DNA from: Octopus vulgaris
Lineage: Eukaryota
Assembly (NCBI GenBank): GCA_951406725.2
Contig: OX597815.1
Span: 178,746,001-178,810,000, forward strand
Length of the DNA stretch: 64,000 nucleotides
Reading direction: 5' to 3'
The notes under the pieces were generated by a model. The model was given only the letters and a program-made list of their open reading frames with translations, was not told where the DNA came from and did no database searches. A program made the translations under genes and the position numbers. Positions 1 through 64,000 of this stretch are shown in pieces; position 1 is the stretch's first letter, and every line of letters starts with the position of its first letter.

Positions 1-802
1 GGAGCCTGGTGCAGCCTTCTGGCTTACAAGTCCTCAGTCAAACTGTCCAACCCATGCCAACATGGAAAGCAGACATTAAATGATGATGATGAAACAATAT
101 ACAGTAAAATATTTTGTAAAACTAAACAGGGACCAAAATACTGGTTTCGAATTTTGGCACAAGGCCAGCAATTCAGGAGTCAGGGTAAGTTGATTACATT
201 GACCCCAGTGCTTAACTGGTACTTATTTTACTGACCCCAAAAGAAGAAAGGCAAAGTCGACCTTGGTGAAATTTGAACTCAGAATGTAAAGACAAACAAA
301 ATGCTGCTAAGCATTTTGCACAGAATGGTAACGATTCTGCTAGCAGTACCACCTTAAAACAGGGACCAAAATATTGGTCTCAAATTTTGGTAAAGGCCAA
401 TAAGCTCCAGGGGGAAGTAGAAGACTGCTTACAGCCCACACCTAACTTAAATTTAATTATACATACAGAACTGATAAATAATTTGGTGCTGAACCCTAAT
501 TTGGATACCATTTATATAAGGGTTAATTTGTATTATGCTTTTAAGTTGCCTATCAATTTTCAATCATAAACTTCATAAGACTTGTTCTTAATGATGCACT
601 GTTTCCTCAGAATAGGAGTGACCAGTTGGTAGGGCACAGGACTATATTTATATTAATCACATCCCTAAAAAAACGTGTTGTAATTGTTGACACTTGAAAA
701 CACACCATCATGGGCCAGATCAACAATTACTCCTTTATACAGAAAGGCTCCCGATTATGAGGCAAGCATGGCCAGCCAGGAAAGAAAGCCAATAGTCCTT
801 AA

Positions 803-1639
803 CCCTTTGAACCCCAGATACCGAGTGTCCTTGACACCCTCACCCCAGGTTCCCTGGGTAAAAGAGCCAAAATAATGATTTCCCACCTAATATTGTTTCA
901 GTGTCATTAAATGGGTTTTCTGTCTCTCATACTGAAATAAAATGCCAAATAGATGGCAACATTGTCCTTGCTTTTTTTTTTGTTTGTTTTATCGCCAATA
1001 CTGGCATTTGTGGTGCCAGTCAACCCAGCAGTTACCGTTTGGTTTTCCAATACAGAAAATACTGGCTGGTAAAGCAGCCGCTGGGATATTTGTATCTGTG
1101 GCTAACAGCCGGAATAGTGGCTGCTGGGGTATTTGTAAACAGTACAACATGGCAGCCAGTAAAGCGGCCACTGGGGTATTCATATCTGCAGTTGGCGGCT
1201 GGAATAGGACCAGTTGGGGTAGGGTGCCAAGAGCACCATCCAAGCGTAATCATTGCCAGAGCAGCCAATTGGCTTCATGCCGGTGGTACATAAAAGGGCA
1301 CCAATTCAAGCATGATCACTATCAATGTCGCCTTACTGGCACCTGTGCTGGTGGCATGTGTAAAAAGATTCAAACGAGGTCATTGCCAGTACCGCCTGAC
1401 TGGCCCTCATGCCAGTGGCACGTAAAAAGCACCCACTACACTCTCGGAGTGGTTGGCGTTAGGAAGGGCATCCAGCTGTAGAAACTCTGCCAAATCAAGA
1501 TTGGAGCCTGGTGCAGCCATCTGGTTCGCCAGCCCTCAGTCAAAATCGTCCAACCCATGCTAACATGGAAAGCGGACGTTAAACGATGATGATGAGTACA
1601 ACATGGCAGCCGGTAAAGTGGCCGCTGGGGTTCTGAGGG
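803..1639. mobile_element. piggyBac-like non-autonomous element containing a family B SINE
   Basis: TTAA-CCCT..GAACCCCAG ... CTGGGGTTCTGAGGG-TTAA. Confidence 0.65.
1227..1596 (+). mobile_element. SINE family B (Meta/MESC-like core ggcgttaggaagggcatccagc, (GAT)n tail)
   Basis: Internal ~60-bp repeats; 3' aacccatgc..gcatggaaa..gacgttaaacgatgatg; about 20 copies in the window. Confidence 0.85.
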
Positions 1640-1887
1640 TTAAGGTGACACCTTTTCCATCACTTATTCTAACTGTCAGTTAGTACATTTAACATGCATA
1701 TACATCAACCACATCAGTGCATTCTCTGTGACAATTAAATCTCTGGATGATATCAAAGTCATTCAACAAAAGAAAGAAAATAATGATATAATGCTCAAAA
1801 TAATTTTTTTGTAGACTCAATTTTATTTAACCAAGAGAACAGCTGTATATAAAACCACAATGTTCTGACAGAACAAGAAGGGTTTAA

Positions 1888-2463
1888 CCCTTTAGTGTTT
1901 AAACCGGCCATATCCAGCCCAAATATTCTACAAGTTTTATATTCAAATGGGCAATATCTAGCCTCTCACACCTAACCTTCATTGACATTCTAAAAATAAA
2001 AGGAGTGGCTGTGTGGTAAGTAGCTTGCTAACCAACCACATGGTTCCGGGTTCAGTCCCACTGCATGGCACCTTGGGCAAGTGTCTTCTACTATAGCCTC
2101 AGGCCGACCAATGCCTTGTGAGTGGATTTGGTAGACGGAAACTGAAAGAAGCCTGTCGTATATATGTATATATATATATATATGTGTGTGCGTGTCTGTG
2201 TTTGTCCCCCTTGACAACCGATGCTGGTGTATTTACGTCCCTGTCACTTAGCGGTTCGGCAAAAGAGACCGATAGAATAAGTACTGGGCTTACAAAAGAA
2301 TAAGTCCCAGGGTCGAGTTGCTCGATTAAAGGCGGTGCTCCAGCATGGCCGCAGTCAAATGACTGAAACAAGTAAAAGAGTAAAGAGAGAGTAAAGAGTA
2401 TCATTGAAAACAATTTGAGTGAAAAAGTATTACATTTAACAGAGTAATCTGAACACTAAAGGG
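1888..2463. mobile_element. piggyBac-like MITE containing a family A SINE
   Basis: TTAA-CCCTTTAGTGTT...AACACTAAAGGG-TTAA. Confidence 0.75.
2001..2400 (+). mobile_element. SINE family A (tRNA-derived head, central (TA)/(TG) tract, (GTAAAAGA)n tail)
   Basis: ggagtggctgtgtggtaag...ggttcagtcc head; more than 15 copies in the window. Confidence 0.9.
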
Positions 2464-2523
2464 TTAAAGAGAAGTAAAAAGCTGAAACTGTGCAATCTAG
2501 AAACTACAAAAAATGAAACTTAC

Positions 2524-2663
2524 CAAAAAGTATGTAAAAATTTCAAGGATGTTATTAAATTCCGATGCAAAAGTGCTTTATCTGTGATCACCAAATTCAC
2601 ATAAAATTTAGGCAAATAAATGTTTTATTAGGATAAAAAGTACTCATCTCTTTACACATGATC
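2524..2663 (-). other. Candidate 140-nt non-coding exon
   Basis: Acceptor ccattttcag and donor ttg|gtaagt; stops in all three frames. Confidence 0.35.
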
Positions 2664-4415
2664 CTGAAAATGGCAACTCTTAATAGGGAGGAGGAGGGGC
2701 AGCAGTAGAGCTTCAATTCCCAGCTTTCTCCTTAATTTGTTTGTCTAGCATATAATCAAAATATATCCGTTCTATAATAAGACACTAAATTGACATAAGG
2801 AAGTACTGAAATAGTAAGCAAGCAGATCGACATCTCGTCAACAACAACAGCCAATGCAGTGAATGACGGATGCTCACGCATGAAAAACAAGAACTGAAAT
2901 GGTAGCAGGTTTACGTTCCTCTCATTTCTTGAAAATATTTTTTAAAAAACAACACTTATCACTATCGTTGAGAGGTATCAATAATTAAACTATCAATTTT
3001 CAATGCGAGTAACTGGAGAGACTGCTAAACATTATTTGTTTAGTTCTCACTGAAAAATTAGAGCAGGTATTTTATCATCAACCTAAATGTAGAAAAATAA
3101 ATAAATAAAATCAATGCCTGCTCATTATTTAATGTTCTGTAAAATTACTAAACATAAGAAAACAGAGAGAGACCAACTGATTAACCAGACATGTTTATAT
3201 TCAGACTACTTCCAAAATCTTTTCTCTTTAAATTCAGAATATTTCTCAGTGTTAAAAGCTAGCTAATCAGATATGGTAACACATGTAGCGTAACTGATTA
3301 AAATTCTAAGATTAGTGGCCTACAGATCTGGTGATGAAATTTTGAAACTGGTAAGGAAATAGTTTAGTGAACAAGATATTAGCCTGCAGAACATTAAATC
3401 ACAAATTCAGGTACCACAGCAGGTGCTCTGAGGAAAGTAGTTTTCCATTATCCCTGCTTATCTAATAGAAAAAATATGAACCAGCTCTTTCTGGACTAAT
3501 ATCCTATACAGCAAAACGTTTCTCTCTTCGCAAATTAATGCTAAACAATCTTGAGACAATCATTCAATTCCTGCTATTGCAAAAGAACTGAAAGAGGTCT
3601 GTAACTTCACAAGGAATCACTAAGGTAGACATTGAATTTTGGGGGGATTTTTTTTAAAGACAGTGAAGGACTATTTCTGCATATACCTTAGGGTCTTATA
3701 TATATACTAAAGCAAGTTGAAAATTTTCCAAGAGCTAAAAAGCAAGGAGTATGCTTCAATCTCACTAAAGGTATCCTTAATGAAACACATTTTACTCAGA
3801 TGGTAAAGGTGAGATAGATCAGTGTGTGTGTGTGAGATCATCATCATTTCACGTCTGTTTTCCATGCTGGCATGGGTTGGACAGGCTGATGAGAGTTGAC
3901 AAGTCAGAGTAATACACCAAGCTCCACAGTCTACTTTGGCATGGTTTTTATAACCGAAATATCCTTCCCAATGCCAACCACTTCACAGAACGAATTGGGT
4001 GCTTTTTACATGGCACCAGTAAGGTCTGCTTTGGCATGGTTTTCTAGAGCTGGGTGCCCTTCCATGCTTGTATGGGTTAGACGGAATTTGTGGAAGCAGA
4101 TTTCTTTTTATAGCTGGATGTTGTTCTTGCCACCAACCCTCACTTGGTTCCAAGCAAGGTGACACTCTCTCATGACCAGACAGGTTTTCTGCAAGATATT
4201 GGAAACAAATGACACCACTTGTATGGAGGTGACACTCATTTACAACTAGCATGTCAAGATGAGAAAGCAGACACAAGTTCTCTCTCTCTCACTCACTCAC
4301 TCACACACACACACACACACGCACACACACACTGACCCTCATTTAGTTTCCATCTTCTAAATTGACTCACAAAACTTTGGTGCTGCAGGAGCCATAAAAG
4401 AACCATGCTTGTATC

Positions 4416-4716
4416 GAGGCTCATGGCCTAGTGGTTAGAGTAGCGGACTCGTGGTCGGGGGATTGCAGGTTCGAATCTCAGGCTGGATGATGTGTGTGGT
4501 TGTGAGCGAAACACCTAAGCTCCACGCGGCTCCAGCAGAAGGTAATGGCGAACTTCTGCTGACCCCTTCGCCACAACTTTCTCTCACTCTTTCCTCCTGC
4601 ATCTTGCAGCTCACCTGCAATGGACCGGCGCCCTGTCCAGGTGGGGAACCTATACGCCACGGAAACTGGGAAACCCGCCCTTATAAGCCAGGCGTGGCTC
4701 AAGAAGGAACAAACAA
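4416..4716 (+). mobile_element. SINE family D-like head, tail type 2 (V-domain-like)
   Basis: cctgcaatggaccggcgccctgtccagg; related copy at 38670-38960 (-). Confidence 0.7.
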
Positions 4717-5639
4717 ATGAAACATGAAAAAAGAACTATGCTTGTATGCAGATGTCATCATCATCGTTTTAATGTCCATCTTTCCATGCTTACGCTAATA
4801 CGAATGTCAACATGTGGGTCAAGTGGGGGAAATAAGTCACAAAAGAGTTCTGTATATATACACTTGACAGTGTCACCCACACACAAATGTAATATAGCTC
4901 GTTGAAAACGTCGATCTAGTAAGATTATACAAGTAAATAATAGACAAAAACTCCAGGGAACTTTTGAAAATCTAAAAATAATCACCATCACCATTATCAT
5001 CATTTAATGTCCATTTTCCACGCTGGCATGAGTTGGACGGTTTGACAGGAGCTGGCAAGGCTGGAGGGCTGCACCAGGATCCAGTCGTTTGCTTTGGTTT
5101 AGTTTTGATGGCTGGATGCTCTTCCTGATACTAATCACCGTAAAGAGGGGATCGGGGGCTTCATACATGGCACCAGCACAGGACAAATAATTCCATGACC
5201 CCCCCCAACAGACTACTGCTGAATATTCTATGAAAGGTGAAAGAATAAAAAAAAAAAATGACCAGTTCGTTTATGAAGGGGTTAAAAACATACACAGATA
5301 TCTGTTATTTTGCACTTGTTTCAATCATTGGACGGCAGCCATTTTGGGGCACAATCAGGAAGGAATCAATCCCAGAACTTATTTTTAAGCCTGGTACTTA
5401 TTCTGTTGATCACTAAGTTATAGGGAGGTTAATAAAAAAAAAAATGGTTGTCAAGCAGAGTCACGCACACACGTGCATTCAGTTTCCATCTATCAAACCC
5501 ACTTACAAGGCTTTGGTCAATACAGGGCTTTTGTAGAAGACACTTGCCCAAGGTAGCCTGCAGTGGAATTGAACTTAACAACACATGGTTATGAAGCAAG
5601 CTTTTTAACCACACAACCACGTATATATACATACAAAGT

Positions 5640-5840
5640 CAGGACACCATGATAGATCGTTAGCTCCTAAACGCATTTTTTTCTCTCCTTGTTTTTTTCT
5701 GTGTATCTTTCTGTCAAAGAGCATAGGCTCGAAACGTAAAAGACTTTTTCTATTTCTATTCTTGAGCGCTATACTAATACATTTGTTTGTTTGTACTCCA
5801 CCTGCCTTTGTCTTTTGTTTATTTTCGTAAACTTTCCCTT
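5640..5840 (+). mobile_element. Penelope-like terminal-repeat remnant with variant hammerhead-like fold
   Basis: TCTTT-CTGTCAA-A-GAGC-atag-GCTC-GAAA-CGTA|AAAGA at 5706-5743; homologous copy at 33845-34022. Confidence 0.55.
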
Positions 5841-6179
5841 TATATATACATATACATATATATATACATATACATACATACATATATACATACATATACA
5901 TATACATATATATATATATACATACATATACATATATATATATACATACATATACATATACATATATATATATACATACATATACATATATATATATACA
6001 TACATATACATATACATATATACATACATATACATATATATATATACATACATATACATATACATATATATATATACATACATATACATATACATATATA
6101 TATATACATACATACACATATATATACATACATACATATATATGTATATATATATATATACAGCATACAACCTAATACC

Positions 6180-6212
<33 letters not shown>

Positions 6213-6552
6213 CATACATACATATATACATACATATACATACATACATATATACATACATATACATATACATATATATATATACATACATACATATACA
6301 TATACATACATACATATACATATACATACATACATATACATATACATACATACATATACATATACATATATACATACATATACATATATATATATACATA
6401 CATACATATACATATATATATATACATACATACATATACATATATACATACATACATATACATATATATATATACATACATACATATACACATACATATA
6501 TACATATATATGTATATATATATATATATATACAGCATACAACCTAATACCA
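5841..6552. repeat. Compound (TA)/(TACA)/(TACATA) microsatellite, about 700 bp
   Basis: Direct; source of the spurious YIYI ORFs. Confidence 0.97.
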
Positions 6553-6554
6553 TA

Positions 6555-6779
6555 GTGTGATCATTACCAGTGCCACCTGACTGGCTTCTGTGCTGGTGGT
6601 ATGTAAAAAGCACCCACTACACTCTCGAAGTGGTTGGCATTAGGAAGGGCATCTAGCTGTAGAAATTTTGCCAGATCAGATTGGAGCTTGGTGCAGCCTC
6701 CTGGCTTGCTAGTCCTCAATCAAATCGTCCAACCCATGCCAGCATGAAAAGCAGACGATGATGATGATGATGATGATGA
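6555..6779 (+). mobile_element. SINE family B
   Basis: Match to family. Confidence 0.85.
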
Positions 6780-7569
6780 GTAGTTTACCCTGAACTAACT
6801 TGGATGAATCAACAATAAAAATGTCACCAGCTCTTAAGTAGCTAGTCAAAAATATTTCTCTATTTATAAGACATGATGTGGCTAGGACAGAGAGAAATAG
6901 AAGCTACAGTGATGTGGAAGGTAAAAAAACCACATGATTTAATCGGCGCTCCGTCGGTTACGATGACAAGGGTTCCAATTGATCCGATCTGCGGAACAAC
7001 TTGCTCATGGAATTAAAGTGCAAGTGGCTGAGCACTCAACAAACACACGTTCCCTTAATTCTGTTTTCTCAGGGAGATTCAGCATGGCACAAAATGTGAC
7101 AAGGTGGGGCCCTTTCAATTACTGTGTGGCCTGGAGGAAGAAAAAATAAAGTATCCTGCTCAAAGGCAATGTGTCACTGGGAGCTGAATACTCTTACTAT
7201 TAAGCAACAATCTAGAAAAATGATGATGGAATGTCCAACTCAGGGCCAGCCCTAGGGTTGCTGGTGTCCTACACAAGCAGAATTTCAGGGTGTGCAAACT
7301 GACAGCCGTGGAAATTTCCTTGTCTTTGTGACGCCCTCCTTGCCTCGCTCCCACGACCTCCTGCCCTGGACGGACTGCCCAAGTTACCAGTACCTTGAGC
7401 TAGCCTTGTAAAGGTTTCAATAAAATGAAAGCACGACAGACCCAACCTACTGATCTAGGACAGTGCAAAGAAACCAAACACTCTAGCTGAAATCAGTTGC
7501 CCAACTGAAGTGCGCAGGATATGGAAAAAATTAGTAAAAAAGAGAAGATATATGCCAAACTTATTATCA

Positions 7570-7648
7570 TTATTCAGGTCACTGCCTGGAATCGAACTCG
7601 GAATCTTGGGGTTGGTAGTCCGCGCTCCTAACCACTACGCCATATGCT
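7570..7648 (-). mobile_element. Family E tRNA-like head
   Basis: Near-identical to 42700-42776; A and B boxes present; (AAT)n linker follows. Confidence 0.7.
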
Positions 7649-7707
7649 CATGGTCGGTGCCAGTACCACCTGACTGGTCTCATACCAGCGGCACGTAAAA
7701 AGCACCA

Positions 7708-7825
7708 CGGCATATGGCATAGTGGTTAAGAGTGCGGGCTACTAACCCAAGATTCCCAGTTCGATTCCAGGCAGTGACCATAATAATAATAATAATCATA
7801 ATAATAATCATAATAATAATAATGC
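7708..7825 (+). mobile_element. Family E tRNA-like head plus (AAT)n linker
   Basis: gggcatatggcatagtggttaagagtgcgggctactaacccaagattcccagttcgattcc, divergent to the 7570-7648 head. Confidence 0.7.
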
Positions 7826-7879
7826 TACATTGAGAAATATGCAAGTTTTCTATTTAGATAACTTAAGATTTCTGCTAAT

Positions 7880-10400
7880 AATCACTGGAGCACTCAGGTA
7901 CGGCACTAATTACTTCAGCGCCAATCTTGAGAAGCTGGGATTCGCAAAACCTAATCAAAAGGACTACAGCGATAAAAGGCACTGCCAACATATGTAAAAC
8001 AGACTTTAAGTTCTTCAGTGTGTATATAAGATCCAGATAATCAATGCTTGCCATGCTGTTTACCCATGTACACACGTAGCTATATGCACACGTGTAAACA
8101 CACACATACACATACAATGATGTATCGATTTCTATAAATCCTTCATGGCAAACAATGCTCGCGCAGCAAATAGACGAAATATTAAGTTTTGTAGAATCAG
8201 CGAATGTGACAGAGTCCTTTTTCACGGTCAGTTGACCTGCCAAACAAGGTGTGTGCATGTGTTGGTGTGTGTGAAAAGTTATTCGGCCATGAGCAGCAGG
8301 TAGTTTCTTTGATGAAAGTGGGGGGAGATATCGTATTCAATTTGTTTAGTAAAGAGATTTCGCAGCTATTATTAGCAGGGCAAACAACCATATTATATAC
8401 ATGTCGCAGTCGACACGTTGTGACACAATTATGTGTGTGCGCGCGCGCCTTCACCTCAGGTTCGTGGTAAAAGGTGATCCACCAAGTATATTATCAGAAA
8501 TAAAATTCAAGTAAAAAAAAAGTTCTATACATTTATATATTCTGAAATTTTTTCTTTTTAAATTTAAAAAATCAGGACTTCGGTTCATCTGGAATATATC
8601 CTCCACGCTCCAGTTTAATCGAATAACAAAATTTATTTTGCGCGTGGAGCGAATTAAAACGAACGAAAAAACTAAAAACTTTTCGATGTGTTTGAATAAA
8701 GTTCGGCCGACATAGAACTCAACGCTCTCGCTTCCTATTTGAACATTTACAACAGTAGCGACGAAACGAAAATTGGAAGAATAAGAAGAAAACAAAACAA
8801 TTCGAATAATCGGGCTTCCTACACTGTTTACAGTTTCCCATAAAAAAAAAAAAGTAAAGAAAAAGGTATTACTATCGAACAGTGGTTCCTAGAAAAGATA
8901 TATGTATACAATTTTCATGAACGGAAAACAAGGTATTTCGTTTTAATGGGTTGGTGCATAATTAACGACTATTTTATAATTTAATTTACAACAGTTTTAG
9001 AATACAAAAAAAAAAAAAAAAACGGTCGTTAATTATGCGATACTAATAATTTTTACTAAAAGTTTCGACCAATTCTGGAGAGTAAGGAACAAGATCCCAG
9101 AAAGTCGAGTTCTTGATCCCTTTCGCTTCACCTATGCTCTTATAAACTCTGGAAACGATGTAAACGTTAGGAAATCTCCACTTCCATAAAAAAACCAGTT
9201 CTTTTACTCGATAACAAACCAAATTATTCGGAACGTAGCTAAAGATGAATGAACGAGTGTTTACTATAAAGTAAATCTAATTCATTTGAAGAAGAAGAGA
9301 AACAAAACTTTTTTTTTTCCAAGACATACGCTGATTAGCGAAGGGGAAATAATTCTGAATAACTTTGTAATGTTGACCTAGAAAATAGTTTTACTTTTGG
9401 AGAAATACAAGGAATTCGGCGAAAGTATATTAAAAATAATAATAATAATAAACGTAAGAAAGAAAATACTCACAACAGCATAATATAGTGTCATGTATAA
9501 AATAAATCCTCATTGGTAATAAATACTAACCCTCCCCCTTTTTTTTTTTTGCTTTTCGTGTACTGTATGCCTTCCTTATTTTAATTTGAATTTTTTTTTT
9601 TACATGGTATGTAATTCCATTATTTACAAGTCACTTGGAAAATCACAAGCTGTCGAACAGCTTGTTCTCTGTCTCCACACGATGGGACGGAAGATTTTCT
9701 TGCTAAAATTACGATGTTTGTGATTGTTTCTTTCTTCGGCATATTAATAAGTCACGAGTAAGAGTTTGTTGTATGATAGACATATATATACATATGTATA
9801 TATAAATATATATATGTAAGTATGTATGTATGTATGTGTGTGCGCACGCGCGTATATGATTGCTTTCTGTTCTAAAGTCTATTCAGTCAGGGTCACCAGG
9901 ACACAATCAACGGCCATAATACACCTTCAATGAATGACTAACGTACACGCACATTCGAAACCATAAACACCCACCCGTTATCACGAGGTGGAAGAGGAGA
10001 GGAGCGTGTGTGAGAACTATAACAAAAGATCAGGAGTTTAAAACCCACTGCGTTGTCCTAGAAAGAAAAAAAAACAACATTACCACCCACGAAAAGCAGA
10101 TGATTTTTACTATATTCAGGGGTGCGGGAGGGAGACAAAAAAAAAAGTGTGTGAAAGACAGAAAACATTATTTAACTTCGGCCAAACTACGCAAACGTCA
10201 AGGAAAATGGTAATAAATATTTCCTTGGCTCCGATGTGTCTCTTGACGGAAAAAAAGAAAAACTTAATTCTTGATAGAACGCCAATCGATACACAAGTAA
10301 ACATTCATAACTTGATCAAAGTTCTGATTTCTGGCAGATCGGTGAACTGACGCAGAAGACAGGCTCTGCCCAGAAACATGGCACAAAAAGAAAAATAAAA
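7880..10400 (-). promoter_or_regulatory. CpG-richer, SINE-free block: putative alternative promoter / 5' exons
   Basis: Many CpGs; minus-strand donors at 9473 (GTGAGT), 8454 (GTGAAG) and 7913 (GTAATT); acceptor at 8237. Confidence 0.4.
8945..9049. mobile_element. Tiny mariner-like MITE
   Basis: ggttggtgcataattaacgac ... gtcgttaattatgcgatac inverted ends. Confidence 0.5.
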
Positions 10401-10525
10401 GAAGAGAAAGGCAGCAGTAAATTTGAAAGGGTTAATTCATAAAGCCCATAATCCAATACTTTATTCAGTTCACGTCTCCCACCTGGGAAGAGGAGTGGCT
10501 ATGGGTATAAAGTTTTAACAAATTC

Positions 10526-10920
10526 CGCAGGAGTGGCTGTGTGGTAAGTGGCTTGCTAACCAACCACATGGTTCCGGGTTCAGTCCCACTGCGTGGGATC
10601 TTGGGCAAGTGTCTTCTGCTATAGCCCCGGGCCGACCAATGCCTTGTGAGTGGATTTGGTAGACGGAAACTGAAAGAAGCCTGTCGTATATATGTATATA
10701 TATATATATATAAGCGTGTGTGTATGTGTTTGTCCCCCTAGCATTGCTTGACAACCGATGCTGGTGTGTTTACGTCCCCGTCACTTAGCGGTTTGGCAAA
10801 AGAGACCGATAGAATAAGTACTGGGCTTACAAAGAATAAGTCCCGGGGTCGATTTGCTCGACTAAAGGTGGTGCTCCAGTCAAATGACTGAAACAAGTAA
10901 AAGAGAGTAAAAGAGAAAAG
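10526..10920 (+). mobile_element. SINE family A
   Basis: Full-length match to 2001-2400. Confidence 0.9.
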
Positions 10921-11424
10921 AGATATGATTTCAAATGAGTGAACTGGAACCACTTGTTTTAACTACCTGTTAAGTCTCATACAAAAAGACAATGGGGTCT
11001 CTCTCGAGCAAAGTCCTTTTTGTCTCGTCTTCTTCTTCCTGAAGATCGCCAATTAACAAGGCAAAACAAAATTTTAACAACTGGCAAGCGTAATCAAAAT
11101 TTAGGAATTCTGCTTGTCAGTTATATTCAACATGGTCCGGGGTACTCCGTCGGTTACAAGTGTTCTAGTTGATTCGATCGGCAGAACAGCCCGTTCGTGA
11201 AATTAACGTACAACTGACTTAGCACTCCGCAGACACACGTACCCTTAACTTATAGTTCTTGGGGAGATTCAGCGTGACACATCGAATGCTACAAGGTTTG
11301 GCCCGCAGAACTACAGGCTGCAACTCATTCTCGTTGGACTGGAGCAACATGAAACACACGCGACCCCATGACCGGGAACCGGAGCAACATGAAACACGCG
11401 ACCCCATGATCGGGAACCGAATAC

Positions 11425-11841
11425 CTATTTCTTTACTACCCACAAGGGGCTAAACACAGAGAGGACAAACAAGGACAGATAAACGAATTAAGTCGATTAC
11501 ATCGACCTCAGTGCATAACTGGTACTTAATTTATCGACCCCGAAAGGATGAAAGGCAAAGTCGACCTCGGCGGAATTTGAACTCAGAACGTAACGGCAGA
11601 TGAAATACCTATTTCTTTACTACCCACAAAGGGCTAAACACAGAAAGGACAAACAAGGACAGACAAACGGATTAAGTTGATTATATCGACCTCAGTGCGT
11701 AACTGGTACTTATTTAATCGACTCCGACAGGATGAAAGGCAAAGTCGGCCTCAGCGGAATTTGAACTCAGAATGTAGAGGAAGACGAAATACTGCTAAGC
11801 ATTTCGCTCGGCGTGCTAATGATTCTGCCAGCTCACTGCCC
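11425..11841 (-). mobile_element. SINE family C tandem dimer (Nin/Deu-like core gtcgactttgcctttcatcctttcggggtcgat)
   Basis: Two units joined at gaaatacc; 15-bp TSD tcgggaaccgaatac. Confidence 0.85.
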
Positions 11842-12410
11842 TCGGGAACCGAATACTGTCACTGCTAAGCCACCAGCCTTCACACACACACATAGTCTCT
11901 CTCTCTCTCTCAACTGTAAACCACAAACCAAGATGGCTTTGTGGTATTTAGTGTTGAAGTATCATTGTCTACAACTGAAACAGTTCATTGTTATTAAACC
12001 GAACCCTTCCTAACCTAACTTCAGAACTTCGATAAATAAAATATGTTCCCTTAAGATATTTAGTGATAATTTTTTCTACTCTAGGCGCACGGCCTGAAAT
12101 TTGGGGGGCATGGGACCAGTCGATTAGTTCGACACCAGTATGCAACTGGTACTTAATTTATCAACCCCGAAAGGATGAAAGGCAAAGTCGACCTTGGCAG
12201 ATTTTACTCCCTTAAAGTATTTCGTGATAATGACACACTAAAATGGACAGGTCAGCTGGGTCACATTGTATGCATGTGTGCATATACAACAGAGGTTCTC
12301 AAACTTTTCGGGCCACTGCCCCTCATGGCCACATAACACCCTCAGTGCCCCCACCCCTATTTTTATGTTTAAAGAAATATTTTATATTTCACTAATTTAT
12401 ATTATACTAT

Positions 12411-12767
12411 ACTCTTTTACTTGTTTCAGTCATTTGACTGCGGCCATGCTGGAGCACTGCCTTTAATCTTATTCTATCGGTCTCTTTTGCCGAACTGCTA
12501 AGTAACGGGGACATAAACAAACCAGCATCGGTTGTCAAGCAATGCTAGGGGGACAAACACAGATACACAAACACACACACGCATATATATATACATATAT
12601 ACGACGGGCTTCTTTCAGTTTCTGTCTACCAAATCCACTCACAAGGCTTTGGTCGGCCCGAGGCTATAGTAGAAGACACTTGCCCAAGGTGCCACGCAGT
12701 GGGACTGAACCCGGAACCATGTGGTTCGTAAGCAAGCTACTTACCACACAGCCACCCCTGCGCCTAT
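12411..12767 (-). mobile_element. SINE family A
   Basis: Reverse-complement match. Confidence 0.9.
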
Positions 12768-12823
12768 GAATCATTTGATATTAAATATTATATATTTTGT
12801 CTACAATACAATAATAATATTGA

Positions 12824-13250
12824 AGTAAAGATTGTTTGCCAATATAACATGGCAGTCCTGGTTTAGGACGAATGTTGCTGTAATTTACCTCCAGGAGACA
12901 TCGTATCCAGCTGGCTATACGACACGATCCGTGTCCTTATATTTTCGAACAAGGGCATTTAGCACCCCCACTCAGCTCAAAACAATATCTGTGTATTGCA
13001 ATTTCCGGGTTATTTCGCAATACAGATGCTGTTTTGAGCTGAGTGGGGGTGCTAAATTCCCTTGTTCGAAAATATAAGGACACGGATCGTGTCGTATAGC
13101 CAGCTGGAGACCTTGTTTCCTAGGGCTAAATTACAGCAACATTCATCCTAAACCAGGACCGCCATGTTATGTTGGCAAACAATCTTTACTCCAAAGTACT
13201 GCTACTGAATATCTATCATTGTGAGATTAACAAATAGTAATTTTCTAATA
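12824..13250. repeat. Foldback element with about 175-bp arms plus an asymmetric right tail
   Basis: agtaaagattgtttgccaa...ttggcaaacaatctttact; second copy at 30862-31198 has the same tail. Confidence 0.85.
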
Positions 13251-13413
13251 ATAATATTATAATAAATTCATAGCGTCCCCCAAATCACTGCATTCCTCCC
13301 AACGCCTCCTTTTTCTCTACTGCCCCCAGGCACCCGCGCCCACTGGGGGGAATGGTAGCCACCACTTTGAGAATCTGTGATTTATAATAATGAAAATGAT
13401 GTTGAAACCGATA

Positions 13414-13780
13414 TAGGCGCAGGAGTGGCTGTGTGGTAAGTAGCTTGCTTACCAACCACATGGTTCCGGGTTCAGTCCCACTGCGTGGCATGTTGGGCAA
13501 GTGTCTTCTACTATAGCCTCGGGCCGACCAAAGCATTGTGAGTGGATTTGGTAGACGGAAACTGTGTGTGTATGTTTGTGTGTCTGTGTTTGTCCCCCCC
13601 AACATCGCTTGACAACCGATGCTGGTGTGTTTACGTCCCCATCACTTAGCGGTTCGGCAATAGAGACCGATAGAATAAGTACTGGGCTTACAAAGAATAA
13701 GTCCTGGGGTTGGGTTGCTCGACTAAAGGCAGTGCTCCAGCATGGCTGCAGTCAACTGACTGAAACAAGTAAAAGAGTAT
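13414..13780 (+). mobile_element. SINE family A
   Basis: Match to family. Confidence 0.9.
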
Positions 13781-14714
13781 AGGTGTTTGAACCATGACAG
13801 AAGCACACGAGATATGAGTATCTCGGTTTAGTCTCAAACAATTTTGTTACAACCACTATCAAAATTGATAAGACTCTTCACCACAAACCAACAATTTCTG
13901 AGTTGAAAATCCTGTAACTGAGATATCAAAATGACCAAGGTTAGTAAAATTTTTTTTAAAAACTACTTGAACTCAGATCAAACACAAAAATATTTGAAAT
14001 ATAAAAAGAAACTACAAAAACAACACAATTATTTACAGTAAACAAAGATATTGAAAAGAAAGAGAGAATGTTTTATATCAGGTTAGAAATTAGTTCTCAA
14101 CAAACAGAACTCAAAGTGGAGATGGAAGCATTCTTTGTTGAAATTGTCTGAGGAGAGAGTAATCATTCCGTCACTGATTTAAACTCAATTATTTCTTACA
14201 AAATATAATAAGAAAGAAAAGAATATTTACAGCAAAAATGTAAAAAGAAAAAAGAAATAATAGGCTGTGTGGTAAGAAGCTTGCTTCCCAATCAAATGGT
14301 GCCAGGTTCAGTCCCACTGTGCAGCACCTTGGGCAAGTGTCTTCTACTATTGCCTGAGGCCAACCAAAACCTTGTGAATGGGTTTGGTAGATGGAAACTG
14401 AAAGAAGCCCCCACGCTGACATGGGTTGGACAGTTTGACCATTCAACTTAACTTTTTCAAGGCTGTGCCCCAGTATGACCGCAGTCCATTGACTGAGACA
14501 AGCAAAAAGGTAAAAGGAAAGATAGTAAAGGTTTCTAATTTAGGGAGAAACCAACAATTTGAGGGGAGGAGTATAATCAATTATACTGACACCAATACGT
14601 GACTGGTACTTTATTTCGACCATGGCTGACAAGCTGGAGGGCTGCAGCAGACTCCAGTCTGATTTGGCATGGTTTCTATAGTTGGCAAATCAGACTGGAG
14701 TCATGGATATGTAT

Positions 14715-15393
14715 ATGACAGTGCCGCCTGACAGACACTCGTGCCTGTGGCACATAAAAAGCACAGAGCACTATTCAAACATTATCAATGCCAGTCCCAC
14801 CTGATAGGCTCCTGTGCCAGTGATACGCAAAAAAGCACCATTCAAGTATGGTTGACGCCAGTGCCGTTTGACTGGCCTCCATGCCAGTGGCACGTAAAAA
14901 GCACCCGCTACACTCTCGGAGTGGTAGGCGTTAGGAAGGGCATCCAGCTGTGAAAACCTTGCCTGATTAATTTGGAGCCTGGTGCAGCCTCCTGGCTTGC
15001 CAGTCCTCAGTCAAACCGTCCAACCCATGCCAGCATGGAAAGCTGACGTTAAACGATGATGATGGATGATATATCTGTGTCTATCCTTGACCACTAGTGG
15101 TAGTGAATTTTACATCCCTGTAAGAGCAGTTCAGCAGTCTTTAATAAAATACTGAAAAAAAGCACCATCCGAACGTGGCCGATGCCAGACCCCTCTGGCA
15201 CCTGTGCAGGTGGCACGTAAAAAACACCCACTACACTCGCGGAGTGGTTGGCGTTAGGAAGGGCATCCAGCTGTGAAACACTGCCAGACTAGACTGGAGC
15301 CTGGGGCAGTCCCGAGCTCTCCAGACCCCGGTCGAAACCGTCCAACCCGTGCTAGCGCGGAAAACGGACATTAAACGATGATGATGATGATGA
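14715..15393 (+). mobile_element. Two family B SINEs
   Basis: Two core-plus-(GAT)n-tail units. Confidence 0.85.
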
Positions 15394-15670
15394 TATCGGT
15401 TCATTCAACTAAACTTTTTTAAGGCTGTGTCCCAGTATGGCCGCAGTCCATTGACTGAGACAAGCAAAAAGGAAAGATAGTAAAGGTTTCTAATTTAGGG
15501 AGAAACCAACAATTTGAGGGGAGGAGTATAATCAATTATACTGACACCAATACGTGACTGGTACTTTATTTTATAGACCCTGGGGAGATGAAGGACAAAG
15601 TTGGCCTCAGCAAGACTTGAACTTAGACTATAAAGAGCTGAAAGAACTACCCCCAAGGCATTCTTCCAAC

Positions 15671-15946
15671 CAGGGCTGTGGAATTGAAACAAAAAACTTT
15701 GACTCCGACTCCGACTCCTCTACTATCGGCACCTCCGACTCCTCTTTATGTAATTAAGTGATTGTGGTCTACATATCTCATAAAACATATGCATACGCTT
15801 GTACTTAGAGTAGGCCTATATGTTATAACTGGTTTATATTAAAGAATAAAGACACTGGGAGTCAAGAATCAGAGTCCATATAGTTTTACCGACTCCGACT
15901 CCAGCTACCCCTTCATTGTTTCTGACTCTCCGACTCCACAGCCCTA
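15671..15946. mobile_element. hAT-like MITE
   Basis: Terminal repeats cagggctgtgga / tccacagcccta with an exact 8-bp TSD cttccaac; internal gactcc repeats. Confidence 0.8.
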
Positions 15947-16913
15947 CTTCCAACATGGATGATTTTGCCAATTGACTGCTATTTAAATTCTAGCAAGTTC
16001 AACTTTACCTTTCGTCATTTCAAAGTCAATAAATTAACAGCCAACGGCGGCAGCAGAAGCAGCAGCAGATTGCCGGAATTATTAGAGCATCACACAAAAT
16101 GCTTTGTGGCATCGATTCCAAACTCTTTGCTTTTCTGATAGCAATGACAGTGACAGCAACGGTGCCAAGCGATGTAATATAGGCCTAACCCTCTCTTCTG
16201 GTCAATGTTGGCGATGCGCAGAGGAGAGACTTACTCGCATGCAAGGGTAACTACCAAGCCCTCCAATAAGAATTTTTTTTAAAAAACCTATCTGAACCCA
16301 TGCTAATTCCATAATCTCACAACACACACACACAATTGGACATTTCTACATTCAAACAGGGACTTTTTTTTTTGTTCTCATAGAAATTAACATAATGCTT
16401 AATTTTCAGATGTTGATTATTATTGGACAATCACTAAAATGCATTTGCAAAATGTCAATTCCAAAAAGTATGCATTCTACCTTTATCTGTTTTCACAAGA
16501 TGCTTTTGTAGTCATGTCTTCTCTTTTTTTATTTTTTTGCCAACAGTATTTTGACAACCACTACTGCTACTATTATCATCAGCCAGACATTTGGGTTTTT
16601 TTTTTTTGTATAGTTTAGTCAATTAGTAGTAACAGATATAGGTGCAGGTGTGGTTGTGTAGCAAGAATCTTGCTTCTTGACTACATGGTCCAGGGTTCAG
16701 TCCCACTGCATGGCACCTTGGGCAAGTGTCTTCTACAACCAAAGCCATGGTGGTGATGATGATGGTGATCAGTCGTTATTATATATCTAAAGGTGTACCA
16801 ATAAAGTTCATAACTGCCCCACTCCACCATACCGCCAACTAAAAAATTCATCTGTTTTACCATTATCTTTCCATTATTAGACTTCACAAAGTTTTTTTTT
16901 CAGGAAAATAATT

Positions 16914-17278
16914 GGCACTCTGTCAAATACGACGATGACGAGGGTTCCAGTTGATCCGATCAATGGAACAAACTGACCATGAAATTAACATGCAAGTGGC
17001 TGAGCACCCTACAGACATGTGTACCCTTAACATAGTTCTCAGGGAGATTCAGCATGACAAAGAGTGTGACAAGGCTGGCCCCTTTGAAATACAAGTGCAA
17101 CAGAAAGAAAGTTGTGGTGAAAGAGTACAGTAGGGGTCACCACCATACCCTACCGGAGCCTCATGGAGCTTTAGGTGTTTTTCGCTCAACACACACTCAC
17201 AACGCCCAGTCTGAGAATCGAAACCGTGATCCCAGGACTGCGAGTCTGTTGCCCTAACCACTAGGCTATTGCACCTCC
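16914..17278 (-). mobile_element. SINE family D, tail type 1
   Basis: Reverse-complement match to 36203-36576. Confidence 0.8.
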
Positions 17279-17302
17279 ATGTAACTCTCTCTCTCTCTCA
17301 AT

Positions 17303-17675
17303 GTTTAGCGGTATTTCGTCTGCTGTTACGTTCTGAGTTCAAATTCCACCAAGGTCGACTTTGCCTTTCATCCTTACGGAGTCGATTAATAAAGTACCAG
17401 TTACGCACTGGGGTCAATCTAATCGACTTAATCCATTTGCCTGTCCTTGTTTGTCCTCTCTGTGTTTAGCCCCTTGTGGGTAGTAAAGAAATAGGTATTT
17501 CGTCTGTCTTTATGTTCTGAGTTCAAATTCCGCCAAGGTAGACTTGGCCTTTCATTCTTTCAGGGGCGATAAATAAAGTACCAGTTAAGCACTGGAGCTG
17601 ATGTAATCGACTTAATCCCTTTGTCTGTCTTTGTTTGTCCTCTCTGTGTTTAGTTCCTTGTGGGCAATAAAGAAA
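17303..17675 (+). mobile_element. SINE family C tandem dimer
   Basis: Second unit restarts at ggtatttcgtc. Confidence 0.8.
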
Positions 17676-18624
17676 TATATATATATATATATATCGAGAG
17701 AGAGAGAGAGAGATAAGACACCATAGTCATTCCAATAATTGAGCCTGTTTTGGAAGTTATGTATGTACATGCTGATAAATAAATCTGCAAAGGAAGCTGG
17801 TTGCCATAGAGCTTGACTGACATTCAGAATCAATCAGCAATTTGTATTTTATCTTCGTCAGCTCTTCTGCATGTCACTGCTGTTCATTTGGTTAATGACC
17901 AGCAACTGGTTATCATTACCATGGCTAAACAGCAGCAGCATCTGAACAAGTTTCCTTTTAGGTTGTTTTTTTTTTGTTTTTTTCCCCTGTTTCCGTAAGA
18001 GTGATAGCATTGAAAACTCGACATGTGCTTCGTCAGGTTACCTTAATAGTTGACATGGTTTCCAACACAAAAAGAGAAACTCCTTGAGACTCTTCAACAT
18101 TGATTGATAAAGACAAATCAATTTTGGCAAACAGTAAAAGCAATTAAGACTTTCAGCAAACTTGGCCACAAACAAGCAAAGGAACCCTTATCCAGTCACT
18201 TGACCTATATAACAAACAGTAGTGAAATCACCTCCAGATCACATTCTGCCGTTTTAAAACGAGAAGGACACACTGGACAACGTAGTCTGAGATTAAAAAG
18301 AAAACAAACAAGTCATCGGTCTACTTGATGAAAATTGATCTGGGACAAGCTTAACCGTGGAATTTTATGCTGCAGTGACCTTCCGTTTCAAGACAGCTAG
18401 GTGTTTGGTTTTCTGATTCCCTGAAGAATAAAGGCACCAAATGCTAATGGTTGATTGGTACTTTCAATGAAATCTCTTATAAGAGGAGAACTGTCAAAAT
18501 ATTGTTCTTCCACGATTACATTGTAAGTAATACAAAAATGGCCCCAACCTTTTTATTAACCGACATAGGTCATTCGAATTGCACATGTTGGTAGATCATC
18601 ATTTCAGACAAATAGTGAGTTCCA

Positions 18625-18720
18625 AGTAGAAGCAACGTGCAGTTATTGAGTACTTGATAAAGCTGGGATGCAAGCTGCCCAACATCCACAGAAAGTTGTT
18701 TATGGGGATTATATCATTAA
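18625..18720 (+). pseudogene. Mariner transposase N-terminal fragment
   Basis: KQRAVIEYLIKLGCKLPNIHRKL. Confidence 0.5.
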
Positions 18721-19199
18721 CACAAGTAATGTGCATAGACAAAGACACTCTGGTACTGCAAGCTTCCAAAAAGGATTCTTTGTACCTTTCTCTGCTAAAT
18801 ACACAAATAGTAATCTCGACATCGGCTGAGTTTTATATATTTCTGCTAACAACTGAAATTCCAAAATTAATTGAACAATGCAAAACTGCTTCACTAAGAA
18901 AATAGCTTCGGCTAAAGCAGCTAAGCTACCGGGAAGGATGGATCCCAAGTTTTGAAGCTCTTTTCCCTAAACTAGAGAAGAGAATTAACACAGCTCCATC
19001 CAAACAATTAAACAGAAGGAGATATCACCATCATCATTTAACATCCATTTTCCATGCTGGTATGGTTGGACGGCTTGATAGGAGAGGGCAAGGCTATTTT
19101 GGCATAGTTTCTATAGCTGGGTGCCCTTCCTGATCCCAGCCACTTTATAGAATATACTAAGTACCTTTAACATGGCACCAAGCAGAGTTTCAGATTCTG

Positions 19200-19890
19200 T
19201 TATACTGTCAAATGAACAAGGAACTGAAAGATACGCTCAACTAATGACAATTGATCAAAGACACATTACAACAAGCACCTGCATTTAAATGGCTCCGTTT
19301 ATTTATCTAACAACGCAATGAATGCTGAGGTCCATCACATATTTCAAACATGGCCTGGATAAGATTTTCTGTGTCCCAGAACTGCCATCTTCAGCAGGAT
19401 ATCTATTTCTTTACTGCCGACAAGGGGCTAAACACAGAGGAGACAAACAAGGACAGACAGATGGATTAAGTCGATTACATCGACCCCAGTGCGTAACTGG
19501 TACTTAATTAAGGCGGCGAGCTGGCAGAAACGCTAGCACGCCGGGCGAAATGCTTAGCGGTATTTCGTCTGCATTACGTTGTGAGTTCAAATTCCGCCGA
19601 GGTCGACTTTGCCTTTCATCCTTTCGGGGTCGATAAATTAAGTCCCAGTTACGCACTGGGGTCGATGTAATCGACTTAATACCTATGTCTGTCCTTGTTT
19701 GTCTCCTCTGTGTTTAGCCCCTTGTGGGTAATAAAGAAATAGGTACTTAATTTATCGACCCCGAAAGGATGAAAGGCAAAGTCGACCTCGGCGGAATTTG
19801 AACTCAGAACGTAACGGCAGACGAAATGCGTTAGCAGGATACCATCAGTATAGAGTAGCCTCCATCCATCAACTCATTCCTTCACCAACT
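19200..19890 (+). pseudogene. CR1-like LINE 3' remnant split by a composite family C SINE
   Basis: FKHGLDKIFCVPELPSSAGY resembles the CR1 C-terminus. The insert is flanked by TSD agcaggata (19393-19401 / 19833-19841). Confidence 0.55.
19402..19832. mobile_element. Composite family C SINE (plus copy nested in minus copy)
   Basis: Inner copy 19510-19741 flanked by ggtacttaatt. Confidence 0.85.
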
Positions 19891-20749
19891 ACACACACAC
19901 ACATACACACAGAGAAAAAACCTAAAGTACAAACACTATAAAACATGATACAGTGCACAGAGCATTGCTCCAGCATGGCCAAAACTCACAATGTTTCAAC
20001 AAACCAATTAAAGAACAAATATCAGAAGAAGATTTAAATGGCCATCTCTAGTGTGAATTTGAAAATAAAAGAATAACAAAGATGAGGAGGGGTCGACAGG
20101 AAACGGTAACCACTGAAGCAGAAATACCTGTCCAATTTATTTACCATAACAACATCGAGTTAAAGGAGCATCTAATTTTAAAAACATGTGTTGTAAACGT
20201 GGAGCTAAATTATTTACTCAAGCCCACAACCGACCTCTTACAAAATACAAAACAAAAAAAACAAAAAACAGCCAAGAATAACGAAAATAGGCAACAAGTA
20301 ATTTTTCTCTAACGTATCTATAATATAATACGAAATCAATAGAGAGTGGTGATGAAGATCAGCTTTGAACTGTTGATAGAGAATGCTCTAATTCAGTTAA
20401 TATCCATTAACCGTAAAATGATAATCAACAAAAAAAAAAGCTGTTGGTCTTGTTAGCCATTAATCAACTAATTTATAATAAGACAGTCTAGATGAAGAAA
20501 GAAGTAAAGAAATAAGACACTTGCTCACATGATAAAAGATAGAGTGATGGGTGAATAATCTAATGCTATTTAAAAAAAAAAAATGACGTCAGACGTGTTG
20601 TTCTGTTGCAGTGTACACAAAAACAGAGTGTGTGTGTGTGTGTGTGTGTATACGTGCTGACAATCAGCTGGTAAATAAACATATTTAGGTTTTAATGATT
20701 ATGGGCATCTGTTATATAAATATATATATATATTCTTTTATTCGTCTAT

Positions 20750-22030
20750 CTGTTTCAGTCATTTGACTGCGGCGGTGCAGGAGCACCAGCCTTTAGGTCG
20801 GATAAATCTACCCCCCAGGACTTATTCTTTGTAAGCCTGGTACTTATTCTATCAGGCTCTTTTTGCCGAACCGCTAAGTTATGGGAACGTAAACACACCA
20901 ACAGCGGTTGTCAAGCGATGGTGGTGAGCCAAACACAGACACAAACAACAAACACATACATATATACACATAAACATATATACATTATATATATATATAT
21001 ATATATATCGGGCTTCTTTTAGTTTCCGTCTACCAAATCCACTCATGAGGCTTTGGTCGGCTTGAGGCTATAGTAAAAGACACTTGCCCAAGGTGCATTG
21101 CAGTGGGACTGAACCTGGAACCATGTGGTTGGGAAGCAAGCCTCTTATCACAAAGCCACTATATATATATAATTTGCTTGTTTGTTTCTATGTCAAGTTA
21201 TATATTGTTTAATTTTTTATTTGTTTCAGTCATTTGACAGCGGCCATGCTAGAGCACCGCATTTAGTCGAACAAATCAACCCCCAGGACTTATTCTCTGT
21301 AAGCCTAGTACTTATTCTATCAGACTCTTTTTGCTGAACCACTAAATTATGGGACGTAAACACACCAATATCGGTTGTCAAGCGATGGTGAGGGGACAAA
21401 CACAGACACAAACATATATATATATGTATATATACGATGGGCTTCTTTCAGTTTCTATTTACCAAATCTACTGAGGCTATAGTAGAAGACACTTGCCCAA
21501 GGAGCCACGCAGTGGGACTGAACCCGGAACCAAGTGGTTGGTAAGCAAGCTTCTTACCACACAGCCACACCTGCGCCTATAAAAAAAAATAATTTAATGA
21601 GAAACAAGAATTAATACTTTTTTTAATAGTGAATGTTTATTAAACTTTCACAAGAGGAACAACAGTCACCCCTTGTAAATGTGTAGGGGGGGGGAGGCTG
21701 TGTGGGTAAGAAGTTTGCTTTCCAACCACATGACTCTGGGTTCAGGCCAACTGCGTGGCACTTTGGGGCAAGTGTCATCTATAACCCTGGGCCGACCAAA
21801 GCCTTGAGAATGGATTTTCTGGACAGAAACTGAAGAAGTGAATTGTGTGTGTTTTTGTGTCTGTCCCCCACCACTGACTGACTGCTGTTGGTTTGTTTAC
21901 GTCCCTTTGACAGAGCAGTTTCGCAAAGGAGACTGATAAAATAAGTACCAGGCTTAACCAATTAAATAAGTACCGGGGCCAATTCAATCTACTACAGATT
22001 CTTCAAGGAAGTGCTCCCACATGGCCACAT
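20750..22030. mobile_element. Cluster of three family A SINEs (20750-21160 -, 21220-21579 -, 21695-22030 +)
   Basis: Match to family. Confidence 0.85.
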
Positions 22031-22334
22031 GTGTGTGTGTGTGTGTGGTGTGTGTGTGTGTGTATATATATATATGTGGAGGCACAATGGCCCAGTGGTT
22101 AGGGCAGCGGACTCGCGGTTGTAGGATCGCGGTTTCAATTCTCAGACCGGGCGTTGTGAGTGTTTATTGAGCAAAAACAGTGGTGATCCCTGCTGCAAAG
22201 CTTCGGGCTAGCCAAAGCCTTGCGAGTGGATTTGATAGATGGAAACTGAAAGAAGCCAGTCATGTGTGTGTGTGTGTGTGTGTGTGTGTGGACTGTGAGA
22301 TTGAGAAAGACAGTAAAGAAGTCTATAGAGAGTT

Positions 22335-22605
22335 ATCATCATCGTTTAACATCCGTTTTCCATGCTGGCATGGGTTGGATGGTTCAACCGGGGTCTGGTG
22401 AGCCATGGAGGCTGCACCAGGCTCTAGTCTGATCTGGCAGTGTTTCTACAGCTGGATGCCCTTCCTAACGCCAACCATTCCGTGAGTGTAGTGGGTGTTT
22501 TTTTACGTGCCACCAGCACAAGGGCCAGAAGAGGCTGGCAAACAGCCACGATCGGTTGGTGCTTTTATGCGTCACCATCACGGACGCCAGTCAGACAGCG
22601 CTGAA
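22335..22605 (-). mobile_element. SINE family B
   Basis: Reverse-complement match. Confidence 0.85.
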
Positions 22606-22793
22606 AATATTTTTGATTTGGTCTTAATTGAATAACATACCAAGTACAGGACAACATTGCTCTACTATTCTATATTTTTGAGATGAGGAATTATGTACAT
22701 TATTTACCATCCTACAGTTCTATATTTAAGAGATGAGGAATTATTTACATTATTTACATTTGACGGATATTTGTCCTCATCTTGTTTGTTGCT

Positions 22794-22836
22794 AACACGT
22801 TTTGGCTGATATACCCTCCAGCCTTCATCAGGTGTC
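22794..22836 (-). ncRNA. Minimal hammerhead motif (family E), inverted partner, G12 mutated
   Basis: Reverse complement GACAC-CTGATGA-A-GGCTG...CAGCC-AAAA-CGTGTT. Confidence 0.6.
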
Positions 22837-22892
22837 TTGGGGTAATTGAAAAATACCTTAGGAATGAGAATCCAGGTTCAAAATTTCTGAAA

Positions 22893-22935
22893 GACACCTG
22901 ATGAAGGCTGGAGGGTATATCAGCCGAAAAGTGTT
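22893..22935 (+). ncRNA. Minimal hammerhead motif (family E), cleavage region deleted
   Basis: GACAC-CTGATGA-A-GGCTG-gagggtatat-CAGCC-GAAA-a-GTGTT. Confidence 0.7.
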
Positions 22936-23348
22936 AACAACAAGCAAGATGAGGACAAATATCCGTCAAATGTAAATAATGTAACACTTCATCCTGTATC
23001 CACAGTCACCTCAGGGCGTCCAAGATTCACCAATACATGGCACTTTAGGTGAATGCTTTTGTTTTACAATTTGTCTTTTTTTGTATTTTAACCACACATT
23101 TTAATCTGAATGTGGGGAATGAAAACTATGCTGAAACTTGTCATGTGTGTGTGTGTGTGTGTGTGTGTCTAAATTTCAGTATATTATTAAAGGATATAAT
23201 CACTGCTGAGGGAAAAAAAAAACTGGTGTTCTTCCAACAAAAACCATCTAATAGACACTCCATTACCATCCTCACCATCAGAAGTACTGTGAAGCCATGA
23301 TTGGAAATCTATATCCAACAACATTCTTGTTCAAAAATTATGATATAA

Positions 23349-23740
23349 CTAGCAGTATCGCCTGGTGTTGCTCGGGTTTGTTTCAACCCTTTAGAATTGG
23401 AATTTTTGAAAAGTAAAAATTTTGCATTATGTAGCTTGTTATTCACTTTAGGTGAACATTTTTCTGGTTGAAATACACTGAAAAATGGCGACACAGCAAT
23501 CAAAAAATCATAAAAAATAGGGATTTTCATAGAAAAAAATCACCTTTTTGATATAAATAATTTTTGGTGCTAACATGGTCCGATTTGAATTTTATCTTCT
23601 ACAGAATGAAGAGCAAGCCTTCTTCTATCATACTCTCAATTTTGGTCAACTTGCACCACAGGGTCTTGGAGGAGATAGTGTTAGTTGAAGGCTACCAAAC
23701 CTGCCATACACAGACAACTTCAGCTTTATATATAGAGAGA
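23349..23740 (-). mobile_element. Non-autonomous Helitron
   Basis: 5' TC(TCTATATATAAAG), 3' hairpin ending CTAG; same family as 40851-41244. Confidence 0.75.
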
Positions 23741-25195
23741 TAAATAAGTAAACATGGAAAAAAAGAGAAGCATTCTAAACTTCCAATAAAACCAACTTCA
23801 AGAAATACCTGTAGCTCAAAATTTCACAGTTAATTAATGAACAACAAGATTCTTTATAAAATCACAGAAATTCTTGATCAGCAACGCCAACAGCCTGAAC
23901 CAACATTTAGCATCTGACTTGTGTTTTCCTCGATGTCATTATGGTAAAGCATTGCAGGAATTTTATAGTTTGATCAGAAACCACTTAAAGGAATATTTGA
24001 ATAGTCCGTCTGTCTTGTGCAGATGGACTGTTCAAATATTTCTCCAATCGAGTAATTTACACAGAGAATGCAAAGAACTCGGCAGCGGGGAGAAAAGAAA
24101 AACCATCTATTTTCAGACAATGTAAAGAGAAGACGTATCTGTTAATGGTCGAAACGGTTTGAGGAAATTACGGAATTGTTTGCTTTTGTCGACGAAAACA
24201 ATCATTTGAACTGATAATCATTTATATTCAGCCATGATATAACGAGAGAGCCGGTAGTAATATGGCTGAAGACAACAGCAAACTACTAAATGATATTTAG
24301 GGCATTTGTACATTGTGTTCAAGAATGTAAAACATAGCAAATAATTGATTAACACACACTGAAGAATTAGGACTAAAAAAAAAAAAAAAAAAAAATGGAA
24401 TAATTATTAATATGACAGGCTGCAGTTGGGAGTACCAGTGCCTAGGGCTAGCATTTAATTCTGGTTTCTAGACAACCACTCCCATGAAAACAATTACTGT
24501 TAAGTCAATAGCTCCAAGCAGAATAACTAAGCAAAGAGAAAAATCTGAACATTAAAAAAAAAAATTATATGAGAAGGAAACAGGGAAAGATTTTTATGTT
24601 TATATATAAAAAAAAAAAAGGAATTTTCACTTAAAACAAAAAAATCAAAATTATGGATTTTTTTCCTCTTAGGTTCTGGTACTCAAGTTATAAGATTCTG
24701 TGTTTTAATGAGCCTTGAACAGGCATTCCTATACCTCATTCCTGTCCCATCATACTCACTGTATTGCTAATTGCCAAAAGAATGCCACCATATCAAATGC
24801 CATATCAGCATAGAATTGATGTACTAAAACCAATGCCTCCTATTACCTAACCCAGTGACCTATGAACCCATTTGATTCCCACTTTACTTGGTTCGACCCT
24901 CACACACATTCAATGCTTTCAAAAATCCTATCATATTTTTATGATTAAATTTTATTTAGCAATTGTATTAAAAAACTGCTAAAGTATTTTGTGTATCAGA
25001 AGAATGACCAGTTTATCAGACATAGATTTAAGCAGCAAAATCTTATGTGGACTCTCAAGGGTCATGTGGACACCAAATGAAAAACCCTATGAATAAGATA
25101 CAAATATAGCACATGGACATTTCCAGAGTTTTTATCACAATGTGATAATGTAACTGCCCCATCTCACCTCTACCACACTAAAAATCACCAATATA

Positions 25196-25516
25196 TTAGA
25201 ATCAAAGGGCATTAGAGTCAACCTAACTAAAACCAAAGTCCTAACAAGTAGGAAGGCAGACAAACCACAAATCCCTTCAGGTAGATGGCCCTGCTCGATC
25301 TGTAGTAGAGGTGTAAGTAGAAACTCTATAAGATGTACCCCGTGTAAGCTATGGACATATAAGAAGTGCAGCAATATCAAAGGAAGGCTAACTGGGAAGA
25401 TAGTTTTTGCATGTGGCAGATGCTCAGGAGCAATAAACACTGAAAATGTGCAGAGAACAACTTCTGCTACATTCCAAGGAGAAAAACTAGAAGTAGTTGA
25501 TAGCTTCTGTTACCTA
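25196..25516 (+). pseudogene. RTE-clade LINE reverse transcriptase fragment with embedded PHD-like finger
   Basis: Open frame LESKGIRVNLTKTKVL...WPCSICSRGVSRNSIRCTPCKLWTYKKCS...FACGRC...LEVVDSFCYL. Confidence 0.8.
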
Positions 25517-25980
25517 AAATACGTTAGGAATGAGAACCCAGGTTCGAAATTTCCCTAAGACACCTGATGAAGGCTGGAGGGTATATAAGCCGAAACATTG
25601 TGTGAACAACAAACAAGATCATCATTATCATCATCATCGTTTGACGGCCGTTTTCCATGCTAGCATGGGTTGAATGGTTCAACTGGGGTCTGGGGAGCCA
25701 GTAGGCTGCACCAGGCCCAGTCTGATCTGGCAGTGTTTCTACAGCTGGATGCCCTTCCTAACGCCAACCACTCCGTGAGTGTAGTGGGCGCTTTTTACGT
25801 GCCACTTGCACGGGGGCCAGACGAGGCTGGCAACGGCCACAATCGGATGGTGCTTTTTACATGCCACCAGCACAGAGGCCAGTCGGGGCGGCGCTGGCAA
25901 CGGCCACGTTCAGATGGTTCTCTTATGTGCCACCAGCACTGGTACCACAGAGGACAAATATTCGTCAAATGTAAATAATG
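25517..25980 (+). mobile_element. Family E copy interrupted by a family B SINE (25620-25946)
   Basis: The E sequence ...aacaaacaagat | gaggacaaatattcgtcaaatg resumes after the B insert. Confidence 0.7.
25559..25604 (+). ncRNA. Minimal hammerhead motif (family E), most intact copy
   Basis: GACAC-CTGATGA-A-GGCT...AGCC-GAAA-CATT|GTGTG. Confidence 0.7.
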
Positions 25981-26294
25981 ACGAAGTTATTTTACCATAT
26001 TTTTCATTATTTTAAAAACTATCTGAAAGAAATGCATTGTATGTCTCAGGGCCAGATTAAGACCCATAGCACTTTATATATATACACTGGAGTAAGCACA
26101 TAAATGTGAAACACAGTGGATAAAATAGTACTTGACTACCAGAAGTAGAGTAATGTGCTTTATTAATAAAGCTGCAAAGACATCAACCAAAACTGTCCAA
26201 TGAATGGGAAAATGAAACTCTGAGTAACTGTTTTTGTGATGTCTTTGCAGATTTATCAATAAAGTGCATGCACGTGTGTGTGTAATTCAAAATA

Positions 26295-26689
26295 TCTTTA
26301 TATATAAAAGTGAAGTTGTGTGTCTGTCTCCTACGATTTAGATTCCTAACTACTCCCACATTTTGCGGTGCAGTTTAACCAAAACCGGGTATCTTGTAGT
26401 CGTGATTCATATCGAGCCCTTCTGGGTATTAGCGCGCATCTACGATGAGTCTACGATTTAAAAAAAATTTACTATAATTTTTTTCATTTTAATGCATTAT
26501 TTCGCTATTATATAAGGGAAGTAACTCTCTAAAAATGTCTACGATGAGTCAACGATTTAAAAAAAATTTACCATAATTTCTTTTCCATTTTTAGTGCATT
26601 TTTTTGCTATTTTTTGGCTATAACTCTCTAAAAATGCTTATATAGTTATTTCCCTTACAAACCCGAGCAACGCCGGGCGATACTGCTAG
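26295..26689 (+). mobile_element. Non-autonomous Helitron with the same termini but a different interior
   Basis: tctttatatataaaagtgaagttg...cccgagcaacgccgggcgatactgCTAG-t. Confidence 0.7.
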
Positions 26690-27014
26690 TAAATAATAAA
26701 CCATAAAATAAATTATTTTTCAAAATGAAATAAAATTAACAGTAAAATGTAAAATAATATTTATTTTTGTATACTTCCACTTGATATTTAAAAAGTTACT
26801 CTCCTACTTTCTTTAATTGTGAAATCTGATCAAAAGATCCTCACTATGACACCACAAACACTTTGAAATTATATTTTCAATCACATAAACCATTTCGAAA
26901 ATTATTATAGCAAGTTTAAAGCGATTTCTTTTGTGCTGTAAACCCATTACCATTTCTGTGGTACCCCACCCTTTCCTTTGATGCCCTAATCATGTGCTTA
27001 TTATTTTTTTTTTA

Positions 27015-27447
27015 TTGCCTACAAGGGGCTAAACATAGAGACGACAAACAAGGACAGATAAAGGGATTAAGTCGATTACATCGACTCCAGTGCATAACTG
27101 GTACTTAATTTAAGGCGGTGAGCTGGCAGAAACGTTAGCACACCAGGCGAAATGCGTAGCCATATTTCGTCTGTCGTTACGTTGTGAGTTCAAATTCCAC
27201 CGAGGTCGACTTTACCTTTCATCCTTTTGGGGTCGATAAATTAAGTACCAGTACGATGTAATTGACTTAATACCTATGTCTGTCCTTGTTTAGCCCCTTG
27301 TGGGTAATAATGAAATAGGTACTTAATTTATCGACCCCGAAAGGATGAAAGACAAAGTCGACCTCGGCGGAATTTGAACTCAGAATGTAACGGCAGACGA
27401 AATACCGCTGAACATTTCGTCCGGCGCGCTAACCATTCTGCCAGCTT
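27015..27447. mobile_element. Composite family C SINE, same nested structure
   Basis: Inner copy 27112-27317 flanked by ggtacttaattt. Confidence 0.85.
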
Positions 27448-28501
27448 CTGTTTTGCATAACAGTTAATGCAGCACTGGTAAGCATTATTTTTGGCAGGGT
27501 TTGAAATAAAAAAATTTGAAGTACTGAACAAATGCTACATGTTCATTAAATTGAACCACAGCACCGTATAGCATCACCGAGATTTTTTTCTCATCTGGTA
27601 CTCTTGATGTGGATGCTGACTCAGTTGCTAAATACCACGTCATATTGAATTAAATAAATGAGATTATCTGAACCAAACACTTGTTGAGTTTTAATTACCA
27701 TTGTTATGATTGTATTATTATTTAGCTACAGAAATAGCGAGAACGGCGTTCAGCCAGATAAATATACTAGACACCTGACATAGAGAGATTATTCCAACAG
27801 CAATGCGGATATCCGATTAATTTCAACATTAAGAAGAAGAAGAAGAAAAACAAAAAAAAAAAAAAACGTCCCAACCACCACCACTGCCGCCAACATCGCT
27901 GCAACTAGAGAAAACCGTCACCAACCGAAGCAGTAGCTGCAAGGAAGATTATTGTATTTTCAACTACTTAACTGGGTTTATCTGAAAATAACAATGAGTT
28001 AACTCTCGGGGGTTTTATACCAGCAAGATGTGTGTGTGTGTGTGTTTGTTTCTACATACTTTGTACACTTTATGTATCATGGCTGAGGAGAGTTTAAATT
28101 CAAGATATTTTTCTTATTCATAGATTAACATTTCAAATTAATAAGCATTTTCATCGTCATCATCGTAATTTAAGATCCGTTTTCCATGCCAGCATGGGTT
28201 GAACAGTTTGACAGGATCTAGCAAGGCCAGCAACCACACCAGATTCCATTGTTTGTTCTGGCATGGTTTCTATGACTAGATGGGTTGGACGGTTAGACTG
28301 AGGCCTGGAGAGCCAGCAGTTTCCATCTACCAAATCCACTCACAAGGCTTTAGTAGAAGACAATGGCCCAAGGTGCCATGCAATAGAACTAAGCCTGGAA
28401 CCACATGGTTAAGAAGGAAACTTCTTAGCACACAGTCACACCTCCTTCATTTAATCATTAAAAGAAGACGTCTGCAACATGACCCAGTATCTCAAAGGTG
28501 A

Positions 28502-28673
28502 AGGCGCAGGAGTGGCTGTGTGGTAAGTAGCTTGCTTACCAACCACATGGTTCCGGGTTCAGTCCCACTGCGTGGCACCTTGGGCAAGTGTCTTCTACTA
28601 TAGCCTCGGGCTGACCAAAGCCTTGTGAGTGGATTTGGTAGATGGAAACTAAAAGAAGCCCGTTGTGTATATG

Positions 28674-28708
<35 letters not shown>

Positions 28709-28885
28709 TTATGTTTGTCCCCCCAACATCGCTTGACAACCGATGGTGGTGTGTTTACGTCCCCGTAACTTAGCGGTTCAGCAAAAGAGACCGATAGAAT
28801 AAGTACTAGGATTACAAAGAATAAGTCCTGGGGCCGATTTGCTCAACTAAAGGCACTGCTCCAGCATGGCCACAGTCAAATGACT
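28502..28885 (+). mobile_element. SINE family A
   Basis: Full-length match. Confidence 0.9.
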
Positions 28886-29141
28886 GAAACAAGAAAAAGA
28901 GTAAAGGATTAATAGAGAACACTAACTAGACTTGTGATTAAAGATCCCATACAGACACTGTCGCCAAATACAGCAGACACAGAAGTTGCATTGTGATTTC
29001 TGACAGATACTACAACTTGCATTCAAATCCAAAAACTGATATTAGTTGCACAAAATGTGAAAACTGTTCCTATAAATATTGTATGGCAATAAAACCTATG
29101 ATATTGTTTTATATCCTCATCAGTTAATATTCGTTTTCATG

Positions 29142-29360
29142 CTCCTCAAGCACAGCGGGACGTTCTGGGATCCAGGGTTCTTTGAATGGGCAGGGACTAT
29201 GCGGAACTGGTGCAGGAAGCAGCCCGGGTCTTTGCAGTCACAGCATTTATGCACAATGCTGTGACTGCAAAGACCCGGGCTGCTTCCTGCACCAGTTCCG
29301 CATAGTCCCTGCCCATTCAAAGAACCCTGGATCCCAGAACGTCCCGCTGTGCTTGAGGAG
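29142..29360. repeat. Perfect palindrome, 106-bp arms and 7-nt loop, at the 5' end of a family B SINE
   Basis: 29142-29247 is the exact reverse complement of 29255-29360. Confidence 0.95.
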
Positions 29361-30074
29361 ACCTGTTGAGTCATGAACATCGAAATATCAATGGAAATAG
29401 TAGTTGTGATACCTGTGCCGGTGGCACATAAAAAATCACCATCCGTACGTGGCCGTTGCCAGCTCCGCCTCGACTGGCTCCAGTGCCGGTGGCACATAAA
29501 AAAGCACCATCTGAACTTGGCTGGCTTCCGTGCTGGTGGCACGTTAAAAGCTCCAACCGATCGTGGCCGATGCCAGACCCCCCTCCTGGCACCTGTGCAG
29601 GTGGCACGTAATAAAAACACCCACTACACTCGCTGTGGACAACATATATGTGAATGAATGAATGAGTGAATGACTGAATGAATGAATGGAGACAACATGC
29701 TATGGGAGAGACTGCTTAGTCCAGTGGGAGACAGCTGGTGGAATGACATATGCACTGAGTCAACCCCCGTAAACAGGATGGCAACGGGGGAGAGTGTATA
29801 ATAAGAACGCTAAAGCAGAAACAGGACTGACAGAGCAATTACGATGGCCAGTTTTTCTCTTTTACTGCGTTTCAGGTGCTGTCGGATATGACTACTAGAG
29901 AAGAAATGCTTTGAGAGCAGGACAACTCGGACAGCAAGAAAGACAAAAAAAAAAAAAAACAGGTGCAAAACGATATGTCTTGTCTGACATTTGTTTCAGT
30001 TGTTAAGACTGGTACTTATTGCATCGGTCTCTTTTGATGAACTGCTAAGTTACAGGAATGTAAACACACCAACA

Positions 30075-30545
30075 CCATCATCATCATCATCATCGTTTGA
30101 CGTCTGCTTTCCATGCTGGCATGGATTGGACGGTTTGACTGAGGACTGGCAAGCCAATAGGCTGCAGCAGGCTCCAATCTGAATTTGGCAAGGTTTCTGC
30201 AACTGGATGCCCTTCCTAACACCAACCACTCCAAGAGTGTAGTGGGTACTTTTTACATCCCACTGGCACTGGCTCAAAGAGTGCTTTTTACATACCAGCG
30301 GCACTGGCATCAGCCACGCTTGAATGGTTCCTTTTTACATGCCAGTCAGGCAGCACTGGCATTGCCCACATCAAAGATTTCACTTGACTCAGCAGGTCTT
30401 CTCAGGCACAGCATATTGCCCAATGATTGAAGGGTACTTTTAAATGGGCCAGTTATGCAACACTGGTGTTGGCCACTGCTACAATCTCACTAGGCTTGCT
30501 CGGTCTTCTCAAGCACAGCATATCTCCAAAGGTCTCAGTCGCTTG
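30075..30545 (-). mobile_element. SINE family B inserted in a family A copy
   Basis: The A sequence resumes at about 30545. Confidence 0.8.
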
Positions 30546-30861
30546 TCAACACTGGCTGTCAAAAGGTGGTGAGGGACAAGGACAGACACAAAGATACACA
30601 CACACATATATGACGCACTTCTTTCAGTTTCCATCTACCAAATCCACTCACAAGCCTGAGGTGATAGAAGATGTGCCAAATATGCCACACAGTGGAATTG
30701 AACCTGGAACCATGTGGTTGGGAAGCAAATTTCAGACCACTCAGCTACAGCACATATCTTTCAGAAAAACTGTTTAATGTAAATGTACTGGTCAAAAAAA
30801 TTCTCGTCTTCTCTAATGCAACAGCCCAAGAGATAGAGAATTAGACTGTTGACTGTAAAAC

Positions 30862-31198
30862 CCTTGGAGTAAAGATATTTGCCAACATAACATGGCAGTC
30901 CTGGATTAGGACGAATATTGCTGTGATTTAGCCCAGAAATGTTCCTGTAATAACCTGGAAATCATGATACACAGATTTTGTTTTGAGCTGAGTAGGGGTG
31001 CTAGATTCCCTTGTTCGAAAATATAAGGACACAGATCATGTTGTATAACCAGCTGGAGACAATGTCTCCTGGGGCTCAATTACAGCAACATTCGTCCTAA
31101 ACCAGGAGTGCCATGTTATGTTGGCAAACGATCTTTACTCCAAAGTACTGTTGCTGAATACCTCTCATTGTGAGATTTACAAATAGTAATTTTCTAAT
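30862..31198. repeat. Second copy of the 12.8 kb foldback element (left arm partly deleted)
   Basis: Direct sequence similarity to 12824-13250. Confidence 0.8.
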
Positions 31199-31521
31199 GT
31201 AAAATCTTTCTTAGAAACAATTATGTGCTCTTTTCAATTTGTTAAAAGTGCAATTTCCTCTTGTTGCACAATTGCTGAACTTAAGCAGGATCAGACTTTG
31301 CTAGCACTTAGCAAACACATCCTGTTACTAGAGCTGCCTTCCTTCTCGGAGAGAGGGAAAATTTTACAAAAACCATTTTGTTGTCTGAAACTATTGTTTA
31401 ACCCAAGGTCAGCTTCCAGCAGACCTACAACTAAAGAAATTCAAGACATAACTGTCCCATCTTTTAGAGAATGCTTCCTACATTATACAATGTGTATCTA
31501 TAACAAAAAGGTGAGATTTAA

Positions 31522-31742
31522 CCCTTTCATTACCAACCCAGCTGAAACCGCCTCTAGCTTTGTAGTTCAAATGTCTTGTTTTCATAAATTTTGAATAAAA
31601 ATCTTCCACCAAACCATAGTCGTAATTTATCTTCCTAACACTAGCTTAATGATAACTAAGTTATCTTACTAAATTCTTTGTTATATTTAACGTAATTGAA
31701 AGAAACACAGAACATCTCAAATTAAATACGGTAATGAAAGGG
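31522..31742. mobile_element. piggyBac-like MITE (220-bp family)
   Basis: TTAA TSD; CCCTTTCATTACC/GGTAATGAAAGGG terminal repeats; four copies in the window. Confidence 0.8.
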
Positions 31743-32234
31743 TTAAGAGAGATCATTTGACTGGTGTTTCAAGCAACACAGGTAGCATCGTAGAGACTGT
31801 CTATTGGTACAAAAGCTCAGACAACTAAAGGTTTCTCAGCATTTTACTTCGGTACTTTACTTTTCTCAGTTCAAGTCTGACCATTATCAATTGCTTTCCC
31901 ACTAGAATAAACACCACCACTACTATTTTCAGGTACAATCATCATTTACCTGCCATAGGATTAGAGTTAAGCAAACAGTAGGCAAATTGGCCCCTGCTGG
32001 GAGCCTGACTGTTTGGGAGCACTGTTTGGAACACACCACAATTTCTAGGTGCAGATAGGGGAAGGCAGAATAAGTAACTAGAATTGAAACTAGTTGATAA
32101 TGGCATTCTCAGAAAAACTAATTTCACACACACACACACACAAACGGGTTTTCCCATGAATGAAACTTACACATAAATATGAAAGGAAGTGATTGAAGTG
32201 TGTGTGTGTGTGTACATATAACCCATGGCCAATA

Positions 32235-32800
32235 TCAGTGGTGAAAGCAGCCCACTTAGGCATACCTTTCCTTCATTGGACACTAAACTCTGCTTGCAAA
32301 GACCTGTTGAGGCAAGTGAAATTGAAATCATATTCGATGACAGCACTGCTTGACTGGCATCCATGCTAGTGGAGCACTAAGAGCACCATCCGAGCATAAT
32401 TGTTGCCAGGGCCGCTGACTGGCTTCCGTGCCAGCGGCACGTAAAAATCACCATTCGAGCGTGATCGTTACCAGCATCGCTTTACTGGCACATGATAAAC
32501 AACATTCAAGCGAGGTCGTTGCCAGTGCTGCTGGGCTGGCTCCTGTGCAGGTGGCATGTAAAAACACCATTTGAGCGTGGCCGTTGCCAGTAATGCCTGA
32601 CTGGCCCTCGTGCTGGTGGCACGTAAAAGCACCCACTACACTCTCAGAGTGGTTGGCATTAGGAAGAGCATCTAGCTGTAGAAAGTCTGACAGATCAGAG
32701 TGGAGTGTGGTGCAGCCATCTGGCTCGCCAGTCCTCAGTCAAACCATCCAACCCATGCCAGCATGGAAAGCAGATGTTAAACGACGACGACGATGATGAT
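32235..32800 (+). mobile_element. Long family B copy
   Basis: Extended 5' region with several internal repeats. Confidence 0.85.
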
Positions 32801-33844
32801 GGGTTTCTTTCAGTTTCTGTCTACCAAACCCACTCACAAGGCTTTGGTCAGCCTGAAGCTATAGTAGAAGATACTTGCCCAAGGTGCCACGCAGTGGGAC
32901 TGAACCTGGAACCTTGTGGTTGGTAAGCAAGCTACTTACCGCACAGTTGTTCTGAAATTATTGTATCATCAGTTTTTCATATATTCACACCCACAAATGC
33001 ATGCACTCACACATTCACACAACAGTCAGCATACATACATCATACTTACTAAACTAGAAATTCCACACTTGTATCATTTACGGATATTTGTATCATTTAC
33101 GAACACAATCCATTCGTTTGATTATATTTTCAAGTGAAATATGAATAAAGTGTTTGAATAAGCCTTCCTACTTAAGTTTTCTGTCTTTGGCCAATACTGT
33201 AATGCTATAATGTTAAGCAAAGCTGGATATGACACAAGCTGTTACACAGAGCTTTGAAACCTCTCTCTGGAAGTTTACTTCAAATTGTAATTATATTTGT
33301 GTACGAACTCAACTGCAACAACAGAACAAAACGAATATATCATCCTCAGAGTACAAGTTTGGATTACAAGTTACTTACCTATGACTACATCCATGAAATT
33401 ATAACACCATCAATTCTTTTATACATACATACATTCATACATACATACATACACATATATGATTGCTATCCACTCATGACCAAGAAAGACCATTGTTGAC
33501 CTTTAGGAACATTGTGCGCCCTAGGACTAATTTATATTTTGCATTGGCTAATGAGCCCTGTTCTTGACAAGCATACACAACTGCGAACCAAGCTCTCCCC
33601 ATTCACTACACAAGCAGTGTACTTTTGCACACCACACTTAAATTCTTCCTGAAGAATACATGCTCTCTCAAAAGTGTTGACCCCACTCCTTAACTTAACT
33701 TGCTTCCTTCATCTGTGGTGATGACTGACATAGCTCTCCCAGTCGGTTTTCTGCATATCACAGGCCTTTAATGAGGATTTGACAGTCCTTAAATCGCAGC
33801 CTTGGTTTCTGCCAGGGTCTCTTTCCACTAACAAGTTCCCCCGG

Positions 33845-34022
33845 TAGCCACTACACACATTTTTTTTCTCTCTCCTTGTTTTTTTTTTTCTGCGTCCCTT
33901 TCTGTAGGAGAGCATAGACTCGAAACGTAAAAGACTTTTTCGATTCCTGAACGTTATACTAATACATCTGTTTGTTTTCTACACCACCTGCCTTCGTCTT
34001 TTGTTTTTTTCGTGAACTCTCC
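33845..34022 (+). mobile_element. Second copy of the 5640-5840 family, about 130 bp upstream of the GPCR ATG
   Basis: Shared gagcatag(g/a)ctcgaaacgtaaaagacttttt...atactaataca...cacctgcc. Confidence 0.6.
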
Positions 34023-34155
34023 ACATACATACATACATATACAAACATAGACACACACAGACACACATATATATATATACATATATATATACATATCCAC
34101 AATTAACGTATAGGCATTATACTCACTAAACTAGAACCTACACACTGGTTTCAAC

Positions 34156-35082
34156 ATGAATGCAACCCATTTGTCTGATCCTGTTTTGTTTACAAGATTA
34201 CTTGCTTTTAGTATCATACCCTTCTTCCTGATAGTGGGACTCGTTGGTAACATGTTTGTGATATATATTTATGCCCGACAGTCCCAGAAAAGCAATGTAG
34301 AGGCCTTCATCCTTGTGCTAGCAGTGAATGATCTGATTGGATGTATCTTTGGACTGCCTCTGGAAATGGCTGAACTTTACCCTGCAATACAATCAGAATA
34401 TTTGTGTAAATCATACAAGTTTGTTGTCTTCGCCTACTGTGTCGTGTCGTCCTTGATTCTGTTTACCATTGCTGTCGAAAGATTCAGAAAAATATGTTGT
34501 CCACATGGCAAACAAATTACTCCGAAACTACGGCAACCTCTTATCATTTTCATAACTGTAATATCAGTTGCATTGGTACTGCCAGTTCTGTTTTACTTTG
34601 AAGGTTTTCCCTTCATCCACGAAAACACGATATACATGATATGTGGCTGTGACCTCAGAAGGTCACCTCTCTGGTATTATGCTCTGGCAACATTAATTAT
34701 TTACATTATGCTTCTCTTGACCATGACTGTACTTTATTTGTTTGTTCAGAAGACCATTACTCAGCGTTTCAGGAAAAGGCAAGGTAAAGAAGCAGCTTCG
34801 CAAACAAGAACGAATCAATCGCACACAAACCTTGTTCTTGTCTCAATCTCCATTTTGTTTTTTGTCAGTTTTTCACTAACCCTTATCTTCTTTGTCGTAT
34901 ATCCATACTTCAAAGATTCTAACTTGTTGCAGATATTCAAGGTAGTTTTCTATCGTACTTGGATACTGAACTCATCTTTAAACCCCATGGTGTATGGATT
35001 TTGTAACAAAATATTCCGCAAAAGTTTTGCAAATATATTTACTAGGAGTAAAAGTGCCTTTGAAATGGAAGAGAATCTTTAA
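34156..35082 (+). CDS. Intronless rhodopsin-like (class A) GPCR, orphan/peptide-receptor-like, 308 aa
   Basis: Seven hydrophobic segments. N-glycosylation site MNAT; TM1 GLVGN; TM2 LAVNDL; TM3 Cys (LCK) and IAVERF (E/DRY equivalent); ECL2 Cys; TM7 NSSLNPMVY (NPxxY); helix 8 FCNKIFRKSF. AATAAA at about 35204. Confidence 0.95.
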   Translation: MNATHLSDPVLFTRLLAFSIIPFFLIVGLVGNMFVIYIYARQSQKSNVEAFILVLAVNDLIGCIFGLPLEMAELYPAIQSEYLCKSYKFVVFAYCVVSSLILFTIAVERFRKICCPHGKQITPKLRQPLIIFITVISVALVLPVLFYFEGFPFIHENTIYMICGCDLRRSPLWYYALATLIIYIMLLLTMTVLYLFVQKTITQRFRKRQGKEAASQTRTNQSHTNLVLVSISILFFVSFSLTLIFFVVYPYFKDSNLLQIFKVVFYRTWILNSSLNPMVYGFCNKIFRKSFANIFTRSKSAFEMEENL

Positions 35083-35920
35083 GATTTGGTTTACACCATA
35101 TATTTTAATATAGAGGAATATTTTCAAGTAGCAGAAACATTTTCTTTGCTTACCATTTCATAGGAAATGCACTCTATTTTTTCTTTTTTTCTTTTTTATT
35201 GAAAATAAATCAACGATTGAGGTGTTTAATGAAATAACTACCTTTTCTGTTTTTATTTTAATATTTAGAGAATTACATTTTTTTTCATAAAATTGGAATG
35301 TTTTAATTTAAATCTGAATATTTCAAGATCTGCTGTTTGTATCCTTAACCCAGAGTCAAGTCTAAGGTAGGTCAATATCAGAAAGATCAATTTGAACATC
35401 TGAACATTTCTCTATAACATATTTCCTTTAGTTTCTGTTGTTATTTTACACCATCTGTGGGAACATAACCATTCTTGTAAGACTTTAAATTCGAAACTAT
35501 TTGAATCCCACAGTTTCTGAATTACATTTTAAATCTACATTTGAAAAATACAGGGAAGTTAAACAAAATTGTTGTTGTTGTTGTTATTATCATCGGTTAC
35601 CATCATCATCATCATGGTTACCATCATCACTATCATGATGAGAAAATTTAAGTTGTTAATATTTTTGAAGTGGTTTCAAAATTGCTAACACTTAGTAGAT
35701 TGGTTTTGAATTCTTTCCCTGCCAAATGTAGAGTTCAGGAGAGGTGAAAGCATTTTTGGCATCATATGGTGTGCACGGGTAGCACGTTCATGCCAGTGCC
35801 ACTGTGAAAGAAGCATGTTCATATGTCTGATCTATCCATGTTACCAATCAGATCTTGTTTGTAAATGTTTTGAATCAAGGAATTTCATGTTTTGGGGATT
35901 GTATTTAAAAGATGGCTTAA

Positions 35921-36141
35921 CCCTTTCGTTACCAACCCGGCTGAAACGGCCTCTGGCACTGAGTACAAATGTCTTGTTTTCATAACTTTTGAATTAAAAT
36001 CTTCCACCAAACCTTTATCACAATTTATGTTCCTGACACTAGCTTAATGATAACTAAGTTATTTTACTAAATTCTTTGTTAGATTTAAAATTAATTGAAA
36101 GAAACAGAGAGCATCTCAACAGAAATATGGTAACAAAAGGG
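35921..36141. mobile_element. piggyBac-like MITE (220-bp family)
   Basis: TTAA TSD and terminal repeats; similar to 31522-31742. Confidence 0.8.
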
Positions 36142-36202
36142 TTAAATTTTTGATGCTTGTTTTGCTATGTTTTTTGTTGTTTACCACCACCTCATTACTA
36201 AT

Positions 36203-36576
36203 TGGCCCAGTGGTTAGGGCAGCGGACTCGCGGTCATAAGATCGCGGTTTCGATTCCCAGACCGGGCGTTGTGAGTGTTTATTGAGCTAAAACACCTAAA
36301 AGCTCCACGAGGCTCCGGCAGGGGATGGTGGTGATCCCTGCTGTACTCTTTCACCACAACTTTCTCTCACTCTTACTTCCTGTTTCTGTTGTACCTGTAT
36401 TTCAAGGGGCCGGCCTTGTCACTCTCTGTGTCACGCTGAATATCCCCGAGAACTACGTTAAGAGTGCACGTATCTGTGGAGTGCTCAGCCACTTACACGT
36501 TAATTTCACGAGCAGGCTGTTCCGTTGATTCAGATCAACCGGAACCCTCATCGTCGTAACCGACAGAGTGCTTCCA
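36203..36576 (+). mobile_element. SINE family D (tRNA-Arg-like head), tail type 1
   Basis: tggcccagtggttagggcagcggactcgcgg...ggtttcgattcc head; tail gtcgtaaccgac.gagtgc, also at 6945-7120, 11140-11330 and 16914-17278 (-). Confidence 0.85.
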
Positions 36577-36726
36577 CTAATTGAGAAGATATCTTTCTTG
36601 CTCTTCAGCATCTGATTTCATCTCATAGGCTTTTATAAAATGAAGTACCATTCAAGCACTTGTGTTTATGGCATCAGTTTACTTCCTTCCCTTAGAACTT
36701 TTGGCCTTGTACCTAAATTAGAAATT

Positions 36727-37045
36727 ATTACCTCCGCCTTTGCTAAGGCGGAGGTATTGTTTTTACTTGTTTGTCTGTTTGTCTGTGGACAAGATATCTC
36801 AAGAACCACTGGATGGATACGGATGAAACTTTCAGGGATGTTTGGCCTCATGACGGGCACAAACTGATTAGAGTTTGGGATCAATCAGGTACCGGACAAG
36901 GATTCTGGATTATCTTCCTGGTTTTTTTACTTAATTTTTGAGAGCAGTTGAGTTTATTTCAGATATTCTCATTTTAAAAATCCTCTCTGGCTAATTGTTG
37001 AGAGGACGTTGGTGTTGCCTTGGCGGAGGTTTGCATTTTCTGAGA
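36727..37045 (+). mobile_element. Helentron-associated (HINE/DINE-1-like) element
   Basis: Subterminal inverted repeats acctccgcc / ggcggaggt, 5' hairpin, (TGTC/TGTT)n microsatellite. Confidence 0.6.
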
Positions 37046-37599
37046 CTCCAAAATGCTCTCTGTCGTCTCACTGATACATGTTACTCTTTTTAAGAAGTTT
37101 AATGAGTTCATCGTAAAATTTTATAGGTGACTAGCAGCTAAGCCCAGTTTCACCCGGTTGGTTTGGATGATGTGGCTGTAAAACCTGCTCTGTGTAAGCA
37201 TTCGACTTGTTTGGCCACGCTTACATTAAAAAGCAATTTTAGAATTACTTTTTTCTGTCAAAACGCTAAGAATAACTGACCAAGAAAAAAACCCAACCAA
37301 GATTCAACCAAATACAAAAAATAAACCCAAATACTAAGCGAACAAAGATGAACCAGCCCACTTCCATTGCACGCACATACGCACACACATTCACATACCC
37401 CCTTTTATATACAAATACATACATTCACAGAGTTGAAATGCTGTTTGATTTTTTTTTCAGCATATAATTTTCATCATCCCACTACCAAGTATGACATCAC
37501 CCCTTCCTTTCTCATTCATAAACACGAGAGGATTATTATAATGGATTATCTTGGAAATCATGGGAGCTATGAAAAAATACAAAGCCCAGCATCACCACC

Positions 37600-38530
37600 A
37601 GATCATTCTACACATCTGTGTGATTTTTCACACAATTCCACCCAGCCGTTTGACCATGAATCCCAAGACAAGAAAGAATTGCCCATGTCAAATTTATATG
37701 TATATATTTTGCTGCCAGAGAACTTCTGCAGGATTTTACCAACTTTTCAATATCTAGATCCATTTTTGGTCAGTAAACGTAACTTCTCATAAGTGTCTTC
37801 ATCCTTGAATTTCCTGGATGTCTAGTGTGGTATTCCTTTAACATTTGATTTTGTAGTGAGACAGGTATTATGACCTTCTGTACTTACATAAGCACATTAT
37901 CACATACTGAATACGAATTCAAAACTATGTTACATCCAGCCACACATATATATTCTTTTATTTGTTTCTTCGAGCTTGATCATTACCAACGTCGCCTCAC
38001 TGGCACCTGTGCTGGTGGCACATGTAAAAAGATTCGAGAGAGGTTGTTGCCAGTACCGCCTGACTGGCGCCCGTGCCGGTGGCACGTAAAAAGCAATCAC
38101 TACACTCTCGGAGTGGTTGGCGTTAGGAAGGGCATCCAGCTGTAGAAACGCTGCCAGATCAGATTGGAGCCTGGTGCAGCTATCTGGTTCGCCAGCCCTC
38201 AGTCAAAATCGTCCAACCCATGATAGCATGGAAAGCGGACGTTAAACGATGATGATGATGATGATGATCTTACCATCGCTTTTATTTTCATGATAAACTC
38301 GTCTGTCTGTTTTAATTTTCATTTCCTCCAATGTGACAGGCAATTCATGCACAACGTTGCACAATATATATTTGATTTTATTTCATTTTCAACTCTTAAT
38401 GCCACTTTCACTGTGTTTTCTAGTGGTTCGCTGTATTTTGCTATTAACTTTGACAAACCATCTGCATGTCCCAATTTTTTTAAATGGCAAATACTCCATC
38501 TTGAAGTCATAATTTAGTACGACTGTTCCC
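37600..38530 (-). pseudogene. Ty3/Gypsy pol remnant (RNase H end to integrase zinc-binding region), interrupted by a family B SINE
   Basis: KKLGHADGLSKLI at about 38480; KVIIPVSLQNQMLKEYHTRHPGNSRMKTLMRSYVY*PKMDLDIEKLVKSC at about 37730-37880. Confidence 0.8.
37972..38268 (+). mobile_element. SINE family B
   Basis: Match to 1227-1596. Confidence 0.85.
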
Positions 38531-38669
38531 TTGCACTGCAATCTGTTGGCTGATTGTGTGATGGATGGATGGATGGATATGGTACTGCACAGGTGTTGAA
38601 ACCATAATGATATCTGTGGGACAGCAGATGATGGAGGTATGTTGGATTGTTGATATTTTTATCATTTAT

Positions 38670-39007
38670 GTGCCCTTTTCAAGCCTTGCCAGGCTCATGG
38701 GCCCGGTTTCTGTGACGTATGTGTTCCCCCCAGCTGGATGGGATGCCAATCCATCGCAGGGTTACTCAAGAAACAGGAAGAAAGTGTGAGAGAAAGTTGG
38801 GGCGAAAGAGTACAACAGGGGTCGCCACCACCCCCTGCCGGAACCTTGAGGAGCTTTAGGTGTTTTCGCTCAATAAACACACATAGCCTGCCTGGGAATT
38901 GAAACCGCAATCCTCCGGCCGCGAGTCCGCTGCCCTAACCACTGGGCCATTGCGCCTCCACGGATTGTTGGTATGGCTGTGGAATAGTATTCCAGCACAT
39001 CTTTTTG

Positions 39008-39076
<69 letters not shown>

Positions 39077-39372
39077 TAGATAGATAGAGGCGCAATGGCC
39101 TGACTCACGGTCGCAGGATCGCGGTTTCGATTCCCAGACCGGGCATTGTGAGTGTTTATTGAGCGAAAACACCTAAAAGCTCCACGAGGCTCCGGCAGGG
39201 GGTGGTGATCCCTGCTGTACTCTTTCACCATTCTTTCTCCCACTCTTTCTTCTGTTGGCCTGCTCGCTTAGCCAGCGGGGTGGCGTCATTCGAAGGCTAA
39301 AACAATGCGAACGCATTGTGACCAGCGATGTGTAACAACATCTGATGGTCTGGTCGGTCATGTGATCACGTG

Positions 39373-39374
<2 letters not shown>
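38670..39374. mobile_element. Divergent family D pair (38670-38960 -, tail 2; 39088-39374 +, tail 3) around (TA)n
   Basis: Shared head, unrelated tails. Confidence 0.75.
39008..39074. repeat. (TA)n microsatellite
   Basis: Direct. Confidence 0.95.
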
Positions 39375-39408
<34 letters not shown>

Positions 39409-40850
39409 GCACATCATATGTTGTGTTTAACATTTGTTTTTCCATGCTAATATAACTTAGATAAGATTTTTGTAGTCAGATACTTTTCCAAACACCAACA
39501 GTTATCTATTTTTCAAGTAAGGAATGATTTTCTTCTTTTGATTGCAGAGGAATTCAAAAATGCAAAGCTAGCAGATGATTTATTGACAGGAAGTGCCAAT
39601 GAACATCACTGGATGCAGCTCAGCTACAACCGGTGATATCGTCATTTGTAGCCGAGCTGCAAATGGTAAAGTCGGTGAAACCATAGCTATATGTAGGTTG
39701 TAAGTATTTACACACACACACACACACCATTATTTACTTAGATTGTGGTGGCCATGCTGGGACACCACCTTGAAGAATATTAGTCAAATGAATCAACCAA
39801 AGTACTTTTTTTCTATCGATCTCTTTTGCCAAACCACTAAGTCACGGGGACATAAACACACCCACGCCAGTTGTCAAGGAGTGGTGAAGGACAAAAACCC
39901 AAAGACACACATACATAGATTATATGATAGGATTCTTTCAGCTTGCATCTACCAAATTTGGTCAGCCCAAAGCTATAGTAGGTGTCATGCATTGGGATTG
40001 AACCTGGAACCATGTGATTGGAAAGCAAAATATGTCATTCATTCATACAGTGATTCGTAGACATAAAGATTATCATATAGACAGGGCATATTTCACAAAT
40101 TTCACTCATAGATAACCCAAGACTACTCATGCATGCATGCATGAACACACACACACACACACACACACATGTACCCTGTCAAAAACGAGAAAGTGAAATT
40201 TTTCTATAAAACACAATATCTCTCATGCACCAGATGGCATTTGCTAAAAAGCATTCGTGAAGTAAAATCATGTAGCAACACCAAATGGCGGTGCCCCAGC
40301 ATGGCCACAGCTTGTGAGCTGAAACTAAATAAAAAAAAAATATTATTTTTAATCGTTCATTTTTTTATTGTTGGTGTCTTGTTGTTTTCTGTTAAGTACA
40401 GACTGACTTAATATCATCATCATCATCGTAGCATGGGTTGGATATCCCAAATGTACTAATGCATTAATTGCTCTGCTTATAGTGCCATGCTTCCATGTAG
40501 CAGAAAGTCCAAACTCGATCAATGCCTAAATATCTGCAGAAGCTCAACTTACCAATCCAATGCTCTACTTCATTGATAAATTACATCATCTAATTCCAAC
40601 TGAGAATCACTAAAAACCACATTGTCATCTACAGTTCTATATTTAAGAGATGAGGAATTATGTACATTATTTACATTAGTTCCATCATGATTTTATGCAA
40701 GAACAGTTTATGTTCCAACACTAGCTTAGGAGTGTCGACATTTTTTCTATGAAAATCCCTATTTTTTTACTGCTGTGTTGCCATTTTTCGGTGTATTTCA
40801 ACCAGAAAAATGTTCACTTAAAGAGTATAACAAGCTACATAATGCAAAAA

Positions 40851-41244
40851 TCTCTCTATATATAAAGCTGAAGTTGTCTGTGTATGGCATGTTTGGTAGC
40901 CTTCAACTAACACTATCTCCTCCGAGACCCTGCACCGCAAGTTGACCAAAATTGAAAGCATGATAGAAGAAGGCTTGCTCTTCCTTCCGTAGAAGATAAA
41001 CTTCAAATTGGACCATGTTAACACCAAAAATTATTTACATCAAAAAGGTGCTTTTTTTTTATGAAAATCCCTATTTTTTACGATTTTTTGACTGCTGTGT
41101 CGCCATTTTTCGGTGTATTTCAACCAGAAAAATGTTCACTTAAAGAGAATAACAAGCTACATAATGCAAAATTTTTACTTTTCAAAAATTCCAATTCTAA
41201 AGGGTTGAAACAAACCCGAGCAATGCCGGGGGCGATACTGCTAG
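40851..41244 (+). mobile_element. Non-autonomous Helitron (partial duplicate just upstream, 40740-40850)
   Basis: tctctctatatataaagctgaag...cccgagcaatgccggg..gatactgCTAG-t. Confidence 0.75.
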
Positions 41245-41649
41245 TAAGATAATATTTCCAGGTCTTATTACTCTCCCAGGCAGTGAGCTGGCAGAATCAT
41301 TAGCACACAGAGCAAAATGCTTTGCGGCATTTCAATTGTCCTTAAGTTCTGAATTCAATTCCCACTGAGGTCGACTTTGCTTTTCATCCTTTCAGGGTCG
41401 ATAAATTAAGTAGCAGTGAAACACCAGGGATCAAAGTAATGAACTTGCCCCCTCCCCCAAAATTTGAAACCATTACTATTGAGCTTGTGCCTATAAAGTG
41501 ACTGTTTCAAAAACTCCTTCATTCCTCCCTATGCATCTACATCTAAGGTTTTATACCAGTACAGCAGTAATCAATAAGAGAGGGGCAATAACTTAGAAGA
41601 TAGGGTACCATATGGATTGTGAGTCTATATCCTAGATTAAGGATTAATC

Positions 41650-42063
41650 TTTTACTTTTACTTGTTTCAGTCATTTTGACTGTGGCCATGCTGGAGCACT
41701 GCCTTTAGTCGAGCAAATCAACCCTGGGACTTATTCTTTGTAAGCCCAGTACTTATTCAATCGGTCTCTTTTGCCGAACCACTAAGTGTCGAGGACATAA
41801 ACACACCAGCATTGGTTGTCAAGCAATGCTAGAGGGACAAACACAGACACACAAACATATACACACACATACATATATATATATATATACACATATATAT
41901 GACAGGCTTCTTTCAGTTTCCGTCTACTAAATCCACTCATAAGGCTTTGGTCGGCCCGAGGCTATAGCAGAAGACACTTGCCCAAGATGCCACGCAGTGG
42001 GACTGAACCCGGAACCATGTGGTTGGTTAGCAAGCTACTTACCACACAGCCACTCCTGCGCCT
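41650..42063 (-). mobile_element. SINE family A
   Basis: Full-length reverse-complement match. Confidence 0.9.
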
Positions 42064-42518
42064 TTTTAATATCTGGGCCAGATCCAAACCTAGATATTGT
42101 TAGGGGGCTACGCCAAAAGTAAAACAAATCAACAAAAGAAAAATTCATTCATAGAAATAAGAGTTTCGAAGGCCACAATGAGGCCCTTGGGGGCCAAGGT
42201 AGAAAACGACTGTCCTAGATACACTCAACATGAAAAAATTGATAGGATGGTTAGGGCAGGAATACCTATCTGTTCAAGAGCTTACCTGAGGTTAAACAAC
42301 AGGCAGGAGAAATGATTGATAAATACAGGTTAGAATGGACAGAATGTCTCATTTTTAAACAGATAGGGCCAAAGGGCAAGGATGCTAAGATAGTTTTGTG
42401 ACATTTCATGATGCCACAATTTATCTTCTCCACGTGACACAAAGTAACCACGGTATCTTGTTCCAGTTACATCCCATCTCACATGACATTGACCTATGTA
42501 CCATTCATTTAAATAATA

Positions 42519-42776
42519 CAGTTCTAGATTTAAGAGATGAGGATTTATTTACATTATTAACATATGACAGATATTTGTCCTCATCTTGTTTGTTGTTGAA
42601 ACAGAATTTCAGCTGATATACCCTCCAGCCTTCATAAGGCGTCTTGAGGAAATTTCAAACCTGGGTTATAATTCCTAAGGTATTTTTTGATATTATTATT
42701 CAGGTCACTGCCTGGAATTGAACTCGAAATCTTGGGATTAGTAGCCCGCGCTCTTAACCACTACACCATATGCCCG
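42519..42776 (-). mobile_element. Family E: tRNA-headed SINE-like element carrying a (decayed) hammerhead and Penelope-like tail
   Basis: Reverse complement: tRNA-like head (A box TGGTGTAGTGG, B box GAGTTCAATTCC), (AAT)n linker, then the same body as 22847-22983 and 25517-25980 with core CTTATGA-A-GGCTG..CAGCT-GAAA. Confidence 0.75.
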
Positions 42777-43014
42777 TCATATGTAAATATGCTAGCATGG
42801 AAAACGGACGCTAAACGATGATGATGATGATGTATATTCATTTAAAGTATACTGACCTTATCAACATCAATATTAAAACCGAACAAGGGTATACATTTAA
42901 AAAAAAATTTTGTTTTAAATTTCTAAAGAACCCTGTTTGTCAGCAAAAATTGCACCATTAAGATTGGTGCCATAACTATTTGAACCAAACTGTATATATC
43001 ATTCACATTCCTTA

Positions 43015-43260
43015 TTGCACTGACAACTACACTGAATAACAGAGATGAGAGGATGCAACCTTGTTTAATGCCTTTTTAAATTGAAAATTAACTAGATATC
43101 TCATCTTTGATTTTAAATTTATGCACACACAAACCTATAAAATTATCAAATGCAACAAGAATTACAAATTCAATTCAATGAGGAAAAAATGAAAAAATAA
43201 AGATCATAGCTATGGAATCAATGCAAATTTTTAATCCTGATTGCAGTTATGACAAAACTA
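43015..43260 (-). pseudogene. Highly decayed LINE RT fragment
   Basis: GIKQGCILSSLLFSVV (QGxxLSPLLF motif) at about 43025-43072. Confidence 0.5.
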
Positions 43261-43695
43261 TGATTTACTGGTTCTGGTCAGAAAGATGAGGAGTCTTGAT
43301 AATGGTAAAAAATTTCAACTGCTGTATTTCTGGAGATGAGAAGCTTAATGTAACTGTGAAATTTGCCCTTTACGGAAAGAATTGATAATCACCTTTCAAG
43401 TTGTCTAGCTAGGCTTACTCTATCCAAAATGATTAAACACATACTCTTGCAGTCTGCACTTTTTACAGAGAGAGTGCTGGCAACAAGGATGAAATTTGCA
43501 CATCGTTAAAATGTCATTGATGTATCTTAAAAGGTATCCCAAAATCGAAAGTAAATCAATACTTGATTGCTTTTCTTTTTTTTCTTCTCTTTTATTTTTC
43601 TGTGCATGCTCACTTTCAAAGTTCTGTACAAGATGTTTATGCAACGAGAGAAGAACATAACAGACACCACCTGCAGCGTACTGTAGTTTGTTTAA

Positions 43696-44170
43696 CCCTT
43701 TCATTACCAACCTCGCGGAAACCGGCTCTGGCTCTGTAGTACAAATGTCTTGTTTTCCATAAGTTTTGAATTAAGATCGTCCACCAAACCTTAGTCGCAA
43801 TTTATGTTCCTAACACTAGCTTAATGATAACTAAGTTATTTTACTAAATTCTTGGTTATATTTAAAGTAATTAAAAGACAAAACAGAGCATCGCAACAGA
43901 AATATGGTAACAAAAGGATTAGAATATATAATAGAGAAACAATTCTTAACCCTTTTGATATCAACCTGCCTGAAACTGGCTCTGGTTCTGTAGTACAAAT
44001 GTCTTGTTTTCATAAGTTTTAAATTAAAATCTTCCACCAAACCTTAGTCACAATTTATGCTCCTAACACTAGCTTAATGATAACTAAGTTATTTTACTAA
44101 ATTCTTTGTTATATTTAAAGGAATTGAAAGAAACACAGAGCATCTCAAAATAAATACAGTAACGAAAGGG
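43696..44170. mobile_element. Two adjacent piggyBac-like MITEs (43696-43918, 43950-44170)
   Basis: Same family as 31522-31742. Confidence 0.8.
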
Positions 44171-44571
44171 TTAAGGAAATACTAGCAGAAACATTATTCC
44201 AATTATTTTTAAAAGCCCAAGTTAATGAACCATCAAATGAAGAACATATCTTTCAGATCTGAACTGGCATATGTTCACTGACAGTGACAATATACTCCTG
44301 GGGAAAGGCTGAACACCATAAATGCTTTCTTTAAATATAGAACCTTTGTGCACAATCATAAAGGCAGCTTAAGTGTGATGGAGATGCTGTGGGGAAATCT
44401 AATTACCTTAAAGGTTCAATTTGAAAAGTTAACCACCTGTGAAATACTAAATTCAATTGAATATATTCACCCTATCAAGAATTCGAACATCTTGCAGTGT
44501 AAGGAATCCTTTTATGTTAAATTTAGTAAAAAAAAAATTGACAAAGTACTTGATAAAATGATAAAGCCAGC

Positions 44572-44665
44572 AGGTGTGTGTGTGTGAGTGCATGTGTGTG
44601 TGTGTGTGTCTGTGAGTGTCTGTGTGTGTGAGTCTGTGTGTGTGTGTGTGAGTGTGTGTGTGCGC
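44572..44665. repeat. (TG)n microsatellite
   Basis: Direct. Confidence 0.95.
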
Positions 44666-45488
44666 GCACATACTGTGATAATAGAACATTTGGCCATTCA
44701 GATAGAAAACACCCACATCAATATCTAACACAACAATAACTGTATAACCAAGTGTTTCACTTTTGAGCAGAAGTTTTACAGATTTATATTGTCTGAATTG
44801 CTTTTGCAAAATATATTTAGCAGGCTTCTCTTCAAAAACCCCAAATTTTTCAGTTTATTTTTTGCTCAAACCTAAAATAGTAGAAAGATAACAACATGTA
44901 TCAATAGATATGGGGACAAACACGAGCTTGTGATCAGGGTTACAATATCTACAGCCTGTGAACTATATCTAAAATGCATGTTGTTGTTCCCCAACATCAA
45001 AAATTCTATGAACAAGTCAATGGTGTAGCCTCTACCTGACACTCAATCTGCTATAAATAGCAACCAAATCACCCTAAAAAACAAAACAAAAAGGGGGAGA
45101 GGATAAATTAAATAATGTAGCCCAGAGCACAATATAACCGGAGAAAAGAAAAATATCCTTTTCTACTCTAGGTACAAGGCCCGAAATTTTGGGAGAGGGG
45201 GCCAGTCGATTAGATTGACCCAAATACACAACTGATACTTAATTTATTGACTCCGAAAGGATGAAAGGCAAAGTTGACCTCCACAGAATTTGAACTCAGA
45301 ATGTAAAGACAGATGAAATACCACCAAGCATCTTCCCCAGCGTGCTAACATTTAAAAAAATGTCAAAGCTGGAATGCCTTTGCTGTGATCAAAACCAATT
45401 TGTGGTTAAGGGGCAACTTATAACAACTTATGTACTTCAACATGGTACACAGTAAAGTGAGACAGACAAGAGACCATGGATGACTTAC

Positions 45489-45541
45489 TTTTCTCACAGA
45501 GCATATTCAATGAACGCACTGCAGTTCAAAGTTCTGAGATG
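45489..45541 (-). other. Candidate 53-nt internal exon
   Basis: Acceptor tcttttccacctctgcag and donor aaa|gtaagt. Confidence 0.4.
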
Positions 45542-46789
45542 CTGCAGAGGTGGAAAAGACCCACCACAGAAGACAAAGTGCTACAACAATAGTGCTCCAT
45601 AAAACGCACATGCACACAAGCTGAGGTCTGTTAGAAGTCAGAGCATTATGGAAAATGATGGTCTATTAGGGCTAGTATATCAAGCCTGTGTACCTCTCCA
45701 TAAACCCATCGTTATCATCATCATTGAACGTCTGCTTGCCATGCTAGCATGGGTTTGACGGTTTGACAGGAACTAGTAAGCCAGAGAACTGCACCAGGTT
45801 CCAGTCTGATTTGGTATGGTTTCTACAGCTGGATGCCCTCTCTAACACCAACCACTCCAAGAGTGTAAATGGATGCTTTTCACAGACCACCGGCACGAGA
45901 ACGATTTCATTTGGTTTGACGAGTCTTCACAGGCACGGTACATCGCCAAAGATCTCCCGGATAGCTGTTCTGCATTCAACTATCAGAATTTGAACAAATT
46001 CCAGAGACGGGCGTAAGTTCCAGCTCAGCTGATGAGATACACATTTTCAAACTCAACATTGTAGGAGACTAACGGAAATAATTCGGTTATACAGAATTTT
46101 ACTATAGCAAAGAGCGCTCTGATCTAGGACATTACATCGTGAGGTGGAATGACTTTATCAGGGATACTGCGCAAATTCCTTTAACAACTGAGGAACAGCA
46201 GATTCCCTGCACCGTTAAATCAGTAAATTAATGATTTGGCCAAGGGGTAATAATACCGATTTATTTATTACACAGGCAGAAAGGTCACGAATTTGTATAG
46301 GAGATGAGTGACTGGATTTGAACTCAGAACAAATAATTACGACAGTGTTTCGAGCATAACAGATGTCTGCAACTCTACCGACTGGTTTCTCATAACTTAA
46401 CTGAAAAATAGATATTTTTGAGACAAAATTTGTGCAACAAATACGTGTATAATAGGATTATATCGGAAGTTGATTTGAAAAAAAGGTGGCGGTTAATTCG
46501 CGCACTTCATCTAGGGAAACGAAGTCGAGGTGTGTCAATTATTCAACCTCACCCCCAAATGTTTTTTTAAACAGATCAAATTCCGATATAATCGTCATCT
46601 ACACCAAATGAAAGGAATTTGAGAAAGTTATGAGAAAACAAATCGACGTGTATGAATTATCGGTACTACTTGAGAACAGTGGCCCCGGTGCGCGCACTCG
46701 CATAGTCGCGCATCCACGCTAGCTAGTCATGACTAGTCGATCCTTACTTTGTGTTTTTGTGTTTTATTTACTTTGTTTAACAAAAATTA

Positions 46790-47168
46790 GGCAATCTTTC
46801 GTCTCTAGTAGACCTTTCCGTCGATTTCCGTAAAAAAATTTTTTTTTTTTGCATATGGGCTTGCGGAAACTTTTGAAGTAATGAGAGCGAAAGAGACTAA
46901 GAGAAAGCGATTGTATGACGAGGGAAGTTCTTTTGAAGTTACCGTGCATGGGAGCATTGATGTACATGTGTGTGTGTGTTTGATGGGGTGTGGGAGACAG
47001 ATAGTATGTTGTGTAAGTGAAGTGCTTCTGTTAGTGTGTGAAGAGACAGAGAGAGTAATGCGTCTCTTTCGCTCTCATTACTTCAATAGTTCCCGCAAGC
47101 CCATATGTAAAAAAAAAAATTTTTTTACGGAAATCGACGGAAAGGTCTACTAGAGACGAAAGATCGCC
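46790..47168. mobile_element. MITE-like element with about 107-bp terminal inverted repeats
   Basis: ggcaatctttcgtctctagtagacc...ggtctactagagacgaaagatcgcc. Confidence 0.8.
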
Positions 47169-49742
47169 ATAGGCTTTCTTTCGTTTTGAGTCGATCTCTG
47201 TAAACATTGTCCTCGGTAATTTCTAAATAATTTCTTACACTATTTAAAATATATAAGTCGGCAAATTTGAATGGAAGGGCTGTACTCAACAATATTGACC
47301 CAGTTCAATGCCGGTATCTGATTTAATCGATCGAAAAGCAATGATTAAAGTCGAATCAACAATCCCCCCGACGGGATGTGGACGCAGGGTTAGAAGCTGA
47401 TAAGACGACCATTCATTCAAACTGTAGACAACGACCATATGATTGAACAAAGGGTGAAGTGAGATAATCGAATTGTGATTTGTCTTTTTTTTATTTTAAT
47501 CACCAATAAATATAGTCAACGAAAAACTGATGATAGGAGGGGGAAAATAAAAGATAAGCAACAGACAGACACGAGACATGTTTAGATAACCAATTAAAAA
47601 TACACAACATCGCAACAGTTGACAATTTGTCATTCTGAAATCACCTCAAGGTTTTCACATACAGAATTTAACTGGAAAAAAAAAAAAACATGATTTTTAA
47701 TTGTAGATATTTTTCTACAAAAAGATTAAAAACCACAACCTGATTAAGGGAGATTGTTGCGACGTTCCAAGGATAAAAATCATAACATATTCACGAGCAT
47801 TATTATATACACTGGAATAATAAACATATGGATCGGACACTAGCGTTCAGGGATATAATAAAGGTGCTCTATTGACTTTTAGCGGTCCCAATTTCTTCTT
47901 CTTATTATTATTATTTGTTAGTGGGGTGGGGTGTACTTTGCCGTATTTCTTCCGGCTGTTGACATTTTGAGTTCGAATCCCGCCGAGGTCAACATTACCT
48001 TTCATTCCACCAGGATCGATAAAATAAAGTAATAAGTAGGTAGTATGGCCGATGAAATCGACTAATCCCTTCCATTTACTGACCTTAAATCTAAATCAGA
48101 TATTATTATTATTATTATTATTTACCAACAATTTTAAAAAGACAATTGCAAAAAGGATTTTAAGAGGGTACCGCATACTAATGTGCTACAAAATGCTTTT
48201 ATAAAAACAAAGATAGGTGTGGGCGTAGAAAGTCAGTGGTACCAATGGACAGGGGTTAATCTCTTCTAACCACAGGGTTAAAAGAGATTTGATCTCTTCT
48301 AACCCTAACTGGTACGAAGTGGAGGGGCAATAGTAACAGACGAAACTGAAGCAGAACGATGTCTTGAGGTGTCAACTGAGTCATACTAATCTGGGCTACA
48401 TCCCTATTGTTTTTTTGTTGGATGAGAGGGTTATTAAGTACAACATCCGCTCTTTTATGAGGGGAAAGGAGTCGGTCGGGTATAATGGCATTCTTTTACA
48501 ACTTATTTTTATCAACGGCAAAAATAAAAGTGATGAAAATGTAAAGGGGTTCGAATTGGGGATGCGAGACTGACAGGACTTTAATAATGGTGTTACAACG
48601 TACGTGGACACACACAGACACACACACAAAAATACACTATACATATTTATATGTGTGTGTGTTTGTGTCATATACACACATACACATGTACATGAAGGTA
48701 TATGGCATACTGTAAAATCCTCTGAGTTGTAAAGGTAGATGGAGGATTAAAGTAAAATAGAAGCAATTAATGACATCCTAAAAGGTTTCAACGAAAAAAG
48801 AAAAAAAAAATAGAGGCGAAACAGTTTTATTGTCGAGAATTAAAGACCACCCAGCTTTCGCCTATCGCAATGAATAAATCATGATGATTTTATTTTTATT
48901 CAGATTAAGATTCACAAAAAGCTGTTCACCACTTTATTATTGATGGTACTTCTATCGACCCTACAAGAGATTAAATGTAGCTTGTGGTTGAGATATGAAC
49001 ATAGAAATGAGATGGTGACTGGAATTTTAAGGGAGAGAGAGGAACTGACAAATGATGCCTATCATTTCCAAATTCTTCTTGGGTATATATTAGTTAAATG
49101 ACTAAATTGGTTCAAAGCTAAAACCGAAACAGAGGGGGTAAATCCGTTTGCTAACCATAGAATTCCTTTCAGCGCCTCAAATTCATAAATGAAGGAAAAT
49201 GCGACTGGGTGGTGTTCACTCCTTCATTTAACCAGCAGCGAAAATAAACGAGGAAATCTTTAAAGACACACAATTTGTCAATAATTCAGATAAATATTCA
49301 AGGTTGTTCGTGTTAAATTTAAACTTGTTTTTAAACTTCAGATTTAATATGAAAGTTTGATGGGGTTTTTTTTTTTTTGGTTTTTTTTGTTAATGATTAC
49401 AAACAAAATATACAAATACCCACATTAAAAAAGAAATACGTACATATTTTTGAAATATTGATAGAACGAGAAAGAAACATGGTTATTAAATATTCATACG
49501 TGGAATGACATTTAATGTATGTGTCGAGAGAAAAGTTTATATATATTCGATTCAGATAAACAGATATAAACAAACAGGCAGATTATAATATTCATTACAT
49601 ACACGCAAAGAGATTAGAGAGAAAAGCGGCTGAAATGGAAATGAATGAATACGACACGAATTTGATGAGAGAAAATTGAAGTAGGAAAGAATTAAGGCTG
49701 AAAGAAAGTAATGACTATTTATTAGTATTAGTATAATCTTAC

Positions 49743-50150
49743 CTTTCAAGTAATTTAGGATTTCCTAGTAGAGTATGAGGACAGATATTTGCAGTACATT
49801 TAATAGAGTGCTTCGTCTGCAACTGTCACTCAACGGGGGTTTAGCTTCGAGTCGTAGTATTAGCAGCAGCGACGGAACGAATAGCAGGAAATGTACTATT
49901 CACCCGAGCAAATAAATAAGCTATTTTACGAGGAAGCTTCTATCAATGTGTTTGCGGGGATTGGGTTATCGACACGGCGGCAGTAGTAAAGCGTTTTTAG
50001 TGAAGGTTTTTCACAAATAGGCAATACGCAAATAAAGAAATTCACCGAAAAAACATTTCGGTTGTTCGGGTAAATAAAATATCGAAGCAGAAGCTACTAT
50101 CATAAATATCGTGAACCGAGTTATCTGCACGATATTATTAATAGTCATAG
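49743..50150 (-). promoter_or_regulatory. Putative first (non-coding) exon / promoter region of a minus-strand transcript
   Basis: CpG-retaining, SINE-free; strong donor AAG|GTAAGA at 49742. Confidence 0.4.
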
Positions 50151-50227
50151 ATTTTGGAGTCAATTTTACTTTTTTTTTTACTGGAGGAAAAGTAAGAGAT
50201 AAGTTTACCCCTCTTTCCTGTTTCCAT

Positions 50228-50322
50228 TCTTTCTCCCTCCCTCTCTCTCTCTCTCTCTCCCTCTCTCTTCTCTGCCTGTCTTTCTTCCTTTCTTTCTTTC
50301 TCTCTCTCTCTCTCTCGTCCCT
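50228..50322. repeat. (CT)n/(CTTT)n pyrimidine tract
   Basis: Direct; borders the CpG-richer block. Confidence 0.9.
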
Positions 50323-50681
50323 CATTCCCTATATATTTATCTGACCTCCTACATGTTTTCTTGGGGCTTCTTTTTTTTTCCATAAAACTTTTCGTTTCTA
50401 AATTAATTAAAACTCTAGAATAAGACTAGTATGTATCAAAAAAGAAGTCAAAATTTATAGGGTGTGGCAAAAAATCTTTTCATTGCAAAATTCTAAGTAA
50501 ATTATATTTTCTATCGAAAACGTCTAGTAGATAGGAGGGTGAAAACAGTCCTCGAAATACAATCTTATATATGAACACATACACACACACATTCACACAC
50601 ATATATAAAGAAAGATACACATACTCAAGCAGAATGAAATGTAGATAAACATAAATTTCACATATATATCAATCACAGTTT

Positions 50682-50814
50682 GTTTTCAACAGCTGTTTCA
50701 TTAAGAATAAGCACAATTAAGTCTACAGTTACACCATTAAGATAGACAATTAATGAAATTTAATTGAAATTAAATTAGTTTAGAGTAATGTTCATCCCAA
50801 ATCATCAGGAATAC
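50682..50814 (-). ncRNA. Type I hammerhead ribozyme with long stem II
   Basis: Reverse complement reads GTATTC-CTGATGA-[TTTGGGATGAACAT...GTGCTTATTCTTAAT]-GAAA-CAGCTG-TT|GAAAAC; same ACAGCTGT palindromic stem III as the 52.2 kb motif. Confidence 0.65.
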
Positions 50815-51077
50815 TACCAGCTATATCTGCTTTAATAAACATAAACCATTGCTGGTTTAAATACACAACACTGAGAGAATCATATATATATATATACAAA
50901 TTGAGATAGGGGTTGTAAATGCAACCCTCCATGGGATAACATATATCCAATATACTGCTAGTGAAGTACCCAACAAAGTTAATACATAAATGTTAATGAT
51001 TGCGATGCAATTAATTCATTTACTGTATTATATGGGCAAAGGTAAAATGATTTACCACAAATTACTAATACAAGATA

Positions 51078-51937
51078 CAGGGTGAGATGAATATAATTTT
51101 ATCTAAATTACGCAAAAATGAAAATAACACTGACATCTCATTCTAACAGATATATTTACCAAAATTACATAAAAATATCTTGAAACACTAAAGAGTAAAA
51201 TTATTTAATAAAATCGCCATTGGCTTCAACCACAAACTCCAAATGACTTCGGAATATTCTGCAGCTCTTCTGGACGGTCTCCTTGTTTGTTGGTGAATGC
51301 TGCCATAATCCTTGCTTTCAGTTCATCTTTGTTGTTACAAGGAGTTTTGTTGGTCTCTCGCTCAACTACACCCCACACATAATAATCGAGGGGGTTGCAG
51401 ACTTGAGAGTTAGGTGGCCAGATGCTAGGAGTGATGTGGTTGCAGAAATTATCTGTTAACCATGACTGAGTTCTCCTGCTTGTGTGGCATGGTGCAGAGT
51501 CCTGTAGCCAGACATAGGGTCTTCCAGCAGGCTCCCTCTTGACCCAAGGCAGCATTATCTCCTCCAGGCACTTGATGTAGACCTCTGTGTCGAGTGTGAA
51601 GCCATGTGGGAAGATGAATGGAGGCATAACATCACCATCACTAGTGATGACCCTAAACACCATGATTTAGACTAGATGGTTGATTTTTATCACTCTCTGT
51701 ACATGTCCTCAAACTGACACCTAAACACTGAAATGTTCGTATTGGAGCTTCTAGCACAAATGCTAAGCTGTACAGCATGCCGTTTCCAAATTTCTAGCAG
51801 AGTGAATTGCATCATGGTGCTGTTTTTCTCACAGATGGTACTCAACTGACCCTACTATACTGTGTAGTTGACAAAATCAAAAACCAGCAATGTGCAGGCG
51901 CAGAATTACAAATATAAAATGGCAACAATTTACCCTG
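51078..51937 (-). mobile_element. Internally deleted Tc1/mariner DD37D (maT) transposon
   Basis: TA-CAGGGT...ACCCTG-TA ends. ORF 51226-51663 has QDSAPCH...WPPNS..CNPLD with 37 residues between the 2nd and 3rd D. Confidence 0.85.
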
Positions 51938-52171
51938 TATATATATAAAGAATATGAGGGGTATAGTTCACTTGTGATCTAAATGAAGAGGCATGCTGGG
52001 TAAGTGCTATAGTTGGTCAACCATTAGGTTCCAAGATCATAGCTAAGGCTGGATCTAGGGATCTGTGTTAGGGTTCCGTTACAGCATGTATATATTATAT
52101 TAGAGGAAAAATCAAAACCAAAGCAGAATGAGTATCTCAAGAATAATTTAATTAGTGTAAGGTGAATTTGA

Positions 52172-52248
52172 AGTCTTACAGCTGTTTCTGGGATAACCTG
52201 ACTGGTTGGTTAGCATGTCTGTACACTGGGTATTCCGTCGTCAGAGAC
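52172..52248 (-). ncRNA. Type I hammerhead ribozyme (Penelope-type) with intact core
   Basis: Reverse complement reads GTCT-CTGACGA-[CGGAATACC...GGTTATCCCA]-GAAA-CAGCTG-TA|AGAC: stem I GTCT/AGAC, canonical CUGANGA and GAAA, palindromic stem III ACAGCTGT, GUA cleavage triplet. Confidence 0.8.
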
Positions 52249-52406
52249 AAGGTATGAATATTTTAGACAGGGAAAATTTACAGTTTACAAGGAATAAAAT
52301 TCACAGTTTATAAGGAATAAAGCAGAAGAATAAAGTGGTAAAATACATATTTATGTGGAGATGTATAAACAGATATATACATGCATACATATATACATAT
52401 ACATAC

Positions 52407-52443
<37 letters not shown>

Positions 52444-53337
52444 GTATATATGTATAAGTGTATGTATGTACAAATATATGTATGCATGTATATATGTGAG
52501 TTTCACTTTTAATAACAGTTTCACTATGTAAATATTATATACATAGTGGAAGTATTAATAGTGAAACTATTAAAACTGAAATTATTATCTCGCTTGACAA
52601 TAGAAATGTTATTGTTTCACTTTTGACATGTAATACTGAAATAGTATAAGAGATAAGAGATTGTTCCAGGCTCACATGAGGCAAAAAGTTGAACATTTTT
52701 GAGGCCCGTGACACTACATGGACCCTAAGTAAGGCATGTGCAAAATTTGAATGAAATCAGTTGGGTAGTTCTTGAATTTTAGTGATGCACACATACAGAC
52801 AGATAGACAGTCAGACAGACAGACATTCTCAGTTTTATATATATATATAGATTACTCCTAAAAATTGAAAACTTTCATGCACCACAAAAATTACACTTAT
52901 TTACCATGCTTATATTATCCTTACCATCATTTAACGTCTGCTTTCCATATTGGCATATATACCACTTGTGTGAGTGTGTGTGTATGTGTGTGTGCATCTA
53001 AATTTTATTTTTGCTACTTACTGATTAAACGTCTATAAATGAAACTTTAACCCAAAGGGAAGTACTATTTTCTTGTTTTTATTTTCAAAATATGAGGCAC
53101 AACACTGCAAAATGAAAGCAAAGTGAATTATGGTTGACATTTGAAATTATTACTGCATCACTGGTTTTCACTGACACTATACCTTATTCATTCATCCATT
53201 TCAAACAGCACCATGAAATCATTTCAAATTTTAGCTATAGTTATTATATAGTGGAGATGTACTTGTATAGCAAGTGACCTGATCTGAGATCGTGTGCTGA
53301 AACGAAAACAATTGCTGCGTGGAAGGTGTTTATAAGC

Positions 53338-53563
53338 CATTTAAGAAACACACAAAAATCTGTTAGATTCACTTCAACATTTAAATTTAATTTGCCAAAA
53401 TATTTTCATTGCTTTCAGACCGCGACCTGTTCACTGACAAAATCCCATGCAGCATGGAATTTTGTCAGTGAACAGGTCGCGGTCTCAAAGCGCCGAAAAT
53501 ATTTTGACAAATTAAATTTAAATGTTTAAGTGAATCTGATGGTTTTTGTGTGTTTCTTAAATG
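53338..53563. repeat. About 110-bp-arm imperfect palindrome (inverted dimer carrying two hammerhead motifs)
   Basis: catttaagaaacacac...gtgtgtttcttaaatg, centre near 53450. Confidence 0.85.
53461..53511 (+). ncRNA. Minimal type I hammerhead with G3:C8 swapped core
   Basis: TTTGTCA-GTGAACA-GGTCGC(loop)GCGCC-GAAA-ATATT-T|TGACAAA: 7-bp stem I, GUGAACA core (compensatory C3G/G8C), AATATT palindromic stem III. An inverted second copy lies at 53391-53441. Confidence 0.65.
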
Positions 53564-54007
53564 CAATTGTATTATGTAGTGTTTTCTTTTATACTTTAGT
53601 CAAATTTTTTAAGAATAGTTTTTAATAATCTAACTTTACTGCGTCCTCACATTAGTCTGTTGGACTTATTTCCAACACAAAAACTGGCAGAAAAATACTT
53701 TATAATTTAACTCTGGTTATTATAATCATCATATAATTTTTTTCTATCAGCCTTAGTTTAAAATTTGCTTTCATGAGGTAAAATATGTGATATAAAAATC
53801 TCAATTAAATATATATCAGCTTAAGCCAAAAGTTTTTTTAGATTTCCATTGATGATATTTGGCAACTTGTATCTCCAAGTTATATCATTAATTTGATATA
53901 ACTTACAACTTGTTGTCCAGTCTTTGCTGACTTTTTTCTTTTATTTTTTTTTTTCATAAATAACATAAAAATATTGTTCAATCTTTATTTTACAGCTTTG
54001 ATAATTA

Positions 54008-54575
54008 GTGGTGAAATTTTATTGTGGAAAAATAGCATTGAGTGGAAGGGCAGTGGCAAAAGAAATAAATGATGTTGAAGGCTCAGGAACTGTCAACAGA
54101 TGTGTGGTACAAAACTGGTTCAGACATTTTAAGGAAAGAAATACTAGCCTCAAAGACAAAACAAAGTTAAGGAGGGAACCTTCTGTTGTGGAAGATGAGG
54201 CCTTACTTGAAATGGTTGAACAACAGCCAAGCAGAAGCACTCATATGTTGTCAGCAGAACTTGGTCCTTCACAAACCACCTTCTGTTGACACCTTTATGA
54301 ACTCAGCTTTGTGAACAGACACTGTTGAGAAGCTCTTCATGAACTGACCAATGACCAGGCTCTATGACATGTGAATATTTGCAAACAACTGCTGGCAAAT
54401 CCTCAAAATTCCCATTTTTGGCATTGAGTTGTAACTGAGGATGAAAACTGGATCTATTTTCATAATCGTAAAATGAGAAATCAGTGGCTTTATTAGGGCC
54501 AGGCGCCAGAACCTGTTGTCAAACAAGGGCAGTTTGAACAGAAAGTCATGTGTGTTTGGTGGAATTTCATGCATT
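54008..54575 (+). pseudogene. Decayed mariner (SETMAR-like) transposase, N-terminal half
   Basis: HTH region (VQNWFRHFK..SLKD), EALHEL (~WVPHEL), VTEDENWI (first catalytic D), KVMCVWWN; in-frame stops. Confidence 0.8.
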
Positions 54576-55867
54576 CATAGTCTTGCACTTTCTTTGGCAT
54601 TAAAATGTAAGTCAACTTTCTCCATTGAAATATTTATAGAATGTGCACAGGTTTCCGAATGATTTTCACTTTTTCCAATCAATGTACAACCAATTCAAAC
54701 CATAAAACATCTTGTCTCCAATTCAAACCATAAAACATCTTGTCCTTGTGTTGTATGAATCTGTAATCTTCTCCAGTCTGTAATCTTCTCAGTTAACCTG
54801 TTTCAGTCCAAAACAGCTGCAAAGGAATGGAGAGAAGATTCTAGTTTCAATAGCAAAAACACTCTATCACTTTCTCAATTAGCACATACACAAACAATTA
54901 GAATTTTTATCCAAGATGTATAAAAAGTAGTCACAGGAGAAAGTAGAATGGAAATTCTTTTACTCTTTTACTTGTTTCAGTCATTTGACTGTGGCCATGC
55001 TGGAGCATCACCTTTGTAAAAAAAAAAAAAAAATATTACTAAAAACTGATTTGCAATTTTGTCTGATGCTCTGCTCTTTCTGATATGTGTTGTCCTTGAC
55101 CAAGTAAATAAATAAAATACGGGAATTCTTCAAGAGTAGGTGTTTTTTGCTTTGTTTCAGGGCAGGACACTTATTTCCACATTGTGTGAGAAATAGGTTA
55201 TGAGTCCTTTTCCAGAATATTACCAGCAAAAGAGAAATAGCATATCTGGGAGAACTGGAGAGATTTATCTTTTGCTTAATGCTCCAGAAACTTAACTTAA
55301 TCCCTAGTCTGGTGAATCCTTGGAATTTATGAAAAGATTAACTTCCAATGACAGGTTTGACATGTTTTTAGTTAACCAGTTTCATCTTGTTTCCAGTTTG
55401 TGTTTAATATCAATGAAATATTTACTCTGTGAATGTGAACCCATGAATATTCATAAGGTAAATGGTTGCCTAAATTATGTCAATACAGACAGGCAGTTTA
55501 ACAAGTTAATGTGTTCTTAAGGTTATTGTAAACAATCAAATACAATAAGGTTAGCATGTATGTTTACTGAGAACATAGCGTAGTTTTGATCATAATGATT
55601 ACATCTATTGTTTTGTGTCCTTGCTCATGTTACAAGATCAATGTTACCAATGTTTATTCAACAGATGCCATAATCAATCAAAGAGACTCTTGTAAAAGTA
55701 GTTCTTACTTTGTTAACACTTTTTTTTTGTGTGTGAGTGTCTCAGCTTTTACACTAGGTACTCCGTATCCCAGTGTTATAAGAGGCAACAAAAAGAGTAT
55801 CAGGAAGGGCATTTGGCCTCAAGTCCCCTTCAATCAATGCTCGCATGGAAAAGTGGATGTAAAAATA

Positions 55868-56300
55868 TTCATCATCATCATCGTTTAACATCCATTTTCC
55901 GTGCTAGCATGGGTTGGACGGTTCGACCAGGGTCTGGGAAGCCAGGAGGCTGCACCAGGCTCCAGTCCGATCTGGCAGTGTTTCTACAGCTGGATGCCCT
56001 TCCTAACACCAACCACTCTGAGAGTGTAGTGGGTGCTTTTTATGTGCCACCGGCACAGGTGCCAGGGGAGACTGGCAGCATCCACGATTGGTTGGTGCTT
56101 TTTACGTGCCACCGGCACAGAAGCCAGTCAAGGCGGTGCTGGCATCGGCCACGTTCAGATGATGCTTTTTACATACCACCGGCACAGGTATCACAACTAC
56201 AATTTCCATTTGATATTTATTTTGATGTTGATGTACTTGACTCAATAGGTCTCCTCAAGCACAGCAGGTCATGTGCCACCGGCACAGAAGCCAGAGGGCA
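55868..56300 (-). mobile_element. SINE family B
   Basis: Reverse-complement match. Confidence 0.85.
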
Positions 56301-56429
56301 AAGAAACAGGCCTGGAAAGCCTGAAAGGATGATGTAAAAATATTATTTCATTAAAACATTGAAGGCAGGTATAACATGATGTAATTGAGTATCAGAGTCT
56401 AAGTATCATGGATATGAGTGTGTACATGC

Positions 56430-56720
56430 ATGAGGTCTGATCAAAAAGCATTGGGACTGATGCTACAAAAATGAAGACCACCCACACATATCAGTCCAGC
56501 ATTTGATCTTTTTCGAAGTTCTTCACTTCAGAGGCCTCACACTTTATACAGTGTCGTTTCCATTGACAGAAACATTCCTGGAACAACTTTTATGGAATAG
56601 CATGCAGCTGCCTCATCACATTCTCTTGGATTTCTTTGACATTTTGAAAGGACATCTTGTTCCTTTCAATTGCCATTTGATTTTTGGAAAGATTCTTGGG
56701 CATAACAGCCTTCAAGTCTT
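56430..56720. mobile_element. Old mariner-like remnant
   Basis: Begins tgaggtctgatcaaaaag, resembling a mariner terminal repeat; heavily decayed. Confidence 0.35.
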
Positions 56721-56760
56721 TTAGAAATCCAACTATATGATAGACTTATTGGCCATAGAT

Positions 56761-56794
<34 letters not shown>

Positions 56795-56896
56795 TTTCTG
56801 CGCCATGGTCACTGATGGAACCACACTTTACTATTTTTTAAATAAATTTCGAGTTTCATCTTGTAGATAAATGTGACATGTGTCAGTATGTATGCA

Positions 56897-57124
56897 TACC
56901 TATTTCTTTACCACCCACAATACAGAGAGGACAAACAAGAACAGACAAACGGATTAAGTCGATTACATTGACCCCAGTGCGTAACTGGTACTTATCTAAT
57001 CAACCCCGAAAGGATGAAAGGCAAAGTCGACCTCGGCAGAATTTGAACTCAGAACATAGCGGCAGATGAAATACCGCTAAGCACTTCACCCAGCGTGCTA
57101 ACGTTTGTGCCAGCTCGCCGCCTT
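56897..57124 (-). mobile_element. SINE family C
   Basis: Reverse-complement match. Confidence 0.85.
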
Positions 57125-58179
57125 ACCAATTTATTCTTTCACATTAAATTCCAATACATTTGTAATCTACACACTCTGAAAGGTATTTATAAAATATAAA
57201 TATTTCATTAAAAAATACCCAATTTTCTTTAAGTTGAGGAAATAAAAGCCAACTCATGTGAATTTTCTGAAACTCCTCTCCACACCCCTGAAAACGTGTT
57301 TCCACAACAAATTCCAGTATAATCAAAATCTATACGACCAGAAGCATATTTGTAGAAAATTTCACTAAAAAGTATCCATATTTCTGGAAGTTATGAAGAA
57401 ACTAAGTTGTTGGGGCATAGTTGTGTATGTATGCCTCTATTATTTCTTGGCACAAAAGACGTGTTTTTCATGCCCTGTACATATATGTTTCTGTATAGGT
57501 ATTTCGTATCTAAATTGTTATTGTAAGCCAGTCATACAGCTCGACAATCCCACTGCTTTTGTTTATTTACTTCAAAGCAATCCAATCTTTTCCATGTGAC
57601 AGACATCATAATCAGTTGTATTAATTATATAAATAAGTTTGTATGTTGGGGGCAGTGGGTGGGGGTAATTAAGGTAACGTACAGGTTTTGCACGAAGCTC
57701 TTTGTTGTGTGAAGCAACAGCAACAACAGCAATTAATTGTTTTAATTGCTTAAAGTAGGCATTGAGAATGTAGGTCACTGGGATGCCACAAAACTGAAAG
57801 TAACTACAGCAAAATAATTTTTAAAAAAACTGAATTCCGTCCAACCCATGCCAGCATGGAAAGCAGATGTTAAACGACGATGATGACGACATCATCATCA
57901 TCATCATCATCGTTTAACGTCACGTTTTCCATGCTGGTATGGGTTAGATGGTTTGACTGGGGTCTGGGAAGCAAGGAGGCTGCACCAGGCCCCAATCTGA
58001 TCTGGCAATGTTTCTACAGCTGGATGCCTTTCCTAACGCCAACCACTCCGAGAGTGTAGTGGGTGCTTTTTTATGTGCCACTGGCACAGGGGCTAGAGAT
58101 ACGGGCATCGGCTATGTTCGGATGGTGCTTTTTATGTGCTACTGGCACAGGGGTTATCTAACAAGAATGAAATACACTT

Positions 58180-58410
58180 TTACTTATTTCAGTCATTTTG
58201 CCTGCGACCATGCTGGAGCATCACCTTTAGTCAAACAAATCGACCCCCAGCACTTATTCTTTGTAAGCCTAGAAGTACTTATTCTATCAGTCTCTTTTGT
58301 CAAACCACTAAATTTCTGGGACGTAAACACACCAACATGGGTTGTCAAGCAATCATGGGGGTGGGGTACGAACACAGACACACAAATACATACATACATA
58401 CATACATACA

Positions 58411-58471
<61 letters not shown>

Positions 58472-59088
58472 GGTGGGCTTCTTTCAGTTTCCATCTACCA
58501 AATCCACTCACAAGGCTTTGGTTGGCTCGAAGCTATAGCAGAAAACACTTGCCCAAGGTGCCACTCAGTGAGGTTGAACCCAGAACCGTGTGGTTGGAAA
58601 GCAAGCTTCTTACCACACAGCCGCTCCTGCACCTAAATTAAAATTAAATTTCCATTCATCGAACTAATTAAATTTGTGAACATGTTTCCTTCATTGCTGA
58701 ACTCACTTCCCCACATGTGTTAGTGCAAATAGGATGTGAGCAAAACATTGTCTCTCCAACATTGTCATCACAGTTTTTCTTTGCCAACATCTATTTCCTT
58801 TCAAGATTCTCTTTATAAAAACTGCCATCATTAAAATCCAGTGTAGAGAAGGATTAACAGCTTCATAAGTATAAATTTCATCATCTAATCCAGTATATGA
58901 AGCCCAACCATCGAAAATAAAACACATAGGTGCAGGCGTGGCTGTGTGATAAGAAGGTTGCTTCCCAACCACATGGTTCTGGGTTCAATACCACTGAGTG
59001 GCTCTTTGGGCAAATGTCTTCTACTATAGCCTCGGACCGACCAAAGCCTTGTGAGTGGATTTGGAAGACAGAAACTGAAAGAAACCCG

Positions 59089-59136
<48 letters not shown>

Positions 59137-59520
59137 CTGTGTGGTAAGTAGCTTGCTTTCCAGCCACGTGCTCCTGGGTTCAGTCCCCCACTGTGTAGCA
59201 CCTTGGGTAGGTGTCTTCTACTCTAGCCTCTGGATGACCAAAGCTTTATTAGTTGACTTGGTAGATGGAAACTGAAAGAAGCCCATTGTGTATATGTATA
59301 CATATGTGTTTGTGTGTGTTTTTTTGTGTCCGTATTTGTCCTCCCATCACTGCTTGACAACCAGTGTTGGTGTGTTTACATCCCTGTAACTTAGCAGTTC
59401 AGCAAAAGAGACCAATAGAATAAGTACCAGGCTTAAAAAATAAAAGAAAATACTGCGATCGATTCATTCAATAAAAAATTATTCAAAGCACAGTGCTCCA
59501 GCATGGCCACAGTCTAATGA
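58180..59520. mobile_element. Family A SINE cluster (58180-58635 -, 58927-59520 +, two copies)
   Basis: Match to family. Confidence 0.85.
58835..58920 (-). pseudogene. Merlin/ISXO2-like transposase fragment
   Basis: IFDGWASYTGLDDEIYTYEAVNPSLHW resembles the SDxWxAYxxL..GYxHxxVNHS motif. Confidence 0.5.
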
Positions 59521-59879
59521 GATGAAAGATAGACAATAAAAAAGCTCATCAGTAAGAGGCTTATATTGAGGAGATTTAAACTTATTAGAAAATTGCAAAT
59601 GAACAAAACCTCTGTTAATTATACAAAGGACATGAGTTTTCAGCCATTATGGTGCGGAGCATTTCACTGTAGCTTAATCTGTACGGTTCACCGGGTACTG
59701 TGACGTTTTGAGGAGAATTAGAAAATGTTTGGACGTATAGAAAACTGGTTTTTATGCTCCACAATGCTGGTACAAAAATATATTCCTTTGTGGTGAAGTA
59801 TAATGCATGTGACCTTCTCAATTTCAAAATGATTTTAATACATTTTAAATAATGAAACATTTACAAAGCTTTTAGTTGA

Positions 59880-60345
59880 TTGGTTGTTGACATTGACCAA
59901 GGACATCCTGTGGGAGAAGAAGAGAGGGCAGAGAGTGTCTGGCTGTGGTTGATCAGTCTGATGTCTGCTTAGAGGGTTCTTCTGCAGGTTGGGCATTGGT
60001 GGTGTGCTGGGACCAAAAGCAAGGGGTTGGCTCTGGGTTTGCACAGTTTGTGTTTTTTCTGTGTCCCTGCAATCGTGTTCTGTTTGTTGGAGATGGCCCC
60101 TTTGTTGGTTCAGCTTTGCCAGTGAGGGCAGCCTTTTGCTTGCATTTCCCAGATGTTGGTGGGGTTGATCTCAAAACTCTTCTGTGAGGCTTTGGGTATG
60201 TCTTTGAAGCCCCTTTTTCTGTCCACCTTGCATGCACTTGTCTTCTGCCAGTTCACTGCAAAGCAGTCTCTTGAAGAATCAGGTATTCGAACAAGGTGGT
60301 CAGCCAACCTGACTTGCACTCCCCAAGAGAATTACACAAAAAGCT
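59880..60345 (-). pseudogene. RTE/BovB-like LINE 3' end
   Basis: QVRLADHLVRIPD (~QLRWAGHLVRMPD), FKDIPKASQKSFEI..WE, terminal C2H2-like CPTC..H; frameshifted. Confidence 0.8.
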
Positions 60346-60446
60346 AAAGATATGCCATCATATTTTAAGTACCTCTTTCAGTGTGCCAAAGATCAAAGAA
60401 AGTTCAAAATTGTTGACATGAGGTTTCTGCTGCCTATGGCATTGAG

Positions 60447-60670
60447 CCATCATCATCATCATCATTATCATTTAACGTCCATTTTCCATGCTAACATGGG
60501 TTGGACGGTTCAACAAGGGTCTGGGAAGCCAAGAGGCTGCACCAGGCTCCAGTCTGATCTGGCAGTGTTTCTACAGCTGGATGCCCTTCCTAACACCAAC
60601 CACTCCAAGAGTGTAGTGGGTGCTTTTTATGTGCCACCGGCACAGGTGTCAGGCGATGTTGGCAACAGCA
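60447..60670 (-). mobile_element. SINE family B
   Basis: Reverse-complement match. Confidence 0.8.
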
Positions 60671-61241
60671 TCTATTCAAATTTCTTATTTATAGCTTGGT
60701 GGGTTCAACTTATCAATGCTTTTCTATTTAAAAAGCCCCACCAAAACACAACACTTGCTAAGTGTAACACAATCCTGTAAAGGGACTAAAAGTTTTTTCT
60801 TCACGACTGAAACCTAACTAAGTATAGCATTATTTGACAGTGTTTTTGTTAACGACTTCAATGTGGCTGCAATTATCCCTTGCACTCATTTACATCTTAA
60901 TTAAGCTCACAAGATTAACATATTCTTTGTTGCAGACTATAACATTCAGTCACCTCAGCAACTCATAATTAACAAGGCCAGCTGTGACTTGGCAAAACTA
61001 TTGTTATCTCATCAGCACAAGAGATTGACAACATTGATTTCTTTAAAGTTTAGATACAATTAAAAAATTCTGTTGGAATCTCAGATCAATGTCTTATAAA
61101 TTCAAAGTTTTAACTTACAGAGGATATAAATTGTTACGTAAAACAATTAAACAATGCATTTACTATAATACTGGTAAGATAACTCATTTACATATTACAC
61201 ATTAAAGGTAATTATGATAATAATTAAATATAATAATAATC

Positions 61242-61478
61242 AAAGGTGGCAAGCTGGCAGAATCGTTAGCAAGCTGGGCGAAATGCTTAGCGGTATTTGG
61301 TCTGCCGTTACGTTCTGAGTTCAAATTCCGCCGACGTCGACTTTGCCTTTCATCCTTTTGGGGTCGATAAATTAAGTACCAGTTACACACTGGGGTCAAT
61401 ATAATCAACTTAATCCGTTTGTCTGTCCTTGTTTGTCCCCTCTGTGTTTAGCCCCTTGTAGGTAGTAAAGAAATAGGT
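61242..61478 (+). mobile_element. SINE family C
   Basis: Full-length match. Confidence 0.85.
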
Positions 61479-62060
61479 AATCATAATAATAATGTTTAAT
61501 TAGATAGGTAAAATGAAATTGGAAAATTGGAGGTCAGAGGTCTTGGATAATTTGTTTGTCTCGGCTTGTTGTAAAGTCTAGCTACAAAAAAGATAGTTGA
61601 TTTAGTGATTAAGTGATTAAGCCTAAATGAGTCAGAAATGAGATTATGTTAAGATACATCCTTGTTGCTTTTAATTAGTCCCAGGAGACCTATTATTAAT
61701 AGTCTCCATTTCCTTGTTTGGAATTGAGCTGTCTTCTCTCTTTTCCCTGCTCTTCAAAATGATTAAATCACTATTTAACTTTACATGATACACACAAATT
61801 GATCTTCTTTCGGTTTTCCTATGCCTCTGTCCTCACTCTAAGTATCGTATACTAAAACGTTCTCTACTATATCTACTAATCAAGATCTGTTGTACTTTTA
61901 TAACATTGTCAATGTTTTCTTGTTTTCACTAAAGATAAGAAGATTCAAGTTACAAAAGAACTTCTTAATTAATTCAACAGCAAAATTTCCTCAAACCACT
62001 GTCTTTAACCCTTTAAGCATACAGATTATCCTGTCAAACGTTAATCCTTATTTATTCCCA

Positions 62061-62750
62061 TTCATCATCATCATCGTTTAATGTCTGTTTTCTATGCTGG
62101 CATGGGTTGGACGGTTCGACAGAGGTCTGGGAAGCCAGGAGGCTGCACCAGGCTCCAGTCTGATCTGGCAAAGTTTCTACATATGGATGACCTTCCTAAC
62201 GCCAACCACTTCGAGAGTGTAGTGGGTGGTTTTTTACATGCCACCAGCACAGGGGCTAGAGGAGGCTGACATTGACTACAATCGGAAGGTGCTTTTTACA
62301 TGCCACCGGCACAGGGGCCAGAGGAGGCTGACATTGACTACAATCGGATGGTGCTTTTTACATGCCACCGGCACAGGGGCCAGAGGAGGCTGACATTGAC
62401 TACAATCGGATGGTGCTTTTTACATGCCACCGGCACAGGGGCCAGAGGAGGCTGACATTGACCACAATCGGATGGTGCTTTTTACATGCCACCAGCACAG
62501 GGGCCAGAGGGGGCTGACATCGACCATGATCGGATGGTGCTTTTTACGAGCCACCGGCACAGGGGCCAGAGGAGGCTGACATTGACCACAATCGGATGGT
62601 GTTTTTTACGAGCCACCGGCACAGGGGCCAGAGGAGGCTGACATCGACCATGATCGGATGGTGCTTTTTATGAGCCACCGGCACGGAAGCCAGCCAAGGC
62701 AGCACTGGCACCGACTATGATTGGATGGTGCTTTTTATGTGCCACTGGCC
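62061..62750 (-). mobile_element. Family B SINE with an expanded internal 62-bp tandem array
   Basis: atcgga at 62281, 62343 and 62405 (period 62), about 8 units. Confidence 0.9.
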
Positions 62751-63821
62751 CATTGTCTTGAATTAATCACGCACTATCTCTTCTCTTTGAAATTTTGATA
62801 GTGTGATTGTTTATTTTTAGAATGACATTGTAGAGTAAGTGTGAGAGTCCAGATCAGGCCAGTCTGAACATAAGACAGGTTGAATATTTGGACTGGACTT
62901 GGCTGGTTTAAATGCAAAAGGGCCAAACAAAAACTAAACAAACTAATAAAGAAATTTCTAATGTAACCAATTTACCAAATTTCTCTGAGCAATTATTTCC
63001 TACTGTCTATAAAATTGGAATTAAATGTTCTTAGTTCTTATTCTTTGGACTGCATATTCTCCAGTTAAGGCAAGATGGCCATAGCTGGAAAGGCTAATCT
63101 AAATGCTAGAGTACCATCAATCAGTGTTGACTAGGTTTATCTAATAACAATAGAAACTATTATATTGCACTTAATCTGTCCAAATGTCTCCAATACAAGG
63201 AGAGCAGAAGAGCACCAATCCATTAGATGAAAACCGTTGTTGATTTGCAAGAAATGTTACGAGTATTAAGTGGAGAGGAGTTGGCAGAAATGGTAGACTG
63301 CTACACGAAGAAATGTTGTACAGTGTTCATTCATTAGGAGAATTTCTAAAGAGAATCTCCTGCTTGACAGGCAGGCGAGTAATGAAAGGTTGTTAATGAT
63401 AGATGACAACAGAAATGAAGGTAAATATATCTTGAATATGAAATAAGCTATTCAAGGCAACAAAAGGAAGAGGAACAATGGAAATTTATAAATAGATGAG
63501 GATTGCATTGATGAGAGATCAGCAAATGACACTGCTTCGTTTAAAAAAAAATTGATCAGAAGAGCTTAGAAGTAAAGATTAGGCAGCGTTAAAATAAATG
63601 AGTGAAAACAGCTTAGATGGGTTTTTTTTTAAAAAAGCCATAGATATCTAAAGTGTTATGAGGAATTCAGGAAAATTTTCTCCATCATTAATATTAAAGA
63701 ACAAGTTCTAGAAACTAGTGCATGGAATAAACAGGAAGGAATAACAGTGATATCAGAATGGTGCAAGTTATGGAAGGAAAATAGTAAAATATCTTATATC
63801 ATTAGCTGACTGGATGTAAAA

Positions 63822-64000
63822 TACCTATTTCTTTATTACCCTAAGGGGCTAAACACAGAGAGGACAAACAAAGACAGACAAACGGATTAAGTCGATTATA
63901 TCAACCCCAGTGCATAACTGGTACTTAATTTATTGACCCTGAAAGGATGAAAGGCAAAGTTGACCTCGGCGGAATTTGAACTCAGAACGTAAAGAGGGGA
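63822..64000 (-). mobile_element. SINE family C (runs to the window end)
   Basis: Match to family. Confidence 0.85.

What the first reader, a model, noticed from the sequence alone, without database searches (positions are those of the whole stretch)
5706..53511. About five unrelated repeat families in 64 kb converge on the minimal hammerhead architecture
Motifs at 5706/33897, 22794/22893/25559/42600, 50682, 52172 and 53391/53461 (possibly 13030/30975) share no obvious flanking homology between families. All show stem I, core, stem II, GAAA and a short self-complementary stem III (AACGTT inferred, ACGT, ACAGCTGT, AATATT). Several form asymmetric head-to-head inverted repeats. No PLE ORF is visible here, so these would be a large non-autonomous PLE/retrozyme community with diversified catalytic cores (inference).
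Basis: partly seen in the sequence, partly recalled or inferred. Interest (0 to 1): 0.75.

Follow-up and report, generated by a model that had tools for sequence, protein, structure and literature searches.

The report
Penelope retroelement ends with varied hammerheads
The repeats are mostly decayed, cut-off tail ends of several Penelope-type jumping genes that each carry a small hammerhead-shaped RNA motif, likely inherited rather than invented separately; this is a known pattern, and the only unusual parts are two families with altered core letters whose ability to cut is untested.

Summary
Real at family level, weak at copy level, largely known. Six repeat families (A–F) fit the minimal type-I hammerhead of Penelope-like elements (PLEs): 77 of 178 genomic copies pass a descriptor. 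Only 2 window copies do (shuffles: mean 0.27; 9 of 300 reach 2). The cited 13030/30975 motif is not the hammerhead; that family's core is cut off in the window. Elsewhere in the genome, A, B and E (D more weakly) sit directly behind PLE RT/GIY-YIG reading frames. They are therefore 5′-truncated 3′ ends of protein-coding PLEs, likely alike by descent, not a convergent non-autonomous community. Only F (352-bp tandem unit) looks retrozyme-like; C is unlinked. The head-to-head repeats are the known inverted-insertion by-product and are predicted to bury the motif in a hairpin. Unusual details: E has a family-wide G3–C8 core swap (99 of 100 listed among 3,250 matches), B a family-wide U6, and A a tRNA-like head inside its terminal repeat. 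The scan already noted the G3–C8 swap and the tRNA head on other DNA of this genome. Cleavage is untested; E copies derive from uncut RNA.

The parts
5641..5845 (+). Family B: 5′-truncated 3′ end of a PLE. Core at 5711 (family core CUGUCGA, U6); this copy has G8→A, which breaks the 3–8 pair. Followed by a (TA)n array.
33842..34022 (+). Family B, CUGUAGA subfamily. Core at 33902; A9→G and a helix II mismatch.
22740..22847 (-). Family A, inverted arm. Core at 22831; G12→A and a 3-nt loss at the cleavage triplet.
22845..22984 (+). Family A, direct arm. Core at 22898; helix III change and the same 3-nt loss. Pairs with the left arm as one hairpin (−91.9 kcal/mol).
25516..25619 (+). Family A, best-kept window copy. 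Core at 25564; one mismatch in helix III and one in helix II.
42505..42776 (-). Family A, complete terminal repeat: tRNA-like head (42692–42773), short (AAT)n, decayed hammerhead (core at 42638, G5→U) and tail.
7566..7790 (.).
50633..50820 (-). Family C (old, about 75% identity between copies). Canonical core at 50808, long AT-rich helix II domain, 8-nt palindrome. Passes the relaxed descriptor; not linked to a reading frame.
52079..52343 (-). Family D: truncated 3′ end of a likely old PLE. Core at 52244 intact, helix II weakened.
53254..53455 (-). Family E, 202-nt copy with the 55-nt tail. G3–C8 core at 53434; 3′ strand of helix II mutated.
53447..53562 (+). Family E, inverted partner. G3–C8 core at 53468, 7-bp helix I; passes the descriptor. 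The pair folds as one hairpin (−109.6 kcal/mol).
12820..13246 (.). Family F, head-to-head pair (12820–13016 −, 13022–13246 +). Both are truncated inside the hammerhead; the core strand is missing.
30864..31195 (.). Family F, head-to-head pair (30864–30934 −, 30949–31195 + with tail). Core strand missing.

Best explanation
These repeats are 5′-truncated 3′ ends of several Penelope-like retroelement lineages (A, B and E sit behind RT/GIY-YIG frames; D weakly; C and F unlinked), each carrying a minimal hammerhead motif likely inherited from the terminal repeat of a common PLE ancestor and predicted, not shown, to cut weakly as a dimer. Shown: the family motifs, the links to reading frames, two discrete 3′ ends about 55 nt apart in E and F, variable 5′ truncation in B and D, and adjacent inverted partners. 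Inferred: the element's RT primes at one of two 3′ sites and stops early, leaving only the terminal repeat, often with an inverted second copy. Copies then decay neutrally (much of it at CpG). Lineages turn over their non-coding ends, so flanks lose all likeness while source elements keep the fold and tolerate core drift (G3–C8, U3–A8, U6, U4→C). Two motifs on one RNA from a tandem element would pair through the palindromic helix III, probably helped by the element's protein. The head-to-head window pairs cannot do this, because their motifs lie on opposite strands and would fold into long hairpins.
For: Links to frames. A: hammerhead within 700 nt 3′ of the frame's end in 12 of 20 loci, tRNA-like head in 16 of 20; the frame matches an RVT_1+GIY-YIG protein at E 1e-12. 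B: same-strand RT/GIY-YIG remnant about 0.8 kb upstream in 12 of 30 loci. E: the same frame 1–1.2 kb upstream in 3 of 10 E-bearing regions, Pfam GIY-YIG over cut-off in 2 of 3. D: same-strand remnants in 3 of 12 long loci (E 3e-7 to 7e-11), a fourth by shared DNA. Protein-coding PLEs of this genome end in the same kind of motif. B's sister family has A6 with U4→C and a C-G→G-C swap in helix I. In E, shared non-CpG variants fall at 1 of 42 paired or core positions against 12 of 54 free ones. Literature: PMC4209133, PMC8557442, PMC11167929.
Against: C and F were not linked to a frame. D's link is weak. The loci showing the links were chosen by upstream sequence, so they do not give the share of linked copies. 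Homology of the hammerheads between families is inferred by parsimony, not by alignment. No cleavage evidence: only 1 of 70 E copies starts at the cut site, and that one is an internal deletion; RNA reads show no pile-up of starts or ends. None of 6 full-length E copies in the unbiased set has a clear target-site duplication; two were seen by eye in the biased set. Pfam found no RT domain in the E or A frames. The variants are not independent, and the 49 of 70 copies aligned were pre-filtered on the core region.
Confidence: 0.87

Rival explanations
1. All families are stand-alone non-autonomous retrozymes/SINEs that cut themselves out of tandem transcripts and move as small circles.
For: F is a 352-bp unit with head-to-tail neighbours in 13 of 30 loci and no frame found. 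Short E copies share a fixed 5′ end (36 of 70 within 6 nt), with a non-native G before it in 15 of 26, as if copied from a short capped RNA. A's tRNA-like head could drive short transcripts. These features make trans-mobilised short RNAs plausible for F, E and A.
Against: A, B and E, and weakly D, continue upstream into PLE frames. E copies keep the sequence 5′ of the cut site. Described retrozymes carry canonical type-I hammerheads, in arrays of up to 62 units (PMC7229834, passages read).
Confidence: 0.08
2. The families evolved the hammerhead fold independently (true convergence).
For: No sequence likeness between the A–F flanks. The motif is small. Helix sizes and palindromes differ.
Against: Each linked family lies at the position where PLEs carry this motif (PMC4209133; PMC8557442 passages: canonical hammerheads present in PLEs other than Naiad/Chlamys). 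All share PLE-type traits (unpaired base after A9, palindromic helix III). A sister family shows stepwise drift.
Confidence: 0.03
3. Chance look-alikes read into palindromic repeats or MITEs.
For: In the window only 2 copies pass, p about 0.01–0.03 with post-hoc descriptors. No Rfam hit. The 13030/30975 motif is such a look-alike.
Against: 77 of 178 genomic copies pass, against 0.27 hits per 128 kb of shuffled sequence. The motifs lie behind PLE frames.
Confidence: 0.02

Closest known systems
Minimal type-I hammerheads in pLTRs of metazoan PLEs (Cervera and de la Peña 2014, PMC4209133; results, discussion and start of methods read, supplements not seen)
   Same: Short helix I, unpaired base after A9, palindromic minimal helix III, many unrelated families per genome, mostly single truncated copies, opposite-strand pairs 100–700 bp apart, a family-level 3–8 covariation (U3–A8).
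   Different: G3–C8 (family E) and U6 (family B) are not in the text I read. C, D and F have 8-nt palindromes and a mismatch at the base of helix II.
Insertion units of endonuclease-positive PLEs (Craig et al. 2021, PMC8557442, passages) and Poseidon PAc (Frangieh et al. 2024, PMC11167929, passages)
   Same: 5′ truncation, partial tandems, adjacent inverted copy, 3′ tail from two RT start sites, microsatellite targets. The hammerhead is protein-assisted and dispensable for insertion; the engineered C3G/G8C double change partly rescues cleavage.
   Different: Tails here are about 55 nt (30–40 described). The swap is natural and family-wide. Family A has a tRNA-like head inside the terminal repeat.
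Non-LTR retrozymes (PMC7229834, passages; bioRxiv 10.64898/2026.07.22.740005, abstract, introduction and part of methods)
   Same: Family F: 352-bp non-coding tandem unit with a type-I hammerhead; retrozymes are proposed to be PLE derivatives.
   Different: F carries a minimal motif and forms only dimers/trimers with inverted partners in the loci seen; circular RNA not tested. A, B, D and E are not retrozymes.
Natural core variants (Perreault et al. 2011, PMC3088659, section 8 read)
   Same: U3–A8 covariation, a position-6 variant (A6C, k_obs under 0.1 per min), a U10.1·U11.1 mismatch.
   Different: G3–C8 and A6U are not named in that section; supplementary figures were not seen.

Membership tests
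Minimal PLE hammerhead | Core N3-U-G-A-N-N8-A … GAA with a 3–8 Watson-Crick pair | tested here: met
   Family level: A, C, D, F canonical; E G3–C8; B keeps 3–8 but has U6. Most window copies fail.
Minimal PLE hammerhead | Helix I and II plus a palindromic A15.1–U16.1 helix III and a non-G cleavage base | tested here: met
   77 of 178 genomic copies pass; D's helix II is irregular at its base.
Minimal PLE hammerhead | Stem covariation within families | tested here: inconclusive
   Little within families. One compensatory helix I swap between B and its sister; E variants avoid paired positions. Palindrome variants in D and F can be explained by CpG decay.
Minimal PLE hammerhead | Self-cleavage as a dimer | not testable with these tools
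   No genomic or read signal of cleavage in E.
EN+ Penelope-like element 3′ end | Located 3′ of an RT + GIY-YIG frame on the same strand | tested here: met
   A, B, E, D weakly. Not shown for C or F.
EN+ Penelope-like element 3′ end | Two discrete 3′ ends (tail), 5′ truncation, adjacent inverted copy | tested here: met
   E: 29 ends at offsets 146–155 and 40 at 202 or beyond, of 70. F likewise. Inverted partners: A 29/30 (biased by the query), D 11/30, E 17/30, F 23/30, C 1/29, B 0/30.
EN+ Penelope-like element 3′ end | Variable-length target-site duplication | tested here: inconclusive
   Two seen by eye; none clear in 6 unbiased full E copies.
Non-LTR retrozyme | Non-coding head-to-tail units of 150–450 bp, each with a hammerhead | tested here: met
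   Met for F only: 352 bp, tandem neighbour in 13 of 30 loci. A, B, D and E continue into coding elements.
Non-LTR retrozyme | Expressed as circular RNA | not tested
   No reads were laid on F.
tRNA-derived SINE (family A) | tRNA-like head with A/B boxes, independent of a coding element | tested here: not met
   Head is tRNA-like (ARAGORN only at a lowered threshold, 9 of 18 heads; none at default) but lies just 3′ of the PLE frame in 16 of 20 loci.

The most novel reading that the evidence does not exclude
One genome holds PLE lineages that have naturally sampled three Watson-Crick forms of the hammerhead's 3–8 core pair (C–G, U–A, G–C) plus U6 and C4 cores, all kept by selection for cleavage. 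Family E would be a natural, active G3–C8 ribozyme, and solo terminal repeats of E (short capped RNA) and A (tRNA-type promoter) would have become SINE-like elements mobilised by PLE proteins.
Probability: 0.35. Interest if true: 0.55.

Novelty: new variant of a known kind. Interest (0 to 1): 0.35.

Why it matters
The main claim, many unrelated minimal hammerhead families in an animal genome, is established. What remains useful is a ready-made natural series of core variants with thousands of copies. The G3–C8 swap was a laboratory test of the active hammerhead structure; finding it fixed in a PLE lineage suggests that the fold, and perhaps catalysis, is under selection. That bears on the open question of what PLE hammerheads do. 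Standard descriptors miss such cores, so genome counts of hammerheads would be too low.

Tried and rejected
Rfam scan: no hammerhead family. The strict descriptor found nothing in the window. The first PLE family followed showed no hammerhead and no link to A–F. Fifty GIY-YIG loci carried other hammerhead families, with A–F only as neighbours. No parent was found for C (one inverted RT fragment abuts a copy in L456) or F; no upstream-specific search was run for either. A pile-up of 5′ ends at the cut site was tested for E only and was absent. No RNA holder was listed for E. Laid RNA reads (runs labelled as another organism, about 6% of two runs) came from both directions without start or end peaks; they pool many loci, so they are not evidence about one element. 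E's fixed 5′ end could be an initiator or a 3′ splice site (branch-point-like motif, pyrimidine tract, AG). I favour a transcript start because inverted partners join right there and no common upstream exon appears; this is not settled. Reading A as a separate SINE was rejected. Lünse et al. 2017, the most likely place for a prior G3–C8 report, is not held. Searches for a natural G3–C8 core and for PLE-mobilised tRNA SINEs found none in listings; no supplements were read. PDB and Pfam gave no match for the A-linked frame.
Full report
Setting. The window lies in a 2.8-Gb genome of 227 contigs. Its repeats look octopus-like; that label is recalled and also used in earlier scan notes. Clade names such as Neptune or Poseidon are recalled from motif shape and were not tested.

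Observation. All cited strings are present. They belong to six repeat families: A (22794, 22893, 25559, 42600), B (5706, 33897), C (50682), D (52172), E (53391, 53461) and F (13030, 30975). First-look candidate counts were 3892, 2084, 171, 1116, 1501 and 2111; these are not copy numbers. Representatives of A–F show no mutual match better than E 0.07. Rfam gives no hammerhead family among 111 matches. A strict minimal-hammerhead descriptor finds 0 window sites. Relaxed ones find 2 (53468+, 50808−) against 0.09 in block-wise dinucleotide shuffles (2 of 200 reach 2) and 0.27 for a broader version (9 of 300). The descriptors were written after seeing the motifs. The other eight A, B, D and E copies carry lesions in the core, helix II or helix III.

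Family level. Among the best genomic copies the broad descriptor passes A 11/30, B 17/30, C 6/28, D 15/30, E 21/30 and F 7/30, that is 77 of 178; a few loci overlap or are segmental duplicates. A is canonical with an ACGU palindrome. B has CUGUCGA or CUGUAGA, so U6 is fixed while position 7 varies. C and D have canonical cores, long helix II domains, 8-nt palindromes and a mismatch at the base of helix II. E has GUGAACA with a 7-bp helix I and a 5-bp helix II. A 23-base pattern leaving positions 3 and 8 free (C or G) has 3,250 exact matches; 99 of the 100 listed read G3/C8, one C3/C8, none C3/G8. F's cited motif is not a hammerhead; the real one lies upstream and is truncated in all four window pieces.

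Origin. No PLE frame is in the window, but longer copies elsewhere link the families to coding elements. B lies about 0.8 kb behind an RT/GIY-YIG remnant on the same strand in 12 of 30 loci chosen by its upstream sequence. E lies 1–1.2 kb behind one shared frame in 3 of 10 E-bearing regions. Pfam GIY-YIG passes cut-off in 2 of 3 frames; the RT part rests on a weak match (E 1e-8) and a visible YVDD motif. A follows a frame with similarity to an RVT_1+GIY-YIG protein (E 1e-12); of 20 loci, 16 have a tRNA-like head and 12 the hammerhead within 700 nt. The window copy at 42505–42776 is such a complete terminal repeat. D has same-strand PLE remnants upstream in 3 of 12 long loci and shared DNA in a fourth. 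C and F were not linked. F is a 352-bp unit with tandem neighbours in 13 of 30 loci, the one retrozyme-like case. Other coding PLEs in the genome end in the same type of motif: U3–A8 in a young family with intact 781-aa frames (17 rows, 14 distinct places among 50 loci scanned) and U4→C in two others. B has a sister family, 75% alike over 88 nt, with A6, C4 and a swapped helix I pair. This points to descent with drift, not convergence.

Insertion anatomy. E and F have two discrete 3′ ends about 55 nt apart. B and D have variable 5′ ends. Inverted partners occur in A 29/30 (the query was itself a pair), D 11/30, E 17/30, F 23/30, C 1/29 and B 0/30 loci. These match the described PLE insertion unit (PMC8557442, passages) and the two RT start sites (PMC11167929, passages). 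The window pairs fold as single hairpins of −109.6 and −91.9 kcal/mol that absorb the motif, and their motifs lie on opposite strands, so they are by-products rather than working dimers. Target duplications were inconclusive.

Function. By analogy the motif would cut as a dimer, weakly and with protein help (PMC4209133; PMC6765202 passages; PMC11167929). For E, shared non-CpG variants fall at 1 of 42 constrained against 12 of 54 free positions (Fisher p 0.006). That value is overstated, because loop changes are linked and 49 of 70 copies were pre-filtered on the core region. Against a role in making the template: 36 of 70 unbiased E copies start 13–18 nt before helix I and only one, an internal deletion, at the cut site. 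Laid RNA reads show no end peaks. A non-native G precedes the fixed start in 15 of 26 copies, which may be a copied cap (inference).

Prior knowledge. Multiple families per genome, single truncated copies, opposite-strand pairs and U3–A8 are in PMC4209133; 16 families in one coral are in PMC7229834 (passages). A6C and a U·U base of helix II are in PMC3088659 (section 8). G3–C8 appeared only as an engineered change in the passages read. Four searches found no natural case, but Lünse et al. 2017 was not available and no supplements were seen. PMC6685494 (passages) gave nothing on PLE-mobilised SINEs. The scan had already noted G3–C8 cores in this and other genomes and the tRNA-headed repeat; the latter note prompted my test of A.

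Verdict. Real, mostly known, partly misread: new variant of a known kind, interest 0.35.

Noticed in passing
window 34135-35079 (+): Intact single-frame 315-aa rhodopsin-family GPCR (Pfam 7tm_1, E 4e-27), right after the second B copy.
   Followed up: partly
L242/L262 and related loci: Young PLE family with many intact 781-aa RT+GIY-YIG frames; its 3′ hammerhead has a U3–A8 core and a 6-nt palindrome.
   Followed up: partly
L267, L270, L274; L211, L217, L219, L228: Two further coding PLE families whose hammerheads read C at position 4 in most copies.
   Followed up: partly
L264:4400-4650 (−): Sister family of B with A6, C4 and a compensatory helix I pair.
   Followed up: partly
L491:8640-8665 and the family E 5′ boundary: Branch-point-like motif, pyrimidine tract and AG end exactly at the common 5′ end of short E copies; either a splice acceptor or an initiator.
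   Followed up: partly
RNA runs X21, X22 laid on L104: More A>G and T>C variant places in RNA reads than in contig runs; could be editing of the hairpins, but reads pool many loci.
   Followed up: no
window 25154-25555 (+) and 51229-51666 (−): Fragments resembling a LINE zinc-finger region and a mariner-type transposase (recalled; Pfam gave only weak or no hits). The A copy at 25516 interrupts the first.
   Followed up: no
window 29218-29284, 57834-57953: Further short inverted repeats without hammerhead features.
   Followed up: no
window 25950-25980 (+): Isolated 31-nt 3′ fragment of family A, 330 nt from the 25516 copy.
   Followed up: no
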